A stretch of DNA of 64,000 nt, from assembly GCA_038861545.1 (NCBI GenBank), contig JAWCCZ010000001.1, forward strand, positions 224,001-288,000, in the 5' to 3' direction. The stretch comes from Thermofilaceae archaeon. GTDB lineage: Archaea > Thermoproteota > Thermoprotei > Thermofilales > Thermofilaceae. The position numbers and the translations under genes were made by a program. How positions within the stretch are numbered: position 1 is the stretch's first letter; each line of letters begins with the position of its first letter. The notes below the pieces were generated by a model. The model did no database searches. It saw only the letters and a list, made by a program, of their open reading frames with translations, and was not told the DNA's origin. Shown one piece after another: positions 1-64,000 of this stretch.

Positions 1-34
1 GCTGAAGTTTAAAGCGCTCCAGCTCTACCGACAT
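1..34 (-). CDS. Possible 5' end of a gene running off the window (MSVELERFKLQ...)
   Basis: ATG at 34 on the minus strand, preceded by a GAAGGGG RBS-like motif and open to the window edge. Only 11 codons are visible. Confidence 0.3.
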   Translation of the reverse strand, partial: MSVELERFKLQ

Positions 35-188
35 TTTATAAACCCCTTCTACGTCATTCTAAAAATATATTGCTACTCAATAGAGATACGCAATTATCGT
101 AACAGTTATTTTAACACAGAATGCCGAAACTTACGGTCTGCGACGTGTCTAACTTAAACAGGTTATTTACATTAACCTTTGCTGAGCT

Positions 189-458
189 ATGATTCCGATA
201 GGCAAGATCGTGAAAGTGACTCATAATGGAAAATTGATAGTCAAGGCCGAAGCTATACCAAAGCTTGGCGCAGAGGTTCACGATGCATCCACTAGCTTGG
301 TAGGGTATGTTGATGATATTATAGGCCCGGTAGCTTCACCCTACATAGTCGTTAGGGCATCTGGGCAAGGGATTAAACAACCTGAGCATCTCATGAATCG
401 TATGCTGTACACAGTTAGCGTAACAAAAAAGTTACACATCAAGGGTGGTAGGACATGA
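189..458 (+). CDS. gar1: H/ACA RNP protein Gar1/Naf1
   Basis: 89 aa with a VGYVDDIIGPVASPYIVV motif. Lies directly upstream of tfb, as in other crenarchaea. Confidence 0.85.
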   Translation: MIPIGKIVKVTHNGKLIVKAEAIPKLGAEVHDASTSLVGYVDDIIGPVASPYIVVRASGQGIKQPEHLMNRMLYTVSVTKKLHIKGGRT

Positions 459-1330
459 ATGAAATATGCCCACAATGCGGATCTGAAAAAGTAATTTTCG
501 ATTCAGCTATTGGTGAACGAAAATGTTCTGAGTGCGGTTACGTTATAGAGGAGACAATTATAGATTTAGGACCTGATTGGAGAGCGTATGACCACCAACA
601 AATGTTGCTTCGAGCGAGAGCAGAGCCAATTAATCCTCAGCGCGAAGTATGGACACTTATAGGGAGCAAAGCTGGTTTAAGCGCGGTTAAGCGGGCCGAG
701 TTTGGTAGACTTTCTGTAATACAGGAGTTTATATCTAAGGAGGGTGAGAGAGGATTAACGCATGGGTGGAATGAAGTAAGCAGACTTGCCGCCGCAATAC
801 AAGCCTCGCCACAAGTGAAGGATGAGGCTATAAGGCTATTTTCACTGGCTCAAAGAGAGGGGTTACTCAAAGGAAGAAGCATACAAGGAATAGCGGCCGC
901 GAGCATAGCTTTAGCATGTAGGGAGTATGGGCTCCCAAACCCTATTCCTAGATTATGTGAATATGTCTCCACCAGCTCAAAGGACTTAAGGAGATGTTAT
1001 TTGTTTTTATTGGAAAACTTAGGAGGGGAGCTGAAGCTCAAACCACCAGATCCTATGAAGTACATACCAATGATCGCAAACAGATTAGGCTTAAGCGTAG
1101 AAGTTCAGCGCACGGCAGCCAAAATTTTAACGACTGTAGCTGAAGCCCGTATTTTACTAGGTAAACCTCCACGAAGCTTAGCAGTTGCCGCGCTTTACAT
1201 AGCTTCTATAATACATCGCGAGCGTAGATCTAGAGTGGATTTTGCGGCGACTGTCGGTATAACAGAGACGACTCTAAGGAAGCATGTAAAAGAACTTATT
1301 AAAAAATTGGATATAGAGATTCTCATTTGA
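455..1330 (+). CDS. tfb: Transcription initiation factor IIB
   Basis: N-terminal Zn ribbon CPQC...CSECG, IDLGPDWRAY B-reader, and two cyclin repeats (GRSIQGIAAA, GKPPRSLAVAALY). Confidence 0.95.
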   Translation: MNEICPQCGSEKVIFDSAIGERKCSECGYVIEETIIDLGPDWRAYDHQQMLLRARAEPINPQREVWTLIGSKAGLSAVKRAEFGRLSVIQEFISKEGERGLTHGWNEVSRLAAAIQASPQVKDEAIRLFSLAQREGLLKGRSIQGIAAASIALACREYGLPNPIPRLCEYVSTSSKDLRRCYLFLLENLGGELKLKPPDPMKYIPMIANRLGLSVEVQRTAAKILTTVAEARILLGKPPRSLAVAALYIASIIHRERRSRVDFAATVGITETTLRKHVKELIKKLDIEILI

Positions 1331-1382
1331 AAAACAAGAAGGGCAAGTTAATATAGCCTGCGTTTTACTCTAATCATAGGGT

Positions 1383-1778
1383 ATGCGTAGCGAAGCCAAA
1401 GAACTCAAATTAAGCGAAGGCGGTGGAGATCAAATAGAGAAACGCATACTCGATATAGTTTCGGCATCCGGTGATGCTGGTGTGCTGCAACGGAACATAT
1501 GGCAATTGTTGAACTTAGATAGCAGAAAAGGAAGCAAGATAGTAAAACGACTCGAGCGCATGGGATTCATCGCCAGAGAGGTTGTAGTCCATAAAGGAAG
1601 AAAAATGTATGTATTGAAGCCAACACCTAGGTTACTGCGCGCCCCACAATTGCCGCAATTGTTAGAGGCTATTCCATGCTTTTACTGTCCGCTTCTCGCT
1701 TCTTGCTCCAATGAACAGCACAGAGTTTTAAATTGTGAGAAATTGAACGAGTGGATCACAAACGGGGTGGATGGGTGA
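1383..1778 (+). CDS. Rpc34-like winged-helix / Fe-S protein (TFE beta subunit homologue)
   Basis: wHTH followed by a PCFYC-x5-C-x8-C Cys cluster. Adjacent to tfb. Confidence 0.8.
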   Translation: MRSEAKELKLSEGGGDQIEKRILDIVSASGDAGVLQRNIWQLLNLDSRKGSKIVKRLERMGFIAREVVVHKGRKMYVLKPTPRLLRAPQLPQLLEAIPCFYCPLLASCSNEQHRVLNCEKLNEWITNGVDG

Positions 1779-2335
1779 GCAGAGTTCGGTGCTTTGTAGC
1801 TGTGGATGTTGACGATCCTGATGTTATCTCAAGAGTCACTAGGATTCAGCAGCAGATTAATGAAACCGGCGCTAAGCTGAAGATCGTAGAGCCTGAAAAC
1901 CTTCATCTCACTTTGAGATTTATCGGCGAGATTGAAGAAGAGCAGGTTGGCAGAATAGTAAGAGCTTTAGAACGTATCGAATTCGCAGGCTTCCAAGTTG
2001 AGTTCGTTAATCTAGGAGCTTTTCCTAATAATCGTAGGCCTCGCGTTATATGGATTGGAGTAAGAAAGGGGGCTGCTGAACTAGCCGAACTCAGTGTAAA
2101 AGTAAACTTAGTTCTATCTGAGCTAAGATTGCCTAAACCTGAGGAGGAGTTTACTCCACATTTGACTATCGCAAGAGTAAAAACTGGCATAGGGTCGCTG
2201 ACAACTTTCATAGATAAGAACTCAGATGTGGAGATAGGTATGATGACTGTCGATTCCCTTAGGCTTAAAAAAAGTATACTAACGCCTCGGGGGCCTATCT
2301 ACGAAACGCTTTACGAGAAAAAGGCAACCGGGTAA
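1775..2335 (+). CDS. thpR: RNA 2',3'-cyclic phosphodiesterase (2H family)
   Basis: Two HxT motifs (HLTL, HLTI). Likely GTG start at 1775 overlapping the upstream TGA. Confidence 0.93.
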   Translation: MSRVRCFVAVDVDDPDVISRVTRIQQQINETGAKLKIVEPENLHLTLRFIGEIEEEQVGRIVRALERIEFAGFQVEFVNLGAFPNNRRPRVIWIGVRKGAAELAELSVKVNLVLSELRLPKPEEEFTPHLTIARVKTGIGSLTTFIDKNSDVEIGMMTVDSLRLKKSILTPRGPIYETLYEKKATG

Positions 2336-2341
2336 ATAAGG

Positions 2342-3724
2342 ATGAATTTTCATGAGATACTTGCTGAAGTTTTAAGACGTGAGACCCCGACGGAAAACAA
2401 GACACTTGAAGTTACTCAAACCGTTCAGCAAGTATTAACTACTTTGAAACAAACACTGAACACTGAGGACGTGAAAGCCGAGGTAGAGGTGGAAGGATCA
2501 TTTGCAAAAGGTACATGGTTACCAGAAGATGTAGACGTCGATATTTTCTTGCTATTCGACCCAGTAATACCACTGGAGAAGTTAAGAGAGATTGGTTTAA
2601 GAATCGCGGTTAAAGCCGCTGAGAGCCTAGGGGTTAACTATAAAAGAATGTATGCATCTCATCCTTACCTTACGCTGGAACTGCATACTTGCGAGGTCGA
2701 CATAGTACCAGCTTACAAGGTGTTTTCCCCATCCGAGATTAAATCCCCCGTAGATCGAACACCTTTCCATACAAAATATGTGAAAACTCGATTGGAGGAT
2801 AAACCTGAGCTAAAAGGAGAAATAAGAATGCTGAAGAGGTTCATGAAGGGAATCGGGGTTTACGGTGCTGAAATACGGGTTGAGGGCTTTTCCGGCTACT
2901 TGGTTGAGCTTCTAACCATACACTTTAATTCATTTGTTTCAACTCTGAAGGCGGCGTCTACCTGGAAACCATACAAAGTAGTTATAGATCTGGAAAACTA
3001 CTACAGTGACCCCAAAGAGGCACTGAAAAAGTTCCATGAACCGCTTATAGTGGTGGATCCCGTGGATTCTAAGAGAAATGTAGCTAGCCCTGTTTCACTT
3101 GAATGTATGTGTAGGTTCATCGCGGCGTCTAGGGCATTCCTACGAGCCCCTAACTTAAGCTTCTTCTACCCCGCTAAAACGGGCCAGCTCCCCGAGCTTC
3201 AAGAATTACTGAAGTCAAGGGCTATCGTAGCCTTACATATTGAAATACCAGAGCTACTGGAAGACATCCTTTGGGGACAAGCTAAAAGAGCGCTTAAAGC
3301 ATTAAGCCATGGACTTGAAAAGTACGGTTTCAGCGTCTTAGCCTCCACGGCTTGGTCACAAGGCAAGGAACTAATCCTACTTTTCGAGCTTGAAGAACTC
3401 ATGCTACCCTCCTTGGAGAAACACTACGGTCCACCCGTGTACTCAAGCCATGATGTTAAATTCCTTGAAACATATGCAAGCTCGGTCGCCGGCCCCTACG
3501 TTGAAGGGGAAAGATGGGTTGTAATAAGGCCTCGCCGAGTAAGGCGAGCGGAGGATGCTGTATCAAAGCTACTGTCCTCCTATAACATTGGCGAACACTT
3601 AACATCTAGCTTAAAGGCTGGTTATAAATTATTCATTGGTGAAAGCGTTATAGATGCATCGAGTAATGAAAATTTTAGAACCTTCTTGGCTGAGTGGCTT
3701 ATTCGGAAACCCTCGTGGAGTTAA
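2342..3724 (+). CDS. cca: Class I CCA-adding enzyme
   Basis: GSFAKGTW...DVDIF nucleotidyltransferase motif, plus DRTPFH, GFSGYLVELL and DPVD.KRNVA motifs. Confidence 0.96.
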   Translation: MNFHEILAEVLRRETPTENKTLEVTQTVQQVLTTLKQTLNTEDVKAEVEVEGSFAKGTWLPEDVDVDIFLLFDPVIPLEKLREIGLRIAVKAAESLGVNYKRMYASHPYLTLELHTCEVDIVPAYKVFSPSEIKSPVDRTPFHTKYVKTRLEDKPELKGEIRMLKRFMKGIGVYGAEIRVEGFSGYLVELLTIHFNSFVSTLKAASTWKPYKVVIDLENYYSDPKEALKKFHEPLIVVDPVDSKRNVASPVSLECMCRFIAASRAFLRAPNLSFFYPAKTGQLPELQELLKSRAIVALHIEIPELLEDILWGQAKRALKALSHGLEKYGFSVLASTAWSQGKELILLFELEELMLPSLEKHYGPPVYSSHDVKFLETYASSVAGPYVEGERWVVIRPRRVRRAEDAVSKLLSSYNIGEHLTSSLKAGYKLFIGESVIDASSNENFRTFLAEWLIRKPSWS

Positions 3725-4443
3725 GTATTTGGAAGTTAAAGCCAAGATATTTATATATCCTTACATACCCCTCCGTGTCCCTAAACGCTGCTAGGCAAAG
3801 GTTAGTAGAGTTGAACATGCTGGGAGTTGATAAACTAATGTTCGAAGGTCCTGTAGAAATAAACGGCGTCCATGTAATCGCGAAAGGCACCACGGGAGTG
3901 GTAGTTAAAGGTGTAAGAAAGGATCAGAAAGTAGCTATAAAAATCAGGAGGGTTGATGCAAACAGGCAATCTCTATTAAGTGAAGCAACAAAGCTGCGCT
4001 TAGCAAACACAGTTGGTATAGGACCACGGCTTCTGGCAGCGTCTAGAAATTTTTTGGTCTGGAGTTTCGTTGAAGGAATCGAGTTAGAGGAGTGGATTCC
4101 GCAAGCAGATGCGAAGGATGTGCGTAAGGTGGTTCGCGAGCTATTCCGCCAGGCCATAATTTTAGATTCTCTCGGTTTAATACATCAAGAATTATCTAGA
4201 GTAGGGAACCATGTAATGGTCACTCCTGGATTACAACCTGTTATATTTGACTTCGAAACAGCTAGTCTAAGTAGCAGTAGAAGTAACTTAACTCAATTAG
4301 TTAATGCGCTTTTAATCAGAGAATCACTCATTTCAGAGAAAGTACAGCGAGCATTTAATGTGAAGCGTGACTATATCCTCCAAATCATAAAGGTTTACAA
4401 AAAGACTCGCAATCCTAACAGCCTAAGTGTTTTACTAAGCTAG
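3694..4443 (+). CDS. RIO/Bud32-like atypical Ser/Thr protein kinase
   Basis: KGTTGVV Gly loop, VAIK, IHQEL and IFDFE motifs. Commonly found next to cca. Confidence 0.8.
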   Translation: MAYSETLVELSIWKLKPRYLYILTYPSVSLNAARQRLVELNMLGVDKLMFEGPVEINGVHVIAKGTTGVVVKGVRKDQKVAIKIRRVDANRQSLLSEATKLRLANTVGIGPRLLAASRNFLVWSFVEGIELEEWIPQADAKDVRKVVRELFRQAIILDSLGLIHQELSRVGNHVMVTPGLQPVIFDFETASLSSSRSNLTQLVNALLIRESLISEKVQRAFNVKRDYILQIIKVYKKTRNPNSLSVLLS

Positions 4444-4444
4444 A

Positions 4445-6709
4445 TCAAACTATTGGTGAACCTTCAATTGATCCAATTGAGACCAAACCTGTCAACCTTT
4501 TATTGTTTACCTGTTCTAATATCTTAAATGCTTTCCCCTTTGATAAAACCTTATTGTTGTTACCACAGTAAGGTGAGTATATACATTTTGGGCAGCCATC
4601 CTCACAATCGCATAACCTTAAAATCCTTAAAGCTTTTGAAAAGGTATCTTCAAACCGTTCAAAAAGTAGTTTTGAACAGCCGGAGCCACCTGGATAGGCA
4701 TCGTAAATAAATATGTGACCAGTTGGAAAGCTGATTCCTCCTAGATCGGTTAGGCCAGCGCCAACTGCTGCTTGAGCAGCTGTGATAAGCACATGCTCGA
4801 TCGCATGGAATGCCTCTGCATTTCCGATTGAATCCCATGCCGGGTTTATGGGGAATCTTAAAAGCACACCTTTAGTGGCAAATCCATACGCGTACTCTTT
4901 TTCAAGAATTGTTTCACGCAGTGTTGCTCCACTTTCGAAATCTCTTGTAACATAACCGTATACCACTTCCCTTACACTTAACTTCCCATATTCGATACTT
5001 GATCCTAAAACTTTTCGGGAAATCTCAGGCGAAAAACTTTCGGGGGCTGAGTAGTAAAGCGCGCTAGTCACTAAACTGTAATGGCTCGGTAGCCTTGTGA
5101 CCACAGCCCGTGTAGGGGATAGCTCAACGGATAGATAGGTTTCACCACCATGAAGGTATACTCCTCCCGGGAAAAGCTCCTTTAATGCTGCAGGCATGTC
5201 CCTAAGTCCAATAAGTCTCCCCCTAACGTCGTATATCTTTACAACTTCACCCGTACCTCTCAAACCAGGTCTTTTCCGCAGGTAGCGAGAGCCAGCAGAA
5301 GCACATTTAATGTACTTTCCTCCTTTAACAATTTTTAAGAAGCCGCTTTTCAGAAGCTCGTTAGCAATTTTACTCTCGAAAATTTCTAGTTCATCCACCC
5401 GTAGCGGTAGATCCGCAGCTGTAGCAGTCAACTGAATTTTCGCGACTTCTTCGTTATGTGCTTCTATTGCTATAGGTTCAGGTTCTTTACTAAAGAATTC
5501 ATCTGGAAAGTTTGCATAGTATTGGCTGATAGGATCATCTCCTAAAACGGTTAATACGTATGCTTTCCTCCCTCTTCTTCCACAGCGCCCGGTTCGTTGC
5601 ACGTACTTACTGAAAGATGGGGGTATGTTAGCTAGAATCACGCAGTCAAGGTCGCCGATATCTATTCCTAACTCTAGTGTCGGAGTTGCTGTAACGGCCA
5701 TGATTTCACCGTCTCTCAATCCTTTCTCAACTTCCCTACGTTGTTCAGGTAATAGTCCAGCTCTATGTACATAAACGTCAATGTTGAGCTTTTGGCATAA
5801 CCTGAAAATCAGCTCCACAGCCCTATGGCTATCAGCAAATGCTACAGTCTTCAACCCTTTTCTCACACAAGTAGCAATTAAAGCAGCAACTTCAGCGAGC
5901 CTAGATCTCGCAGTAGGTTTTAACATTGCATGTATAACAGCGCTTCGCCTACCGGATCCCAAATGGATAACATTTACTTTATCTCTAAACAGAGATTGAG
6001 CGAATTCTTTCGGGTTACCTATTGTAGCGCTAGTTCCGACAAAAATCGGTTTATTATATAAAATTCTCTTTAACCTTTTCAGCACGTAACTTACATGTGC
6101 GCCTAAAACCCCACTGTAAGCATGAGCATCGTCTAGGACAACATACCTGGCGGTTGAGCACAATATTCTGAACTCCCGCGAGTTCATTAAACCGTAATGC
6201 AGCATATCGGGATTTGTAAGCAATATTTGAGGGGGAAAACTATAGATCGTTTGTCTTTCTTTATCTTTGGTATCACCATCAAGGACTAAAGCTCTAATCC
6301 CGAAAAGAAGGTTAACAAAGGAATTAATGCGTGCTACCTGGTCGCGTGCGAGTGCCTTAGTGGGATAAATCAGTATAGCATGTACTTGCGGCGTGGGATC
6401 CCGTAAAACATCCTCAAGTACCGGGATAAGAAATGCTTCAGTTTTTCCGGTTCCAGTTCCAGCCACTACAAAAGTATTTGACCCCTCTTTAATCGACTTT
6501 ATAGCCTCGGCTTGGAAACGGTATAGCTTGCCTATACCTCTTTTTCTTAGAGCTTCTATAAGAATTTCGGAAGACACGATCTCTTCTACTGATGGCCCTG
6601 GTTCTAGCGGCAGGGGTTTCTCAAGGTATACTTTTACAACTCTATGCCCTTCATCTTTACGCAGCTCATTGATTAACTCATCAGAGTCGGAAAACTCCTC
6701 GAAAGTCAC
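4445..6709 (-). CDS. SF2 DEAH helicase with C-terminal DUF1998 Zn domain (Hrq1/MrfA/SftH-like)
   Basis: GTGTGKT, DDAH, SAT, TLELGIDIG and QRTGRCGR motifs, with C-terminal CDCEDGCPKC. Confidence 0.92.
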   Translation of the reverse strand: MTFEEFSDSDELINELRKDEGHRVVKVYLEKPLPLEPGPSVEEIVSSEILIEALRKRGIGKLYRFQAEAIKSIKEGSNTFVVAGTGTGKTEAFLIPVLEDVLRDPTPQVHAILIYPTKALARDQVARINSFVNLLFGIRALVLDGDTKDKERQTIYSFPPQILLTNPDMLHYGLMNSREFRILCSTARYVVLDDAHAYSGVLGAHVSYVLKRLKRILYNKPIFVGTSATIGNPKEFAQSLFRDKVNVIHLGSGRRSAVIHAMLKPTARSRLAEVAALIATCVRKGLKTVAFADSHRAVELIFRLCQKLNIDVYVHRAGLLPEQRREVEKGLRDGEIMAVTATPTLELGIDIGDLDCVILANIPPSFSKYVQRTGRCGRRGRKAYVLTVLGDDPISQYYANFPDEFFSKEPEPIAIEAHNEEVAKIQLTATAADLPLRVDELEIFESKIANELLKSGFLKIVKGGKYIKCASAGSRYLRKRPGLRGTGEVVKIYDVRGRLIGLRDMPAALKELFPGGVYLHGGETYLSVELSPTRAVVTRLPSHYSLVTSALYYSAPESFSPEISRKVLGSSIEYGKLSVREVVYGYVTRDFESGATLRETILEKEYAYGFATKGVLLRFPINPAWDSIGNAEAFHAIEHVLITAAQAAVGAGLTDLGGISFPTGHIFIYDAYPGGSGCSKLLFERFEDTFSKALRILRLCDCEDGCPKCIYSPYCGNNNKVLSKGKAFKILEQVNNKRLTGLVSIGSIEGSPIV

Positions 6710-7384
6710 GTTGTGTTAAATAATTGCATCCTCTTAAAGTTGCTATGGCTTTACTAGCCCTTAACCGCTAACGTTTACCTTTTTCTATCTAACGTACATA
6801 ATTTCGCTAGCTTTTAGCTGCTACGAGCCTTCTGTTATCAGCTTCCGATATCGGTGAGCCATTATCTACTATTTCTCTGGCAATACCTCTTAAAATACTT
6901 TGATTGGGTAAAAACACCTTCATTTTTTGTTTAGCATTGATGCAGTAGATCTTAGTCCCTGATTATTGAATTAGCACACTTATTCAAAGTGTATTATAAC
7001 ATTCATCAAAGCCTGTAAGAAAAGCCTTGAGTAGCAGAAGCCCTGGGTACCGGCTATTAAGTAGTTCGCGAAGAATGACCCTCGTAATCGATAACTCACA
7101 GGCAGTCATTGTTTACGTTTATGCCATTTAGAGCAACAGGTAGCGTAATTTACTTGTAAAGAGCTTATAACCTAGCAAACCCTTTCTCTTATTCACGATT
7201 ACATTGCTCAACCATTTAGTTCACACTTTAATAGTTGCCTAGTAAGTCTCGGGTTTATGAGTTGAAAATAAGTAAATGTCTCTGTACATTATGCGTATAT
7301 GTAACTTGGATATTCTTCTTGGAGGCCAGATAAATCTGAAGGCATCTTTTCCCTTATCGTAGTATTATTATGGAAATCAAAACC

Positions 7385-7392
7385 TTATATAA
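7385..7392 (+). promoter_or_regulatory. TATA box of the epimerase gene
   Basis: TTATATAA with an A-rich BRE-like segment upstream, about 20 nt before the GTG at 7412. Confidence 0.55.
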
Positions 7393-7411
7393 AAGAGAAC
7401 GTTAAGGAAGT

Positions 7412-8518
7412 GTGGAATGGCCACGGGTAATTGGTGTAGAAATTTTTAGCGGGGAGCTACCCTATCATGAACCATTTACAATTGCTTTAGGTACGTCTAC
7501 AGCATCTTGGAATATAACTGTAAGAGTGATGGTTGAGGATGGTTCCGAGGGTTGGGGTGAAGGATCTCCATCATACTCTATACTCGGTGAGACTAGAGGT
7601 CTAGTAGTATCGTGGGCGAAGAAGCTAGCTGAAAAGCTTTTGATGGAAAAATGTAGTAGCCTTGAGCACCTTTATCTGCTATGCTCAGCCTCCCGTTCAC
7701 CGAGCGCAGCTGCTGCTATCGAAGAGGCTGTCCTTGATGCTTGGGCTAAGGGGGTCGGGCTCAGTGTAACCAGATTGCTTGGAGGTCCTTTTAGAGATAA
7801 GATTGAGACAGATGTTACGATTGGGATAATGAAACCTGAGGACCAAGCGGCTAGGGCTGTTAAGTACGTTGAACAAGGCTTTAGAATACTGAAAATTAAG
7901 CTTGGAGCAGATCCGGATGAAGACATCCAAAGGGTTCGCGCGGTAAGGGATGCCGTTGGTGAAGGAGTACGAATCAGGGTTGATGCAAACCAGGGATGGA
8001 GTGTGGAAAACGCTATGCGTGTAGTCAGTAAGCTGGCTAGCTACGACATAGAGTATGTAGAGCAACCAGTGAAATGGGATGATATTAATGGGTTAGCAAC
8101 TGTTCGCAAGAACTCTCCTCTACCAATAGCTGTAGATGAAAGCGTTAAGACTGCTGTTGATGTATTTAAAGTCGCTAAAGCGGAAGCTGCAGACATAGTT
8201 AACATTAAAGTGATGAAAAGTGGAGGGTTACTTGGAGCTCTTAGAGTAGCCCATGCAAGCGAGGCCGCGGGTCTGGAAAACATGATCGGCTGCATGGGAG
8301 AAGGTAGGCTTGGAATAACGGGAGCTGTTTGTCTAGCAGGGAGCGTGTTTAACATAAAGTACTTTGACCTAGATTCAGATATCCTTCTAGCTTCTGACTA
8401 TGCAGGCGGGGGATCCCGCGTCGATAAAGGTAAGCGCGAAGTGCCCAATGTACCGGGACTAGGCGTCGAAGTCGATAGGCTAAAGCTCACAAGGCTCGCT
8501 TTGATAGGCGAAATATAA
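7412..8518 (+). CDS. Enolase-superfamily dipeptide epimerase (L-Ala-D/L-Glu epimerase-like)
   Basis: KIK, DANQG, EQP, DES, NIKVMKSGG and DLD motifs. Confidence 0.88.
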   Translation: MEWPRVIGVEIFSGELPYHEPFTIALGTSTASWNITVRVMVEDGSEGWGEGSPSYSILGETRGLVVSWAKKLAEKLLMEKCSSLEHLYLLCSASRSPSAAAAIEEAVLDAWAKGVGLSVTRLLGGPFRDKIETDVTIGIMKPEDQAARAVKYVEQGFRILKIKLGADPDEDIQRVRAVRDAVGEGVRIRVDANQGWSVENAMRVVSKLASYDIEYVEQPVKWDDINGLATVRKNSPLPIAVDESVKTAVDVFKVAKAEAADIVNIKVMKSGGLLGALRVAHASEAAGLENMIGCMGEGRLGITGAVCLAGSVFNIKYFDLDSDILLASDYAGGGSRVDKGKREVPNVPGLGVEVDRLKLTRLALIGEI

Positions 8519-8559
8519 CTTAGACGAGCATGCGATTCTCTCTGTGATGGTTGTTACAA

Positions 8560-9477
8560 TTAAGGACTCAACGCGGCACGTGTGAGCCTAATGTAATTTC
8601 TACCCGCTCTTTTCTCAACTATGATTAACCCCATATCTTCTAATCGTTTTAGTCTTCTCCAGAGTGTGGTTGTAGGCAAGTTAACAACTTTCTGTAGCTC
8701 GCTCTGGAAAGCTCCGCCCCCCATTTTCTTTAAACCATTAATTATTAACATATCTTCTTCGCTTAACTTTTCTAAAGCTTCTTTCATTGCTTTTCTACGA
8801 ATAACTAGCACAGCTATTAATACTAACGCTAGGATAGCAGCAAAAACTATGGCATATTGTATGGTAAATTCAAGTAGACCTTTAGTTTCAGTGCTACTTC
8901 CCTTGGGTTGTTCAGAAGGTCTGCTAACGCCATCCTGCTGGGATTCGCTGGAAGGTTGTTGATACGGTGTATACATGAATACGTATCCAACAACTATTTC
9001 ACCAGGCTCGAAAAGAAAAGACATCGAGTTTTTTACTATGGTTATTTCTTCGGGCGCCTTATTAAGATATGTTACAGTAGTGTTAGGTGGAAGAGTGATG
9101 TTGACCATGTACGGGGAGGAGAAATTAACGTACCAGATTTTGCCCATTTTATATGTTAAAGTTTGCGTATAATACGAGATTCTTATCTCGTTAGTGTCAA
9201 TACATACTACGTTAATGGTCCCTAACGTATTATTTAATTCATAAGCTAGAGGCTCATTAAACTCATCGGTCACAAACAGTAAGAGTGAGGGATCCGGAAT
9301 ACCCACCAAAGGAATGGTTAATTCGATGAGTCCCTCCGTGTAGACTACGTATTTAACTTGAGCCATCCCCCCGTCTAGTATTGTAATAGAAACTTTGGAA
9401 GTCTGCCCCTTCACCGGCACACAAATTAGTAGAAAACCTAACAATGCAGTGAGTGCCAGAGCACCGCCTTTTCTCAC
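8560..9477 (-). CDS. Membrane-tethered winged-helix transcription regulator with an extracellular domain
   Basis: Signal peptide, beta-rich domain, S/Q/P linker, one TM helix followed by RRK, then C-terminal wHTH (QSELQK...TTLWRRLKRLEDMGLI). Confidence 0.8.
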   Translation of the reverse strand: MRKGGALALTALLGFLLICVPVKGQTSKVSITILDGGMAQVKYVVYTEGLIELTIPLVGIPDPSLLLFVTDEFNEPLAYELNNTLGTINVVCIDTNEIRISYYTQTLTYKMGKIWYVNFSSPYMVNITLPPNTTVTYLNKAPEEITIVKNSMSFLFEPGEIVVGYVFMYTPYQQPSSESQQDGVSRPSEQPKGSSTETKGLLEFTIQYAIVFAAILALVLIAVLVIRRKAMKEALEKLSEEDMLIINGLKKMGGGAFQSELQKVVNLPTTTLWRRLKRLEDMGLIIVEKRAGRNYIRLTRAALSP

Positions 9478-9558
9478 AGAGGCTTAAGAGATGCCAATTA
9501 TTTAAGGCTGACTTACAAGAAGTAAAGTTAAAAAAATAAATATATTCCAGTCAATCCT

Positions 9559-10986
9559 TTACTTTCCGCTAGACCCTTTACCCGGCGGCTCTTTTGTTTT
9601 ACCTCTTTTAGCCTCCGCTGATTTTTGCAGATTTTCTCTGATTCTTTCAATTTCTCTCTGTATATTCTGCAATTTTTTTAATTCATTTTGAATTCTTTCC
9701 CTTTCTCTCTCAAGCTCCTTTCCAGATATTTTAATTCTCTCCCTCTCTCTAGCTAAGTATTGTTTGTCGATCGTTTTACTTATTTTATCAATTAAATTTG
9801 TTAATTTTATCAGACTCTCATTGGATATTAGTTCAATTCTCTCTAGCGTTCTGTTAATTTTTTCGACTAATTTCTCCGTAAGCTTTCCTCTCCTTAATGC
9901 TTCACCAACTTCAGTCTCATTAATATCTAGGTCCGAGTTCCGCAGCTCTTTCACTAAGCGTTCACGGCCTAGTTTAGCAAGCTGGGCTGTCGTATGACCT
10001 AAAATAGAGCGCACTTGAGCCAAATAGTGAGCCGCTGCGCTTATGTTACAGGATGCAGCCCGAGCGCGTCCTTCCTCGACTAATCCCCTGCCTTTAATTA
10101 AAGCATCTGCTATTGCGGTCAAGTTGTAACCTTTTCCAGTTAGATTAGCTACTATGCTTTCGAGCTCCGCTAACCTGCGTTCAGCTTCATCGAAGGCCAT
10201 CTTGACAGGGTAAAACTCAGGCGTCCACTTACATGTTAAGTTTCTAGGCACATATGTTTCATTACTTTCTACAGGTGGGTGCTCCGCCAGCACTGCCCTA
10301 CATGCAGCAAAGGAGGCATCTAGCCGATCTCTAAGTTCTTCTTGAAGCTCGATTACTTTACCGTATTTTTGAAGAGCTAGCACGGCATAACTTTTTGCAG
10401 TGCTGTAGTTGCCACCTTCAAGAGCGGCCAGCGCCTGACTCAAATAAGAGTCCCCAGTAAGCGTTAAATTCAAAGCAAGGTTGAACGCCTCACTTAAATT
10501 AGCATATGTTGTGAGATTGTAATTTGCCAAAACCTGATTTCGGCAGTAGACCATTTCCTTAAGTCTAGCAGCAGCCTCTACTAGTTTATCTGCCCCTTTA
10601 ATTTTCTGCAGCCTGGGCGCTGTAATTTCTGGCTCCTGAGAGAGAGGGGCTTCAACAGTAAAAGTAACTGTGGCACGCTCACCCCCGTCTAATACAGTAA
10701 TTATATAGGTGCCGCTAGGTGCCTCGGCTGGTAGCTCAAAGGTTAACGTAGATATACCATTCTCATTTGTAGTTACGTTCTCGGAAAATATAATCGAATC
10801 ATTAGGGCTAAAGACCCGAACATCGTACGTGGTGTTAGCTTCCCCCTCAATCGTTATAATTATAATATCTCCTGGTTTATAAACCGGGCTATCGGTGCTT
10901 ACATTAACCCGCAGCGCAAGAGCAATTGCAACTAATGCTACACCCAAAACTCCATGTGCTAATAGGTTTTTTACCCTCATATTCAT
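9559..10986 (-). CDS. Secreted protein: Ig-like (MG2-like) domain plus helical/coiled-coil region
   Basis: Signal peptide, TDSPVYKPGD...GTY Ig-like pattern, many N-x-S/T sequons and a charged C-terminal coiled coil. Confidence 0.6.
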   Translation of the reverse strand: MNMRVKNLLAHGVLGVALVAIALALRVNVSTDSPVYKPGDIIIITIEGEANTTYDVRVFSPNDSIIFSENVTTNENGISTLTFELPAEAPSGTYIITVLDGGERATVTFTVEAPLSQEPEITAPRLQKIKGADKLVEAAARLKEMVYCRNQVLANYNLTTYANLSEAFNLALNLTLTGDSYLSQALAALEGGNYSTAKSYAVLALQKYGKVIELQEELRDRLDASFAACRAVLAEHPPVESNETYVPRNLTCKWTPEFYPVKMAFDEAERRLAELESIVANLTGKGYNLTAIADALIKGRGLVEEGRARAASCNISAAAHYLAQVRSILGHTTAQLAKLGRERLVKELRNSDLDINETEVGEALRRGKLTEKLVEKINRTLERIELISNESLIKLTNLIDKISKTIDKQYLARERERIKISGKELERERERIQNELKKLQNIQREIERIRENLQKSAEAKRGKTKEPPGKGSSGK

Positions 10987-11101
10987 CTCAACTACTTGAG
11001 CAACAGACTAGTTTAAGGAATACCTTGAAAACCCTAGCGGAAAACGATGGAAGGTACTTTTCAGATCCCTAATGTTTTAAAATCAGCTTGAATGAACTCT
11101 T

Positions 11102-11848
11102 GTGGTTAACTGCAGCTACTGTAAGCATCCAATAGATGGGCTTCCGTATAAGTGCAAGTACTGTGGTGGGATATACTGTGTGGAACATCACTTACCGGAG
11201 AATCACGACTGCGAAGGCTTACAAATGGCTAAGAGCCCGGACCGAATCGAGAAAGAGAGCGTTGACCTAACCCAGTATCCTTGGGCTTCTACGATTAAAG
11301 CTGCCCCGGGAGCGATGTTCCGCTCTAGGGAGCTTCTAAGCTTAATTATAGCCACACTTGTCGTAGCTTTAGCCTTCAGTTTTCCATATACGTTTCAAGG
11401 AACAGTAACAGCCTTGCTAATTGCCTCGCTGGTATACATGCCACACGAGTTAGCTCATAAGTTCACGGCACATTTTTCCGGTTTCCATGCCACATTCAAG
11501 CTACATTGGCCGGGTTTAGTAATTACTTTGCTGTCAGCGTTGCCCTATATGCCGTTCAGGCTGGTGTTCCCAGGGTATGTCGCCGTGGAAGGCATCGGTA
11601 GCAATGCTAAAACAGAGGGTAAAATCGCGGCTGCTGGACCGTTGACTAACTTGGCCCTATGTTTTCCGCTAGCTTTATTACCATCATTTTATAGCCGAGA
11701 GTTGCTCTTCGCCTCCGCGTTGGTATCAACTTTAAACCTCCTACCTTTACACCCACTAGATGGGTCAAAAATTATCAAATGGAACATAGGCCTGTGGGCC
11801 CTATTGATAATCATTAGTATAATACTGATTTTGATTATAACATTTTAA
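11102..11848 (+). CDS. AN1 zinc finger fused to an M50 (site-2) intramembrane metalloprotease
   Basis: CKYCGGIYCVEHHLPENHDC, plus HELAH, AAAGP and NLLPLHPLDG motifs. Confidence 0.88.
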   Translation: MVNCSYCKHPIDGLPYKCKYCGGIYCVEHHLPENHDCEGLQMAKSPDRIEKESVDLTQYPWASTIKAAPGAMFRSRELLSLIIATLVVALAFSFPYTFQGTVTALLIASLVYMPHELAHKFTAHFSGFHATFKLHWPGLVITLLSALPYMPFRLVFPGYVAVEGIGSNAKTEGKIAAAGPLTNLALCFPLALLPSFYSRELLFASALVSTLNLLPLHPLDGSKIIKWNIGLWALLIIISIILILIITF

Positions 11849-12097
11849 AAATGAAATACTACGAATAATTAAATAAAGTAAATAAATTATTTAGACTTTT
11901 TCAAGATCATGTGTCCACACTTAAACCTATCAGAGTTAAACATGAAACAGCTAATTGAGTCATGCATTTAAAGGTAATCAACCTTTTTTTACATCTCCAA
12001 TAGTATATGTTGTCCATGAATACAATTTTAAACTCTCGGTTAAATGTATCATTCTCTTCGAGTACTACCTTTAAATTCCCACGTTGATTTATATAGC

Positions 12098-12688
12098 ATG
12101 CCTGCAAAAGCCAAAAGACAAAGACCCGAGATAAGTTTCTTGCTTGGAGTGTTTCTCGGAGCAATTCTGATGTACTTTATCTTTACCGAACTTTATGTTC
12201 AGCGACCACTCTCCGGGTTTACGTTGGTGCTTTTGCCCAACGAAGAATATTTTTATCATGTTTATGAGCTAATGAACCGCGCCAACTCAAGTATTCATAT
12301 CATCATGTATGTAGCTAGATATGACCCAGAAGAGACGGTAGCGGAGGATCCAGCTAATGCACTAATAACTGCCTTGAAAACAGCCCGCGATAAGGGTTTA
12401 GATGTTAAGGTAATAGTCGACGATGTAACTAAAATCGACTACCCCGAGACAATTGCGTACTTAAAGGCCCAGGGAATACCGGTTAAGCTAGATCCGAAAC
12501 CTGGTATTACCACACATGCGAAACTAGTGATCATTGACGGTAGGATCGTTATAATAGGAAGCCACAACTGGACTGAATCGGCTCTCTCAAGAAATAATGA
12601 ATACTCAGTGCTGATACATTCCAACGATATTGCCCTGGAGGTTGAAAGATACTTCCAAAACCTATGGGAGAATGGACGGCCTCTCTAG
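12098..12688 (+). CDS. Membrane-anchored phospholipase D-family (Nuc-like, single HKD) protein
   Basis: HAKLVIID...GSHNW...NNE motif. N-terminal TM helix; ATG at 12098 preferred over 12044. Confidence 0.85.
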   Translation: MPAKAKRQRPEISFLLGVFLGAILMYFIFTELYVQRPLSGFTLVLLPNEEYFYHVYELMNRANSSIHIIMYVARYDPEETVAEDPANALITALKTARDKGLDVKVIVDDVTKIDYPETIAYLKAQGIPVKLDPKPGITTHAKLVIIDGRIVIIGSHNWTESALSRNNEYSVLIHSNDIALEVERYFQNLWENGRPL

Positions 12689-12858
12689 TCAACGCTAAAT
12701 TCATAGCCACATTTAGGGCATTTAACGTAGTCGCAACTTAAGCTGGCTAAAGAGCAACCCGAGCATGCAAACGCTCTAGAGTATGTTACACTGAACATGT
12801 AGCCACATTTAGGGCATTTCACTAGGTCTTTTCGGCCCTTTAGTCTCAGAGATGACAC
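12685..12858 (-). CDS. 57-aa Cys-rich double zinc-ribbon protein (absent from the ORF track)
   Basis: Hand translation from GTG: MSSLRLKGRKDLVKCPKCGYMFSVTYSRAFACSGCSLASLSCDYVKCPKCGYEFSVD*. Confidence 0.75.
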   Translation of the reverse strand: MSSLRLKGRKDLVKCPKCGYMFSVTYSRAFACSGCSLASLSCDYVKCPKCGYEFSVD

Positions 12859-13004
12859 GATCTAGGAAATGATTTCAACGTAAAAATGTTACTCTAAGTG
12901 AGTCAATGCATTTTTAACGGTTACGCTTCTCAGGGATCGCTTTTCTCTTCAAGAAACTCAGGCTTCTCCTCGAGAAAGCTATTGCTCGTAGAAAACACAT
13001 TAAA

Positions 13005-14120
13005 CTATCGTTTAGCTGGATAATCCTCTACAGCTTTTTTAATTAGCTCCCCTATCCTCTTGTCAACTTCTTTTTTTCCTAAGCCCAACTTAACTAACCG
13101 GCCCTCCTCTACTACTAGGTCCCCGTTGATAATCACGAATCGGGGCGAAACACACCCCTCAAGTACCTTCTCTAGGGGCTCGTCAAAGATCAAGACATCC
13201 CCTTCCCAATCGATTCCGAACAATTCGTAACCACCAAGGGTTGCCTTACCAAGCAAGTAACGCGCCCATTTTTTCCCATGCACTTTAATCGCCGTCGTAT
13301 ACGCTGCAGCAGCGCTTCCCAGAAGTAAAGGCCAATCGCTGCCGATTGCATCAACTTCCTTAGGATGCTTTATCGTTTTACCGTAAAGCCGTAGATTGGA
13401 GAGTGGGCAATGAACTACTCGGATCCCATAGCGTTTATAGCCTGATCCCGAGATGCAATGTACCCCGATTATTCCACTGTCCTCTCCTTCTCTCAAGTTA
13501 AGTAATGAGGCTAGAGTAGGTAGCTCATCGACCCCCTCACTTAAATGTATGCTGAACGGTACTTTAAGCTTCTTAGCCGCCGAATAGGCGACCTTGAGTG
13601 ATTCGGGTGTAACGCAGCCTATAGAGTGAATAAAGAACCCGAGTGGTATAGCTCCGTCGAGCGCCGACACCGATAAAAGCAGGTTAGTCGCACGCCACGC
13701 GTCAGGCCACCCAGCTTGAAGGTCCATAATCGTCGGCATAATTACTATCCTAGGTTTAACTGAAAGTTTCCTGTAAGCTAACACGTTAGCGTCACCCCTT
13801 CCCACTAAAACCATTAACGTTACTCCCTCAAGCAAACTCCTAAGCATAGATGCTGCGGCAAGTTTCGAGGAAAAGTCCAAGTCACCTCTTAATGCGGCTT
13901 CATCGACTTTCAGTTTTCTATTCTTAATCCACTCGTATGCGTTGCTCCACGTCCCCTCTCCTGCGTCAATGACCTGAGGGTGTGCGTGGGCATCCGAGAA
14001 TCCAGGCGTTACCACAGTTTCTCCGTAGAGGGATCCCTCGCCTGGAAGCATCATACGGGCCGATTCAACAACGCCGCGAGGCGTAACCAGCGTTCTAGCT
14101 TCGATTTCCATTAAAGCCAT
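13005..14120 (-). CDS. Amidohydrolase superfamily (nucleoside/base deaminase-like)
   Basis: PGFSDAHAH, HLSEG, HCPLSN and IGSD motifs. Overlaps the guaB stop. Confidence 0.75.
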   Translation of the reverse strand: MALMEIEARTLVTPRGVVESARMMLPGEGSLYGETVVTPGFSDAHAHPQVIDAGEGTWSNAYEWIKNRKLKVDEAALRGDLDFSSKLAAASMLRSLLEGVTLMVLVGRGDANVLAYRKLSVKPRIVIMPTIMDLQAGWPDAWRATNLLLSVSALDGAIPLGFFIHSIGCVTPESLKVAYSAAKKLKVPFSIHLSEGVDELPTLASLLNLREGEDSGIIGVHCISGSGYKRYGIRVVHCPLSNLRLYGKTIKHPKEVDAIGSDWPLLLGSAAAAYTTAIKVHGKKWARYLLGKATLGGYELFGIDWEGDVLIFDEPLEKVLEGCVSPRFVIINGDLVVEEGRLVKLGLGKKEVDKRIGELIKKAVEDYPAKR

Positions 14121-15160
14121 CTAGTAACCACCATACCCCGCGGCGAGCTTTCCTGTAACCCCATACTGGTAATTTTGACAAAAACAGCTTTCTCCCTGAG
14201 CTCATTTAAGTTTTTGGCACCAATGTATCCCATGCCCTGCTTAAGCGCATTAACGAGTACTTCTACAACATTAGCTACTGATCCTCGGTATTCAACGTAA
14301 CCTTCAACTCCCTCGGGGACGCGCTTAAAGGTCCCGTAGCGGCTCGACCCTGCTGCTAAAGCTCCCTTGCTCCCCATTCCCCTGTAAGGTTTATACTTCT
14401 TACCGTCAATCTCGATAATTTCTCCCGGAGTTTCATCAGTTCCCGCTAGCAGGTAGCCCAGCATAACCGCGTCCGCGCCAGCCGCGAGCGCTTTTACCAC
14501 GTGAGCGGGTTTTTCGATTCCACCATCAGCTACTACCCCTACGCCTGTTTCTCGCGCAACGTCAGCAACCCATGAAATAGCCGTCAATTGGGGTACGCCT
14601 ACTCCGGCAACTTCTCTAGTCGTGCAGGCGTGTCCGCTACCCAGGCCGACCCTTAGTACGTCAGCACCTGCATCTATAAGCGCATAGGCCCCTTCTCGAG
14701 TTACAACGTTGCCGGCCATGACTTCTACGCCGTACTCTTTGAACTTTTTCGTTGCCTCGATAACGTTCCTGCTATGCCCGTGTGCGGAATCCACAACTAT
14801 GAGCTCAGCACCAGCTTCGATGCAGGCCTTTACTCTATCTTCGTCGAAAGGGCCTACGGCGATTGAAATTGGAAGTTTTTCCTCTCTAGCTTTCTTTATC
14901 ACCGAGAGTGTTTGAGTCAACTCCATGTTTCGCGGAAGGACGCCGAGGCCACCTAGTTCGGCCAGACGAAGCGCCATTGCTTCACCTGTAACAGTGTCCA
15001 TCGGGGAGCTAATAATCGGTATATTCAGAATTAGCCTTCTGGTTAGTCGCGTTGAAACTTCTATTTCATCAATTTTTACATCAGAGTATTGAGGAATAAG
15101 GAGTACGTCATCTAAACTTAAGCCCCAGGGCGCTTTTTCCAACCTGCTCCAGAATTCCAT
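14111..15160 (-). CDS. guaB: IMP dehydrogenase lacking the CBS subdomain
   Basis: DDVLLIP, SSPMDTVT, DSAHGHS, catalytic CTTR, YRGMGS, the RY flap dyad and PEGVEG. Confidence 0.9.
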   Translation of the reverse strand: MEFWSRLEKAPWGLSLDDVLLIPQYSDVKIDEIEVSTRLTRRLILNIPIISSPMDTVTGEAMALRLAELGGLGVLPRNMELTQTLSVIKKAREEKLPISIAVGPFDEDRVKACIEAGAELIVVDSAHGHSRNVIEATKKFKEYGVEVMAGNVVTREGAYALIDAGADVLRVGLGSGHACTTREVAGVGVPQLTAISWVADVARETGVGVVADGGIEKPAHVVKALAAGADAVMLGYLLAGTDETPGEIIEIDGKKYKPYRGMGSKGALAAGSSRYGTFKRVPEGVEGYVEYRGSVANVVEVLVNALKQGMGYIGAKNLNELREKAVFVKITSMGLQESSPRGMVVTRWL

Positions 15161-15234
15161 TGCTAAGGGCTTTAACGCTTACGTGATAAACTACTTCTCA
15201 GTACACTATATATTACAGTCCTAATCTATATACT

Positions 15235-16203
15235 ATGATGGAATCCAGAACTACTCAAGTTCGAAACGTCCAGAAGGTCGGTTACTCGACGTTTACGGTT
15301 TCTTTACCAAAGGGGTGGGCACAGCGCCAAGGGGTTAAGAAAGGTTCCAAAGTAGTGGTCCGCGAGCTCCCAGATGGATCTTTAGTGCTGAGCATAGCAG
15401 AAAGAGAACAAGATCTGCCGCGCAGGTTCTCGGCCAACTTAGAGCTTTCTGAAGAGGAGGGGGAAGTCGAGCTTGAGAGGGGAATTATAGCCCTGTACCA
15501 AGCAGGATTCGATACGATAAGGGTTCAAGCACCGTCCAGCTCCCTTGAAGTTCTGAGGAAAGTTAGGAACCGACTAAGTGGTATTGAGGTAGTCGAAGAG
15601 AGAGAGAAGTTTGCTGTTTTAGAAGTTGTTTTAGATTACCTAGAGTTAGGCTTTAACCGGATACTTGGCAGAATGGTCGCGTTACTGCAATCTTCGCTTG
15701 AGAATATTCAGAAGTATTCAACCGAAAATAACGTCCACGCACTTCAAAAGGTGGTTGAGCGAGACGATGAAATCGATAAATTTTACTTCCTGCTTGCTCG
15801 CCAAGCGTCGCTTTGTTTCCGCAGACCAGAGATCCTCAGCAAACTCGGGCTTAGCTCACAAGGAGAAGTGCTCCCCCTTCTCTACTACGGAAAAACGCTT
15901 GAAAGGTTAGGCGACACGTTAACTCAGCTAGCGATGTACGCCTTAGATCGCAGAGCTCCTATACCCGAGAACATAGTTATTTTGCTTCAGAAAGCCCTTG
16001 AAAAAGCCGTACTCTCTTTCGACGCGAAAAGCGCTACCGCTATGAAGGAATTAACTCGAATGCACTACGAGTTTTACGCGTCGCAGAAACCCGGTGATCT
16101 ACTAAGTAACCCTATCCTATACTTGACCGGCAACTTCCTTAGCCTATGCGTAGATGTTATAGAGGCTCGGATCGAATATGATGCGGTCAAGCCTGGCCAA
16201 TAA
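15235..16203 (+). CDS. AbrB-PhoU phosphate uptake regulator family
   Basis: RNVQKVGYSTFTVSLPKGW AbrB N-terminus; DDEIDKFY and LERLGD PhoU motifs. Confidence 0.85.
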   Translation: MMESRTTQVRNVQKVGYSTFTVSLPKGWAQRQGVKKGSKVVVRELPDGSLVLSIAEREQDLPRRFSANLELSEEEGEVELERGIIALYQAGFDTIRVQAPSSSLEVLRKVRNRLSGIEVVEEREKFAVLEVVLDYLELGFNRILGRMVALLQSSLENIQKYSTENNVHALQKVVERDDEIDKFYFLLARQASLCFRRPEILSKLGLSSQGEVLPLLYYGKTLERLGDTLTQLAMYALDRRAPIPENIVILLQKALEKAVLSFDAKSATAMKELTRMHYEFYASQKPGDLLSNPILYLTGNFLSLCVDVIEARIEYDAVKPGQ

Positions 16204-16250
16204 CAACAGCTATTAAGGGCGATCGGAATAGAGCATAACGGGTTGGTTTC

Positions 16251-16946
16251 ATGTCGTGGCAGGATGCAGCTAAAAAGGCTCTTTTGAACGCGGGCGCTCG
16301 AGTCGAAGATGGACAGAAAGGTTTACTAATTAGGAGCGAGGAAGAAAGAGGCGCTACTTTCACCCTTCTCGTGAGGAGGCTCCAAATGAGCCTAGATCGC
16401 AAAGTAGAGCTAGTTGGTACCATTGAAGTATCCCCTTATGGTAATGCTGATGTTTTGAGGGAAATGCTAGCGTCATCCTTCGAGGTAACGATGAAGGGAT
16501 TTATTCGGAAGAGCTTCGCTTGGAAGCATTGGGATGGGCTTCATTCTCTCGAAAGAGTTTTCGCTCCGATAGTATTTAACAAAAAATTACTCGACATGGT
16601 TAAATCAGATAACAGTGTAGTGACCATGTTACGTGAAGCTTCTCCGGACCTCCTTGAGGTTTTCCCAGAGATAATGTCTTCAAGCTTTATGGAGGCATAT
16701 CTAGTCACACCGGCTCCGTTTGAGGGTTCCCTCATTAAGGAGCTTATTAGCAAATACCTCAAAGAGCCGGAGAGATTAGCCTGGTGTATTAGATTACAGT
16801 TCTTATATGGATCTCCTAGGATGCCAGTAAAAATACAGAAGAATTACCAACTAGCGCTGCAATTGGGTAAAAGCTTGAAAAAATTTACTGAACAGCTTTG
16901 CTTATATATTTCTTCCTCTCATCAGAGGGGAGCGAACTCCACATGA
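16251..16946 (+). CDS. Hypothetical protein
   Basis: 231-aa ORF with normal composition and no recognised motif. Its 3' end overlaps the convergent permease gene. Confidence 0.6.
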   Translation: MSWQDAAKKALLNAGARVEDGQKGLLIRSEEERGATFTLLVRRLQMSLDRKVELVGTIEVSPYGNADVLREMLASSFEVTMKGFIRKSFAWKHWDGLHSLERVFAPIVFNKKLLDMVKSDNSVVTMLREASPDLLEVFPEIMSSSFMEAYLVTPAPFEGSLIKELISKYLKEPERLAWCIRLQFLYGSPRMPVKIQKNYQLALQLGKSLKKFTEQLCLYISSSHQRGANST

Positions 16947-19900
16947 GAAGCTGCTTCCTCATGTCGTCTATGAACTTGTAGTTGCTGCTGACCCAGAGGG
17001 ACTCAGATCCAGATAATCTTGTCAGGCTGACTAGGAATACATACCTTTTAACGCTTTTATCAAGTAACGATGTTAACTCGACAGATTGTTGAACACCGGC
17101 TTCTACTGGTGAAAGCGCTACTTTTATTGAAAGCTTCTTAGAGGCATAATCTGGTACTTCAAGTTCCCTAACTACGTGTACACCCTCCTTAGCCGCACCG
17201 GCACCGCTATAGTACTCGTAAAGGTAAGCAAGCATCCCTTTAGCCTCCGCCTCACTAGGCACGCTCACTGGAAGCGGTATTTCCCACCTATTCCCTCTGG
17301 GTTTAGTCGGCGGTTTCCACTTTCTTTCGAGGGAAGGCGTAATTATTCTGGCGGCAAGTGTTGATGGATAAAGCACCGCGGCTAGAGACGCCCCTATTAT
17401 GGCTAGCGTACCTACGATCGTAAAAGCAGAGGCGAAGTTGAAGATATGCTCAAGAGGTAAAGCTCCCGCTAAGATCATCAGCTGTGTCATACCATATCCT
17501 AAGAGGTAGCCGAGAACTATTCCTACAGTCACATATACTAACACTTCTGCTATGAAGAATACAGTGATTCCGAGGGGGGAGAGACCTACTGCGCTCAAAA
17601 CGAAAACTTCCCTAGTTCTTTCTTTGAGATTACCCAGCACCATAACGGCAACATTTAACGCACCGATCACTAACACAGCGACAACCATCTCCCATCCGCC
17701 GACGGATAAACTAGTAAATGTAGACGAAACATAAGCTGAACCAGTATGCGAGAAGTACAAGGGTATGTCTATAGCAAACGCCAGCCCACGGACTGTGGTT
17801 AATAGGGAGTCGGAAGTTACAACCCCCTTCCTAGGAATGAGAGCTATAGAAGCCACATAACCGTTGAGTTCCAAAGCTTTGCGATACGGTACTATGATTA
17901 CTCTAGAAACTCCAAGATTTGGTGGAGAAGCACCTGCCTGAAGTGAAACCGAAATGTCCGGTGCTAATTGGGAAAAGTATATCGGGTCGGTTGGGGTTGG
18001 ACTATAACCATCAGCTTCAAGCATCTTATCTATGAATTCTGGCACTTCAACTATACCGGAGACTACGAATTCCTCACCAAGTAAATATATCCTGTCGCCG
18101 ACAGATAAGCTGAGGTTCTGGGCGAGGGATTTGGACACAACTGCATAGTTTCCCTCGTCAAGGAAAATACCTGCCCCCTCAGTGGCGTTTAGATACAACA
18201 ACTTATATTCTTTCGACGTGACTCCGAGAATCGCGTTTACTGTTCCGTTATTACCTTTTTCACTTACCACTGAAAAAACAAGTCCCATGAGCATTCTATC
18301 TACTGATGGGTAAACCCATACCCGCGGCAAAACCTCATAGTTAGGCCCGGCCATTACTTTTGCGACATTCACAAGCTCGGTCGATAGAGTGTTTGGAGGT
18401 ACACCGCGCCCCTGCTTAATTAATATTTGATCGATGGAGGACTTGTATCCGTACCTTGAAACCGGTAGGGTAATCCTGGCAGGCATCAACGATGTAAACG
18501 ATGTAATCGCTATGGTCATCGCAATAATAGTTGCAAGCATAAGAACTGTCCGCATAGGTCTTTTCCTAATGTATTCGCTACCCATTGAGAACGCAGTTAC
18601 AGCGGTATCCACCCTACTAACCTCTGAGCGGTGAACACCAAGAATCTTTCTTTCGATTCTACTTCTTAAAGCTTCTCCCTCAGATCCTAGCATTACAACA
18701 GTGATCAGTAATATAATTGTTATCAGTGAACCCACAAGCCCTAAAGGTATGTTACTAAGAATAGCGAACGCTGGGTGAATCATTAGGAAAAACCACAGGA
18801 TAACAGCTGCTAATACAGTCATCGTCGCGATTCTTTTTACCCCCTCCCTATGCAATGAGATTTTTTCAAGGAAGAATGCCGCAAAGGCAATTAAGGGGAA
18901 CATGTAAAGCATTGACCGCGCTGCATCATTAACCAAGGGCATTACCTCGCTGCTATAGGCTTTGCTTGCATATGCTCTAGCTACTAATGCATGAGCATAC
19001 GCCTCATGATATAACGTTGCCGAAAACGCCTCTTTAGCTCTATCTAAATGCTCACGCGCTTTACTAAGCGTTAAGTCGGCACTAGGGCTACCCACATGTC
19101 TGTCTACGAAATGCTTGTATCTACCACTTGAAATATAATACATGTCGTTAGCTGCTCTATATGCTGTGAAAATTACCCGGATGTTTTTCCCAGGTGATCC
19201 AATAAACCCGTACCCCTCAGTGTTTTCTGAACTGGAGTTTGTGAGTAGCAAAAATGGTTGAAGAGCTGCTGCCGTTCCTGTCATGCTGGTGTATCCCACA
19301 ACAATGAAGTATGTTTCAGGCTGAGCCCAAACTAAGGCTACATTTTCCCAACCATTGCAGAAATATCCATAGCTGAGAGGTAAGCTTTTGCTAAGTAACT
19401 CATAAGGCTGGAATATTACGGAAGTTTGCCTCCACCAGCCAAAGTAGCTTGTCCTAGGATCGGGCATACTAGGGGTTAGGAGTGTTGATGGTAAATTAAC
19501 GTCGAATAACTCTATTATGACAGCAGGGGCTACAACTACAGTTAGATTTTCATACTCATGTAAAACATTTATTATTTGGGCGAAGTTTTGCATACCAAAT
19601 TGACCTAAATCCGTAGCCATGATAATTGCTCCCTGCTCGTTAAAAACCCACCCCCTTGCAATCCATCTCGAAAAAGGTACAGCTGTGCCTCCGCCGGCGA
19701 CCCTCCCTGCATGTGGTATGCCGTAAATAACAAAACGACCCTCCGCATCAGTTCTGGTTATAATTTTGTTTAACTTATAAGTCGACGTTACTAGCTGTGT
19801 TTCTACAATAGCGTTTGGAACCGGGCTATACCAGCCAGCGCTAAAGTTATATCTTACTACTCTACCATAGAATGTAGTAAACCCAGGATAACCCCTATCG

Positions 19901-21393
19901 GCAGCGAGATCGTAGCGTGTAGGTTTAATTGAGTTTTTGCTAATTTGCCATTCAGTGTTTAATAATTCTAGGACTATATATGTAGTTACTTCAAGGTAGG
20001 GTTTTAAAGCGGATACATTAGCGTACTGCCAGTCATCCACAGGCATGCCGACGTATAGCCTACTCGAATGCCTGCTGGTTATTGAGAAGGAAGGTACCCC
20101 ACTTATAGATGCGGCCTCCGAATCTAGCATATAGGGAATCGGTTCGGTTCCCCAGAATCCCTGGTAAGAGAAGAACGTGCTCACTAGAGCTGATGGACTC
20201 GGAACACCCAGGACCGAGTTCGTATAAGTTCTTAAAGGTTCTTCGGCCAAAATGGTCTGAATCTTATTGGATACCCAGGTAAGCCTAGCGGGGAAGCCTC
20301 CACTGTGTATCGAGTTACCACCATAAGTTGTGAAGTAGCTGGACTGTAACAGTTGAATACCGTCTGAATCGCTGGAAAACATGTCAAACCCTATAAAGCC
20401 CCATATAGTCGTTCTTCCGCTAAGGATTTCTTCATTGAAGAAGTAATCTTCAATGAAAGCCCTAACCCCTGCTAATGCCTGCCAATGACCCGAGAGGAAA
20501 ACCAGCCAGACGGTGTATCGAGGTTTATTTTCTTTCAAATATCTGGCCAGTTCAAGCAAATAAGCAGGGGCTATAGCTTCGGCCTTACTATTCGATAAAG
20601 CTGGAACCACTGACCATGAGTCAAAGTGAGCCGCTAAGATAAGTATATCAGAAGCAGAGCTCCCGTTAATGACAGCGATCAAGTTAGCCGCCTCTATCTC
20701 CTTCCAGGTTATCTTGGATACTAGCCTAATTTTAGAAGCATTCTCTACAAGCTTCCAGTCGTCTTTATTTATGTAAACTCGCGGGAAGTTGATAGGAGTA
20801 TCAAGAAACTTCTTATTGCATTCATAATACGTGGTCGAAATTGGCTCTATGAATATAACCGCCTTTGCACCTAATTTAGCAGCGTTAAGCCAGTTATCTT
20901 GTGAGTTAAATTCCATTGCAACTATACTGCCTTCAATGTTTTTCCCGTTAAAATCGCTTAGTTCTCCCTTACCGACGTAATGTAGTGGGCCTTCTAACCC
21001 TTCTGGTGGTGTTGTAGAAGGATTAACGCCATTCGGGTATAGAGCGTGAACCTTGACCCGAAGGTACGGCGGCTCTAAAACTTCTATATATGCTTCTTCT
21101 TCGAAGGGTACAAGAACTTTATAGGTGTGGGTGGTGACTTTTAAGCCGAGTTCATCTTGAAGGTAGGAATAAATAAATTCTAAGGTTTTCTGGTAGCCCG
21201 GATACCCAGTCATTCTAGAGCCAAAGTTTGAGATAATCTCTACTTTTTCTTCTATCTGAGCGTAATCCAGCTGGGTTAGTGAGACTTCTGGTTTACCAAA
21301 ACTGACAGCTAAATATGCCAAAGTAATTAGGGTTAGTGCTAATACGGCTATAGAATTGCAAAGGAACTTCTTTTTAGGTGTTTGTACTTTCAT
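16885..21393 (-). CDS. 1502-aa FtsX/MacB-like permease with N-terminal PA and degenerate M28 peptidase domains
   Basis: Signal anchor, SRMTGYPG, PA insert (AAKLGAKAVIF), AHFDS, a TM bundle, and the FtsX motif ERTREVFVLSAVGLSP. Confidence 0.85.
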   Translation of the reverse strand: MKVQTPKKKFLCNSIAVLALTLITLAYLAVSFGKPEVSLTQLDYAQIEEKVEIISNFGSRMTGYPGYQKTLEFIYSYLQDELGLKVTTHTYKVLVPFEEEAYIEVLEPPYLRVKVHALYPNGVNPSTTPPEGLEGPLHYVGKGELSDFNGKNIEGSIVAMEFNSQDNWLNAAKLGAKAVIFIEPISTTYYECNKKFLDTPINFPRVYINKDDWKLVENASKIRLVSKITWKEIEAANLIAVINGSSASDILILAAHFDSWSVVPALSNSKAEAIAPAYLLELARYLKENKPRYTVWLVFLSGHWQALAGVRAFIEDYFFNEEILSGRTTIWGFIGFDMFSSDSDGIQLLQSSYFTTYGGNSIHSGGFPARLTWVSNKIQTILAEEPLRTYTNSVLGVPSPSALVSTFFSYQGFWGTEPIPYMLDSEAASISGVPSFSITSRHSSRLYVGMPVDDWQYANVSALKPYLEVTTYIVLELLNTEWQISKNSIKPTRYDLAADRGYPGFTTFYGRVVRYNFSAGWYSPVPNAIVETQLVTSTYKLNKIITRTDAEGRFVIYGIPHAGRVAGGGTAVPFSRWIARGWVFNEQGAIIMATDLGQFGMQNFAQIINVLHEYENLTVVVAPAVIIELFDVNLPSTLLTPSMPDPRTSYFGWWRQTSVIFQPYELLSKSLPLSYGYFCNGWENVALVWAQPETYFIVVGYTSMTGTAAALQPFLLLTNSSSENTEGYGFIGSPGKNIRVIFTAYRAANDMYYISSGRYKHFVDRHVGSPSADLTLSKAREHLDRAKEAFSATLYHEAYAHALVARAYASKAYSSEVMPLVNDAARSMLYMFPLIAFAAFFLEKISLHREGVKRIATMTVLAAVILWFFLMIHPAFAILSNIPLGLVGSLITIILLITVVMLGSEGEALRSRIERKILGVHRSEVSRVDTAVTAFSMGSEYIRKRPMRTVLMLATIIAMTIAITSFTSLMPARITLPVSRYGYKSSIDQILIKQGRGVPPNTLSTELVNVAKVMAGPNYEVLPRVWVYPSVDRMLMGLVFSVVSEKGNNGTVNAILGVTSKEYKLLYLNATEGAGIFLDEGNYAVVSKSLAQNLSLSVGDRIYLLGEEFVVSGIVEVPEFIDKMLEADGYSPTPTDPIYFSQLAPDISVSLQAGASPPNLGVSRVIIVPYRKALELNGYVASIALIPRKGVVTSDSLLTTVRGLAFAIDIPLYFSHTGSAYVSSTFTSLSVGGWEMVVAVLVIGALNVAVMVLGNLKERTREVFVLSAVGLSPLGITVFFIAEVLVYVTVGIVLGYLLGYGMTQLMILAGALPLEHIFNFASAFTIVGTLAIIGASLAAVLYPSTLAARIITPSLERKWKPPTKPRGNRWEIPLPVSVPSEAEAKGMLAYLYEYYSGAGAAKEGVHVVRELEVPDYASKKLSIKVALSPVEAGVQQSVELTSLLDKSVKRYVFLVSLTRLSGSESLWVSSNYKFIDDMRKQLLMWSSLPSDERKKYISKAVQ

Positions 21394-21414
21394 AATTGAA
21401 GGTAAACTACGATT

Positions 21415-21459
21415 CCCTATAAAGGTTTATACTGATTTTCGGCAAATACTTTTATAGGG
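21415..21459. promoter_or_regulatory. Symmetric divergent promoter (inverted TTTATAGGG boxes)
   Basis: CCCTATAAA at 21415-21423 and TTTATAGGG at 21451-21459, each about 20-22 nt from its start codon. Confidence 0.65.
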
Positions 21460-21478
21460 CTTCTGACTCAGTCCTCCA

Positions 21479-23395
21479 ATGTCTGGGAGTGACGACATCG
21501 AATTCAAACCAGGATACACGTGGAGAAGCTTGTTAGCAATGATTTTAGCCGGACTTATTTTTATGCCGGCTTCAGTCTACCTTTGGTTAGCAGTCGGAGC
21601 CGGAGCCAGCACTGCTGCCACGTACGTTACGGTGATACTTTTTAGCGCATTAGCTAGAATATACGGCACTCAGTTAACTAGGCAGGAGTTGTTCATAATT
21701 TACTCTATAGTGGGAGGCATTGGAGGAGCGATGCCGATGTTTTACTGGTTAGTTTTTAGAAGCTACTTTATAAATAACCCACTTAGCTTAGAATTCACCA
21801 TAGAGGGTAAGCCAGTAAGGGACTTTGTACCTTACTGGATGGCGCCCCCTGTAACCTCTTTTGCTCATGCGGCAAGGACATTCTTCACAGTAGACTGGTT
21901 ACCAGCTGTTACCACAACTATTGTTTTCGCCACCCTTAGCCTAGTAGCAGAGTTTTCACTGGGCATGTTGTTTTCGTACCTTTACATCGAGATTGAACCA
22001 CTACCTTTCCCCTTTGCTCAAATCGATGCTACAATGGTAAACACTTTGTATGAACGAGAACACGAGCGCATGTTCTATTTTTTCACTTCGTTAATTGGAG
22101 GGGCCGTATATGGTTCCTTAGTGTACTTGATCCCCCTGATTCTTGGACCGCAGGCTGCCGTAATACCGTATCCCTTCATTGACTTTACTCCGTACACACA
22201 GTTCTTCCTTCCTGGCGCAGCGCTAGGTGTAGCTACAGATCCAACCGCTTTCCTTTATGGAATGGTGCTTTCCCCTACAGTTACCTTTTCAATAATGCTG
22301 GGCTCCCTGGCTACATGGGTTTTCGGGAACACATTAACTCTTATAATCTTCAGGAATTTTTCGCCGGAATGGGTGAAAGAGTACGCTCCCGGTATGGGAC
22401 TTTTCCTAATTTACCAGAGAGCTAGCTTAAGGCTTTGGCTCTCAACTTTTATGGGGTTAAGCTTTGGATTAGCTATTTTCGTATTTATTATAACATGGAG
22501 CAGGCTGTCCAGTGCGCTTAAATCGTTATCAAAGATTAAAGAGGCGAAAGGGGGACCGGGTTATCCTCCAGCTAAGTTTCTGTTGTCAGCTTTCTTAGCC
22601 TCGACTCTTACAAGTGTAATCCTCTACTATTACCTTGTTCCAGGCATACCGCTTTGGCTACCCTTGTTCGTTTCAGTGTTTCTGAGCTTTGTAATCGCTT
22701 TCCTTGGTGCTAGAGTTTACGGCGAACTCGGTTTAACGTTTTCATCAGATTTTGTGTATAATATGTGGAAAACCGCAGTCTACTTCAGCCCATACCAAGG
22801 GTATGCTGGATGGATCTCCACGCCGGTGATTGCCGGCTTTTCAACACCTTGGTATGTTAACGCCACAAAGGTAGCCTACTTGACTAGGACAAAACCCATA
22901 GATTACTACAAGGCTGTTTTGACGTCGTTCGTTATAACAACCTTGTTAGGCCTATTTTTTATGGACTTTTTCTGGAGAATGGCGCCCATCCCCTCTTTCG
23001 TTTACCCATACGTAATGGGTCTCTGGCCGGCTTACGCTATCAGCGACTGTCTATTCGCTACTAGACAGATAGCCGTGAGGTTAGATCAAATACTAGTAGG
23101 AACCGGCATTGCATTAATGGGGGGTTTTGGCGGTTTCATGCTAGCTAAAATCGGTGCACCACTGAACCCGATTGCATTAATAAGTGGATGCTTCTCATTG
23201 CCGCCTTACACTATAATGGTGTTCATAATGTCAATGTTGAGCAGGTATGTGGTGGCAAAAGCCATTGGCAGAGAGAGGTGGGAGGGCATAAAAGCAGTAT
23301 TCATAGCCGGTTTTCTCGCGGGCATGGGCATAGTTGTCGCATCAGGGGTTGCTTTAACATTGTTGTCTAAAGCATCTTGGGTTTGGCCATGGTAG
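21479..23395 (+). CDS. OPT-like polytopic membrane protein (putative peptide transporter)
   Basis: 638 aa, roughly 15 hydrophobic segments, with FKPGYTWRS, LTRQE and EPLPFPFA motifs. Confidence 0.7.
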   Translation: MSGSDDIEFKPGYTWRSLLAMILAGLIFMPASVYLWLAVGAGASTAATYVTVILFSALARIYGTQLTRQELFIIYSIVGGIGGAMPMFYWLVFRSYFINNPLSLEFTIEGKPVRDFVPYWMAPPVTSFAHAARTFFTVDWLPAVTTTIVFATLSLVAEFSLGMLFSYLYIEIEPLPFPFAQIDATMVNTLYEREHERMFYFFTSLIGGAVYGSLVYLIPLILGPQAAVIPYPFIDFTPYTQFFLPGAALGVATDPTAFLYGMVLSPTVTFSIMLGSLATWVFGNTLTLIIFRNFSPEWVKEYAPGMGLFLIYQRASLRLWLSTFMGLSFGLAIFVFIITWSRLSSALKSLSKIKEAKGGPGYPPAKFLLSAFLASTLTSVILYYYLVPGIPLWLPLFVSVFLSFVIAFLGARVYGELGLTFSSDFVYNMWKTAVYFSPYQGYAGWISTPVIAGFSTPWYVNATKVAYLTRTKPIDYYKAVLTSFVITTLLGLFFMDFFWRMAPIPSFVYPYVMGLWPAYAISDCLFATRQIAVRLDQILVGTGIALMGGFGGFMLAKIGAPLNPIALISGCFSLPPYTIMVFIMSMLSRYVVAKAIGRERWEGIKAVFIAGFLAGMGIVVASGVALTLLSKASWVWPW

Positions 23396-23454
23396 GCAAT
23401 TGTCTTAAAATTTTTACAACAAAGCTTAAGTAGGAGCTTTTTCATACTATTTCA

Positions 23455-25563
23455 ATGACAACCGAATACAGAAAAGAGGTTGTCGAGTACCTACCAGGTT
23501 TAACGAAGCGCTCGCTTGTAATCGGCATCCCGTTGCTGCTGGTTTACGCCTATCTCTCCGTCATCGTAGGTTTATACACAGATAAAAGTGGGACATTCGG
23601 AACATTCGTTATACCGATGATATACTTGGTCTTCATCTTTGAACTCCTTGGTCGAGCAAGCCCGAAGCTCAGGTTAACGCCACAGGAGTGGGTGTTCGTT
23701 TTCTCCCTTTTCACGTTCATGGGTATGCACAGTTACTTAACCATGCACGCAGCGGCGCATGTTAACCCACCCCAGTACATCTGGAGCTGTATCCCATGGG
23801 GAGATTACCTAGGTTTCACAACCGGAGGTTTAGAGAATTACTGGAGCGCTGCCGTACCGGCAGTATCTGTACCACCTGAACCATTACGTTTTGAAGTAGC
23901 TCGAATGATCCGCAGCGGTAGGAGCATTGGCCAGGAGATTCCATGGGGCGCGGTTTTGCAGCCTCTATTCTACTGAGGAATAGTATACATATTTTACTGC
24001 CTAATTAGTGCTTGGGTTGCCTTTACGTTCGGTAAACCTTGGGTTGAGGAAGAGCGCCTAGTATTTCCGCTAGCTATCCCGTCGCTTTACTTGTTTAGGG
24101 AAGCTACTGAAGTATCAGACGGAAGAAAATCAAGGTTATTCGACTTCAGAGTACCGCACACCAAGGTCTTCTGGGCGATGTTTGTTGTCGGAATCATTAG
24201 CGGTATAAACCCGATACTAGCCGAGCTGCTGCCAGCTTTTCCGATCGGAGCTTGGTGGGGGGAGACAAATCTACAGCTGACATTTTTAGGTAATATGTGG
24301 CCGGGAGTCTACGCAGCCGCGATATTCTTCATCCCGCAAGTAGCAGTAGGGCTCGTGATGCCCAACGACGCTCTGATAACTTTAATTCTATGCTGGATTA
24401 TCTTTGGAGTCCTCTACCAAGGTATCGCTGTGATGACAGGTCAAGTGCAGTACAACCCCGGTATGGAATACGTATGGCCTTGGGAGGATTACCCTGGAGT
24501 TTGGATGCCGTTTCCATACAGGTTTATTGCATCTAACGGAGTTGGCTTAGCTATTACGATATGGATGCTCTTCAGATATCGGAGAAGATTCGCAGAGGCT
24601 TTTTCAACGCTGTGGAAGCGGGACATATCGGAGCGTGGTCTCTCCTTAAGACTCGCAACGATTCTAATGCTTATAGGCTTCTTCGGCTGGTATGCCATAA
24701 TGCTCATGGATCAAGCTAGCCCAATCGTAGCTTTACTAGTACCGTTCTGGGCGCTGCTATGGAACATTTGCTTTGCCAGGGTTTTCGCTGAAGTATTCTG
24801 GCACGTTGGTACAGGTTGGGGCCATACGTGGATCCCGACTTACGAGTTCGGCAGGCTTATACACGGATGGCGGGCATGGGATCAAGTTACCTGGGACAAC
24901 CCGATGACTGATTCAGCATGGTTCACCCCTGCAAGGCATATAGCAAACTTAAGTAACTGGAACATCTCCTTCAGCCCGTTAAGCGCCGGCCATCAAGTCA
25001 CTCTGTACAAACTCGCATATGATCTGAAAATGAGACTTTCCGACCTATTAGTAGCAATCATCATCGGCGCTCTAGTCTTCTCGTTTGTAGCCATGCCGAT
25101 TGAAGCATACTTTATCCTGCACACAAAAGGCGGCTTAGATGTTACGAACGCTGCGGGTGCGAACTGGTGGCCGTGGATGGCAGCCGGCTGGTACCACAGA
25201 GGGTACTGGATGGCCACGGGTATGACGCCAGATACTGTTGGATGGCTGTTCTACGGTGTGGGCTTAGCGCTTGGCTTAATTTTCTACATACTTAAGGCGA
25301 GGTTTACTTGGTTCTGGTTCATTAGCGTGCCAGCTTTGTACATTGGCATGACGATTGTGACCTACATGTGGTTAACTTCTCTGCTCGCTTTGATTATAAA
25401 GTTTGTGGCAATAAGAACTGTAGGCATTAAACGATACGAGGAGTACGCTACACCCGCTGTAGCTGGTTGGATTCTTGGTTTCGGTGCCGCATGGTTGCCT
25501 GCAGCGCTCGTTAACTTCTTCGTAGTTGTCCTACCAAGGTTAAGCGCGCTCTGGGTACCTTAA
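23455..25563 (+). pseudogene. Second OPT-like/DUF6785-like membrane protein interrupted by one in-frame TGA
   Basis: ORFs 23455-23976 and 24091-25563 share a frame. After TGA 23974-23976 the frame reads GIVYIFYCLISAWVAFTFGKPWVEEERLVFPLA, a paralogue of the EPLPFP motif. Confidence 0.8.
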
Positions 25564-25593
25564 ATTATAAGATTGAAAAAATATTTCTATTTT

Positions 25594-26232
25594 TTACTTT
25601 GGTTTCGATTTTTCATTACTTTTAAGTTTAAGTATCGTTAAAATTGCTTGACAGTAAGCCCTTAATCTCTTATAACCGATTACAGGCGGTAAAAGCCCCT
25701 TTCTCCTCAGATCCCCCATCATTAATTCAAGTTTTTTAGGTTCAATTTGGAGAAGTTTTGCCGCATCTTCAAGATTTTCACTAGCGGCTATCGCCCCAAA
25801 TATCTTTAAAGCATTTGGATCTTCAAATACGGATAGCGTGGATATCAGCTCAATAATTGCCTCTTCTACGGCTGCTTTAACTATGTAGAATAATTCTTCC
25901 TCATCAACTGCGTAAAGATCAGAAAGGAGTATCACGCCCACGTTGAGCTTGTTAGCTAATGCTTCAGCTGACTTATCAGAAAACCCGCGGGCAATGATTA
26001 AAGGTGTCACTCCTAGGAGCTCTGCATTAATTTTAGCTTGTCGAACGTCTGATACGCTTACTTTACCGGCTTTTATCTCTACGGCATGTAAGCCAGCCGT
26101 GCCCTCAGCCAGCAGGTCGACTTCACCTACCTGCGATTCTTCAATTATTATTGGAACACTTTCTTGTAGTACCCTATACCCCATTCCCTCGAGTACTCTT
26201 TTTGCGATCTCTACACTGGCTTTACCCCTCAT
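25594..26232 (-). CDS. PD-(D/E)xK restriction-endonuclease-like (RecB-family) protein
   Basis: E...LEGMGY, EVDLLA and AVEIKAG motifs, with a possible C-terminal HTH. Confidence 0.75.
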   Translation of the reverse strand: MRGKASVEIAKRVLEGMGYRVLQESVPIIIEESQVGEVDLLAEGTAGLHAVEIKAGKVSVSDVRQAKINAELLGVTPLIIARGFSDKSAEALANKLNVGVILLSDLYAVDEEELFYIVKAAVEEAIIELISTLSVFEDPNALKIFGAIAASENLEDAAKLLQIEPKKLELMMGDLRRKGLLPPVIGYKRLRAYCQAILTILKLKSNEKSKPK

Positions 26233-26277
26233 ACGGTAAACTCTGATACTTTACAACTTAATTACTGTTAGCATAGA

Positions 26278-27309
26278 TTAAATGCTCCAGTATCTGCGTA
26301 GAAGCAACTTCAGCTCAGCCACGTATTCCCTAGCTAACTTTCTGACGGCTTCGGCTGAACACATCTTCTTGACCGTTACTAAGCTTTGCCCTGCAAGGCT
26401 AGAAACGAAAGCCGGAAGTCCCTTACCCAAGCCTTCGTCATACCCACCTTCGAGGACTGCTACGATGCACCTAATTCCATGAGATCTATACAGCGAGCCG
26501 AACTTTGTAAAAGTGTAAATCCCGGCTTTCAAGTGTGTTAATCCGTCTCCAGCATAAGAGTCAAAACCAGCCGAGAAAACTATTGCCTCTGGCTTGAAGC
26601 TTTCGAGGAGAGGGTCCCCAATTTCCTCGACAGCTAGTTCATATACATCATCTCCGCTACCAGGGGGTAATACTACATTGACCTTGTAGCCCTCGCCCTC
26701 GCCCTCCCCCACGTCGCTCAGGAAGCCTGTACCGGGGTATAACGTAACAGGGTCTTCGTGAAAATCTATAATTAGTACTCGGGGATCGCTATAGAATATC
26801 TCCATAGTTCCATTACCGTGATGAGCGTCGAAATCGATAATCGCTACCCTCTTAAGTCCTAGCTCTAGTAGCCTAGCTGTAGCTAATGCGGAATTGTTGA
26901 ATATGCAGAAGCCCTGGGTTTGCACCCCTAGGGCGCGACCCCTTTTCCCCGCATGGTGTCCTGGCGGTCTCACTATCGCGAAAGCCATTTCTCCGTTGTT
27001 AGCCAGTTCAGCTGCTCTAAGAGCTGCTCCGGTAGCATACAACGCGGCTTTCGCCGTACCTCTCGAAAGGTAGGTATCACCGTCCAGTACAGAAACACCG
27101 CTGTTAATTTTGCCAAGTATACTTTCGACATATGCTGGCGCGTGAACTCGGTGTAAATCCTCTACTCTAGCAGGAGAAAAATCCCTATCAAGCGTTGAAA
27201 AACCAGCTTTCTCCAAAGCTTCTAACGCTATTATCATCCTTTGTGGTCTCTCGGGGTGGGGAAACGGTGGTATATGTTCAAGGAATGCTGTGTGGTATAG
27301 CAATCTCAT
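26278..27309 (-). CDS. Histone deacetylase-family (AcuC/AphA-like) protein
   Basis: HPERP, RPPGHH, GFCIFNN, DFDAHHGNGT, SAGFD and LEGGY motifs. Confidence 0.95.
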   Translation of the reverse strand: MRLLYHTAFLEHIPPFPHPERPQRMIIALEALEKAGFSTLDRDFSPARVEDLHRVHAPAYVESILGKINSGVSVLDGDTYLSRGTAKAALYATGAALRAAELANNGEMAFAIVRPPGHHAGKRGRALGVQTQGFCIFNNSALATARLLELGLKRVAIIDFDAHHGNGTMEIFYSDPRVLIIDFHEDPVTLYPGTGFLSDVGEGEGEGYKVNVVLPPGSGDDVYELAVEEIGDPLLESFKPEAIVFSAGFDSYAGDGLTHLKAGIYTFTKFGSLYRSHGIRCIVAVLEGGYDEGLGKGLPAFVSSLAGQSLVTVKKMCSAEAVRKLAREYVAELKLLLRRYWSI

Positions 27310-27335
27310 TTTCGACGTTAGAAAACTGCAGTGTT

Positions 27336-27785
27336 TTAATTGGTAACGGTCATTGAACGCAGCTCAGCTTGCAGTTTCTTCGCAGCATCGTCCGAAGAGG
27401 AGTAAATAATTAATCTGAAGCAAGGGTTTTTAATGCCTCTAATCAGAACCGAAGTAAAGTTAACTCTTTCTTCCTCACACATGGCAATTACATACTTGCC
27501 TTTGAGTAGCCCATAGGCGATTTCGAAACCTACTCCCAGGCTTGGGTATGATATCTCCGCTACCAGCATGTCAGCCTCTTCGAGTAACTGAACATCTCTT
27601 TCATAAACTTCTTCCGGCTTTAAACCGCGATCTACGTCTACGGTTTCGTCTACTACTTGAGGAGTGAGTAGCTCGCAGCCGGATCCCGTGATTACGTCGG
27701 CTAGGCGTTTAACCGTTGGTAACGCTTTCCTGACACCTCTTATTGGAGCGGCTAAATAGATTTTCACAGCCGGATCTACGCACAA
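27336..27785 (-). CDS. Nucleoside 2-deoxyribosyltransferase / DNPH1(Rcl)-like N-hydrolase
   Basis: KIYLAAPIRG, VYERD and PSLGVGFEIAY motifs. Confidence 0.85.
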   Translation of the reverse strand: MCVDPAVKIYLAAPIRGVRKALPTVKRLADVITGSGCELLTPQVVDETVDVDRGLKPEEVYERDVQLLEEADMLVAEISYPSLGVGFEIAYGLLKGKYVIAMCEEERVNFTSVLIRGIKNPCFRLIIYSSSDDAAKKLQAELRSMTVTN

Positions 27786-27840
27786 AACCGATAAACATAA
27801 CTTTTAGTTAAAGTCCTCCGATTGCTCTGGGGTTTACATA

Positions 27841-28293
27841 ATGGAGGTTAGGAAGTTAAGCTGGTCAGATGTGATAGGTCTCGCACTCACATTGGCCGAG
27901 GAGGCTAGATCGGACGACCCCCAGGCAATAGTTGCCGTGCTAAGGGGTGGGATATACCCAGCTTTGATAATCGCGTCGAGGCTAGGCGTGGAAAGGTTGT
28001 ACACTGTGGGGTTCAGAAAGTACAGTGACGATAAGCCTCCACAAGAGTTAAGCAAAAAACCCACGCTGGTCGGAGAAAATGTCCCGAGCTTAAGTGGAGA
28101 GCGCGTAATCATTGTGGATGACGTGGCTAGAACCGGTAGCACAATGAAAGCAGCGAAAGAGCTACTAGAGTCGAAAGGCGCTGGTCAGGTTAAAACAGCG
28201 GTTCTAGTTTTAAGGTCTCGCACGATGGTTTACGCTCCCGACTACTACGCTATATTCATGAAGGACTGTCCCCTTTTTCCCTGGGACCAATGA
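27841..28293 (+). CDS. Type I phosphoribosyltransferase (purine PRT-like)
   Basis: AVLRGG, PRPP loop IIVDDVARTGST, C-terminal FPW. Confidence 0.88.
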   Translation: MEVRKLSWSDVIGLALTLAEEARSDDPQAIVAVLRGGIYPALIIASRLGVERLYTVGFRKYSDDKPPQELSKKPTLVGENVPSLSGERVIIVDDVARTGSTMKAAKELLESKGAGQVKTAVLVLRSRTMVYAPDYYAIFMKDCPLFPWDQ

Positions 28294-28520
28294 GTCGAGC
28301 TAGAAGGAAGAGGGTTGAGGACTTAGCTGCCCTAATCATACAGATAGCCTCTAGGGATGTGTTTGGAAGCGTCGGCCGAGTATTGATCCCCGAATTGGAA
28401 ATAGAGGGGTATAGTTACGATGAGATAAGTGAAGCTCTAAGCGTGCTTAGAGAGGAGGGTTACCGCATTACAGTTGTTGGTGACATTGTAAAGATAGACT
28501 TTAGCGCTAGTAAGGGGTAA
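28290..28520 (+). CDS. Small hypothetical protein (possible wHTH)
   Basis: 76 aa, translationally coupled to the PRT gene (ATGA overlap). Confidence 0.65.
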   Translation: MSRARRKRVEDLAALIIQIASRDVFGSVGRVLIPELEIEGYSYDEISEALSVLREEGYRITVVGDIVKIDFSASKG

Positions 28521-28525
28521 CGCGT

Positions 28526-28807
28526 TTAAAAATTACACTTGCGTTTTCTTCTAAGCAATGCTGCGCCTTTCTCAGTTAATTCGAAGGTTCGAAGCCCCTT
28601 TCTCCCGATTTTACACGCTAAAGTAACTGGGCAGGATGAACAAGGCTTTGCTTTTATTTCCCTTAAGTATCCATGAGCTAACAATGCCCCGATAGCACTC
28701 TCAGCTTCACTCAGCTGCACTCCGAGCTGCCTAGCTACCTCTGAAAGGGTGATAGGCCCTTTAGCCACCGTAAATAGTATCTTTTCGAGATCGAACTTCA
28801 CAGTCAT
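28526..28807 (-). CDS. FeoC-like winged-helix protein with a Cys cluster
   Basis: TLSEVARQLG...LLAHGYL, CSSCPVTLAC in the wing, then LTEKG. Confidence 0.7.
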   Translation of the reverse strand: MTVKFDLEKILFTVAKGPITLSEVARQLGVQLSEAESAIGALLAHGYLREIKAKPCSSCPVTLACKIGRKGLRTFELTEKGAALLRRKRKCNF

Positions 28808-28897
28808 ACCACGAGTCTAAAGCCGTTAAAGATTTCCATTGTAGATTCCGAGCTTACTACGAGTTAAAGGTTGCTTATACATGTTTTAGCTGCCTGA

Positions 28898-29326
28898 CAC
28901 GACAGTGAAATTTTTAGGTATGCGAATGCTGAAGAGAGAAGCTTAGAAGGATTTTTCTGTTCTTACTGCCATTCTCCTCTGCTTGGAAGCTCTTCAAATC
29001 CTTCAACAACTACCGAGGATGGAGTTTACCTAGGCGATATAGAAGGAGAAAATTCGCCTCTAATCTTACCTATTAACCCATACTTTGGATTCCACTTCGC
29101 ATTTTACGGTGTAACTGGCACGGGAAAGACTAGGGCAGCCATGAACCTTGCGATAAACGCTGAGAATAAGGGCTTATGCCTAAGAATACTAGACGTTGAA
29201 GGAGAATGGAAAAAGATAATTCCAAAACTGAGCAAGGAAACTATTTTCTACGATTCAGAATATAACCTTAAAGTTAATCCATCTTTGGTATTATCTCAGC
29301 GAAGATTAATTCGGCTAGTTTATTAA
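28898..29326 (+). pseudogene. Fragment of a HerA/DUF87-family P-loop ATPase
   Basis: Open frame lacking a start codon: GVYLG...HFAFYGVTGTGKT (Walker A, 29108-29131)...ILDVEGEW...KVNP, then it stops. Confidence 0.75.
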
Positions 29327-30012
29327 ACTCCATAATGGACAACCCACCAATTATATTCATCAATAAGTTTAGCCAAGGTTTTTCTACCATACTCTCGACC
29401 AAGTTTATTGCTTGGAAGTTCTCGGCAAATTCTCTCTACAATTTCCTTTTTGTTACATCCGCTCTTTTTTGCTTCCTCTTCTATCGCCTCTTCCACTTCT
29501 CTCTTAACCAGCTTTAGGAATTCTAAGTAACCCTTTGCGCCTCCTGCGACTTTATATTTTCTCCTGATATCATCATCCCACATTACGAAGAGTTCTGGAT
29601 TAAGTAAATGCAGGATCTTGGAGATTGCTGTAGCTCCTATGTAATCCACCTTTGCTGAACTATAACATTTTATGATAGCATCTGCTATTTCTTTATCCTC
29701 GAGATTGATATCTAGAAAAGTTTTACCTTGTAACTTTTGGAAGGATTCTTTAGAGTTACGTAATTGCTCAGTAAGTTGTTTCCAATCCAAATCCTTTCTA
29801 TCTACAGTTCTTCCCATTCTTCCCCATTGAGCAAGAAACATCTTAATTATTTGTTTCACATGCCTCTCTAATTCCAATCTGCCGAGGTCAACTCTGACCT
29901 CTTTGAGCATTTCAAGAGCCTTAAAATACATGTATTCGCCAAACCAGAAGGAATCTTCAAAATTCCTAACACTCTCAACCAACTCTCTGTACCTCATGCT
30001 AAATCTCCTCAT
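29323..30012 (-). CDS. AT-rich hypothetical protein, possibly HhH-glycosylase-like fold (DUF6308-like)
   Basis: IGATAISKILHLLNPELFVMWD and KLIDEYNW motifs. Lower GC than flanks; probable start at the second ATG after GAGGAG. Confidence 0.55.
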   Translation of the reverse strand: MRRFSMRYRELVESVRNFEDSFWFGEYMYFKALEMLKEVRVDLGRLELERHVKQIIKMFLAQWGRMGRTVDRKDLDWKQLTEQLRNSKESFQKLQGKTFLDINLEDKEIADAIIKCYSSAKVDYIGATAISKILHLLNPELFVMWDDDIRRKYKVAGGAKGYLEFLKLVKREVEEAIEEEAKKSGCNKKEIVERICRELPSNKLGREYGRKTLAKLIDEYNWWVVHYGV

Positions 30013-30111
30013 TTCCTAATTCATCCTAACAACTTAAATTAAAAACACGATATAAAATTAACGGCAATTTTCTCTCAATAAAACTCACTCTCCCTAATAA
30101 CATCTCTTTTC

Positions 30112-31368
30112 ATGGCTAAGGTAATTATCGAACCAGCTGGTGATCTGCAAATAGAGGGAATGAACATTAAATATGGTCCCGGAAGCCTATTTAAAGCAAA
30201 AGTATGGGTGGTTAACGATGCTTCGAATATTTCAGGTGTTCTCTTTAAGTTGGGAGTTTGTGGATTTAAATGTAAGTCAAGTACTGGATAAAGGGTATTC
30301 CCAAATAATTATCCCTCGTAGCGAAGAGCCGGCTACGCTAGCTGCCTCTATTTGTTTTTCGATACCTGTGTACACAGATGGCATGCATGAAGTTGAGCTT
30401 AGGGTTACCTTATTGATGGGGGATGTAAAAGTTGATGACGAGGTTTTCAGCTTTTTTAAAGTTGCACCGGCAAGCGAAGTTATCGTAAAGCTAGTCAATA
30501 TTACCGAGCCGCTAAAATTTTACGTAGAGTACTGAAGGGTATTCTTTCTATCTACAATCTAGGGATGGAAGAAGTGTCTTCTATCTCCCCACGGGCTCGA
30601 GGGCAGTGGTCTATGGTCCAGTGCTTAACGTATCTTCTCCCTATTTACCAATAGTATACGACTTGGGCGTCCTACAAACCGGTGTAATAGAACTAGAGTT
30701 AACACTCATTGAGGGCTCACTATTCATTGTTAGAACGCCAATGCCTTCGCTAGATGGTTCACTACCAATGATCAACTTAAAAATTAAACCTTTTTCGGAA
30801 TTACCTGGACCGTACATTTTATCATACGATTCCTCAAGTATTGCTATCGCTTTAGCGCTTGGCTTAACAGGTTATCAGTTTATACTGCCGGCGAGGATTC
30901 CCCTCAACGTGTCTTACGATGTAAAGTGGGGTTTAAACCAAGTATCTTTTACAGTAGGCCCCTTAAACTTAAGCAAAGGCGAAGTGTATATTGATGATAG
31001 GCTGGCAAAACTGTTAGCCAGCGAAGCGTTAGAGTTTGGCAGCAAGGATATTTCAAATGCCTTAGCCAAGTTGACGTGGCTCGAGAAACGGGGTTTTTAC
31101 GCAGGTTTAACTAGGGAGATAGTTAAAAAAGCATCTGAAGCAATTGACGAAGCCCGTAAGACAATAGAAGACTCGCCCGAAGTATCCTCAACGCTCGCGA
31201 GGGAAGCTAGAAACTTACTGGTAGCTGCCACCGAAAATATAGGTAAAATTTATGCAGGGCTAAGGTTAACATCCTTCTCTTCTTTTTATTATTATTATAC
31301 TAGCTTCGCTTGGTTTTGCCTCAATCCTTGTTGAAGAGGAGCCTAAAAGACCGGTTATTGGAGTAGCA
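30112..31368 (+). pseudogene. Frameshifted 5' part of a second FtsX-like large permease gene
   Basis: Reading continues across three frame changes (~30240, ~30530, ~31270-31300): MAKVIIEPAG... / ...FYVE / STEGYSFYLQSRDG... / ...IIILASLGFASILVEEEPK. Confidence 0.7.
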
Positions 31369-33513
31369 GTGCTCGTAATTCTGGTAGTGATGGTTTACGT
31401 GACGTACCCAGGTATCACAGAGGTCGATACAGTCGAGCTTTTCTTAGGTATGTATACGAGCTTTTTAGTATTTATTCTCCTGATTGTGACACCCTATCTC
31501 CTTGAAGGGGTAAAAAGCGAAAAAGGTTTGCTTGTGTTTACCGCCGTGGCTATGGCGCTATCGGTAGCGGCTAGGAATCTGAGAAGAAGGGGTTTACGTA
31601 CCGCTCTAGCCCTGTTTTCAGTTATTGCTCTTTCTCTGGCTGTTTCCAGTTTATCTTCTATGAGCTACTACGCTACTACAAAAGAATTGGTGACAACGGT
31701 TAAGGCTCAAGGGAGCGCGGATAACTTCCTGATGGTTTTCAGTAAACACAGTCTGACTTTCGATGACATCATATACGTGTTTTCGCAGCCAGAAACGCTA
31801 GAGGCTGGCTTCATACTGAGTAGCGTGCCGCGCCTTGAACCCTACGGCTATCATGCTACTAGGACCATCAGAGCCTTTATCGCCGTACACGGGTATTCAC
31901 CGATAAGGTCAGAGCTGTCAAAGATCGTCCAGCCGTTAGCTGCCATTGAGGAGCTTTCACAGCGTAGCGATACGGTACTCGTGAGCAGTGCTTGGAGGGA
32001 CACTGGTGTGCAACTAGGTGACATCGTAGATCTCGCTGGTATTAAGTTGAAGGTAGTCGGTTTTTATGACTCGAAGACTCTATCCTCTATAAAGGACGTT
32101 GGAGGTTACGATATTTTACCACTAAGTACCCGCCCCGATGGGGCGGTTGAACCAGTTCATCCGGACGAAATGGTAATTATAGCGCCAGAAGTAGCTATAA
32201 GGCTAGGAGGATTTACAAAACGAATCTACGCGAAAACCGGCAGTGATCGTGAGCTTTTGAATTTGGCTAAGAGGTTAAGCACACAGGAAGAGTATATAGC
32301 CGTAGCTAAGCCGGCAGACGGGTATATTAGGATTTACTTCCCAGGATTCACTGTTGAGTTTAGGGGGAACGAGGCTTTCTTGCCGATGGCTTTCGTATTT
32401 CTGAATATAGCAACCGTGGTTTTAGCGTCGGTTTACGAAAGAAGAAACGAGATTTTTACGCTAGCTTCTATAGGTTTGAACCCTACTCACATATTTTCAA
32501 CATTCCTATCCGAGGCCTTTCTACTAGGTTTCATCGGTGGGGCACTTGGGTACCTTACGAGCTTTACAGTATTTAAAGGTCTACAGTTATCTGCAGCAAT
32601 GGTGCCGGTCGATGTAAAAAGCGACTTCCATAGTATGCTTTTCATCATAAGCTTGTCAACAATTTCATCCGTAGTTGCTGGTATAATTCCATCCCTTAAG
32701 GCTTCAGCTTATGCCACTCCATCTTTAACTAGGCGATGGAGACTAGAGGCGGAAGTCGCAAGCGGTGTATGGAAAGTTGAAATCCCAGCCAGGGTGACAG
32801 AAGACAAAGCACTACAGTTCACCGAGTTTATTGTTGAAAGGTTAAGAGAAGAAGGGTACGGAATAGAGCGGGTTATAACAGACGTAAGCATGCATGAAAA
32901 GGTTGAAGGGGGAATGCAGACCTACGAGATTAAGTTTACTTACAGTAAAGGTGGCGGACAGGCCTTCACGGCTCCAAGCAGGCTGGTTATAAAGCCTTCA
33001 AACCAGGAGTTTTACAGCGTCCAGCTGCTAGTGGAGCCACGCTCAGCGTATCCAAAGCTTTATCAGAGGCACGTGCAGGAAGTATCGAGTTTTGTCAGAA
33101 ATGTGACCCTTGAATGGGCGTCACTGCGGGTTAGATTATTGGTGCCTGTGGGAACTGACCCAAGTTCTGTAGTGGAGCTTATCCGTCACTACAACCCACA
33201 ACTTGTAATAATTATAAGTAGAAGAGGAGATCCAAAAATCGTTAGAGAAATCAGAGGTAGGATTCGCGGTTTAGGATTACGTCCACCAGCGGTTGAACTC
33301 ATCGACCTTAAAAGTAAACAAATTGATGAGCTGGTAATTGAAGTTAAAAACCTTATTTCTAAGGCAGATATTATTGCAATAGACTCGGATGACGGAGTCT
33401 TAAGCGCTATAGTAGCACTCGTGGCTGCAACTGAGGGACGAAGGGTATCGGTATTGAAGAATGGAAAAGTCGAAGAAACAAGCGTAGATAAGCTCCTTAG
33501 ACCAGCTGCTTAA
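31369..33513 (+). CDS. FtsX-like permease (intact 3' part) with a C-terminal CARF-like Rossmann domain
   Basis: RNLRRRGLRT, ERRNEIFTLASIGLNP and TPSLTRRW, paralogous to 16885-21393. Carries an extra ~125-aa tail. Confidence 0.8.
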   Translation: MLVILVVMVYVTYPGITEVDTVELFLGMYTSFLVFILLIVTPYLLEGVKSEKGLLVFTAVAMALSVAARNLRRRGLRTALALFSVIALSLAVSSLSSMSYYATTKELVTTVKAQGSADNFLMVFSKHSLTFDDIIYVFSQPETLEAGFILSSVPRLEPYGYHATRTIRAFIAVHGYSPIRSELSKIVQPLAAIEELSQRSDTVLVSSAWRDTGVQLGDIVDLAGIKLKVVGFYDSKTLSSIKDVGGYDILPLSTRPDGAVEPVHPDEMVIIAPEVAIRLGGFTKRIYAKTGSDRELLNLAKRLSTQEEYIAVAKPADGYIRIYFPGFTVEFRGNEAFLPMAFVFLNIATVVLASVYERRNEIFTLASIGLNPTHIFSTFLSEAFLLGFIGGALGYLTSFTVFKGLQLSAAMVPVDVKSDFHSMLFIISLSTISSVVAGIIPSLKASAYATPSLTRRWRLEAEVASGVWKVEIPARVTEDKALQFTEFIVERLREEGYGIERVITDVSMHEKVEGGMQTYEIKFTYSKGGGQAFTAPSRLVIKPSNQEFYSVQLLVEPRSAYPKLYQRHVQEVSSFVRNVTLEWASLRVRLLVPVGTDPSSVVELIRHYNPQLVIIISRRGDPKIVREIRGRIRGLGLRPPAVELIDLKSKQIDELVIEVKNLISKADIIAIDSDDGVLSAIVALVAATEGRRVSVLKNGKVEETSVDKLLRPAA

Positions 33514-33626
33514 AACTTGCATACTTACATATGAGTCCTGTTTTGCCAAGCTAGATTTTTACGGGTCTTCGACCACTGGAAAATGGGCCTATACAAATTT
33601 ATCTTAGCTTTTTCGGATATTAGCTC

Positions 33627-34532
33627 ATGAGCGCTTTAACAGTGCTCGGTGGAAGTCGGGCGGAGCACATTGCAGTTGGTTTAGCTAAGCTACTTAAGGC
33701 TGAATTAGGTGAAGTCGAGGTTACCAAGTTCCCTGATGGAGAAACATACATAAGGCTTCTACCCGATGTAAAAGGACGCCGCGTGGTATACGTCAACACC
33801 TTACAGCCTTCACCTAACGATGCTTTAACAGAGACTTTCCTCACTTTAGACGCTTTAAAAGACTTAGGGGCTAGGGAGGTACATGCCATTATACCTTACA
33901 TGGCCTACGCACGCCAAGATGAGAGATTCAGACCTGGGGAAGCTATTAGTATAGCGACAGTTGCTAAGCTCTTTAAGTCACTTGAGCTGGATTCGATTTA
34001 TACTGTTGATATGCATCTACACCGTGTAACCGACCCGTCTAGGCTATTCGGTGCAAGATTCAGAAACCTGACAGGTGTTCTTGAGCTCGCAAAGTATGTT
34101 AAACATCGGTCTGAGCTTAGGGAGAATGCTATTGTAATAGGACCTGACGAGGAAGCCGAGCAATGGGCTAGGATAATGGCGGAGGATTTAAACCTAGATT
34201 ACGCAGTTCTAGAGAAGAAGAGGTACTCTGCTACAGAGGTCAGAATAGAGGCGCGAGGCGCTGATGTTGGGGGTAAAAAGGCAATAATTGTTGACGATAT
34301 AATATCTACTGGAGGCACAATAATAGAGGCCGCTAAGGTTCTTAGGGAGTTAGGGGCTTCCGGCGTCATCGTCACATGCGTTCATCCTGTACTGTCTGGT
34401 AACGCGTACGCTAAACTACAAAAGTTGGACTTATTAGATTTAGCTGGCACAGACGCTGTATTAAGCCCAATAAGCCATATACCCATAGCACCCGCTATCG
34501 CAGAAGCTTTAAAAAACGAGCTTTCTCTCTAA
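33627..34532 (+). CDS. prs: Ribose-phosphate pyrophosphokinase
   Basis: KFPDGE, PYMAYARQD, VDMH and VDDIISTGGT motifs. Confidence 0.96.
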   Translation: MSALTVLGGSRAEHIAVGLAKLLKAELGEVEVTKFPDGETYIRLLPDVKGRRVVYVNTLQPSPNDALTETFLTLDALKDLGAREVHAIIPYMAYARQDERFRPGEAISIATVAKLFKSLELDSIYTVDMHLHRVTDPSRLFGARFRNLTGVLELAKYVKHRSELRENAIVIGPDEEAEQWARIMAEDLNLDYAVLEKKRYSATEVRIEARGADVGGKKAIIVDDIISTGGTIIEAAKVLRELGASGVIVTCVHPVLSGNAYAKLQKLDLLDLAGTDAVLSPISHIPIAPAIAEALKNELSL

Positions 34533-34570
34533 TTATCAGTTTTCTTTTTAGTTTGTAGAGGCTTAAAATA

Positions 34571-35305
34571 TCATTTATGTTCGAGTTTTTCAAGTGGCTT
34601 AACGTTGCCATAACAAGGTTTAGGTCCGCAAACGGGCGCTGCCCAACGCACCGCGTTAGCTATCACTTTTCTAACATTCTCATTGTAGTACGTAGGGTAG
34701 CTTTCATGCCCAGGTCGGAAGTAAAAGATTCTCCCTAGGCCACGGTAAAAGCAACAACCACTTCTAAATACTTCGCCCCCCTCGAACCAACTGATGAATA
34801 CGAGCTCATCTGGCTGTGGAATGTCAAAGAACTCTCCATACATTTCCTCGTGCTCGATCTCAAAGTACTCTCCTAAACCTCTAGTGATTGGATGCCATGG
34901 AGCTACAACCCATATGCGCTCTTTTTCACCAGCTTCTCTCCATTTCAAGCTGCAGCTAGTACCCATCAACCTGCGAAAAATCTTTGAGTAGTGCCCTGAG
35001 TGTAGAACGATTAAGCCCATACCCTCTTCAATTATCCTTCGGTATATTCTTTCAACCACCTTATCCTCTACCTTATCGTGAGCTGTGTGCCCCCACCATA
35101 TCAACACATCCGTGAGTTTGAGGATCTCGTTACCTAAGCCATGCTCTGGCTCTTGCAGAGTAGCAGTTCGAACTTCAATATCAGGCTGCTGACGAAGGTA
35201 CTCCGCTATAGCTTCATGTATACCCATAGGGTATACACGCGCGATTTCAGGCTCTGTTCTCTCATGTATATACTCGTTCCAAACGGTAATTCTTATCTTT
35301 TGCAC
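34571..35305 (-). CDS. thuA: ThuA-family trehalose utilisation protein
   Basis: VWNE, WWGH.AH, LHSGH, EEMYGE and YFRPGHE motifs. Confidence 0.88.
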
Positions 35306-35405
35306 GTAAGTCTATTAGCAGCATCTTAGAAAAATTTTTGCAAAAAATCAAAGCAGATTAACGATACCTTTAAAATAGCTTTTGTAGCAGCGCGGAGTAT
35401 CGGAG

Positions 35406-35825
35406 ATGGAAAGAACTGAAAGTATTGAGGAAAGCAATCATCGAGTCGTGGGTAAACATGTTTATGGGAACCTGTATGACATCGATTTAACAGTAGCTGG
35501 CGACGAGGAGAAATTAAAGAAAATAGTGGAAGAGGCCGCAGAACTCGGTAAAATGAGGTTATGGGATCTGAAATCTTGGAGTTTTGGAGGAGGTAAAGGA
35601 GGTGTTTCCGTAATTGCACTGGTTGTGGAGAGCCACATAGCCATTCACACATGGATAGAGTATGGCTACGCTACAGTTGATGTATACACCTGCGGTGAGC
35701 AAAGTGACCCATTCAAAGCCTTCGAACACATTATTAAAACACTTAAGCCCAGGTTCTATACATTTAATTATGCAGATAGGAGCAGCATTCCCAGAATCGA
35801 GAGAATTTATAACTTAAAGCGGTAA
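35406..35825 (+). CDS. Pyruvoyl-dependent decarboxylase (SpeD/SpeH family), likely crenarchaeal arginine decarboxylase
   Basis: ESH cleavage site. GKHVYGNLYDID and SFGGGKGGVSVIAL resemble the crenarchaeal ArgDC paralogue more than AdoMetDC. Confidence 0.85.
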   Translation: MERTESIEESNHRVVGKHVYGNLYDIDLTVAGDEEKLKKIVEEAAELGKMRLWDLKSWSFGGGKGGVSVIALVVESHIAIHTWIEYGYATVDVYTCGEQSDPFKAFEHIIKTLKPRFYTFNYADRSSIPRIERIYNLKR

Positions 35826-35931
35826 AATTCACCATTTTATCGAAGTTTCTTGGGCTCATCAACAATTAAATAAAGTTTAAGTTAATATGTTTAAATTATT
35901 TTAATAAACATAGAATTTTATGAAAATTTGG

Positions 35932-35955
35932 TAAAATTATTATATAATAATTTTA
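35932..35955. repeat. 24-bp perfect palindrome in an AT-rich spacer
   Basis: TAAAATTATTAT|ATAATAATTTTA. Confidence 0.6.
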
Positions 35956-36076
35956 TATTTGCTAAGTTTATTAACTGTATTTTTAGTAAACTATTTAAGT
36001 AACAAATAATATAGTAAAAATTATAAAAAGTAATGCTTATATATTAAATTTATATATGTATAATTGATCGGAAACG

Positions 36077-36970
36077 ATGATATTAGATTGGCGGAAAGGT
36101 ATAGTTTTTCTTATAGTAACATTACCTCTCATATTTATGATACTTACACGCTATACTGCTAGTGCTGCAGATCCCCTTAGACAAGCAGAGGAGACTGCAG
36201 AAAATATTAGGGGGGAGACCGGACTAGTGGTTAATGGTCCTTTTAATACTCCTATTTTCTCATTTGAGTTAGTAAACATTTCTAGCTTGGATGAAAAGAT
36301 CTTACAGGGTCCCAGTCTACAAAAGTATAAGCCAGTTTTCGCCGTAAAGGAGAAGCAAAGTTATGATCTATACGTTATACTTTATGATTATTATCATGAT
36401 GAATACTTAATTCTCTATATACACCCTAATGGAAGCCAATTGGTAAAGAAACTATTTTTCACAAAGGTTTCAAGTGAATATATTGAAAAGGAGGGATCGA
36501 GACAAGAGGTTGTTATCAACGACAACAAAAAAGTTACGATAGAGGGACATTTAGCATGCCAGCTTGATAAGTATACAGCAGAGTATGTTTCGCTTCAAAC
36601 ATCCTACATGGATTTTGACTGTTGGTATACTACGAAATTCGGGTCATATAACCTTGTCACCACACATGCTAAAGGACGCGTATTTTATATTCCAGGTCAG
36701 TATGTTACAGGCTTTACAGATAGATCCTATGATGTAATACATGATCCTGGCATTACAGGATGCTGGTTTAAATCGTCTTCATCAGGAGCCGGTTTGCCGC
36801 AAGCAACTTTAAAGGCAGAAGGAAAATACTTGATCTGTTGGAGCCTAATCCCCCTTCCAGTGTCAACTCAATGGAATCAGTTTGCTCGGTTTATCTTTGA
36901 CGCTGTAACAGAGACTCCCGATTGTGAAGGCATGCATAACTCTTGGGTATCATATAATTGTAATTGTTAA
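36077..36970 (+). CDS. Secreted hypothetical protein with a Cys-rich C-terminal domain
   Basis: Signal peptide (..ASA|AD), seven Cys all in the C-terminal half, ending ...YNCNC. AT-rich. Confidence 0.65.
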   Translation: MILDWRKGIVFLIVTLPLIFMILTRYTASAADPLRQAEETAENIRGETGLVVNGPFNTPIFSFELVNISSLDEKILQGPSLQKYKPVFAVKEKQSYDLYVILYDYYHDEYLILYIHPNGSQLVKKLFFTKVSSEYIEKEGSRQEVVINDNKKVTIEGHLACQLDKYTAEYVSLQTSYMDFDCWYTTKFGSYNLVTTHAKGRVFYIPGQYVTGFTDRSYDVIHDPGITGCWFKSSSSGAGLPQATLKAEGKYLICWSLIPLPVSTQWNQFARFIFDAVTETPDCEGMHNSWVSYNCNC

Positions 36971-37060
36971 ATAACATTAAGTTTTGCATTAAAAAGTAGA
37001 AGTTTAAAGTAAATACCTTCTAGCAACAAAATATACTGAAAAGTCATGTTTAGAGAATTC

Positions 37061-38113
37061 TTAGTCAAATACAACTTCAGGAGGGTAAATCCAATTGAGA
37101 TATCTAAGCTGTATGTGTGCTTCATGGATCCAGCCTCTATGTATTAACAGCCTATAGCGGAAGCATATAGGGTCTGTTACTAACAAATCACCAGCTCTAT
37201 GGCCAGTGAATTCAGAGAGACCGAAGACATTAGCTGTCATCAAACCATAATCACGTGCATGCCAATAAGTGGGGTGCCGAGGATTTAAGTAGTGATCGAA
37301 AATAGTCACACCATATATACGGTTAGCAAGGGGGCCACTGTAATCACACCACTCTGCTTTCTTACCCCATACTTCCTTTTCGTTAACTCCGCCCCAGCTA
37401 TTCATTATTTTTCCGCCACTTAATACGTTCATTGAGTTGGCCACCCGTATCGAGACCATTCCAGCCTCCTTCGTATCGCCAAGCATAGTTTCACCCTTTG
37501 GTTTAAGGAGCACATCATAATCAATTAACCATTCCCCGCTAGGTGTGTTCCAGAAGCGTATCCTTCTATCCTCTAGAAGGAAGCACGAACCTTCTGACTC
37601 CCACGAGTTTTCAACAGCTATTTCAGCATACACCGGTCCAGAAATTAAGCGTGTGAAACGCAGGAGTCGTATTCTACCTTCTCCTGCCCAAAAGTCAATT
37701 CCATTTACATTACCATGGGCTGTCCAAAGAGAATGATGGTGAGGATGATCGCTCGGCGAGTTTTCTGTAACACTGGAATTCTTATTTACATTTAATGGAT
37801 AGACGTAAGGAATCCTAACTTCACGGTACCTATAGCTTGCTATATGCTCGAAGCCACGCATAAGTTTAACCTCGCTTCCCGTATCAATAAGCCGGAATTC
37901 CATAATGGGAGGTTCATCTAAAAGTAGGAGTTCTCTGATTTCCCCAGCTCTTAAGTAGGGTATAATGAAGGAAAGCTTACCCTCTAAAACATGAGAGGGG
38001 TAAAGGTACCCGGCCTTATCCCTCAACATGTAAGTTCCATCACTCAGTTCAGTGAAAGTTTCACAGGGGGTTTCTATAGCATCGCGGAATCCTCGGATCT
38101 TCAGCTTCGTCAC
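37061..38113 (-). CDS. DUF6807 ('PmoA-like') family protein
   Basis: PYVYPL, DHPHHHSLW.AHG.VNGIDFW, GDTKE and WHARDYGL motifs. Confidence 0.8.
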   Translation of the reverse strand: MTKLKIRGFRDAIETPCETFTELSDGTYMLRDKAGYLYPSHVLEGKLSFIIPYLRAGEIRELLLLDEPPIMEFRLIDTGSEVKLMRGFEHIASYRYREVRIPYVYPLNVNKNSSVTENSPSDHPHHHSLWTAHGNVNGIDFWAGEGRIRLLRFTRLISGPVYAEIAVENSWESEGSCFLLEDRRIRFWNTPSGEWLIDYDVLLKPKGETMLGDTKEAGMVSIRVANSMNVLSGGKIMNSWGGVNEKEVWGKKAEWCDYSGPLANRIYGVTIFDHYLNPRHPTYWHARDYGLMTANVFGLSEFTGHRAGDLLVTDPICFRYRLLIHRGWIHEAHIQLRYLNWIYPPEVVFD

Positions 38114-38155
38114 AGATAGATGAGAAATTTCTCTGTGAAAAAGTTAACGAAGATA

Positions 38156-39568
38156 CTATTTTGTTTTAATTCGCATATCAAGTTCAGTGATTATAGGTTT
38201 CGCCCAGTCAGCTAACGCGAGCCAAGCAGCCATCAACACACCTCCAACGATATTACTAAGCATTATGCCTGTCCATACACCTAATGGTCCCCAGTTCATG
38301 GGAAACGCTAGAAGATAAGATATACCAACTCTCACTAACCATAACCTGCCTATGTTGATCACTGTAGCTGCCATTGTACGACCAGCGCCTCTAGCGGCTG
38401 AAAAGCCACACATGAAGAAAGCGAAGAAGGGGAGTCCCAGAAGGATTGTATCTAGAAACTGAAGACTAACATCGGTTACTGTGGGGTTCGAGGTAAAGAT
38501 GTGAACTACAGAGTCTCTGATAAAATACATTACAAGGGATGAGGCGGCTACGATGGAAGCAACGAAGAGCGAACCTTTTAAGGCACTGCTTTTCGCTCGG
38601 GCGAGCTCGCCTGCACCAAGCAGTTGCCCAATAATGATTGCTATCGAGCCTGATAATCCCCACATGGCAGCATCAGCGATGTCCAGAACGATGAAGCCTA
38701 TCGAGTAAGCAGTAGCTACTTCAACACCAAAGGAATTAACAAGCCTCAGTTGTGTCATGAAGGCAGAGCTGTTGAGCATGGACATCACAGCTATGGGACC
38801 TCCAACTTTTGCAACCATCTTAACCCATACCATGTCGAAGTTTCTGGTTAGGTTAGGTTTGATTTCTTTAAAGCGGTAGTTAAAAAGCGTTAAAAGAAGT
38901 ACAAGCGAAATAATAATACCAATTGTGTCTGTCAGTGCAGAACCTATGGGACCCATGCGAGGAAAGGGCCCGATTCCGAGTATAAGAAGAGGGTCTAACA
39001 CTGTATTAACAGCCATGCCGAAGAAGTTTATGAAAGAGGGTAACTTAGTTTCACCAATAGATGAGAGAATTGTAGTTAAAGTCATGGTTACCGCTGAGAG
39101 CAGCATGTTGAACGAAGTGACTGCTGTATACTCCATTACATGGTAATATATCTCCGATGGCGTCGAGACGACATATCTAAAAATCCAAGGTCTTAAAATG
39201 AAAAATGTCATTGACGAAAACATACCAACAAATAGAGCTGCCGTAAAGAATCTTGAAATTTCTTTTTTAACCTCTCCAAACATTTTTGCGCCCATATACT
39301 GTGCAACAACACTTGTTCCAGCAGTGCCAAGTGCATTTAAAAGGGCCATGAAGAAGAATTGAACAGGGAAAACCTGTCGGGGTATAGCTATAGCGTTTTC
39401 ACTGAATAAACTTAGCCAGAGAGAGTTTAAGACATTATAAGATAAACTAATTAACTGAGACAACATAGGGGGTGCTCCCAGCTTTAACAGTGTAGTTATT
39501 AATGACCCCTTAATTACACGGTCTCTATATCCTTCAAGCCTTGTTGCATGCTCCACTTTAACCACCAA
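38156..39568 (-). CDS. MATE family efflux transporter
   Basis: About 12 TMs, with LDPLLILGIGPFP.MG and IIGQLLGAG motifs. Confidence 0.9.
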   Translation of the reverse strand: MVVKVEHATRLEGYRDRVIKGSLITTLLKLGAPPMLSQLISLSYNVLNSLWLSLFSENAIAIPRQVFPVQFFFMALLNALGTAGTSVVAQYMGAKMFGEVKKEISRFFTAALFVGMFSSMTFFILRPWIFRYVVSTPSEIYYHVMEYTAVTSFNMLLSAVTMTLTTILSSIGETKLPSFINFFGMAVNTVLDPLLILGIGPFPRMGPIGSALTDTIGIIISLVLLLTLFNYRFKEIKPNLTRNFDMVWVKMVAKVGGPIAVMSMLNSSAFMTQLRLVNSFGVEVATAYSIGFIVLDIADAAMWGLSGSIAIIIGQLLGAGELARAKSSALKGSLFVASIVAASSLVMYFIRDSVVHIFTSNPTVTDVSLQFLDTILLGLPFFAFFMCGFSAARGAGRTMAATVINIGRLWLVRVGISYLLAFPMNWGPLGVWTGIMLSNIVGGVLMAAWLALADWAKPIITELDMRIKTK

Positions 39569-39751
39569 ACACTACAAGCGGCAATTTACTGCCGGCTCAG
39601 CGGAGGCTCTCCCTCAGCCCTATTTAAAACTTTAATAATATGTAACGTTATAATTGACTTAAGTAGTACTGGATAAAGATTCAGGCAATACTTGCCGAAA
39701 TGTGGACTTGAAGATCGTAAAATTTTACTCTCCTCAAAATATACCTTACTT

Positions 39752-41641
39752 GTGGGTCGTAAAATTTTAGTTCTAACATTTGTACTTATGCTAGCGGTCA
39801 CAGAGGTTTTGCAGGCGATACCGCAGCAGCTAAAGGTCGTAGGTTTTGCATGGATTTCAGCGCCGGCGGTAATGCAAACAGAAGAGGGTTATGCTGGCAC
39901 TACGACTAACGTGACTGTTTTGATCACTGAAGGCTGGGGCGATGTCTATGTGTCTACCTACTCGCTTACACAGGAGGATTTTCAAGGTGCTGCAACAGCT
40001 GCAGCTCGGGTTGTTTGCAACCTGCTCGGAGTGAATTTTTCCGATTATAACTTCTACTTTAAGGTTCAAGGAACTGCCGTTATTGTCGGGGGCCCAAGCG
40101 CGGGCGCAGCCATGGCTGTAGCCGTATATTCAGCCCTCACAGGTGCTCCAATCAACAGATCGGTGATGATTACTGGGATGATTTCACCAGATGGCACTAT
40201 TGGTCCTGTTGGAGGAGTGTACGAAAAAGCACAGGCTGTCGCTTTGAATGGCGCGAAGATATTCCTTGTACCACCGGGACAGAGCGTAGTTGTAACGTAT
40301 ACCACTGTGGAAAGAAGAGTTGGGCCATTTCGAGTTTATAGCACTCAGCCCAAGGTTATCAACCTCACAGAACATGCAAGAAAAGAATGGGGGCTTACAG
40401 TGACGGAGGTTTCAACCGTCAGAGATGTTATGAAGTTTTTCTTTAACGTGGAAATCTCCCAGCCTTCTCCTGGGACAATTGTGATCAGCGATGAGGTTCT
40501 TGAAAAAATAGCTGAGGTTAAAGTCAAGGTACTTTCAAAAGCTGAAGCGGAGCTGGCTAGCGCCTCCATAATGATCAATTCATCCTCACTGAACAGGCTG
40601 GTTCGAGCGTTGTTGAACAGGAGGCTTTCCGACGCTAGAGATTACCTAGTCAGGGCTAAAGCTCTGCGAGGCGTTGAATCCATTCAATTGCTGACGTATA
40701 GCATTTCAATGTCCCGCTGGGTTTCTCTATTGGCTAGCTACTACTCAGGTGATGAGCTGAACCAATACGTATCAGACTACTTCAATAGGTTAAGCGTATT
40801 TTTAGCATCTATTGAAGAAAAGAATCCTTGTAATTTCCAAGAGCTTAATTACCTGGTAATAGCAACTGACTTAGCTGTCCGCGCAGCGCGTCTTTATAAC
40901 GAGTCGGCGCGTCTTTGGTCCAGCGATCCAGATGTGGCATTACAAAACTTAGCTTATTCCTCAGCATTTTTAGAGGAAGCGGAAGCATGGATCGAAAACT
41001 TAGATAGGGGATCGCCTTTCCCCGCCCAGCAAGTAGCACAAACTTATCTCTCAATTGCAAGATCAACGTGGCCTTATGTATATTCAGTGCTAAGCACATC
41101 GGGCGGGAGTACATCCCTTGTCGAAATAGCCAGTAGCTACTATAGCTTCGCGGTCTCATCATATTCGTCTGGACGTAGTCTACTGGCAGCAGTTGCAGCA
41201 GCGAAAAGCGTTGCAATAGCGGAGGCAGCAATTTTATCGTTGCAGTCATCAGCTACCGGCAACGACATTTACTTTAGGGTTTCTAATGAGCAAGCACTAG
41301 CAGCGGTATCTCAGGCATATGATCTTTTAGCCGGCGTCTACTTCCTTAATTTTAGTTCTTTGGTAACACCGCAGGACGCTTTATCAATGTATAAGCATGC
41401 CACTCATTTAAGCACTTTAACTTTAGCGCTTGCCAAGTCGAGAGGTTTTGAAAGCCTAACTGTGAAGTATGAAAAAATTCATCAGAATTCACAACTACCT
41501 CGACCGAGCGGAAAGCGGGAGGGGAAAGGAGAGGAGAATTTAATAGATAAGTTCCTCAGTTTATTCGAAAAAATTGCCGATATAATCAAGGGTTTTTTCA
41601 AATGGTTTGCTAACATGCTCACCAGCGATAGCAATGTTTAA
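39752..41641 (+). CDS. Secreted S16 (Lon-like, ATPase-less) serine protease
   Basis: GPSAG Ser and GGVYEK Lys dyad. Signal peptide from GTG 39752 (ORF track start 39692). Confidence 0.85.
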   Translation: MGRKILVLTFVLMLAVTEVLQAIPQQLKVVGFAWISAPAVMQTEEGYAGTTTNVTVLITEGWGDVYVSTYSLTQEDFQGAATAAARVVCNLLGVNFSDYNFYFKVQGTAVIVGGPSAGAAMAVAVYSALTGAPINRSVMITGMISPDGTIGPVGGVYEKAQAVALNGAKIFLVPPGQSVVVTYTTVERRVGPFRVYSTQPKVINLTEHARKEWGLTVTEVSTVRDVMKFFFNVEISQPSPGTIVISDEVLEKIAEVKVKVLSKAEAELASASIMINSSSLNRLVRALLNRRLSDARDYLVRAKALRGVESIQLLTYSISMSRWVSLLASYYSGDELNQYVSDYFNRLSVFLASIEEKNPCNFQELNYLVIATDLAVRAARLYNESARLWSSDPDVALQNLAYSSAFLEEAEAWIENLDRGSPFPAQQVAQTYLSIARSTWPYVYSVLSTSGGSTSLVEIASSYYSFAVSSYSSGRSLLAAVAAAKSVAIAEAAILSLQSSATGNDIYFRVSNEQALAAVSQAYDLLAGVYFLNFSSLVTPQDALSMYKHATHLSTLTLALAKSRGFESLTVKYEKIHQNSQLPRPSGKREGKGEENLIDKFLSLFEKIADIIKGFFKWFANMLTSDSNV

Positions 41642-41684
41642 AAATGGAGACAAACTTTTAAGAATACTTTCTTTTCCCACATGC

Positions 41685-42854
41685 ATGGAAAATAGTGGGA
41701 AAAGGATTGGGATGCGTAATGTTTATGCACTTGGAATCGTCAGTTTATTTACTGATATCTCGACAGAAATGGTTATGGGTTATATTCCAGTTTTTGCTGT
41801 ACAAGAGCTCGGTGCTACTAGAGCTTTCTTAGGTTTAATAGAAGGTGTTGGGGAGTTCGTCAACTACTTTTTCCGAATGATCAGCGGCTTTATCTCAGAC
41901 AAGCTAGGTAGAAGGAAACCCTTGGTGTTCGCCGGCTATACGCTGTCGACATTCTCTAAGCCGATGTTCGCCTTAGCTACATCTCCGCTTGACATACTGG
42001 CTGTGCGGGCAGCGGATAGGACGGGCAAAGGAATCCGCACTTCACCGCGGGATGCGCTTATCAGCCAGTCCGTAGGAGAACGTAGTGTGGGTAGAGCTTT
42101 TGGGCTTCATCGCACTTTGGATCAATCAGGAGCTATTCTGGGTCCCCTGTTAGCTACATTGCTTCTGCCATTTCTCGGGGCTAGGAACCTGTTTATAGTT
42201 TCTTTTATACCGGCAACAATTGCGCTCCTGGTTCTCTGGTTTTTTGTCATTGACGTAAAGACTGAGTTTAAGAGAGGAGTTTTGTTGAAGGGAGCACGTA
42301 ATCTTCTTAAAGGAAACTTTCTCCTGCTGCTTTTATCAATCGCTATCCTCGGCTTCGGCTACTATAATTTTTCATTCATTCTAGTTCGCTCTACAGAGCT
42401 CGGCGTAGCCGGATACCTTGTTCCACTAGTCTACCTAGCCCTAAATGTTTTTCACACAGCAATAGGCTACCCAGTGGGTTATATTTCGGACAAGGTAGGA
42501 CGAGAACCACTCCTAGGAATTAGCCTTATTTTATTTTCCACTTCCTCGCTAGCAATGGCATTTCTTGATAATTATTTCACCGTAATAGCGCTCGTTATAT
42601 TTTATGGTCTTTTCTTTGGCATGTATGAAACACTTTCCCGTGCCATCATCCCGCGCTACACGCCAAATGAACTAAGGGGTACCGCTTACGGCCTTTTCTA
42701 CCTGACTAGTGGCATAACCTCACTAATAGGTATGGCTATCGTCGGCTACCTGTGGGACTCTCAGGGTAGAAGTACAGCATTTACTTACAGTGCTTTTCTT
42801 GGACTAGTAAGCGCCCTAATCGTAGCTCTTCTCTCAGCTAGAGTTAAAAAGTAG
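41685..42854 (+). CDS. MFS transporter
   Basis: GFISDKLGRRK, DRTGKGIRTSPRDA and SDKVGR motifs. Confidence 0.92.
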   Translation: MENSGKRIGMRNVYALGIVSLFTDISTEMVMGYIPVFAVQELGATRAFLGLIEGVGEFVNYFFRMISGFISDKLGRRKPLVFAGYTLSTFSKPMFALATSPLDILAVRAADRTGKGIRTSPRDALISQSVGERSVGRAFGLHRTLDQSGAILGPLLATLLLPFLGARNLFIVSFIPATIALLVLWFFVIDVKTEFKRGVLLKGARNLLKGNFLLLLLSIAILGFGYYNFSFILVRSTELGVAGYLVPLVYLALNVFHTAIGYPVGYISDKVGREPLLGISLILFSTSSLAMAFLDNYFTVIALVIFYGLFFGMYETLSRAIIPRYTPNELRGTAYGLFYLTSGITSLIGMAIVGYLWDSQGRSTAFTYSAFLGLVSALIVALLSARVKK

Positions 42855-42873
42855 ATGATTGTCCGGCCTACTA

Positions 42874-43407
42874 CTATTCCAGTTCAAGCATTTTTAGACT
42901 AGTTTTGATAACCCTTATGTGTTCGACAAGTTTCTTGCCTAGCAGCCTACAAGCCTTCAGCGAGTTTTCATCCGGTTCCCCTATTGCTATTGCACCGTAA
43001 TGAAGAGTGACTCCGTGGGCTACATAGTCAGGTACCCCAAAGGTCATCATACCGAAGTTCAGAATCGCTGAAATAATAGACCATAACGCCATTTCATTAC
43101 CCCCACTTAATCCTCCCGACGAGGTGAAGGCTACAGCTACCTTGTAACGGAGTTTACCCCAGTACTTGATTAGCTGCTTATTGAAAAAGTAATTCATTTT
43201 ATAGCTCATAGTACCACAATGAGTTGGGGAACCGAAAGCATAACCATCATAGATGGGAACTTCATCTATATTCACTTCATCTACTTTAACTACCTTCACT
43301 TCTGCACCCTCTTCGACGGCCCCCTCCGCGACTGCCTTAGCCATTCTTTCCACATTGCCAGTCCAACTATCGTAAACTACCAGAACCTTAATCTTTTCTC
43401 CATTCAT
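42874..43407 (-). CDS. WrbA-like flavodoxin / NAD(P)H:quinone oxidoreductase
   Basis: YDSWTGNVERMA, FGSPT and AFTSSG..GGNE motifs. Confidence 0.85.
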   Translation of the reverse strand: MNGEKIKVLVVYDSWTGNVERMAKAVAEGAVEEGAEVKVVKVDEVNIDEVPIYDGYAFGSPTHCGTMSYKMNYFFNKQLIKYWGKLRYKVAVAFTSSGGLSGGNEMALWSIISAILNFGMMTFGVPDYVAHGVTLHYGAIAIGEPDENSLKACRLLGKKLVEHIRVIKTSLKMLELE

Positions 43408-43510
43408 AAGAGCCCTAACTTATACAGTATTAAAAGGAAAACCCGGACAATCAATATAATCTGAAGAGTCACATGTAAATTTATAGCCCTACTCTACATC
43501 CAGCATCTTA

Positions 43511-44686
43511 TTAACGGATTACCAACTCGCTATTTAATGTCTTAAGGTTTAATGATTGAAGTGTCTTCCCGCCTAGCCTGCGCACGAAAGCTAATAAATC
43601 CTGGTATGCAATAATCTTGGATTTCTGCCTGAGGTTTGGAGGGCCGGGGCGCTTCATATAGAAAGCATTAATTTCAGGCACGGTTCCATAGATTCCGGAT
43701 TTCAGCGAAACGTAGGCTAGCCTTGCAAGGTCTACCATGTAGCCAGCGAGCGCTGGGCTATCATTAATCCTCATATTAACTGTCAACTCGTCCGTGAAAC
43801 CGCCAAAGGTAATCCATTGGACGTGCATAGCGACGAATTTCTTGTCTCCCAGCGGCTCGAGGTAACCAGTTGGCTTGATAAAATGAGGCGGGTCATAGCC
43901 AAGTACATCATCGAAAAAACTGCTTTTAGTTTCCTCTTTAGCCTTGTTCCTATCCGGTTCTATAAGGGATAGGAAATCACTATTTCCTCCAATGTTGAAC
44001 TGTGCAACTGATAGCACTTTGCGACCTCTTTCCGCTAAATGTTCTACAACGTCGATCGTTAAAGGCGTCGCACCTGTAGCACCATCGTCACCCAGCACTA
44101 GTGATTCAGATTTAAGCGCTTTATCGACGAAAGCTGGACTACACGCCACATGCGCAGGCTGTAGGTTCACATGGGCTACACCACCTTGCTTCAAAGTCAG
44201 ATAAGCGTAGACTTGGGGATGGGGTAGCAGGCCCTTCAGTGCGGCTTCCTCAACTTCGTCCCAAATGTAAAGTGGGCTTGTTCGTGCTGTAGTGGTGACA
44301 TCTATTACCACATCGGGTTTAGCATCGTCAAGGAATTCCTCAAACTTTGTCAATGCTTCCTCAAGAGAATACCCCTCATCTAGCGCTCTCGTTTTAACAT
44401 GGGAGGGGGTGCTATTCAGCTTTAAACCGGGAGCTACTGTAACACTTTTTAACTCAGGCTCAGGCTTAAGACCATATCTCTCAACTACCTCGTATAGGCT
44501 CCTCCCTACTTTTCCGGCGTCAACATCCACACTGGCTACAACCTCTAATTCTTCAATAGGTATACCGAAGTCAACTTTTGCTAAGGGAATCCCCCATGGC
44601 TCCATTAACCCCTTCTTCAATCTAGCTAAACCCCAAGCGAAAACCGAAGCCGCGTATCCCTGCCCCAGTAGTAAGACCCGTACCAT
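43511..44686 (-). CDS. ino1: myo-Inositol-1-phosphate synthase
   Basis: GDDGATGAT, QFNIGGNSDF, LGDKKF and INDSPALAG motifs. Confidence 0.92.
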   Translation of the reverse strand: MVRVLLLGQGYAASVFAWGLARLKKGLMEPWGIPLAKVDFGIPIEELEVVASVDVDAGKVGRSLYEVVERYGLKPEPELKSVTVAPGLKLNSTPSHVKTRALDEGYSLEEALTKFEEFLDDAKPDVVIDVTTTARTSPLYIWDEVEEAALKGLLPHPQVYAYLTLKQGGVAHVNLQPAHVACSPAFVDKALKSESLVLGDDGATGATPLTIDVVEHLAERGRKVLSVAQFNIGGNSDFLSLIEPDRNKAKEETKSSFFDDVLGYDPPHFIKPTGYLEPLGDKKFVAMHVQWITFGGFTDELTVNMRINDSPALAGYMVDLARLAYVSLKSGIYGTVPEINAFYMKRPGPPNLRQKSKIIAYQDLLAFVRRLGGKTLQSLNLKTLNSELVIR

Positions 44687-44806
44687 GGTTATCTAATGAG
44701 TATTAGATATCTTATAATTATAAGCTTTTCCCCGGATGAATCCTATACAGGCAAAGAGGTAAAGCTAACAGGAGAAGAAAGGGCTGACTTGGAGCGATGA
44801 CGTGCG

Positions 44807-45178
44807 TTAGCGAGTAAGCAAAGTCATTTTCTCTAACCTGGTGACCAGCTCCTTCAGATGCGCTATACCATCGGCCAATAGATTTTTACCTTTATCTGTC
44901 AGCCTGTAGTATCTCCTACGTTCACTCCAGTAGCTTTCAACAAAACCCTCGTTTTCCAGTTTGTTTAAGACGACGTAAGGCAACACTTTCCCGGGGTTAA
45001 ACCCGAAGTCATCCTCAATGGCTTTAGCCACCTCGTAGGGGTAGCTATCGTTCCTGCTGAGTTCAGCGAGTACATATAACCATAGGTTCTCAACTCCGGT
45101 TTTTCTCTTTAGCCTACCTAATGGTTTGGGATCGCTCACATTTACAGGTGAAATCACGCTGCAAAAAAGATAGCGCAC
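44807..45178 (-). CDS. PadR-family transcription regulator
   Basis: LWLYVL, YPYE, YVVLNKLENEG and RRYYRLTDKG motifs. True start possibly GTG 45139. Confidence 0.85.
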   Translation of the reverse strand: MRYLFCSVISPVNVSDPKPLGRLKRKTGVENLWLYVLAELSRNDSYPYEVAKAIEDDFGFNPGKVLPYVVLNKLENEGFVESYWSERRRYYRLTDKGKNLLADGIAHLKELVTRLEKMTLLTR

Positions 45179-45208
45179 AGATAAATAGTACCTGTAATTC
45201 GTTTCAAT

Positions 45209-45997
45209 GTGAAACTTGCTATTCAGGAAAATCTTCTTAAGGGGGATAGCTTGGCCGAACGCCTAGCATTAGCCGAGAGACTGGGTTTTGAAGGCGTAGA
45301 GTTCTGGGGATCCGGTCTGCGAGAAAAGTTAGCCGAGGTTAAGCAAATTCTCTCCACAACTAAGGTTAAAGCTTCCACCGTCTGTTCAGGATACAGGGGA
45401 GATCTCCTTTCAGCAAGCAAGGAGGAAAGACTGCTTGCAATGCATGACATCGAGGTGTTGCTAGAGATCGCTGCCGAACTTGATGCGGTAGGGCTTATCG
45501 TTGTACCCACGTTCAGTGGGCCAAAGTTGCCAGATCTTAGCCCATTGTATCCGGATGTGTGGCATCTTGAGCGGGAGTTACTTATACATGTGCTCAAAAA
45601 CCTAGCTCGAAAAGCTGAGGATACCGGTGCAAGTATATTAATAGAACCTCTAAATAGATATGAAACCCACTTCCTAAATAGGCTTGATCAGGCTATAAAG
45701 ATCGCAGAAGAAGTTGGATCGCCGGGCGTTGCCGTTATGGCTGACTTTTTCCACATGAACATTGAGGAAGCAAATATTGCAGGGTCTCTGAGGAGTGCGC
45801 TGAAGCATTTGAGGCATATTCACTTAGCGGACAGCAATCGCTGGCTACCCGGTTTCGGGCACTCAGATTTCCGAGAACCTTTTAAGGTCTTAAGGGAAGG
45901 AGGGTACAGGTACTACATGGCGATGGAGTGTCACGTACCGGAGCCAAAGGAGGAAAGTTTAGCTAAAAGCGTGAAATACCTTAGATCCCTAATTTAA
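45209..45997 (+). CDS. Sugar phosphate isomerase/epimerase (AP endonuclease 2 TIM barrel)
   Basis: EPLNRYE, DFFHMNIEE, HIHLADSNR..PG.G and ME motifs. Confidence 0.88.
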   Translation: MKLAIQENLLKGDSLAERLALAERLGFEGVEFWGSGLREKLAEVKQILSTTKVKASTVCSGYRGDLLSASKEERLLAMHDIEVLLEIAAELDAVGLIVVPTFSGPKLPDLSPLYPDVWHLERELLIHVLKNLARKAEDTGASILIEPLNRYETHFLNRLDQAIKIAEEVGSPGVAVMADFFHMNIEEANIAGSLRSALKHLRHIHLADSNRWLPGFGHSDFREPFKVLREGGYRYYMAMECHVPEPKEESLAKSVKYLRSLI

Positions 45998-46059
45998 TAC
46001 AGTTTAGTTTGTAAACAGTAAATTTTATATTTCTTTTTAAACTTTCAAGCAGGGGCATA

Positions 46060-47253
46060 GTGATCAAATGTTGGAAACTTGCTGTAGCTTTTCTACTATT
46101 TGCAGCATTATCCTACATAGTGTTTACCGCCATACTGCGTGTTTTCTTGTTATCCTTTTCAAAGGAACCCGAAATTCCGCCTCAAGAAGGGATTCAAACC
46201 CCAAGAGCTGGAGACGCTATTGCTATAATGATGGAGTATGGAGCGAATTGTTTTCGTCTTAGGTTGTTTGTCGACCCTAATCCGCGTGATGAGTGGGGCG
46301 GGTTTACCGGTAATAACCTGGAGTATACAGTGAGGTTAGCTAAGAGGATTAAAGCTGCTGAAGCGAAGCTAGTACTCGACCCGCATTACTCGGATACCTG
46401 GGCGGACCCGGGGAAGCAATACACTCCCAAGTCATGGCTGAATTTAGGTTTTGAACAGCTTGTCGATAAGGTTTACGAGTACACGCACGATACCATTACT
46501 GCTTTTAATGATGAGGGAGCTTTACCCGACATGGTGCAGATAGGCAATGAGATAACCTGTGGGTTTTTATGGCCTGAAGGTAAGGTATGTGATGTTGAAA
46601 ACCCTCAAGAGCAGTGGAGTAAGTTTGCCACTCTGCTTAAAGCCGCTATAAAAGGCGTAAAAGACGCTCCTGGAGGGGGTAACATTCAGGTAATTCTACA
46701 TATTCACCCTGGAGGTAGCTGGGAAACTACCGATTGGTTTTTTTCGAACTTGGAGGATCAAGGTGTGCCATACAACATTATCGGTTTAAGTTACTATCCG
46801 ATTTGGCATGGTTCATTAACAGATCTCAAAAAAAATCTTGTGAATACGGCTAATAAATTCAACAAAGAGATTTTCATTGTCGAAACTGGGTACCCCTATC
46901 AACAAATCAACTTTGGTCAGCTAGAAGAAACCGGTTCTCGATACATGACTTGGCCGCGGACGCCCGAAGGGCAGGCCCAGTTCATCACAGATGTTATACA
47001 AGCAGTATATGAAACACCCAATCGAAAAGGCATGGGTGTTCTTTGGTGGTACCCGGAGGCGATTCCAGTTAAAGAGTTAACCGTGTTAAACGCTACAGCG
47101 CTTTTTGATGAAAAAGGCCGAGCTTTACCGGCTTTAAAGGTTTTCAAAGAATTCCGTAAAAGATTGAGTTCGGAGTTCCTGCTTGGTGGCGATATATCTG
47201 CCCTGGGCGAAATCGAAAGATTGGGTGGAGTTTACTTGAGCGGAAGTGGGTAG
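46060..47253 (+). CDS. Membrane-anchored GH53 endo-beta-1,4-galactanase, apparently circularly permuted
   Basis: RLRLFVDP, HYSDTWADPGKQ, QIGNE (acid/base), SYYP and ETGYP (nucleophile). The GGDIS strand is at the C-terminus. Confidence 0.9.
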   Translation: MIKCWKLAVAFLLFAALSYIVFTAILRVFLLSFSKEPEIPPQEGIQTPRAGDAIAIMMEYGANCFRLRLFVDPNPRDEWGGFTGNNLEYTVRLAKRIKAAEAKLVLDPHYSDTWADPGKQYTPKSWLNLGFEQLVDKVYEYTHDTITAFNDEGALPDMVQIGNEITCGFLWPEGKVCDVENPQEQWSKFATLLKAAIKGVKDAPGGGNIQVILHIHPGGSWETTDWFFSNLEDQGVPYNIIGLSYYPIWHGSLTDLKKNLVNTANKFNKEIFIVETGYPYQQINFGQLEETGSRYMTWPRTPEGQAQFITDVIQAVYETPNRKGMGVLWWYPEAIPVKELTVLNATALFDEKGRALPALKVFKEFRKRLSSEFLLGGDISALGEIERLGGVYLSGSG

Positions 47254-47637
47254 CTTTTTTAGAAGAGGTACTCCGAGTCCTCCTTTATAGATCTAATAGC
47301 ATTTAGAACTGGCACTCGAACAAACCATCCGCATCTCCATGTACAGCTCCTCAAGTACCTGTACTTCACTATGCATAGTTAGCTCGCTAGTTAAGCGCCG
47401 CCTTACGTTTGAGAAGGTTGCAACTCAAAGGTAAACCTACTCGCCGCGCCTTTCAGCAGTCTAAGCTCACTTCTACTCAGGAAAGGCTCAGCAGCATATA
47501 GACTCCAACTCGCGACTCGATTACGCTGACGAGCTAGCCTCTAAAGGGAAAACTCTATCTGCTATAGACGCCGGCTCAGAATTCGGGACAAGGTATTATG
47601 ATATTTTCATATCCCAAGTATCCCAGGTATTACAGTT

Positions 47638-47893
47638 ATGTTCACATCGCTTGTAAAGAATGTATCGAGGATATTGCGAGAGCTTAGAAAGCTAAAGTTG
47701 AACTAAGCTGCAGAACTTAGGCCGAGCTTCTAGAAAAGCCAGTCAGGTCTAGAGGGAGTAGAAGATAAGGTGAGAAAAGCACGGAAAGGTTTCTGAAGTT
47801 AAGAGAGGGGTAACAGCTAAGTGGAGCGGAAAGACTGTACTAGAGGAGTTAGCCAGGCTGCATGAAGCTGAGAGCTCTGACTCTCGCCGCTAA
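47638..47893 (+). pseudogene. Decayed small antitoxin-like gene
   Basis: Across frames: LRELRKLK/VELSCRT*AELLEK...FLKLREG/VTAKWSGKTVLEELARLHE, recalling archaeal VapB-type partners of PIN toxins. Confidence 0.4.
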
Positions 47894-48312
47894 AATCCTT
47901 TGTAACTGTTTTGAAAACTGACGAAAGGTATAATGACAGGCGCGCCGGGGCCTCTGCAAGCTTTCAGGAAGTACATGTATGATCAGCAAAGCCGTACCAT
48001 TTACCTCGCAAGCCGGTGCAGGTAGCACCATTATTATGCCACCAGTCAAGCTGATCAAGGAGGGTTAACTTTCTATTACTGTCGTGCATTTCATAGATTC
48101 GCTACGCGATGGTTGGCGACCCGAAGTGGGCGGATAGCTCTCCCAGACGTACTACCCATAAAGGGTATACGTACATGCAGGAAGAATTCTTTCCACCTAA
48201 TGACACCACTGTTTTTCACCGGTTCTACAACGTTTTCTACTACTGTGGTGAGCGCAGACGCTAGGAAAGTACACCGTGACAGTAATATAGATGGGTTTAC
48301 ATTATTGATCTT

Positions 48313-49116
48313 GTGAACTCCGGCAAAAGGGTTAGGTTAGCTAGAATTTTTAGGAGAGGTAGAGCATTGATCCTAGCGATAGACCATGGTTTGAAGGTGG
48401 GTCCACTTAGGGGGATTGAAAACCCAAGGAAGGTAGCTGAATTAGCAGTTGCAGAGGAAGTAGACGCGATAATGGCAACTCCTCCTATTATCGAATATAT
48501 ATCGGACTTTCTATCAGACCTCTATGCTATCGCACGGGTCGACGGCGGAGCGACGTCAATAGGTCCCAATATCACCAATGATATCACTTTATTTACAATT
48601 GAGGAGGCTATCAATGTAGGGGCAGATGCGGTTGTCGCTTTTGGTTACATGGGTATAGAAAAGGAGAGTGTGCAAATTAAGAAACTTTCGCAGGTAGCTA
48701 GCGAATGCAAAAGATTAGGTATACCTCTAATCGCTGAGATGCTACCAGTAGACCTAGTTAAACACCATTTCTCAGGAGGAGATCGTAACTTGAACCCGGA
48801 GAGCATAGCACTGGCTGCTCGAGTTGGATGGGAAGTAGGTGCCGATGCTGTAAAAACATACTACACAGGCGACCCTGAAACTTTTAAACGGGTTGTCAAT
48901 TCATGCCCGATACCGATACTAGTATTGGGAGGGCCTCCAGTTGAGGATTTCGTTGCTTTTCTGGAACAGATCGAAAGTGCCCTTAAAACTGGTGCACAAG
49001 GGGTAATTGTAGGTCGGAATATTTGGCAACATCCGACTCCCAGGCAAGCCCTCAAAGCTCTCAGTAAAGTTGTACACGAGGGTTGCATCGCCAAGGAGGC
49101 TGTAGGGAAAGCATAA
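48313..49116 (+). CDS. Class I (DhnA/LsrF-type) aldolase
   Basis: AIDHG, GADAVKTYY Schiff-base Lys, LGGP and GRNIWQ motifs. Confidence 0.9.
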   Translation: MNSGKRVRLARIFRRGRALILAIDHGLKVGPLRGIENPRKVAELAVAEEVDAIMATPPIIEYISDFLSDLYAIARVDGGATSIGPNITNDITLFTIEEAINVGADAVVAFGYMGIEKESVQIKKLSQVASECKRLGIPLIAEMLPVDLVKHHFSGGDRNLNPESIALAARVGWEVGADAVKTYYTGDPETFKRVVNSCPIPILVLGGPPVEDFVAFLEQIESALKTGAQGVIVGRNIWQHPTPRQALKALSKVVHEGCIAKEAVGKA

Positions 49117-49269
49117 AATACTTTTCCCTATGCAAGGTTGCCATTATTCAATGCAGTACTAATTGATTGCCTAGGGCAAAAGCATTTTTAGTAATTGATC
49201 TACCTCATAATACACTTATATCAACGCTATTCTTAAAGTTGAGCTAGGGTTTGGTCTTAGCGATACGCT

Positions 49270-51414
49270 ATGGTCTTATCGAAAGAGTTCGTTAGCAAAC
49301 TTCTCGATTTACAAAGACCTGAAGAGCTAATGCTTCCGATAGAACCCAGAGTAGATCATGCTGATCACATGGTAAAAACCGCTTTACTTGGCTGGAGTGA
49401 GCTGGCCGCTGATCATATATTACATTTCGAGGTTAGTGACAAGCTTCCTGCGCTGATATCTTCTCTAGTTAGGAAGTCAGAGATCTTACTCAGGACGCAC
49501 ACCATAGCAGATGCTCAGGAGGAGGTCCTTAGGGATCGTGTTGCCTGTAGGGTCAGAATCTATGACATGTTAATTGAAACAGCATTAAACTTAGCTGGCT
49601 GTGAGTCTGATTGGGCTTACCTTGAACCTTTATTTGTTGACAAAGCTTTGAGCAACATAGTAGGTGCATTTAAGGAATGGGAAAAGCTCGAGGAGCGTGA
49701 ATTAGGAGGAATCTTTGTTTTAGAGACAGTAGTTGAACGCAAGCTTAGAAAGATGGAGAAAGTGAACAAGGGTAATAGCCTCGTTGCAGCTATAGCTAAG
49801 CTGGTGCGTGAGCGATTAGAGCCAGGCAATTTAGCAGCAAGCTTTATAGAGTCCATGGCTGAGTGCATTCGAGGTAGCTTTTATCGACGTGCATACGAGC
49901 AAGGTTTATGCAAGTTTGGCAACGACTATGCATTAGGCCTCCGTTTCCTTAGACATCTCGGTTTCGTTCAAGTGTCGACAAACCCATTGCTTGCTGCACG
50001 TGCTTACGACGATGAACCTGAGCTTTGGCGAGGTTTCGAGGAGTATACTCGTAGAGTACTAGTTGTAGAACATCCAGAATGGTTTAATGATCCAGAAAAC
50101 CACTTGGATGAGTTAGCGATGGAGGCGACTAGATATGCTCTAATGGATAACTTTTACGTGTTCCGAGTCCCCTTTATACTCTCAGGTTATCATGACGGGT
50201 TAGTCAGCTATCAGCTGAATCCGTTGATAGCTCACGACGCTGAAAGAAGCGTTGAAGCCGTAAAGGTCTTTGCTAACCGCCTTGAAAGGGATTTGAAGGT
50301 GTACGACGAGTATCTATGGTGGGGATATAACGTATCTGAAAAAGGTAGACCCAACCTGGTAGTAAAGGTAGCAGCTGCTTATCCCGCGGCAATAGAAATA
50401 GTAGAAAAAATTAACGAAATGGGTATAGGGCAGAACATTACTCTAAGCTACACGGTTAGTCAAGAGGTGCTTTTAGGTGTCTCGGCGCTAAAGGGGATGG
50501 GCAAGGCCATTAGTAAAGGCCTGTTACCCACTCAGACTTATAACACCAATATGTCCGGCAGGCTGGAAGATCACCTTAGGGAAGTTGCAGCAACCGACTT
50601 GCTACTGAAAGGGCTAGCTCAACTAAGTTGGGAGGAGCGCTGGGCTATACTTGACGAACTTGCTTCAAAACTGGGGGTAAAGCCTGAGGAGTGGAGTAAT
50701 GCGAAAAGCCAGGGTATAAAAACCGCCGTCGAATTTCTATGCAGCACTAGAGTGCTGGGCAGAAACATGACAGACGCTCGATTTCTCCAAGCACTCGCAA
50801 AAACTAATGTTTTTGCGTCAGAAGAAAATATGGTAAGACAGGTCTCAGAGTTAGAAGAAGCGATTAAATTGTCGGGAACTCTTATAGCAAAGCGGGTTTA
50901 CGAGATCTTTTTTGCTCCATGGAATCGAAGTAGATGGATAGAGTACCTTGTTAAGGAAGTAGGCATTGATGAAGAGGATGCAGAGATAGTCTTAGATAGA
51001 CTGGATCTCCTGCCAGCTTCAAAAAGGAAACCGGCTGATACGCTACTCACCTTTTCCTCAAGAAATGTAACCAATACCGAGTTCCCTGATCATCAGTTAA
51101 ACGTTGAAAGAGTTGCTAAGGATATTCGGTTTGATGATATTTGTGAATCTATATTGAAACCGGTAGAGGAAAGGCACATCGGTTTACTGCGTAAAATTCC
51201 GGATTTCGTGAGGGCTTATGAGGCTTCGCCCGAAGTTAATGAATTGCTACACAAAGTTGGCATAAAAGGTGATTATGGTAGCAATGGTATAAGTCCTGCT
51301 GATTGGCCATCATACGGTCCCTGCTTGAAGACCCTGAATGAATTCACCTACGCCTATACATCGTTTAGGTGGAGAGTGGCCCAGTTAGCTAAAAGTATAG
51401 GTAAGAGTGGCTGA
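49270..51414 (+). CDS. Transaldolase-family protein with a long N-terminal extension
   Basis: GND, VSTNP, NLVVKV (Schiff-base Lys), NITLSYTVSQ and GRLED motifs; 714 aa. Confidence 0.75.
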   Translation: MVLSKEFVSKLLDLQRPEELMLPIEPRVDHADHMVKTALLGWSELAADHILHFEVSDKLPALISSLVRKSEILLRTHTIADAQEEVLRDRVACRVRIYDMLIETALNLAGCESDWAYLEPLFVDKALSNIVGAFKEWEKLEERELGGIFVLETVVERKLRKMEKVNKGNSLVAAIAKLVRERLEPGNLAASFIESMAECIRGSFYRRAYEQGLCKFGNDYALGLRFLRHLGFVQVSTNPLLAARAYDDEPELWRGFEEYTRRVLVVEHPEWFNDPENHLDELAMEATRYALMDNFYVFRVPFILSGYHDGLVSYQLNPLIAHDAERSVEAVKVFANRLERDLKVYDEYLWWGYNVSEKGRPNLVVKVAAAYPAAIEIVEKINEMGIGQNITLSYTVSQEVLLGVSALKGMGKAISKGLLPTQTYNTNMSGRLEDHLREVAATDLLLKGLAQLSWEERWAILDELASKLGVKPEEWSNAKSQGIKTAVEFLCSTRVLGRNMTDARFLQALAKTNVFASEENMVRQVSELEEAIKLSGTLIAKRVYEIFFAPWNRSRWIEYLVKEVGIDEEDAEIVLDRLDLLPASKRKPADTLLTFSSRNVTNTEFPDHQLNVERVAKDIRFDDICESILKPVEERHIGLLRKIPDFVRAYEASPEVNELLHKVGIKGDYGSNGISPADWPSYGPCLKTLNEFTYAYTSFRWRVAQLAKSIGKSG

Positions 51415-51462
51415 TGCAGTACTCAGGACTGGGTAGCAAGGTATAACTGTCACGTTTTCCCT

Positions 51463-52566
51463 GTGAATGATATGGGCTCTGAAACTACTAAACAGGTTCA
51501 GCTACTGGTAACTTGTAAGGTTGGAATGGAGAGAATCGTCTCTTCCTATATTAAGGAGCTCATCCCGCAAGCTAGTATTGTACCAGCACCTCATGGTTTC
51601 CTCGGTTTAATCCTTGTTTCAAATATAAAGGATCCATATAAAGTTCTGGATGAAATTAAAGCCAAAGTACCTGAGGTGGAAAGGGTTTATCCAATTCTAG
51701 AGTCATGTGAGGCTTTGCTCGATGAGATCGTAAAGTATGCGAAGAAGATTGCTGGTCATATATATGCCGAGGAAAGTTTCGCTGTGGTAACTGTAAGAAG
51801 AGGGAAGCATGATTTTAAGTCCCTAGACGTTAATGTAGCGGTCGGTGCAGCTGTTAAAGAGCTCACAGGAGCAAAAGTTGATCTAGAGAACCCGGATAAA
51901 GTGCTAGTAGTTCAAATACTGCATAACATGGCCTATCTAACAGTAGTGCAAGGCTCCGAGTTCCATAAGAAGATGAAACCGTATAAGTTTCCAATGTATA
52001 AGTTTTTTAGAAAACTCGCCGTGGCACACGAGCCTTATCTCGGTCCGAGTGATGCAGCGTACAATATGGGGACAAGGATTGGAAGAGAAGTTCAGACTTA
52101 CGAGCTCGGCAAACTATACGTAGCTCCGATAGGTCCTGTAGAAGCTGAACCTCTCTATTATTTTCTAAAAGGATTATTTGAAGGGGCAAGATCCCGTTAC
52201 GAGGTTCAAAAGAAAAGCTATGGGCGTGAAGTGCACCGTACGGTCTTCCAAGTACAGGACATGTACCAATGGGTTCGCTCCAGAATGGGAAAGCCTTTAA
52301 TAATTTTCGAGCCAGAAGGTGAGCCGGTCTCTCGCTTAGGAAATGAACTTACAGAGTTTATAATCTCCAATGTTAGAAAGGGGAGGGAAATAGGGTTGAT
52401 GGTCGGGGCTAGAGAGGGTGTGCCAACCGGCTTGTTCAGATACGCGGACTTTATTTTAGATGTAACGCCTGGAGTGATCATATCAACTGAGTACGCATTA
52501 TCTTCGGCCCTGGTAGCTTTAACAACTGTACTACACGGGGCGCTTGCCCAGGAAAACGAGTTTTAG
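51463..52566 (+). CDS. THUMP domain plus SPOUT-type RNA methyltransferase
   Basis: SFAV..VRRG.HDFKS.DVN..VG and VDLENPD THUMP motifs; VGAREGVP SPOUT knot. Confidence 0.85.
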   Translation: MNDMGSETTKQVQLLVTCKVGMERIVSSYIKELIPQASIVPAPHGFLGLILVSNIKDPYKVLDEIKAKVPEVERVYPILESCEALLDEIVKYAKKIAGHIYAEESFAVVTVRRGKHDFKSLDVNVAVGAAVKELTGAKVDLENPDKVLVVQILHNMAYLTVVQGSEFHKKMKPYKFPMYKFFRKLAVAHEPYLGPSDAAYNMGTRIGREVQTYELGKLYVAPIGPVEAEPLYYFLKGLFEGARSRYEVQKKSYGREVHRTVFQVQDMYQWVRSRMGKPLIIFEPEGEPVSRLGNELTEFIISNVRKGREIGLMVGAREGVPTGLFRYADFILDVTPGVIISTEYALSSALVALTTVLHGALAQENEF

Positions 52567-52612
52567 TTTTAAAAATAGCAACACTTAAAGCACGGGTTTT
52601 CCTTAGGGCGGC

Positions 52613-52840
52613 ATGGCTAAAGCGCGTGTTGAAGCTTGCAGCTATAAGGGATGTGCAGAAGCGGCAACTTACATACTTGAGCTTAACGGTAAGAGGTTCA
52701 ATGTTTGCAGAAGCCATTACCGGGAGTTACTACGGCGTTTAGAGGAGAAGGCAAAAGAAATTGGAGTAGCTTCGTTATCGGAGCTAAGTCCAACAGAAGT
52801 TGAAGGTGGGGTCCGCTCTTTTAAGTTTCGCAAAAATTAG
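52613..52840 (+). CDS. Small Cys/His zinc-finger-like protein
   Basis: C-x4-C...C-x2-H pattern; 75 aa. Confidence 0.6.
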   Translation: MAKARVEACSYKGCAEAATYILELNGKRFNVCRSHYRELLRRLEEKAKEIGVASLSELSPTEVEGGVRSFKFRKN

Positions 52841-53178
52841 TGCCACTGCATGCCACCTTAGCTTGTTGGCATTTATTCATAGGTCATTTTTCTATGAAGC
52901 CAAAGCGCGTTTAAGTACTTGAAGCGATTTTAATGTGTGTTAGGAGATTGAGCTAGAATATTAAGAACCAAGGATGACTTAAGAAGGAACATTTACGCCA
53001 AGTATCCGAACGCTAAACTTCTAGACCACCATGTATCGATTTCATGCATAAATAACAGTTCCAGCTTTTTAGAGATCCACTATAATTCTTTTTGAGAACT
53101 ATCGGGATGCAACTGACTAGCCTCTTATACTCTTTTTATAACTTAAATAAATTTAAAGTTTATAAATAAAAATTTGAA

Positions 53179-53397
53179 TCAACCACCATAGAGCCGTTTA
53201 AGGTGCTCCTCCTCCCTATGCGCTATCGTTATAGCACCTGTTGGACAGTGCGTGATGCATGCCCTGCACATCACACATTTGTCTTCGTTAACCGGGTATG
53301 ATTTCCCCCGCTTTATCACAAAAACCCCACTGGGACAGACTTTGTAGCACGTTGCACAGCCGGTGCACCTATTATGGTCAACTATAACGCGCGGCAT
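53179..53397 (-). CDS. 2x[4Fe-4S] ferredoxin
   Basis: Two CxxCxxCxxxCP motifs. Confidence 0.93.
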   Translation of the reverse strand: MPRVIVDHNRCTGCATCYKVCPSGVFVIKRGKSYPVNEDKCVMCRACITHCPTGAITIAHREEEHLKRLYGG

Positions 53398-53406
53398 ATT
53401 TTTCGG

Positions 53407-54366
53407 TTAGGGTACAACCTCTATAATTTCATACTGTTTAGTGCCAAGGCCAGCTTTCTCCGCGGCCTCCACTTGGATGTAAGGATCTTTGCCGTGGATT
53501 TTCAGCCACTTATTGTCTCCGGGCTTCAAACCTAATTTATCGGCGATAGAGCCTGGAATGTTCGGGGCTTCATCGATTATCTTCAGCGAGGCATATTCAA
53601 CGGCAACGATGTCCTCGGAGATCAGGATACCTATGTCGGGTACTATTGGTATGTCTGACCAAGGCGCGCAATCACACATTGTCTGAACATCCATAACGTA
53701 ATTAATATGTAAAGCCTTTCCCCTCTTATTCTTGAGGACGGCCTTTGCAGCGTCCACGCACCCCTCCTGAAAAGCTTTCCCGATGTTGTCAAGTTTCTCG
53801 AGCTGGTGAATCTCGCCACGCGTTTTATAGCTAGTACATCCCATTGCGAGGTTCTTGATCGCTCCACCGATGCCAGGAGCTATATGCCCCTTAACGTGAG
53901 AGAAGTTAATGAGAATATCCGCATCATGAATGTTACCAGCTACTTGAACTTTCTTCAGATGGTAGTAGGTATCGGGCTCCACTTCGTAAAAGAAGTTCTC
54001 TTTAATACCGTTGGCTGGTATGAGAGGCGCACCAACAACGTCATAACCGAAGCCGTTATAGATCCCAGCAAGAACGTGTCTTAACCCCCAAGTATCAGTT
54101 ATGAAAGGGATCCCACCTAGTTGCTTCACGTAATCAACAAGGATGCGTACGAAAACTGGTCTGATGTAGCGGAAGCCGCCTTCCTCCATCGGGCCTACAT
54201 GAACCTTAATAGCCACAATGTTTCCTTTCTCTATAATATTACTGAGTAGCGACTTCTCTAGAGCTTTCTTAAACTTTACAGGGAGGCTCCCTTCCCTGGC
54301 TCGGCTAAAATCTCCACCGCTCGGCGGGGTGAATTGAGCGTTCGCAAAGTAGACTTTGCTAGTCAT
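53407..54366 (-). CDS. DUF362 family Fe-S protein (COG2768-like, no internal ferredoxin)
   Basis: VAIKVHVG, SHVKGH, GGAIKNLAMGC, CDC and DIGIL.S.DIVAVE motifs. Confidence 0.85.
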   Translation of the reverse strand: MTSKVYFANAQFTPPSGGDFSRAREGSLPVKFKKALEKSLLSNIIEKGNIVAIKVHVGPMEEGGFRYIRPVFVRILVDYVKQLGGIPFITDTWGLRHVLAGIYNGFGYDVVGAPLIPANGIKENFFYEVEPDTYYHLKKVQVAGNIHDADILINFSHVKGHIAPGIGGAIKNLAMGCTSYKTRGEIHQLEKLDNIGKAFQEGCVDAAKAVLKNKRGKALHINYVMDVQTMCDCAPWSDIPIVPDIGILISEDIVAVEYASLKIIDEAPNIPGSIADKLGLKPGDNKWLKIHGKDPYIQVEAAEKAGLGTKQYEIIEVVP

Positions 54367-54505
54367 AATCAGGCCCTAAGAGCTATACTATAAAAAAATT
54401 ACGTAATATCTAAAATACCTTTTTAGTTTGCTTTCCTACCTAAACGAATAGAAAAGCCACTTTTTAGTTGGATAAGCTTCGTCTATAACTTATATAGCCA
54501 TGTTA

Positions 54506-56005
54506 CTAACTCCCTGCGTAGCGTATGTAAACGTTCATTCTATCTTCCTCAACAGTAGAGGAATAACCTGCTTTAATTAGTTCCTCCATTGAAAGCCTTA
54601 ACCATTGGCCAAAGTAACCGGAAGCCGTGTTATCGGGATCGATTGTTGATAGATCTCTATAGCCCAGCTGTTTAGCCACAGGTATCAGTACGTATTTTGA
54701 TGCCCAGTAATCTAATGCTGCTGGATCTTGGCTAGCCGCTATTATGTTCACCATAACGGCTCGATCGTAGGGAGTTGAGGGGCCTCCTCTGGGATGTGGA
54801 TTGATCCAGATCGAGTCAAGGATATTAAGAATGGGTACACGCGTTTCCACCATCACAGTACCCATACCCCCTTTACCTACACTGTTGTGCGGGTTATGGC
54901 CTGTTAATCGATCGCTAACCACTCCCATATAATGTTTTATACACGCCGTTACACCATATATCGAATGAGTTTTCAATACGGGTACGTTTAGCACCTTTAG
55001 CCTTGAGCTATTATATTCCTCTTTCTCCGGATTCCATACACCTAGCTTAAAACTAATGTAAGTACCATACTTAGTTTTAAACTTGGGATAAGAAACCACG
55101 ATTCCAGTCCTGGGGTTTTGCGCATCGTAAACTACGTATCCATCTTCCAGGTCGCCATCGCTGTACTCCTTTGCACGCTTCAGCGTAATGGTATCCCATA
55201 GGTACGTTGAAACTCTATAACCCTGCCCGGCGAAGAAGTCCGCAACCTTCTGCATAGACTGAGAGGTATCCTCTGCGTTATTTTCCTTCCAGTCTAGGCT
55301 ACCTCCTATGCCCTGGCTTCCGTACTGTGCCTGTCCATTATCGGCTATAACTATTTCACCAGTAAACCCATCAGGATGATTTATGATCACCTGGATCAAT
55401 GATTTCACCAGATCTGTACTCGTGCCACCACGCTGATCCCACTGAGAATTTACCTTAATTATAACTACATCATCAGCCGCTATTAATCCATTTGGCCCCA
55501 TGGTTTTTTCAGTTTTATCCGACCTGTAGAATTTCACTCCATGTTCCCCCATTAACTCGATTAACGCTAAAAGGTCGTTTTCCTTTCCCCTTGCACCGGT
55601 TACAACGAATATGCTTGAAGCAGGTTGCTCTGAGGCTATCCACTCTTTTATTTCTAACTGGATTGCTCTACTTGGCTTAAAGGCTATCATGTAAGTTATA
55701 AATCCCGCCGCTACAAGCGCAGCGAGCATTAGTAGTAATGTAATCCTTTTTCCCGTGAAAATCCGTATAAGAGGGGTGGTTAGTGGTATAACATAAATGG
55801 CCAACCATAAACTCGCGTTGGTTAAAGCGGCTTTTTGGCATGGATACTGAATCCGAGATGGTTTAGTGCCGGTACGCAGTAGGAACCAAATCAAGCTTGC
55901 AAGACCTATGATAAAGAAACGGTCAAATCGGTTACAAATGACCGAGTTTCCTTTGTTTTTATCGATGCTAGATGCTTCCAGCCAGAGTTTCTTAAGTGCT
56001 TCCAC
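54506..56005 (-). CDS. Membrane-anchored DUF362 family protein
   Basis: N-terminal TMs with PSRIQYPCQ; VIIKVN, PVLKTH, GVTACIKHYMG and DPAALD motifs. Confidence 0.8.
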   Translation of the reverse strand: MEALKKLWLEASSIDKNKGNSVICNRFDRFFIIGLASLIWFLLRTGTKPSRIQYPCQKAALTNASLWLAIYVIPLTTPLIRIFTGKRITLLLMLAALVAAGFITYMIAFKPSRAIQLEIKEWIASEQPASSIFVVTGARGKENDLLALIELMGEHGVKFYRSDKTEKTMGPNGLIAADDVVIIKVNSQWDQRGGTSTDLVKSLIQVIINHPDGFTGEIVIADNGQAQYGSQGIGGSLDWKENNAEDTSQSMQKVADFFAGQGYRVSTYLWDTITLKRAKEYSDGDLEDGYVVYDAQNPRTGIVVSYPKFKTKYGTYISFKLGVWNPEKEEYNSSRLKVLNVPVLKTHSIYGVTACIKHYMGVVSDRLTGHNPHNSVGKGGMGTVMVETRVPILNILDSIWINPHPRGGPSTPYDRAVMVNIIAASQDPAALDYWASKYVLIPVAKQLGYRDLSTIDPDNTASGYFGQWLRLSMEELIKAGYSSTVEEDRMNVYIRYAGS

Positions 56006-56167
56006 ATAATTACTACTTTAACGGTTTTATAGGTTTTGACTTTAACAGGATCCTATCAGAGTTCCACTTTGTTTATCAGTTAGTTAAAAGTCGTTAAAAA
56101 TTTTGCTATAAAGTAATTTTATAATAATAATTCTTTTTTACTTGAGTTTAACAAACAATATGTTATC

Positions 56168-56659
56168 ATGACATCTAAATGGCTTCCCCGGGGGTTATCT
56201 ACACTTGGTCTACTAGTCCTTTTATGTTCGTTTAGAAATCCCTGGGTAATCATGCGAGTAGGGGACTTAAAGATCAGTTACACTCCCTATAGTCTGCTAG
56301 ACTGGTTGGCTAGCGGAGGACAGGCCTCAGCGTTGGAATTACTCACTATAGCGGAAAACCTAGAGGCAGCCGTTCGTCTTTACTCCATTTTCCTTTTGCA
56401 TTCGTTTCTTTTTGCGCTTGCATTAATTATCTGTTTATTAACTCCGATTACTGCATCCGTCGGCAGTTGTGCATTGTCAGCAGTTTTTTCAATAGCGTCG
56501 CTTGCAACGCTTCACTATTTCATTGAAGAGTTGGTTAAGGAACTGAAAGCTTCGGGAGTAGCATGTGGCTTTCAGCTTGGAAGCGGGGCAATGTTAATCA
56601 CTTTTTCAATAATCCTTTACTTGGGAGGGGCGTTATCGGCTTGGCGCATATCAAAATAG
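56168..56659 (+). CDS. Hypothetical 4-TM membrane protein
   Basis: Four hydrophobic segments in 163 aa. Confidence 0.65.
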   Translation: MTSKWLPRGLSTLGLLVLLCSFRNPWVIMRVGDLKISYTPYSLLDWLASGGQASALELLTIAENLEAAVRLYSIFLLHSFLFALALIICLLTPITASVGSCALSAVFSIASLATLHYFIEELVKELKASGVACGFQLGSGAMLITFSIILYLGGALSAWRISK

Positions 56660-56742
56660 CTTTGTCCTCGGTAGTTACTGACTCATGTATCAATTATTAA
56701 CTAAAGTAAAAAGATATATTGACCCTATATCAAACCCTCACC

Positions 56743-56851
56743 GGGCCGGTAGATCAGACTGGGAGATCGTCCGCTTGGCATGCGGGAGATCCTCTCGAGA
56801 AAGCCTCGAGAGAACCCGATGCCCCGGGTTCAAGTCCCGGCCGGTCCACCA
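56743..56851 (+). tRNA. tRNA-Ala(GGC) with a 32-nt intron at position 45/46 and encoded CCA
   Basis: Acceptor GGGCCGG/CCGGTCC with G3:U70, anticodon GGC at 56777-56779, T arm CCGGG-TTCAAGT-CCCGG, and intron 56789-56820 bounded by a BHB-like motif. Confidence 0.95.
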
Positions 56852-56931
56852 CTCAGATCCTTTGACGTTCATCTATGAACTATAAGTTCCGAAAAGTTTT
56901 AAACGATAGCTTATAGAGTAACCAGGTTGTT

Positions 56932-58044
56932 ATGAAGGAGAAAATACTCCTACTGCTGGGTCTGGTAGCTATAGCGATGATAGCAGTAGTGATCGTGGAC
57001 TTAGCAGCAAGCTGGGGTGCCCCTGGCTTAACAGTTTCATACTCGTGGTGGCTTGTAGGCTTAGTTGGATACGCTATATCAATGATTACCCTTGTTACTG
57101 CGTACGGTATCTTTGGAAGACGCCTTTCACCGACGCCAGTTAGCTTAGGAGGATTAAGAGCCTCCATGTTAGCCACTAGTGCGGCGGTTATAGGTGGTTG
57201 GATAATCATCTTAGCTTTTCTCTCGGCTTTTCTAAATCCGGAATTAATTTCACAGTTAACTTTCCTTTCACTGGTTTACGCAGCGATACCCTCACTATTT
57301 TCTTGGCTTCTATCGCCAGCGCTCATTAATTTAATCTATGGTTGTCATCCTGACCCCTCTATTCAGGAGGTTGTTAACAGGGTTGCCGCTAAGGCTGGTA
57401 TGAAGCCACCAAAAGCGATGATCGCTAGAATGAAGGAACCCAACGCTTTCGCTTACTCTTCACCCATACTTGGTAGCTATATCGCCGTGACAGAGGGTAT
57501 GTTGCACATCTCTAGGGTAGAGGAGTTAGAGGCTGTAATAGGCCACGAGCTGGGGCACCATAAGCATAGGGATAACGTCGTAGTCCTGGTCTTTGGATTG
57601 TTACCCTCTGTCATCTATTTCCTCGGCAGGTACCTTATGTATGCTGGCATGTACTCAAGGTACTATTATGACGGTGATCGGAGTAGAAGGAGCGAAGGTA
57701 ACTTTGTTTTTCTCTTGACTGGTATAGCCTTAATGGCCATAAGCGTGCTTATTCAGCTCGGTGTCCTAGCTCTCTCCAGGCTACGCGAGTTCTACGCGGA
57801 TGCTCATGGTGCTAAGGTAACCACACCAGATTCTATGATTGGGGCACTGCACTCTCTTAATTCGTTTTACAATAGGTATAAGGCAGCAAGGGCTAAAGTA
57901 GATAGTAGCAAGCTAAAAATGCTTTTCATTTATGCTTTAACCGATCCATATATTGGCTTCGAGGAATTGTTATCTACCCATCCGCCAATAGAGAAAAGAA
58001 TCGCTTTTCTGAGCTCGCTTAGAGGTACCAGTATTAAAGCATAG
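56932..58044 (+). CDS. htpX: M48 zinc metalloprotease HtpX
   Basis: PNAFA, HELGH, SRLREFYAD and STHPP..KRI motifs. Confidence 0.93.
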   Translation: MKEKILLLLGLVAIAMIAVVIVDLAASWGAPGLTVSYSWWLVGLVGYAISMITLVTAYGIFGRRLSPTPVSLGGLRASMLATSAAVIGGWIIILAFLSAFLNPELISQLTFLSLVYAAIPSLFSWLLSPALINLIYGCHPDPSIQEVVNRVAAKAGMKPPKAMIARMKEPNAFAYSSPILGSYIAVTEGMLHISRVEELEAVIGHELGHHKHRDNVVVLVFGLLPSVIYFLGRYLMYAGMYSRYYYDGDRSRRSEGNFVFLLTGIALMAISVLIQLGVLALSRLREFYADAHGAKVTTPDSMIGALHSLNSFYNRYKAARAKVDSSKLKMLFIYALTDPYIGFEELLSTHPPIEKRIAFLSSLRGTSIKA

Positions 58045-58074
58045 GCAATATAACCCTTTGATTTTTTCTTTTCT

Positions 58075-59736
58075 GTGCATAAAGTTCGTCGGTTGGTAAT
58101 TACTATTTTTGCAGTCATTACCGTAGCATTTCTAGTATTTTTCGGAATATGGTTCTCGGGTAGAGGTAATCGGGCTCTTCGAATGAGGCTTCTCTATGAG
58201 GGCTGCAGATACGGGACTCCACCCAACCCCTTATTGGTTAGGAATTGGTTTGAGAAAGGGGAGATAGCATCTTTTGAGTTTGAAGTTGAGAATCCCCTTC
58301 AACAGGATTTGTGGGTCACGTTCTTGTTAAAGCCTCTGGGTACCGGCGACGCGCTGGTAGTCAAGGAAGAGACGGTTAAGGCGGGTGAGGGGAAAAGGAT
58401 TGCTTTTGAAGTTGACACAAGTAATTTGGAAATAGGGTTATACAAGGTTTCAGCAAACATAGGGGGAGTAGGGGAGATAGAAGCAAATACTGCCCCTTTT
58501 AATTTGACAAACCTGGATTCGTATCCTTGGCTGCTTGCCGTACTCAGTGGATCGGCTAAATGTTTAGAAGATTCACTCGATGGGTTACCTAAATTAATTG
58601 TTAGTAAGGGGCTGGGAGTAAATATTCACTTTATCGCTCCGGGAAAAGTGGAAAAGCTGGACTTGGATATGATCGCTTACGCCGGTTTCAATCTTATTAG
58701 GATGGATCTTTTCTGGCATGAGATTGAACGTAATATCGGGTCCCATGATTTCTCGAGTTATATTGCACTGACAAGTGAACTTAAAGAACGTGGTTTACGT
58801 CCCTTGTATATTCTCGACTACGGGAATCCTCTCTATGAAAACGGCTTACCCCCACGCACAGATAGTGGTGTAGCAGCCTTCGTTATGTATGCGAGAAGTT
58901 GCGCTGAAGTATTTAGAGATTATGCTATTTACGAAATCTGGAATGAACCTAACATCCCAGTTTTCTGGAAGCCATCACCTAACACAAGTGATTACGCACG
59001 ACTGGCAAAAGCAACGGTGCAGGGAATTCGAGAAGTATGTGGAAAGTGTACCATATTAGCTCCCGCAACATCCGGTGTAGATACGGATTTCATAACACAT
59101 ATTTCAATGTTAAAAGCTCTCGACCACGTCGACGCAGTTTCAGTTCACCCATATCGTAACTCACCGCCAGAAACCGCCTTAAACGATCTGGAGAATCTAA
59201 GGAATTTGACTGGTGATAGGGCAATAGCTATTAGCGAGTGGGGTTATCCCACTGGAGGGAGTTACGGGAATAAGGTCGATGTTATAAAGCAGGCACAATA
59301 CATCGTTAGAGTATATCTTGTTAGTTTACTGGCACGAGCTCCGATTACCATATTATACGACTGGAAGGACGATGGGTTATTACTCGAAGATAGTGAACAC
59401 AATTTCGGCCTGGTAGCGCATCACATAAGAGGTCTCGAATGGTTCATTATTAAGCCAGCATACTTTGCTATTTACAACTTTAACCGTTTGCTCTGTGGCT
59501 TTTCCCCTGCTGGTACACTAAATACTAATGGCGTGTACTCCTTAATACTTGAGAAAAACGGAGAAAAGCGAATTGTGCTATGGACTCAAGGTCCAGAAGT
59601 CGAAATTGAATTAAACTTGCAGGAATCCGAAATCGAAATATTGCATTTATTTGGGGGGGTCGAGCATTTATACTCAGAAAGCGGAACTTACATGGTCAGG
59701 GTAGATGGATCTCCCAAAATAGTAAGGTTGCCATGA
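58075..59736 (+). CDS. Membrane-anchored clan-A glycoside hydrolase (GH5/GH39-like) with an Ig-like domain
   Basis: YEIWNEPN acid/base, SVHPY, ISEWGY nucleophile and EHNFGL motifs; N-terminal TM. Confidence 0.82.
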   Translation: MHKVRRLVITIFAVITVAFLVFFGIWFSGRGNRALRMRLLYEGCRYGTPPNPLLVRNWFEKGEIASFEFEVENPLQQDLWVTFLLKPLGTGDALVVKEETVKAGEGKRIAFEVDTSNLEIGLYKVSANIGGVGEIEANTAPFNLTNLDSYPWLLAVLSGSAKCLEDSLDGLPKLIVSKGLGVNIHFIAPGKVEKLDLDMIAYAGFNLIRMDLFWHEIERNIGSHDFSSYIALTSELKERGLRPLYILDYGNPLYENGLPPRTDSGVAAFVMYARSCAEVFRDYAIYEIWNEPNIPVFWKPSPNTSDYARLAKATVQGIREVCGKCTILAPATSGVDTDFITHISMLKALDHVDAVSVHPYRNSPPETALNDLENLRNLTGDRAIAISEWGYPTGGSYGNKVDVIKQAQYIVRVYLVSLLARAPITILYDWKDDGLLLEDSEHNFGLVAHHIRGLEWFIIKPAYFAIYNFNRLLCGFSPAGTLNTNGVYSLILEKNGEKRIVLWTQGPEVEIELNLQESEIEILHLFGGVEHLYSESGTYMVRVDGSPKIVRLP

Positions 59737-59772
59737 TATCGAGCTTAATAACCGTAGGCGGGAGTAATTACT

Positions 59773-60696
59773 ATGAGTCGAGTTTACGCGGCTAAATGTG
59801 ATTCTCTAGGAGCTGGTATATCCGAGATTCTAAACTTAATAGAATTAGGGGATATAGGCGGGAAAGTTATTGTAAAAGTAAATTTTGTTTCAGCTTATGA
59901 GCCACTGTGCGCCACGCCTGTCGAGGCTGTTGAAGAGCTGGTCAAATTCCTCTCAAGTCGGTGTAGAATTATTATTGCTGAAGCGCCGACAATCGGCAGG
60001 TTTAAGGATGCTGTGCGAAGATACGGCTATGAAAGGCTCTTAGAGTATGGTGTTGAGTTTTTTGACTTGAGTGAGGATGACTACGAGGATTTCTACGTGT
60101 GGGGAAGAAACCTGAAGCGTGACATAAAAGTAAAGGTATCCAGAACCATACTGCAGTGCGATTGGTTAGTATCGCTGGTTCGCCCGAAAACTCACGATGC
60201 TGTAATCGTTACCTTGACCGTAAAAAATGTGGCAGTTGGTGCACTAGAACCAGGTAGCCGTCATAAAATTCATCAAGGCTATAAAGCTATGAACATTAAT
60301 CTGGCTTATCTAGCCACACGGCTGATGCCAAAATTATCCCTTATCGATGGCTATGTTGGTATGCAGGGAGCTGGTCCTACACGTGGTGCTCCTTGCATCC
60401 TAGGCGTCTCCCTTGGCGGCCGTAACGCGGTGTCTGTGGATGCTATGGCAGCGACTATAATAGGTTTTAACCCATTCGATATTGGGTACCTTTATTACAT
60501 TTCGAAATGGGGTTATGGGTCGATAGGCCCCAATGACATCAAAGTAGTAGGGCTACAGGATTGGCGACTTTACGCGAAAAGTTTTCAACCTCATCCCAAT
60601 TTTCAACGTCAACTTGAGTGGAGGCTTAGGTCAGACGAGCTCGTAAAGGTTGAAGAAGAACTAGTGGATGAAGGTGTTATCCGCGAAGCTCCGTAA
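59773..60696 (+). CDS. DUF362 family protein
   Basis: VIVKVNFV, PKTHD..VTLTVKN, IDG..GMQG.GP and AVSVD motifs. Confidence 0.85.
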   Translation: MSRVYAAKCDSLGAGISEILNLIELGDIGGKVIVKVNFVSAYEPLCATPVEAVEELVKFLSSRCRIIIAEAPTIGRFKDAVRRYGYERLLEYGVEFFDLSEDDYEDFYVWGRNLKRDIKVKVSRTILQCDWLVSLVRPKTHDAVIVTLTVKNVAVGALEPGSRHKIHQGYKAMNINLAYLATRLMPKLSLIDGYVGMQGAGPTRGAPCILGVSLGGRNAVSVDAMAATIIGFNPFDIGYLYYISKWGYGSIGPNDIKVVGLQDWRLYAKSFQPHPNFQRQLEWRLRSDELVKVEEELVDEGVIREAP

Positions 60697-60727
60697 CTTG
60701 TTTTAAAGAGTATCTGCACCCCATCCT

Positions 60728-61897
60728 ATGAAGTATTTGAACTTTAAACGATATGAGAAAGTTTTAGAAGAAAATAGGAGAAGACTTGAAACCGTAAGGG
60801 GTTTCGAGGAACCTGATCGTGTTCCAGTGATCATTAACATTCAAGGTCCGTATTATGCCCGCCTTTTCAATATTCCTCTCTCCATATACTATAGAGATTT
60901 GAAGGTTATGCTGGACGTGCAAGTGAAAGGCCTCGAGTGGAAATTAAACTGGCTTAAAGATGACCTAGTTTACATGGGAGTGAGCCTGGATTGGGGCCCT
61001 ATTACTGAAGGCGTGTTCTTTAACTGTGAAATTATTATGCCAGATCAGAAGACTCCATGGCGAAGCCCTTGGATAATACCTTCTATTAAATCATTGGAGG
61101 ATATAGATAGGCTGGAAGTTCCAGATCCTCGGCAACATAAGGAAGTGAAGAAGTTCTACAGTCAGTTAGAAGAACTACGTAGGTTAGCCCGAGAGTACTA
61201 CGAGGGGTTACCGGTGGGGGGCATGTTTCAGATACATCCTCCGGTTTCTGCGGCTGGATCGCTGCTGGGCCCTCAAAGGCTCTACACGTGGATGATCAAG
61301 TACCCTGATGAAATGCATAAACTTTTCAAGAAGTTAGAGGAAGCTTACGTACTCCTGCAAGAGCACTACTACGAGGTAACCTCAAGTGAGCCCGGTTACT
61401 TGGGTTTAAACGATGACCACGCAGGCTACCTAAGTAGGAAGTTATATGAGAAATTCGCTTTACCTTATAATACCCGTCTCTATGAGCGGTTTGGGACTAA
61501 ATACCGTTATCTTCATATGGATTCACGCATGGACCATATCACCGATATTGTTAGAGACGTGTACAAAGTTAAGTATGTGGACGTTGGTGTAGAAAACGAT
61601 ATTAGTATAATTGCGAGAGAGTTTAAAGGTAAAGTCATAATAGATGGCAATGCCGATTGGCGTGTTCTACTTTGCGGTGAGTTCGAGCTTATTGAACGCG
61701 AAGTAGAGAAGTGTATATATTATGCAGCCCCTGGAGGCGGTTACGTTTTCGACAACGGCGGGGAAACATATGCAGAGGTTCCACCAGAGGCGTTGAAATA
61801 CGAAGTAGAGTATGCAAAAAATGTTGGTAGGTATCCTATAAATTTAGATAACTTCAAACATGAGTTTAGATATATAAAAAGAGATGGATTGGACTAG
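60728..61897 (+). CDS. UroD/MtaA (uroporphyrinogen decarboxylase-like) family protein
   Basis: EPDRVPV, KFALPY, LHMD, GN and GGGYVF...EVPPE motifs. Lacks the HemE RQAGR motif. Confidence 0.8.
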   Translation: MKYLNFKRYEKVLEENRRRLETVRGFEEPDRVPVIINIQGPYYARLFNIPLSIYYRDLKVMLDVQVKGLEWKLNWLKDDLVYMGVSLDWGPITEGVFFNCEIIMPDQKTPWRSPWIIPSIKSLEDIDRLEVPDPRQHKEVKKFYSQLEELRRLAREYYEGLPVGGMFQIHPPVSAAGSLLGPQRLYTWMIKYPDEMHKLFKKLEEAYVLLQEHYYEVTSSEPGYLGLNDDHAGYLSRKLYEKFALPYNTRLYERFGTKYRYLHMDSRMDHITDIVRDVYKVKYVDVGVENDISIIAREFKGKVIIDGNADWRVLLCGEFELIEREVEKCIYYAAPGGGYVFDNGGETYAEVPPEALKYEVEYAKNVGRYPINLDNFKHEFRYIKRDGLD

Positions 61898-61911
61898 TAG
61901 TTATTTAACTA

Positions 61912-64000
<2,089 letters not shown>

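Follow-up and report, generated by a model that had tools for sequence, protein, structure and literature searches.

Gene content of the locus

We analysed a 64-kb stretch of a Thermofilaceae genome (positions 224001-288000 of the contig; the window), in which a first-pass annotation had described four large membrane genes as two paralogous pairs, one FtsX-like and one OPT-like. All four reading frames were recovered at the positions given, as were the motifs quoted for them: RPMRT/RGLRT, ERTREVFVLSAVGLSP/ERRNEIFTLASIGLNP and TPSLERKW/TPSLTRRW in the FtsX proteins, and LTRQE/LTPQE and EPLPFPFA/ERLVFPLA in the OPT-like proteins. The largest gene, GIANT (16885..21393, minus strand), encodes 1502 residues and is separated by 85 bp (21394..21478) from OPTa (21479..23395, plus strand), which encodes a polytopic membrane protein of 638 residues. 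On direct reading of the intergenic region, a pair of inverted TATA-like boxes lies at 21415-21425 and 21449-21459, with ~25 nt between each box and the start codon that belongs to it. This is in keeping with the shared divergent promoter proposed earlier; the region probably serves both GIANT and OPTa. OPTb (23455..25563, plus strand) is a frame of 702 codons.

By hydrophobicity, GIANT begins with a signal anchor (TM1, residues 15-33), followed by an ectodomain (residues 34-823) in which a PA domain and a remodelled M28 domain occupy residues 90-430 approximately and the next ~400 residues belong to no family. TM2-4 (residues 824-903) lead into a cytoplasmic linker bearing GxH and IRKRPMRT, and then into TM5 (949-967). 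A MacB periplasmic core domain is located between TM5 and TM6-8 (1236-1335), the latter containing the ERTREVFVLSAVGLSP loop, and residues 1345-1502 form a cytoplasmic tail. The FtsX-type domains claimed for two proteins are borne out by Pfam: GIANT matches FtsX (PF02687, 39.7 bits against a cut-off of 25.5), MacB_PCD (PF12704, 30.6 bits against 27, residues 952-1135) and M28 (PF04389, 34.6 bits against 21.3; all 17 of 17 giants match), and the second protein, of 714 residues, matches FtsX (47.7 bits against 25.5) and, weakly, MacB_PCD.

GIANT resembles PA + M28 aminopeptidases, such as the Aneurinibacillus enzyme (2ek8), in its PA insert, M28 fold, H-x-D motif, bridging acidic residue and LD motif. 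However, alignment to 2ek8 and residue counts at the ligand columns show that the active-site set of M28 enzymes, one catalytic Glu with five metal-binding residues (H, D, E, D, H), is incomplete. H256, an acidic residue at position 272 and D337 are retained; the Glu-Glu pair is replaced by H303-W304, and the last His position is S425. Among the giants, the pair is mostly His-Trp (His in 15/17, Trp in 11/17); Ser or Thr takes the place of the last His ligand, and the Glu after it is invariant. Judged from this alignment, GIANT has a conserved, remodelled M28 site, and a canonical di-zinc peptidase can be ruled out. The transferrin receptor is a pseudo-peptidase of the same PA + M28 fold.

The 17 giants are only ~30% identical, and their best-conserved columns are cytoplasmic: MRKRxLRT before TM5, ERxREIxxYSxLGLSP between TM6 and TM7, and the tail. 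The corresponding coupling elements, R..RT before a helix and the ER.rE...lGl.P loop, are found in both GIANT and the 714-residue protein. Alignment of the transmembrane domains revealed no recognisable FtsX motifs in the first four helices of GIANT, which may therefore not be a full pseudo-dimer.

The tail contains a conserved C-terminal domain of 158 residues (16888..17361, minus strand), starting at TPSLERKW and predicted with high confidence to adopt an α+β fold (AF2, pLDDT 91.7). A profile of this domain matched 1539 clusters (50% identity), nearly always at the C-terminal end of proteins of 1430-1570 residues, and had no match among PDB sequences. Structural matches were weak (best Foldseek E-value of 5e-4, TM-scores of 0.4-0.5) and close to the tool's background (VIA Z-scores of 8-9), and so we have given the domain no family. 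Bet v 1/START, KA1, Aha1 and BamC were considered as relatives and set aside on the same grounds. On the model, the domain has only a weak helix-grip/KA1-like resemblance, and a nucleotide-binding domain can be ruled out.

The AF2 model of OPTa (pLDDT 85.6) superimposes onto barley YS1 (7wst/7wsr; Foldseek E-value of 1e-12, TM-scores of 0.63-0.69), the sole strong match in the PDB, and thereby assigns a predicted OPT/YSL fold to OPTa; an OPTa profile returned nothing informative from PDB sequences. Neither OPTa nor OPTb of the window matches the Pfam OPT model (PF03169), which is matched by 3/32 OPTa homologues and 1/17 OPTb relatives, and OPTa has no Pfam family of its own. Profile alignment of OPTa with OPTb (hhalign probability 99.9%, E-value of 3e-37) identifies the two as true distant paralogues, and OPTb would share the OPT/YSL fold by homology. 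OPTb orthologues match two families listed by Pfam as of unknown function, DUF6785 (15/17) and DUF6784 (13/17; models PF20581 and PF20580), which are here tied to the OPT superfamily and to FtsX giants. Members of the OPT/YSL family (TC 2.A.67) are of similar size to OPTa, but identity is only ~15%, and the proteins described here always come as two divergent paralogues beside an FtsX giant. Barley YS1 is a homodimeric proton symporter (PMC9691689); by analogy, OPTa and OPTb probably pair with each other.

The second OPT-like gene is the single frame 23455-25563, in which codon 23974-23976 is an in-frame TGA. On the DUF6785/DUF6784 models, an intact orthologue of 702 residues scores 65.3 bits against a cut-off of 25, whereas the N-terminal fragment of the window copy alone scores 19 bits, below the cut-off. 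Since the orthologue has Trp at the aligned codon and no other broken long frame was seen in the window, a sequencing error or one TGG-to-TGA substitution is a better explanation than recoding; a different genetic code was discarded for the same reasons.

The 714-residue FtsX protein lies outside this group of genes. Comparison with related genomes (tblastn, blastn synteny, and Pfam on the orthologue) identifies 30118..33513 (plus strand) as a relic of a GH2-MacB_PCD-FtsX gene. The orthologue in a genome of the same genus (G358) encodes 1801 residues with GH2, MacB_PCD and FtsX domains; the open frames around the orthologues run to 1802-1849 residues. Only codons ~672-1801 remain in the window, the first 671 having been replaced, and the GH2 sugar-binding, Ig-like and TIM-barrel domains of the intact protein are deleted. 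Three frame changes fall within 30118-31272, where the fragments had been listed as orf120 and orf242, and 31273-33510 is an intact frame of 746 codons, whose first start codon yields the 714-residue protein (31369-33513). Upstream, a 1.28-kb segment (28839..30117) takes the place of 4.4 kb of the related genome, namely 2 kb from the 5' end of the GH2-FtsX gene and a divergent gene for a membrane protein of 763 residues. The segment contains orf229 (29323-30012, minus strand), which matches no Pfam or NCBIfam family. From these comparisons, the 714-residue gene is a frameshifted, 5'-deleted relic of a gene of ~1800 codons. Because it is the 3' part of a decayed gene, the two paralogous pairs resolve into one triad and an unrelated relic. 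We also considered orf242 (30606-31334) as a missing ATPase; searches gave it no ABC match, and it is one of the frame fragments left from the GH2-FtsX gene. The 763-residue membrane protein of G358 is not OPT-like (hhalign probability <1%).

A recurrent three-gene module in archaea

The GIANT/OPTa/OPTb triad of the window is one copy of a widespread, conserved archaeal module. The 1.6-Mb Thermofilaceae genome contains six paralogous cassettes (25-36% identity), and in five of the six the gap or overlap between GIANT and OPTa is no more than 13 nt. In a set of 20 OPTa-centred loci, drawn from different genera, the giant adjoins OPTa in 17. Of 56 loci centred on a giant and spanning at least 12 kb each (Thermofilaceae, Bathyarchaeia, Brockarchaeota, Caldarchaeales and others), 46 contain OPTa and 41 contain OPTb; an OPT neighbour is missing at ~18% of giant loci. 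Thus, of the four-gene system proposed earlier, three genes form a conserved, co-localised unit, and the second FtsX gene is not part of it. Among 401 sampled Thermoproteota genomes, OPTa was found in 66 and the giant's membrane domain in 76. Gene order and orientation vary, being divergent in the window and co-directional elsewhere, and genus g77 encodes its giant far away from its OPT pair. Recurring neighbours of the cassettes include GFO/IDH/MocA oxidoreductases (10/26 loci) and URO-D-like genes (7/26). The annotators knew of no characterised complex of this composition, and our literature searches on DUF6785/DUF6784, on FtsX with OPT and archaea, and on FtsX-like permeases with M28 likewise found no description of the module.

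A candidate motor encoded in trans

GIANT shares several features with Type VII ABC systems (MacB-TolC, LolCDE, FtsEX-EnvC/PcsB/RipC and YbbAP-TesA): the MacB core domain, the FtsX loop ER.rEi...lGl.p, the R..RT motif and a large extracytoplasmic domain on which mechanotransmission could act; moreover, the genome encodes a LolD/MacB-type ATPase. FtsEX and YbbAP have an extracellular hydrolase as partner, whereas here the hydrolase-like domain, M28-like in GIANT and GH2 in the product of the sister gene, is part of the same polypeptide. GIANT differs from these systems in being an archaeal protein of 1500 residues with four extra helices, an ectodomain of 800 residues and a family-specific tail of ~150 residues. 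In addition, no ATPase is fused to it or encoded next to it, and it is constantly accompanied by two OPT-fold secondary transporters, a kind of partner absent from every described Type VII system.

The window contains no ABC ATPase, as had been noted (zero PF00005 matches within 224001-288000), and the ~10 kb around each of the six cassettes were likewise free of such matches. Two ATPases encoded elsewhere in the genome, ABC1 and ABC2, are of the LolD/MacB type, with intact Walker A/B, Q-loop, signature and H motifs. ABC1 adjoins a small FtsX protein lacking a periplasmic domain, with which it is operonic in this genome and in G174, G006 and G046. Relatives of these ATPases (at least 62% identity) occur in 85/401 genomes; they are present in 73 of the 76 genomes that have a giant membrane domain and in 65 of the 66 that carry OPTa. 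Conversely, the giant is absent from 313 of the 316 genomes without the ATPase, and the ATPase occurs without a giant match in 12 genomes. This phyletic association is confounded by shared ancestry; contrasts between ATPase and giant within a family were seen in three families (f1 g2, f14 g55 and f37 g77).

The conserved ATPase lies within 9 kb at only 2 of the 56 giant-centred loci, and it clusters with a cassette in three lineages. In the complete genome G046, the small FtsX-ABC1-ABC2 genes are 3 kb from a cassette; in G098, a small FtsX, a mid-size FtsX, OPTb, OPTa and ABC1 are found within 18 kb; and in G085, ABC1 is 2 kb from GIANT. With the coupling motifs kept in GIANT and a conserved ATPase pair co-occurring with it, sometimes close to a cassette, the "no ATPase" reading of the first-pass annotation is probably wrong. 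ABC genes near Caldarchaeales giants provide no evidence for a motor, as they are only 33-36% identical to ABC2 and have their own permeases 3-6 kb away.

Complex prediction for GIANT residues 815-1502 with ABC1 gave a score of 0.43, compared with 0.00 for the best control, a weak pass that may reflect only likeness to MacB-type complexes already solved. The model runs agreed on at least 69% of contacts, with a partner pLDDT of at least 77. The docking mark was reached by 58/80 solved complexes and 2/110 mismatched pairs; scores of 0.60 or below accounted for only 7 of the 80 and for both mismatches. ABC1 and ABC2 could form an independent transporter, given that the small FtsX is a possible permease of their own. 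Most likely, the genome's ten large FtsX proteins would all draw on this pair as a common motor.

Working model and alternative readings

We infer that GIANT is a mechanotransducer of the Type VII ABC kind that shares a motor encoded in trans and feeds proton-driven OPT-fold permeases, probably in nutrient uptake; we give this model an even chance of being correct. ATP hydrolysis at the cytoplasmic coupling helices would be passed through the GIANT membrane base, as in FtsEX, LolCDE and MacB, and would move the ectodomain; an oligomer outside the cell, either a peptide or a glycan, would thereby be captured or released by the ectodomain and then taken in by the proton-driven OPTa/OPTb permeases. 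The presence of both PF12704 and PF02687 in GIANT speaks for a Type VII ABC character. In favour of uptake are the six divergent copies per genome, the sister gene with a GH2 glycosidase ectodomain and the GFO/IDH/MocA and URO-D-like neighbours. Against the model are the lack of an ATPase in cis at the window and the six cassettes, the weak docking pass and the stop codon in the window copy of OPTb. Hints as to the putative cargo conflict, in that peptides would suit the M28-like site and sugars would suit the neighbouring genes.

A bolder and more doubtful version is a hybrid machine, in which one motor (the small FtsX and two LolD-type ATPases) would plug into some ten interchangeable giants, each physically coupled to an OPT-fold heterodimer, such that ATP-driven capture and proton-driven import would take place in one complex. 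We know of no Type VII ABC system that works with a secondary transporter, nor of any primary-secondary transporter partnership of this hybrid kind.

It is unlikely that the module has no ATPase at all. The FtsX base would then be a passive scaffold or anchor, perhaps driven or gated by the proton-coupled OPT-fold permeases or by the GIANT tail, and the LolD-type ATPases would serve the small FtsX only. The operonic linkage of ABC1 to its own small FtsX suits this reading, as do the scarcity of ABC genes near cassettes, a cytoplasmic domain after TM8 that is exclusive to the giant family and the N-terminal four-helix half without FtsX motifs. It is difficult to reconcile with the loop and pre-TM motifs, which contact the ATPase in MacB-type systems and are among the best-conserved parts of the giants, and it does not account for the phyletic link, the clustering in three lineages or the docking score.

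The two other readings have a slim chance each. Export or envelope biogenesis would have the giant extract or expel a lipid-anchored or S-layer component or a peptide, as LolCDE or MacB do, with the OPT-fold proteins acting as exporters or flippases. The helix-grip-like tail could bind lipid if its weak fold match is real, and none of the characterised Type VII ABC systems is an importer; their work at the outer face is to extract, expel or activate (reviews PMC5985334, PMC12646458). However, a role in nutrient acquisition, more than one in housekeeping, suits six divergent copies whose ectodomains evolve fast, the neighbouring enzymes are of catabolic type, the sister gene carries a glycosidase ectodomain, and the characterised OPT/YSL members are proton-coupled importers (PMC9691689); prokaryotic members were uncharacterised as of a 2011 family survey (PMC3061005). 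Alternatively, the proteins might be co-regulated and otherwise independent, GIANT being an anchored surface binding protein or remodelled hydrolase whose products the permeases import without forming a complex. Variable gene order, the separation of giant and OPT pair in g77 and the giant loci without an OPT neighbour would be expected in this case; the tight coupling in five of six cassettes and an adjacency kept across Thermoproteota lineages at ~25-35% identity are typical of complex subunits.

If the mechanotransducer model is correct, the mechanotransmission principle of Type VII ABC systems extends to archaea and to nutrient uptake, a single motor encoded once is common to many permease paralogues, and prokaryotic OPT-fold proteins and DUF6785/DUF6784 gain their first functional context. 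The GH2-FtsX sister gene shows that one membrane base is able to carry different hydrolase-type ectodomains. The giant family is large and multi-copy in uncultured heterotrophs of hot springs and sediments (Thermofilaceae, Bathyarchaeia, Brockarchaeota and Caldarchaeales), and therefore probably matters to the feeding of these archaea.

The cassette and its conservation

The window lies in a genome of 1.63 Mb (12 contigs, 92% complete), and its proteins have their nearest database relatives in MAGs labelled Thermofilaceae. GIANT, the PA/M28-like FtsX protein (16885-21393, minus strand; 1502 aa ORF), is arranged around a putative divergent promoter with the genes of the OPT-like proteins OPTa (21479-23395, plus strand; 638 aa ORF) and OPTb (23455-25563, plus strand; one frame broken by a TGA codon). 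The FtsX and OPT-like motifs quoted in the first-pass annotation are all found in the window proteins. A genome-wide blastp of ORFs revealed six such cassettes, 25-36% identical to each other, in each of which a giant of 1480-1540 aa adjoins an OPTa paralogue; an OPTb paralogue also adjoins the giant in four of the six. The gap or overlap between GIANT and OPTa is at most 13 nt in 5/6 cassettes.

OPTa is present in 66 of the 401 sampled Thermoproteota genomes (28/161 genera). Of 20 OPTa-containing loci, each from a different genus, 17 have an adjacent GIANT and 16 an adjacent OPTb. Conversely, among 56 loci centred on giants and spanning 12 kb or more, from MAGs named Thermofilaceae, Thermoprotei, Bathyarchaeia, Brockarchaeota, Caldarchaeales and Nitrososphaerota, OPTa is found in 46 and OPTb in 41. 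The linkage of GIANT to the OPT proteins is real. Of the earlier proposal of a system of four membrane genes in two paralogous pairs, this part stands; the second FtsX gene does not belong to the group (see below). The closest full-length GIANT relatives outside Thermofilaceae are Caldarchaeales-type giants of 1556-1592 aa without an OPT neighbour (loci L089-L102). After these giants, at about 9500-11400 in each locus, come two conserved genes (339 and 296 aa), neither of which has a match in the present genome.

Architecture of GIANT and its OPT-like partners

GIANT matches the Pfam domains Peptidase_M28 (residues 237-348), MacB_PCD (952-1135) and FtsX (1237-1349), with a weak match to a PA domain ahead of the M28 part. 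From hydrophobicity, a signal anchor (15-33) is followed by an ectodomain of ~790 aa, three helices (824-903), a cytoplasmic linker of ~45 aa, TM5 (949-967), a periplasmic core domain, TM6-8 (1236-1335) and a cytoplasmic tail of ~165 aa. Given the layout from TM5 onwards, the second half of GIANT is a canonical MacB-type four-helix unit; no FtsX motifs were seen in helices 1-4 in an alignment of giants. The giants are ~30% identical, and conservation is strongest in cytoplasmic columns: GxH after TM4, MRKRxLRT before TM5, ERxREIxxYSxLGLSP between TM6 and TM7, and VTPSLERKWKxPTKPxGDxWEIPLP together with the remaining tail. The tail is modelled as a confident alpha+beta domain (pLDDT 91.7) that lacks Walker motifs and has only weak structural matches of the helix-grip/KA1 type. 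A profile search with the tail retrieved 1539 clusters at 50% identity, 425 of them at E 1e-30 or better; the domain is almost always C-terminal, in proteins of 1430-1570 aa.

The ectodomain was compared with the PA-M28 aminopeptidase 2ek8 by alignment, and residues at the site were tallied across 17 giants. The H-x-D motif is retained (D258 in 17/17), the bridging position is acidic in 16/17, and the LD motif is kept in 14/17. The catalytic/ligand Glu-Glu pair is replaced by His-Trp (His in 15/17, Trp in 11/17), and the position of the last His ligand carries Ser or Thr, with an invariant Glu after it. The site is conserved but remodelled, and is not that of a canonical di-zinc peptidase. The original label of pseudo-peptidase is fair, even if the site might have a different catalytic activity.

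OPTa has no Pfam family match, and only three of 32 OPTa homologues match PF03169. Its AF2 model (pLDDT 85.6) has a sole strong structural match, barley Yellow Stripe 1 (YS1; 7wst/7wsr, E 1e-12, TM 0.63-0.69). OPTb relatives fall into DUF6785 (15/17) and DUF6784 (13/17). An hhalign comparison of OPTa with OPTb (probability 99.9%, E 3e-37, 582 columns) identifies OPTb as a distant paralogue. As YS1, a proton symporter, assembles as a homodimer (PMC9691689), an OPTa/OPTb heterodimer may reasonably be proposed. The TGA in OPTb (23974-23976) yields ORFs of 173 and 490 aa; an intact orthologue of 702 aa (81% identical) has Trp (TGG) at this position. The TGA is either a recent nonsense change or a sequencing/assembly-consensus error.

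A decayed GH2-FtsX gene

The 714 aa FtsX ORF at 31369-33513 (plus strand) had been taken for a paralogous partner of GIANT. Its orthologues in four related genomes, one of the same genus and three further Thermofilaceae, lie within open frames of 1802-1849 aa. The same-genus copy (L061:5179-10581, G358:C2), an intact orthologue of 30118-33513, is itself an ORF of 1801 aa in which MacB_PCD and FtsX come after the sugar-binding, Ig-like and TIM-barrel domains of GH2. The common C-terminal part is 78% identical. The window covers codons 672-1801 alone, with frame changes near 30240, 30540 and 31272, and 1.28 kb (28839-30117) stands in place of 4.4 kb of G358 synteny, namely the GH2-FtsX gene up to codon 671 and, divergent from it, a membrane gene of 763 aa. 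Taken together, the partial codons, frame changes and 5' replacement indicate that the ORF is the C-terminal remainder of a decayed GH2-FtsX giant and no paralogous partner for the cassette. Two apparent ORFs (120 and 242 aa) are frame fragments of the same gene. The replacing segment is possibly inserted DNA; it contains a 229-aa ORF (29323-30012, minus strand) without a Pfam or NCBIfam family. The intact GH2-FtsX gene illustrates that a real glycosidase fold can sit on the same membrane base as GIANT.

The lost membrane gene belongs to a family of 763-798 aa that adjoins FtsX giants, divergent from GH2-FtsX in G358 (L061:2821-5112) and downstream of cassette 6 (G000:C1:404493-406889); it has no Pfam family and no OPT likeness by hhalign. 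At 33127-33513, the relic has ~125 additional C-terminal residues beyond the tail domain common with GIANT, which look Rossmann-like.

A candidate motor and possible function

The 64 kb indeed contain no ABC ATPase gene (zero ABC_tran matches, compared to 48 in the whole genome), and there are no ABC genes near any of the six cassettes. An ATPase-less machine is nevertheless probably the wrong reading; a LolD/MacB-type ATPase co-occurs with the giants. The genome has three such ATPases. One lies beside a canonical 390-aa FtsX protein. ABC1 (C3:20764-21492), with a full set of catalytic motifs and 71-95% identity across families, adjoins an FtsX protein of 238 aa that has no periplasmic domain (pair G000:C3:19994-21492, L051). 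ABC2 (C5:60848-61594, L052) is 71% identical to ABC1 and has no adjoining permease. ATPase relatives at ≥62% identity occur in 85/401 genomes. Comparing genome lists by hand, we found the ATPase in 73/76 genomes with the giant's membrane domain and in 65/66 with OPTa, an association inflated by shared ancestry. The giant occurs in just three of 316 ATPase-less genomes, two of which are ≤89% complete. Judging by contrasts within families (f1, g2 against g1/g3/g4; f14, g55 against the other genera; f37, g77 against g91/g142), the association is not solely a deep-clade effect. The complete genome G046 has small FtsX, ABC1 and ABC2 in a single operon at a distance of 3 kb from the cassette; a stretch of 18 kb in G098 takes in small FtsX, a mid-size FtsX, OPTb, OPTa and ABC1; and in G085, ABC1 is 2 kb from GIANT.

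Docking of GIANT 815-1502 with ABC1 scored 0.43 (best control, 0.00; agreement between runs in ≥69% of contacts, partner pLDDT ≥77), which, as MacB-type complexes have already been solved, shows likeness to these at best. The docking mark was reached by 58/80 solved complexes and 2/110 mismatched pairs, but at scores ≤0.60 by only seven of the 80 and both mismatches; the docking lends weak support. We lean towards a motor encoded in trans, which the genome's ten large FtsX proteins that are intact would share.

Each part falls into a known superfamily (Type VII ABC permeases, OPT/YSL, M28), and prokaryotic OPT members were uncharacterised according to a 2011 survey of the family (PMC3061005). 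Our literature search found no description of an FtsX giant with a family-specific cytoplasmic tail and two OPT-fold partners, the ATPase not in cis. We favour nutrient capture and uptake over envelope biogenesis, given the six divergent copies per genome, the hydrolase-type ectodomains (M28-like, GH2), permeases with the fold of known importers, and recurring neighbours (GFO/IDH/MocA oxidoreductases in 10/26 loci, URO-D-like genes in 7/26). The cargo may be a peptide or a glycan. The sugar-catabolism flavour of the window also argues for uptake: around the cassette are genes for ThuA (34571-35305), DUF6807 (37061-38113), an MFS transporter (41607-42854), an MR/MLE enolase-superfamily enzyme (7412-8518) and a GH2 beta-galactosidase (61912-64000, extending past the window end). 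Elsewhere in the window, a tRNA match at 56743-56848 is 106 nt long against a model of 71 positions, suggesting an archaeal tRNA with an intron.

Follow-up and report, generated by a model that had tools for sequence, protein, structure and literature searches.

The open reading frame at 31369–33513 (+, 714 aa) of the window, meaning the whole 64,000-nucleotide stretch analysed, encodes the C-terminal part of an FtsX-type permease to which a further domain is attached; the frame and the peptides quoted for it in the preliminary description are present in the sequence. This further domain, here called the tail, comprises the 128 residues 587–714 of the ORF (33127–33513) and begins directly after ‘LEWASL’. 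It does extend, as was described, beyond the end of the paralogue in the same window, which stops 14 residues past the region that the two proteins share and has no tail. The features of the locus (window coordinates, strand) are:

16885..21393, −: the paralogous M28-fold/MacB/FtsX giant of 1502 aa, lacking a CARF domain (sequence comparison)
21479..23395, +: OPT-like membrane protein belonging to the same machine (39% identical over 646 aa to an OPT-matching protein encoded next to an orthologue)
23455..25563, +: DUF6785/6784 membrane protein with an in-frame TGA at 23974–23976 (one continuous ORF in a same-genus genome)
28840..30109, no strand: foreign 1.27-kb low-GC segment (37.7% versus 44%), from comparison with the orthologue locus
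28925..29287, +: truncated HerA ATPase piece inside the low-GC segment
29323..30012, −: 229-aa ORF inside the low-GC segment
30110..31290, +: broken 5′ remnant of the permease–CARF gene, orthologue residues 672–1060 (orthologue alignment)
31273..33513, +: surviving open frame of that gene, orthologue residues 1057–1801 (77% identical to the 1801-aa orthologue from the same genus)
31615..32130, +: extracytoplasmic core domain resembling that of MacB, matched weakly in Pfam (PF12704, E 0.006)
32386..32706, +: FtsX/LolE-type three-helix permease domain (PF02687, E 1.9e-12, ORF residues 340–446; hydropathy)
32731..33126, +: putatively cytoplasmic domain of ~130 aa, KA1/helix-grip-like, following the last TM helix and preceding the CARF domain (AF2, pLDDT 86)
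33127..33513, +: CARF-fold domain of the CARF_m8 family, predicted cytoplasmic homodimer (AF2, Foldseek, VIA, PADLOC, dimer model)
33151..33159, +: equivalent of CARF motif I, G9-T10-D11, where strand 1 ends; G-x-S/D in the family (homologue counts)
33382..33396, +: equivalent of CARF motif II, D86-S87-D88-D89-G90 replacing T-G-G-R-K, a charge-reversed pocket floor (register of Sis0455)
33394..33432, +: helix after motif II, tail residues 90–102, predicted dimer interface (AF2 and dimer model)

The 714-aa ORF is the last 40% of a gene for about 1800 aa that is broken in this genome. The 5′ remnant contains frameshifts near 30240 (−2), 30527 (+1) and 31288 (net +1), corresponding to orthologue residues 712, 808 and 1061, and the low-GC segment replaces 4.4 kb of the orthologue locus that hold a partner membrane gene, the shared promoter gap and the GH2 half of the protein (residues 1–671). 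Sequencing error was rejected as the source of the frameshifts because identical breaks occur in three independent assemblies (GCA_038844615, GCA_038868595 and Logan SRR21619492). The gene is also in pieces in a further genome (G038). We regard the window gene as a recently inactivated 3′ remnant that is very probably non-functional. This copy alone could in theory still make a functional shortened permease–CARF protein, kept by selection after the loss of the 5′ part: three frameshifts fall within 1.17 kb and the 2.2 kb that follow are free of them (a chance probability of about 0.04), the first start codon of the surviving frame (GTG, 31369) has a GGAG six bases upstream, and dN/dS against the nearest relative is 0.12 in the unbroken part. 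However, dN/dS is as low (0.14) in the frameshifted part, so the gene has simply begun to decay recently, and that its 3′ frame is still open does not argue for continued function. In a sister lineage (88% DNA identity) the same gene, with its neighbours intact, carries four frameshifts that differ from those here, together with two stops; three of these breaks fall within the very stretch that matches the surviving frame. The window gene has also lost its own promoter, the signal anchor, the first TM helix and its partner gene, and the neighbouring DUF6785 gene has acquired a nonsense codon of its own, which together make a functional short protein distinctly unlikely. A sigma-70 promoter scan, with a consensus unsuited to archaea, gave hits at chance level. 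The window copy itself matters little; an intact orthologue is the better object of study.

The tail is a genuine CARF domain by fold, as had been proposed. Its AF2 model (49-row alignment, pLDDT 93) has a Rossmann-like core of four strands and ends in a hairpin, in the order b1-a1-b2-a2-b3-a3-b4-a4-b5-b6. In an exhaustive structural search with VIA, the top 20 matches are all CARF proteins (Z 13.8–8.5), headed by Csa3 (Z 13.8, rmsd 4.0 over 126 aligned residues) and Can2 (Z 13.6, rmsd 2.9 over 120), with VC1899, Csm6, Cad1, Crn1, Card1 and Cam1 also among the top matches; the top 26 Foldseek matches are likewise all CARF. An Atlas shape search is in line with this fold, and an Atlas feature search, a lead only, placed the tail near the HFX_2341_N, Card1 and Csa3_N clusters (0.82–0.87); a second Atlas search gave no result. 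The fold is not that of the USP or receiver domains that had been named as examples of alternatives, UspA reaching only Z 7.4. A non-CARF Rossmann-like domain (USP, receiver or half of a glycosyltransferase) is effectively refuted: although Pfam and NCBIfam give no significant CARF match, CARF matches in a PDB sequence search are all sub-threshold and GT-B and USP domains reach Z 7–8, the best CARF match stands 5 Z units above the best non-CARF match (Z 8.4), and the strand/helix order, terminal hairpin, predicted dimer mode and PADLOC CARF_m8 match are all those of a CARF domain.

The tail is predicted to form a homodimer, with a score of 0.74 against 0.39 for the best control, contacts that agree to at least 91% between runs and a pLDDT of at least 86; the mark set for this score is passed by 20 of 30 solved homodimers and by 1 of 23 monomers, and the score may owe something to the resemblance to solved CARF dimers. 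The modelled interface is two-fold, lies at tail residues 85–102 and runs through the CARF dimer helix, creating a shared pocket in which D88 would meet D88′ on the two-fold axis, where cyclic oligoadenylate (cOA) would lie in a sensor.

The fusion of a CARF domain to a permease is a known, functionally unstudied architecture that is catalogued in PADLOC-DB. One model, PDLC01990 ‘CARF_m8--CARF_Beta-galactosidase_LolE_TM’ (1791 positions), is matched over its last 127 positions (1664–1790) by the tail (E 5.7e-55), by the 714-aa ORF with E 1e-296, and over its whole length by the intact orthologue; a second, PDLC01991, is named ‘CARF_m8--CARF_LolE_TM’. The two models have the same two architectures, with and without GH2, as were found here: the family combines the CARF_m8 profile match with LolE/FtsX and TM parts and, in the longer form, the beta-galactosidase/GH2 part. 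The window copy differs from them only in being broken, its GH2 part lost. This cataloguing, the N-terminal GH2 glycosidase of the intact members and the pseudogene state of the local copy had been missed in the preliminary description. The CARF clade nomenclature reportedly stems from Makarova et al. 2020, NAR 48:8828. Two papers (PMC12409355, PMC10018336) refer the CARF_m numbering to the 2020 classification of CARF domains into major and minor clades, to which the m8 label would then belong. Among the papers searched, none was found that deals with CARF_m8 or with a CARF joined to LolE, and a permease fusion is not mentioned in the 2014 CARF paper (PMC4012209).

The tail is conserved well beyond this locus. 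Full-length matches (E ≤ 1e-19) are present in 38 of 401 sampled Thermoproteota genomes, spread over nine families and several classes of the phylum, and 19 cluster representatives match it over long stretches (E 1e-44 to 1e-4); a match to one protein, P0020, was set aside as a spurious repeat. About 80 sequences contain the domain (35 non-redundant at 70%), at the C-terminus of FtsX proteins of ~1800 or ~1050–1150 aa or in fragments of such proteins. No stand-alone full-length CARF_m8 domain was found among proteins of 65–233 aa, and the short matches there that were checked or labelled are gene fragments. Between intact orthologues, dN/dS of the CARF domain is 0.05–0.11, the lowest of all segments, which indicates purifying selection on the domain.

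Intact long members have, from N- to C-terminus, a signal anchor, a GH2 glycosidase array, a beta-rich spacer, a helical stalk, three to four TM helices, a MacB core, the FtsX domain, the KA1/helix-grip-like domain and the CARF domain. Pfam and hydropathy give the TM1, extracytoplasmic core and three-helix FtsX domain of a type VII ABC permease, the core matching PF12704 (MacB_PCD) with E 1e-4 to 1e-8 in orthologues. The GH2 catalytic glutamates (acid/base in N-E-P, nucleophile in T/S-E-F-G) are kept in 8 of 19 aligned orthologues, among them the same-genus one; one has D for E and ten have lost them. Since the pair is intact in Thermofilaceae-type members and gone from most others, the function outside the cell seems to vary. 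The middle domain is common to the whole giant-FtsX family (76 of 401 genomes) and its VIA matches are tied between Kcc4 KA1 (Z 10.3), the METTL16 VCR (Z 10.2) and a StART-like domain (Z 9.3), so that its model can be called KA1/helix-grip-like, undecided between KA1 and START/SRPBCC. The topology of MacB/FtsX proteins puts C-terminal domains on the cytoplasmic side, where the ATPase docks, and by analogy the KA1-like and CARF domains would both be cytoplasmic.

This genome (1.63 Mb, 92% complete) encodes about ten giant FtsX-type paralogues. Seven besides the window paralogue lack the tail, and the tail-less proteins end shortly past the shared cytoplasmic domain. There is a second CARF-bearing copy, of 1090 aa and with a divergent tail (G000 C1:393098-389820). 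A third, weak match (C1:434120) was discarded; it falls within an ORF resembling an rRNA methyltransferase. In a FastTree phylogeny of the FtsX and middle domains, in which sampling is biased to CARF carriers, all carriers lie on one side of a deep split from the M28-type giants (support 100), together with two long-branch rows that have no CARF. This is compatible with a single gain of the domain and later losses. Among the 40 top-scoring matches to the middle domain, 39 continue straight into a CARF domain. The second copy's orthologues in the related genomes G046 and G048 end ahead of it, so the domain is dispensable there.

The neighbours of CARF_m8 genes are concerned with the cell envelope. 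At 14 of 20 GH2-type (long-type) loci there is a head-to-head gene for a multi-TM partner of ~775 aa, which a weak PF10131 match suggests may be glycosyltransferase-C-like. A UbiA prenyltransferase is present at eight of these 20 and a BacA/UppP-type lipid-carrier phosphatase at six. Of the 12 short-type loci, nine contain OPT-like genes, DUF6785 genes or both, and five contain a PMT-like gene. These genes point to the handling of surface glycans on lipid carriers, or to glycan uptake. No LolD/FtsE/MacB-type ATPase is adjacent in the window or recurs as a conserved neighbour across the loci; three LolD/MacB-like ATPases are encoded elsewhere in the genome (237–250 bits, below the TIGR02211 cut-off), and the ATPase for the permease may be supplied in trans. 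The adjacent PRPP synthase was not taken as a functional partner because its proximity to the gene is confined to five Thermofilaceae loci.

Almost all CARF domains studied so far sense a CRISPR alarm nucleotide and in response activate a toxic effector; the residues lining the pocket of the tail bear directly on whether it could do likewise. The first motif is retained in part: Sso2081 has G9-T10-S11 (PMC10018336) where the tail has G9-T10-D11, and across the 35 non-redundant homologues the glycine is present in 22 and S, D or N at the third position in 29, with a variable middle residue (the cOA-effector consensus is G-[TFS]-[SN]). The second motif is not. In Csa3 (PMC8699464) and Sso2081 (PMC10018336), Gly amides and an Arg/Lys of the motif II loop contact the cOA phosphates, and the effector consensus [DN]x[ST]xGx[RK], which specifies this phosphate-binding Gly and Arg/Lys, is absent from the tail. 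The family profile HMM aligns DSDDG without gaps to TGGRK of the ring nuclease Sis0455, bearing out the earlier view of it as a degenerate second motif. Position 88 is D in 30, E in four and G in one of the 35 homologues (acidic in 34), the D/E exchanges keeping the charge even when the residue changes. Position 89 is Asp in 26 of 35, and position 90 is Lys in one of 35, this being the second CARF-bearing copy of the present genome. In deep branches the motif drifts to S-G-D-H, Y-D-S or T-T-D-L. Conservation of the tail focuses on the pocket loops (G9, S/D11, R32, S87, D88 and D89), and Y22, P24, P54 and E117 are conserved besides R32.

The reading that we favour, with a probability of about 0.45, is that the tail is a dimeric cytoplasmic cap whose acidic pocket takes a cationic partner and which modulates not antiviral defence but a machine that processes envelope glycans. 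A CARF_m8 domain would have been recruited, probably in a single ancient event, by one branch of the giant archaeal MacB/FtsX (type VII ABC-like) membrane proteins. The intact protein would place its GH2 glycosidase, or another beta-rich ectodomain, outside the cell and its KA1-like and CARF domains inside, on either side of the MacB/FtsX core, and two CARF domains would pair on a two-fold axis under the membrane, tying two permease chains together. The shared pocket would be lined with D86, D88 and D89 of both chains, along with R32, a lining that would favour a cationic partner over cOA; this might be a divalent metal, a phosphate compound bridged by a metal or a basic stretch of a protein. 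The drift of the motif in deep branches, the Lys in one copy and the loss of the CARF domain in close orthologues count against a cationic cap, and S-D-D-G could be a mere helix cap.

The tail could instead be a ligand-free pseudo-CARF that does no more than dimerise and so clamps a pair of permease chains, or of heteromeric machines; its aspartates would then occupy the former phosphate site and cap the dimer helix. The tight two-fold packing predicted for helix 90–102 would suit such a role, as would the loss of all basic residues from the pocket, the poor conservation of the motif I aromatic residue, the absence of the domain from most family members and its loss from close orthologues. This is possible though rather doubtful, because a mere clamp would not explain why conservation is focused on the pocket loops, D-to-E exchange at position 88 preserves charge and not capping geometry, and two aspartates meeting on the axis need a counter-ion. 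It is unlikely, though conceivable, that a small molecule unconnected with CRISPR, such as a nucleotide or sugar phosphate bridged by a metal, or a polyamine, is sensed in the charge-reversed pocket and gates the type VII ABC-like glycan machine allosterically. There is only a slim chance that the KA1-like and CARF domains form a docking platform that recruits or blocks the trans-encoded ATPase or another cytoplasmic enzyme. Both come after the final TM helix, on the ATPase-docking face of the membrane, and a docking platform would fit the dispersal of the ATPase genes, but most paralogues have the same need of an ATPase and no CARF domain.

The preliminary description had suggested that the transporter might be under cyclic-oligonucleotide control, in a locus with no CRISPR genes. 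The gene indeed has no CRISPR context, but control by such nucleotides is not borne out, since the residues that grip the cOA phosphates are swapped for acids throughout the family and the distribution of the domain does not follow that of Cas10, mCpol or DAC. Switching of the permease or its glycosidase by cOA, or by a similar cyclic nucleotide, would link a CRISPR type III alarm to envelope remodelling, for example to removal of a virus receptor. The fold and dimer geometry, the fit of G-T-D to motif I, the placing of the family amongst the PADLOC CARF models and the presence in this genome of a Cas10 with GGDD are consistent with this, and the gene has been broken repeatedly in Thermofilaceae, a fate that a surface function exposed to viruses might share. 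Nevertheless, Asp, Asp and Gly stand where the phosphate-binding Gly, Arg and Lys should be, and the neighbours are envelope-glycan genes. Cas10 was not found in 29 of the 38 carriers and shows no enrichment in them (9/38 versus 117/363 other genomes; Fisher p 0.36, kin not being independent). In all nine carriers that have it, it lies on a different contig or at a distance of over 160 kb from the CARF gene. Neither mCpol nor DAC (diadenylate cyclase) was found in any of the 38. The carriers are mostly incomplete MAGs (70–99% complete), so CRISPR loci may be unassembled; this softens the missing linkage to an alarm source without overturning it. The tail is probably not a cOA sensor, and we consider control of the permease by cOA very unlikely.

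With the cOA-binding CARF proteins (Csa3, Can2/Card1, Csm6/Csx1, Cam1, Cad1 and Crn1) the tail shares the fold (Z 10–14), Gly-x-Ser/Asp at the end of strand 1 and, by prediction, a two-fold dimer via the helix after strand 4; it differs in being acidic where they have Gly-Arg/Lys in motif II. Its C-terminal position on an envelope protein of 1050–1800 aa, with no nuclease, HTH or pore effector and no cas linkage, is also different. Cam1, the only membrane-linked match, has a single short TM helix. Non-CRISPR CARF families with no basic residue after strand 4 probably bind other ligands, according to PMC4012209, and PMC7790460 links RtcR to damaged tRNA. RtcR-type CARFs thus resemble CARF_m8 in lacking that basic residue and in sensing something else, but they are soluble transcription regulators, none on a permease, and the section of PMC4012209 on them describes no acidic floor. 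The TM–periplasmic core–FtsX module is that of the type VII ABC systems MacB, LolCDE, FtsEX and YbbAP-TesA, and FtsEX-PcsB/EnvC and YbbAP-TesA (PMC12646458) are precedents for linking a module of this kind with a hydrolase outside the cell. Unlike these, CARF_m8 proteins have the hydrolase in cis, three to four extra N-terminal helices and the cytoplasmic KA1-like and CARF domains, and their loci have no adjacent ATPase and hold OPT/DUF6785 or glycosyltransferase-like partners.

CARF_m8 thus presents a CARF scaffold under strong purifying selection on a non-defence membrane protein, with its pocket charge inverted. If it does sense a small molecule unconnected with CRISPR, it would be the first CARF sensor in envelope metabolism and would point to an unrecognised archaeal second messenger. 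As a thermophilic domain of 128 residues, it offers a cheap test of CARF sensing beyond cOA, and it provides a handle on the uncharacterised FtsX/OPT/DUF6785 envelope machine of these archaea.

In place of the GH2 half of the permease gene and its head-to-head membrane partner gene stands a segment of 37.7% GC, the remnant of a foreign island, which carries two features:

28925-29287, + strand, piece of a truncated HerA ATPase (PF01935, E 5e-7)
29323-30012, - strand, 229-aa ORF without confident family

An ATG at 30110-30112, at the junction of segment and gene, follows an AT-rich gap and is in frame with residue 672 of the intact 1801-aa orthologue; a GH2-less form of the permease may thus have been open to translation until the frameshifts appeared.

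Broken copies of this gene or its relatives occur elsewhere:

L085:4725-10125
L032:1004-6351
L028:8524-11670
L094:12151-15831

The copy in the sister lineage (L085) has four frameshifts and two stops. Three further copies lie in five pieces (G038), lie in two pieces (G018) or stop directly ahead of the CARF domain (G140). Since the breaks are independent in several lineages, they suggest that a surface function which the cell can do without was lost more than once, with the caveat that the MAG cases may be assembly errors. The window's DUF6785/6784 gene is split by an in-frame TGA at 23974-23976 into 173 and 527 aa; the same TGA is present in GCA_038844615, and the gene is one uninterrupted ORF in the same-genus genome G037.

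In a large subgroup (P0012, P0024, P0025, P0028 and relatives) both GH2 catalytic glutamates are gone, so that the domain there is probably a glycan-binding pseudo-enzyme. In one family, small stand-alone three-TM FtsX proteins (198-200-aa ORFs; L071-L074, L084) lie three genes from the CARF-bearing permease.

Two other genes adjoin each other in the window:

2342-3724, CCA-adding enzyme
4445-6709, - strand, MrfA/DUF1998-type (Hrq1-like) helicase, ordinary

Elsewhere in the same genome, a Cas10 with intact GGDD motif is encoded at a contig end (G000:C1:553620-555925); a genome-wide search for a Csa3_N-type CARF found none. The genome also holds a second, apparently intact cluster:

G000:C1:389820-406889 (L031 and beyond), FtsX cluster with CARF

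Its CARF-bearing FtsX protein (1090 aa) alone among such proteins carries Lys at the canonical CARF position, and the cluster further encodes a 1491-aa FtsX giant, a 798-aa multi-TM partner, a URO-D-like protein, an anchored surface protein, a DUF6785 protein and an OPT-like protein. This cluster is preferable to the window copy as an experimental target.

Follow-up and report, generated by a model that had tools for sequence, protein, structure and literature searches.

A predicted archaeal GH53 galactanase with an apparently natural circular permutation of its (beta/alpha)8 barrel

Locus, gene layout and segment order

The window, that is, the whole 64,000-nucleotide stretch of DNA analysed here, carries on its plus strand an open reading frame (ORF) at 46060-47253 that begins with a GTG codon at 46060, ends with the stop codon at 47251-47253 and codes for a protein of 397 aa. 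The frame is open for only 15 codons upstream of the GTG (412 codons in total from stop to stop), so nothing is hidden 5' of the ORF. The source is a hot-spring archaeon of the Thermofilaceae, in whose genome this is the only GH53 match. The gene is embedded in the order inositol-1-phosphate synthase-like, PadR-like, xylose-isomerase-like TIM barrel, GH53, DhnA-type aldolase and transaldolase-like, with an MFS transporter three genes upstream of GH53; this neighbourhood is not a dedicated polysaccharide locus. The succession of isomerase, GH53 and aldolase is kept in G020, a genome of the same genus, and in G029 (Thermofilaceae archaeon SKYB99, L002), where the order reads isomerase, A, B, aldolase, A being an anchored and B a leaderless GH53 gene. 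Downstream of the GH53 gene of the window, a spacer of 1.05 kb (47254-48312) contains no ORF, and Rfam, a tRNA scan and Pfam on six-frame pieces returned nothing from it.

The protein opens with a hydrophobic helix (residues 1-33, 46060-46158), a probable signal-anchor that AlphaFold2 models as a helix at residues 2-33; this N-terminus is closest to the A-type paralogs, sharing 52% identity with that of G020, and lacks a B-type counterpart. A linker follows (residues 34-50, 46159-46209), which is probably disordered, with pLDDT below 50 at residues 35-50, and the catalytic domain then starts at DAIAIMMEYGANCFRLRLF. The GH53 core (residues 51-363, 46210-47148) extends from the helix before beta2 to alpha8 and holds seven of the eight barrel strands. 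Pfam PF07745, whose score cut-off is 24 bits, aligns its positions 26-340 (of 340) to residues 50-362 at 304.1 bits, while positions 1-25, corresponding to the first barrel strand and helix, have no counterpart at the N-terminus. Beyond the usual GH53 end (ALFDEKGRALPALKVF), the frame continues for 34 more residues. They comprise a junction linker from the old C-terminus at alpha8 to the relocated beta1 (residues 364-371, 47149-47172), the tail EFLLGGDISALGEIERLGGVY past the normal C-terminus, which is taken as the relocated beta1-alpha1 unit (residues 372-392, 47173-47235), and the last five residues with the stop codon (47236-47253). Judging from the tail ends of relatives, the chain would finish at the hairpin turn of canonical GH53: the tails of relatives end in FRDDGDP or FRDTGDA, and the canonical equivalent is FRDDGRP followed by DDA. 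The ORF is thus laid out as described in the original prediction, which had read it as a GH53 enzyme with beta1-alpha1 at the C-terminus, after a transmembrane anchor and a linker.

In GH53, as in clan GH-A at large, catalysis follows a retaining mechanism, with an acid/base glutamate after beta4 and a nucleophile glutamate after beta7. Both residues are kept in the window protein, as had been claimed: the predicted acid/base Glu164 in a GNE motif (46549-46551, plus strand) aligns to E135 of 1hjs_A, the predicted nucleophile Glu275 in a VETG motif (46882-46884, plus strand) aligns to E245 of the same chain, and both are invariant across 21 permuted sequences (alignment A1). The protein also matches 7osk in sequence at E 8e-57, and sequence, catalytic motifs and fold all place it in GH53. 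Its predicted activity is that of a retaining endo-beta-1,4-galactanase, and the anchored form would be expected to cleave beta-1,4-galactan (pectic galactan, type I arabinogalactan) at the cell surface. Searches of the open-access literature for a characterised member of the permuted clade found none.

Pfam hmmscan lists one stretch only, the 21-residue tail being too short, and a custom profile of 92 retrieved canonical GH53 domains was therefore used. With this profile, the two family matches in swapped order foreseen by the original prediction are seen: positions 27-339 fall on residues 49-365 and positions 2-24 on residues 372-394, the latter with an independent E of 8.7e-6. Two canonical controls each give a single match covering positions 1-338. 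The two profile pieces abut with neither gap nor overlap in the window protein and in 25 other permuted proteins or fragments, and the relocation of the segment reads, on these alignments, as a clean cut with neither duplication nor partial loss. The same picture emerges when canonical relatives are used as tblastn queries against 44000-50000: each yields two matches in swapped order, at E 2e-6 to 2e-4. For P0024, residues 81-398 map to 46204-47163 and residues 56-78 to 47173-47241. No other match or remnant of the N-terminal piece or of GH53 was found by tblastn in 44000-50000, either upstream or downstream, and a homologue search with residues 338-397 alone returned only the window protein itself.

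The arrangement recurs in relatives. Among the best 120 homologs, the RLR motif precedes the GGD[IV]S motif in 21, the reverse of the usual order, and classification of 330 retrieved proteins with the custom profile gave 26 with the core followed by the N-terminal piece, 232 canonical and about 50 tandem two-domain proteins. None of the 330, including those from a search seeded with the basal member P0018, has beta1 at both ends. The 25 further proteins or fragments, which show the order in relatives as the original prediction had proposed to check, come from independent assemblies and are 51-74% identical to the window protein; permuted proteins with named sources are 51-62% identical to it and bear the source names Thermofilum sp., Thermofilaceae archaeon, Infirmifilum sp. 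and Candidatus Bathyarchaeia archaeon. In the tail, the six residues G376, D378, S380, L382, E386 and G389 do not vary, and mean column conservation is 0.78 in the tail against a core median of 0.74, with 0.40 in the anchor, 0.20 in the linker and 0.48 in the junction. The tail is as conserved as the core.

Within the order, permuted genes occur in five genomes, namely G000, G020, G029 (two copies), G038 and G039. Across 401 sampled genomes of the phylum, the only other close match is a canonical, N-terminally anchored protein in G061 (P0033), and three more distant matches (L092-L094) are large, canonical and C-terminally anchored, of the type of the solved Ignisphaera structure. A second independent permuted lineage was not found in a representative library at 50% identity, which reduces the permuted clade to one full-length match, P0002, plus fragments. 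Taken at the level of sequence, these comparisons indicate that the circular permutation is real, conserved and natural, and that the permuted arrangement is inherited and under constraint instead of being a one-off.

Assembly of the 5' half of the gene

The stretch is contained in eight hot-spring metagenome runs from two studies, and the Logan contigs of four of them (X1, X2, X4 and X6) were placed on 46000-47600. In these contigs the 5' half of the ORF is fragmented, and the pieces make a loop: a contig of 720 nt starts with 46629-46658 and ends with 46213-46242. Two stretches on the plus strand delimit it. The first, 46213-46380, is apparently present twice per genome, is identical in A and B, has about twice the flank depth and would have served as an anchor of collapse; the second, 46509-46658, likewise present twice, encodes residues 151-200, which are 90-92% identical to A and 78% to B. 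Between them, 46381-46508 is a segment in which A and B differ and the window carries the B-type version (residues 116-150, 71% identical to B versus 43-49% to A). Depths upstream, in 46213-46380, in 46509-46658, in the loop and downstream are 13.6, 25.6, 26.3, 14.2 and 12.3 in X1 and 13.9, 31.7, 22.6, 13.6 and 14.4 in X2, a ratio of 1:2:2:1:1 in both runs; Logan depths are noisy where unitigs are short, with a value of 8.1 for 46351-46538 in X1. The loop and the doubled depth are the signature of two tandem copies with two identical stretches.

The tandem pair of G029 offers a template for such a locus. There, the anchored A gene (P0010) is separated by a 79-nt spacer from the leaderless B gene (P0273), which starts with GTG directly before DAIRIL, and the distance from the point of A equivalent to 46658 to the point of B equivalent to 46213 is 663 nt, compared with 660 nt in the loop contig. 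Moreover, in X4 the 30 nt before 46213 differ from the linker of the window and end in GTG, as at the start of the leaderless B of G029. In X6, a contig joins the upstream region and anchor of the window to a diverged segment at 46404-46508 (a 105-nt alternative) and then to the shared stretch, after which, past 46658, an A-type C-terminal sequence (VKEGSGNESV) replaces that of the window. The protein itself is a mosaic that switches between the two types along its segments (A, A, B, A, B): residues 1-107 and 151-200 are nearest to the A type (80-92% versus 73-78% to B), and residues 116-150 and 201-362 to the B type (67-81% versus 31-65% to A). P0270, a protein of 397 aa from four other metagenome-assembled genomes (MAGs), differs from the window protein (P0001) only at residues ~108-150, where it is A-type, and P0271 and P0272 come from two further MAGs whose contigs are broken inside the shared stretch. 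The species of G029 and G020 were considered as sources of the loop contig and rejected: two 30-mers of the loop are absent from them, the longest exact matches being 14 and 26 nt, and the loop therefore belongs to the population of the window itself.

It is likely, then, that the real locus reads isomerase, A, B, spacer, aldolase, that the loop was left out during assembly and that the ORF of the window was collapsed from tandem permuted genes. The collapse would have occurred across the two identical stretches of A and B, made alike by gene conversion, and the resulting ORF would consist of the anchor and 5' core of A joined to the 3' core and tail of B. Since A and B types are both permuted, the collapse does not create the permuted order. 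The original prediction had named a collapsed tandem duplication as a finding that would count against it; such a collapse is probably present, but it lies at 46213-46658, inside the core, and leaves the permuted order unaffected.

A less likely reading, to which roughly one chance in four may be given, is that the ORF is a genuine single gene, a natural recombinant of A and B produced by unequal crossing-over or deletion and still permuted. The 397-aa form or its near-twin P0270 is found in five MAGs, in one case on a contig of 1,003,844 bases, the same-genus G020 has one gene at the locus, of A type only, and the window's own genome has a single GH53 match. Against this, the depth of the loop equals that of the flanks in both runs (14.2 versus 13.6 and 12.3; 13.6 versus 13.9 and 14.4), so that the loop should be present in nearly all genome copies of X1 and X2, and the MAGs either differ in the bubble branch or break exactly in the shared stretch, as is typical of an unresolved repeat.

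If the reading as a collapse of two tandem genes is true, the chimeric ORF has been deposited in at least five MAGs, and the locus probably illustrates how metagenome assembly can fuse tandem paralogs with gene-converted stretches into one chimeric reading frame. A and B, the one anchored and the other leaderless, may work as a pair whose likeness is maintained by gene conversion.

Predicted closure of the barrel

Two AlphaFold2 runs were carried out, each on the 21-sequence alignment of permuted proteins. For the window protein (P0001), the model reaches a mean pLDDT of 85.4 and a pTM of 0.81, with a tail strand at 374-378, a tail helix at 382-387 and pLDDT values of 94 and 82 in the 10-residue blocks of the tail. 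For P0273, the natural leaderless B-type protein of 347 aa, the mean pLDDT is 92.3 and the pTM 0.92, with the tail strand at 324-328, the helix at 332-337 and tail blocks at 95 and 90. Both models have seven long core strands, which in P0001 are predicted at 64-70, 103-109, 158-161, 210-215, 240-245, 270-276 and 324-329, and both take the eighth from the tail. A strand assignment by DSSP requires hydrogen bonding to another strand, and the tail, being called strand, would thus be packed into a sheet in the models. By virtue of this secondary structure and of the confidence values, the tail is predicted to supply the eighth strand and to close the barrel; an AlphaFold model was the check that the original prediction had proposed on this point, and the confident strand and helix come out in its favour. 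Isolated bridge residues in the predicted model, at the start of the domain (51) and at the end of the tail (392-393), would fit chain ends that re-form the cut hairpin.

Superposition of the P0001 model on 7osk_A gives a Z of 33.6 and an rmsd of 2.1 over 298 residues in the range 49-367, the alignment being sequential and the tail falling outside it. In the structure ranking, GH53 chains fill the first 10 rows (7osk to 6gp5), and 9 entries stand above the best match from another family, which follows at Z 21.8. According to the proposed architecture, the chain would lead from the membrane anchor and linker into the barrel at the helix before beta2, continue from beta2 to alpha8 with the acid/base Glu164 and the nucleophile Glu275 on its way, and then pass through the 8-residue linker to beta1-alpha1 (372-392), which would close the barrel from the C-terminal end. 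In canonical GH53, alpha1 is followed by a small hairpin, and the cut site would correspond to its turn.

The tail might alternatively insert into the barrel of a second subunit and generate a domain-swapped dimer or oligomer. Complementation in trans is possible in general for permuted or truncated barrels, the junction linker has only 8 residues and the predictions were made on monomers, yet the monomer models already give a confident tail strand (pLDDT 94-95) in a compact domain (pTM 0.92 for P0273). Moreover, in a (beta/alpha)8 barrel alpha8 ends on the same face on which beta1 starts, and by this established geometry a short linker suffices, which makes the swap improbable.

Still less credible is a tail that is the non-functional remnant of a decayed downstream GH53 copy, appended to an enzyme with a seven-stranded or otherwise repaired barrel. 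Tandem GH53 genes do occur in the lineage, and the 1.05 kb downstream of the gene are free of ORFs; however, the tail is conserved like the core over 21 clusters at about 55% identity, with its six invariant residues, every permuted protein lacks an N-terminal copy of beta1-alpha1, and the tblastn search of 44000-50000 found no GH53 remnant downstream.

Finally, that the swapped order was itself produced by the assembly, through a misjoin or a collapsed duplication at 47150-47260, can be dismissed for practical purposes in spite of the collapse indicated elsewhere in the same gene, because single contigs from four runs of two studies bridge the tail junction with 0 differences (46629-47600 in X1 and X2, on a 10,224-nt contig; 46509-47600 in X4; 46870-47600 in X6), as the original prediction had proposed to check across 47150-47260, and the same order is found in NCBI, JGI, ENA and Logan assemblies and in four other genomes of the order.

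Origin of the permuted clade and comparison with known systems

Taken together, the window protein is interpreted as a GH53 galactanase with a circularly permuted (beta/alpha)8 barrel that probably arose in archaea, a reading to which a probability of about 0.9 is assigned. Its history was approached with trees computed on the core alone, the tail columns being excluded. In an 85-row tree the permuted set lies on one side of a branch with an SH-aLRT of 87, and in a 48-row tree the set has an ultrafast bootstrap of 87 and an SH-aLRT of 52, with a single change in 90% of the bootstrap trees. The permuted set and a canonical archaeal clade have a joint support of 100/97 and are nested among canonical bacterial GH53s; the canonical archaeal sister clade is made up of P0033 ('Nitrososphaerota archaeon'), P0034, P0023, P0024, P0020, P0026 and P0031. 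The permuted proteins are accordingly placed in one clade that is sister to the canonical archaeal GH53s, its monophyly being favoured, though not strongly supported. Because this one clade is nested with canonical archaeal sisters, the trees favour, without proving it, that the permutation arose once, from an ancestor that was canonical and anchored at its N-terminus.

The basal members of the clade retain more of the canonical state. Specifically, the pair P0018 and P0021 keeps the short beta2-alpha2 loop of the canonical sisters, and the other permuted members have the common insertion PRDEWGGFTGN. The core of P0018 is 67-70% identical to canonical proteins, so the permutation event is young in sequence terms. 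Moreover, the tails of basal members match the canonical sisters from just before beta1 to the following hairpin turn: the tail of P0018, LEVAGAKKFLVGGDVSALAKIEAMGGVFRDDG, agrees with residues 50-80 of P0024 at 21/32 positions, the pre-beta1 residues included, and the basal junction resembles the canonical pre-beta1 residues (VEVSGKE versus LEVAGAKK). The permuted N-termini resume at DAI..IM, for which the canonical equivalent is DA..I., directly after the hairpin turn. The retention of pre-beta1 residues in the junction fits an in-frame fusion of a second copy followed by the loss of redundant parts, and this likeness may be a weak trace of such a fused copy. Tandem GH53 genes are present in the archaeal permuted lineage.

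The permutation would therefore have had one origin, probably in an archaeal lineage, and would now be fixed in a small clade of Thermofilaceae and Bathyarchaeia. The most likely route, inferred only, runs from tandem duplication through in-frame fusion to the loss of redundant ends; later, in Thermofilaceae, the permuted gene would have been duplicated to give the anchored A type and the leaderless B type.

Few natural circular permutations of TIM barrels are known. The best-known glycosidase case is that of GH70 with respect to GH13, which is old and entangled with domain rearrangements. Searches of the open-access literature found no description of a permuted GH53, and it is on balance somewhat probable that no natural circular permutation had been described before in GH53, and perhaps none in clan GH-A; the present one is young, with a clean cut in a hairpin turn. 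The persistence of canonical sisters of high identity implies that chain order can be studied with little else differing between the forms. If the permutation is true, the two forms would make a near-ideal natural pair for examining what strand order does to a hyperthermophilic TIM barrel, in its folding and stability as well as in its membrane anchoring. In terms of annotation, profile searches report the permuted proteins as N-terminally truncated GH53 and leave the tail hidden. The finding is useful to specialists in protein evolution and in CAZymes and reveals no new function.

The canonical GH53 structures solved are those of Ignisphaera aggregans (7OSK), Bacillus licheniformis (1R8L/1UR0) and fungi (1HJS/1FHL). 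Like them, the window protein has PF07745, the GNE acid/base and ET nucleophile motifs and a core that superposes at Z 30-34 and rmsd 2.1-2.6; unlike them, it has beta1-alpha1 after alpha8, where canonical members have it before beta2. With the canonical archaeal sister clade it shares the N-terminal membrane helix, and sisters and permuted members are 53-68% identical in the core, but the sisters follow the order anchor, linker, beta1-alpha1, core and give one profile match over positions 1-338. In-frame tandem duplication, with which permutation by duplication is postulated to begin, exists in nature in the GH53-GH53 fusions of Bacteroidota (P0053, P0055, P0060 and others, 650-680 aa). These fusions belong to a distant clade and hold two complete canonical domains with no truncation, and they are not ancestors of the archaeal permuted clade.

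The GH70 glucansucrases and GtfB are permuted with respect to GH13 and to the non-permuted GtfC/GtfD (PMC9732880). Like GH70, the case described here is a TIM-barrel glycosidase that was permuted in nature, and in both a single family includes permuted as well as non-permuted members. The two differ in clan, GH-H for GH70 and GH-A here, and in cut site. Lastly, the forms in GH70 have low identity to each other, and large domain rearrangements accompany their permutation, whereas the GH53 forms are single-domain proteins in which permuted and canonical cores are up to about 70% identical.

Neighbourhood and downstream spacer of the GH53 gene

In the window, the permuted GH53 gene (46060-47253, forward strand) is preceded by a gene for a xylose-isomerase-like TIM barrel and followed by genes for a DhnA-type aldolase and a long transaldolase-like protein, an order that is kept in two other genomes carrying the permuted enzyme (G020, of the same genus, and G029), and the neighbours (45209-45997 and 48313-51414) share 59-79% translated identity with their counterparts in these genomes. 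The common gene order points to a functional neighbourhood for sugar metabolism.

Between the genes for GH53 and aldolase lies a 1.05-kb gap (47254-48312) without any ORF longer than 71 codons. In G029 the corresponding spacer measures about 90 nt, and in G020 about 180 nt. The gap is single-copy in its own genome, its match in G020 is limited to the final ~45 nt, and it matches no Rfam family, tRNA or Pfam entry; it may represent an insertion remnant or a non-coding RNA.

Loop insertion and a tandem pair among permuted enzymes

In the alignment of 21 permuted sequences, most members, including the window protein (residues 72-86; 46273-46317), carry the insertion PRDEWGGFTGN in the beta2-alpha2 loop (alignment columns 101-115), which is nearly invariant among its carriers and is predicted at low confidence in the model (pLDDT 63-77). 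Neither the basal permuted proteins P0018 and P0021 nor the canonical archaeal sisters have the insertion, which was gained later than the permutation.

Two permuted GH53 genes stand in tandem in G029 (Thermofilaceae archaeon SKYB99; locus L002, 2634-5046). The first product (P0010) has a membrane anchor. The second (P0273) is leaderless, its GTG start codon lying immediately before the domain's first helix, and this implies a cytoplasmic or piggy-back-exported enzyme.

Other GH53 architectures

Three genomes of the same order (G013, G019, G030) encode distant GH53-like proteins (loci L087, L088 and L089; 29-30% identity, about 360-390 aa) in the canonical order, with GVDANY as the first strand. 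No anchor is obvious in these proteins, which constitute a second GH53-like lineage in these archaea, separate from the first. In the 763-aa protein P0213, residue 369 is where the GH53 core begins, without an adjoining beta1, and residues 188-214 give a weak beta1-alpha1-like match (E 0.48), faintly suggesting an insertion of ~155 residues at the hairpin site, which is the cut site of the archaeal permuted clade. Several Bacteroidota proteins of 650-680 aa (P0053, P0055, P0060 and P0064-P0072, among others) contain two complete canonical GH53 domains per chain; first and second domains form separate clades, and the fusion is therefore an old in-frame tandem duplication.
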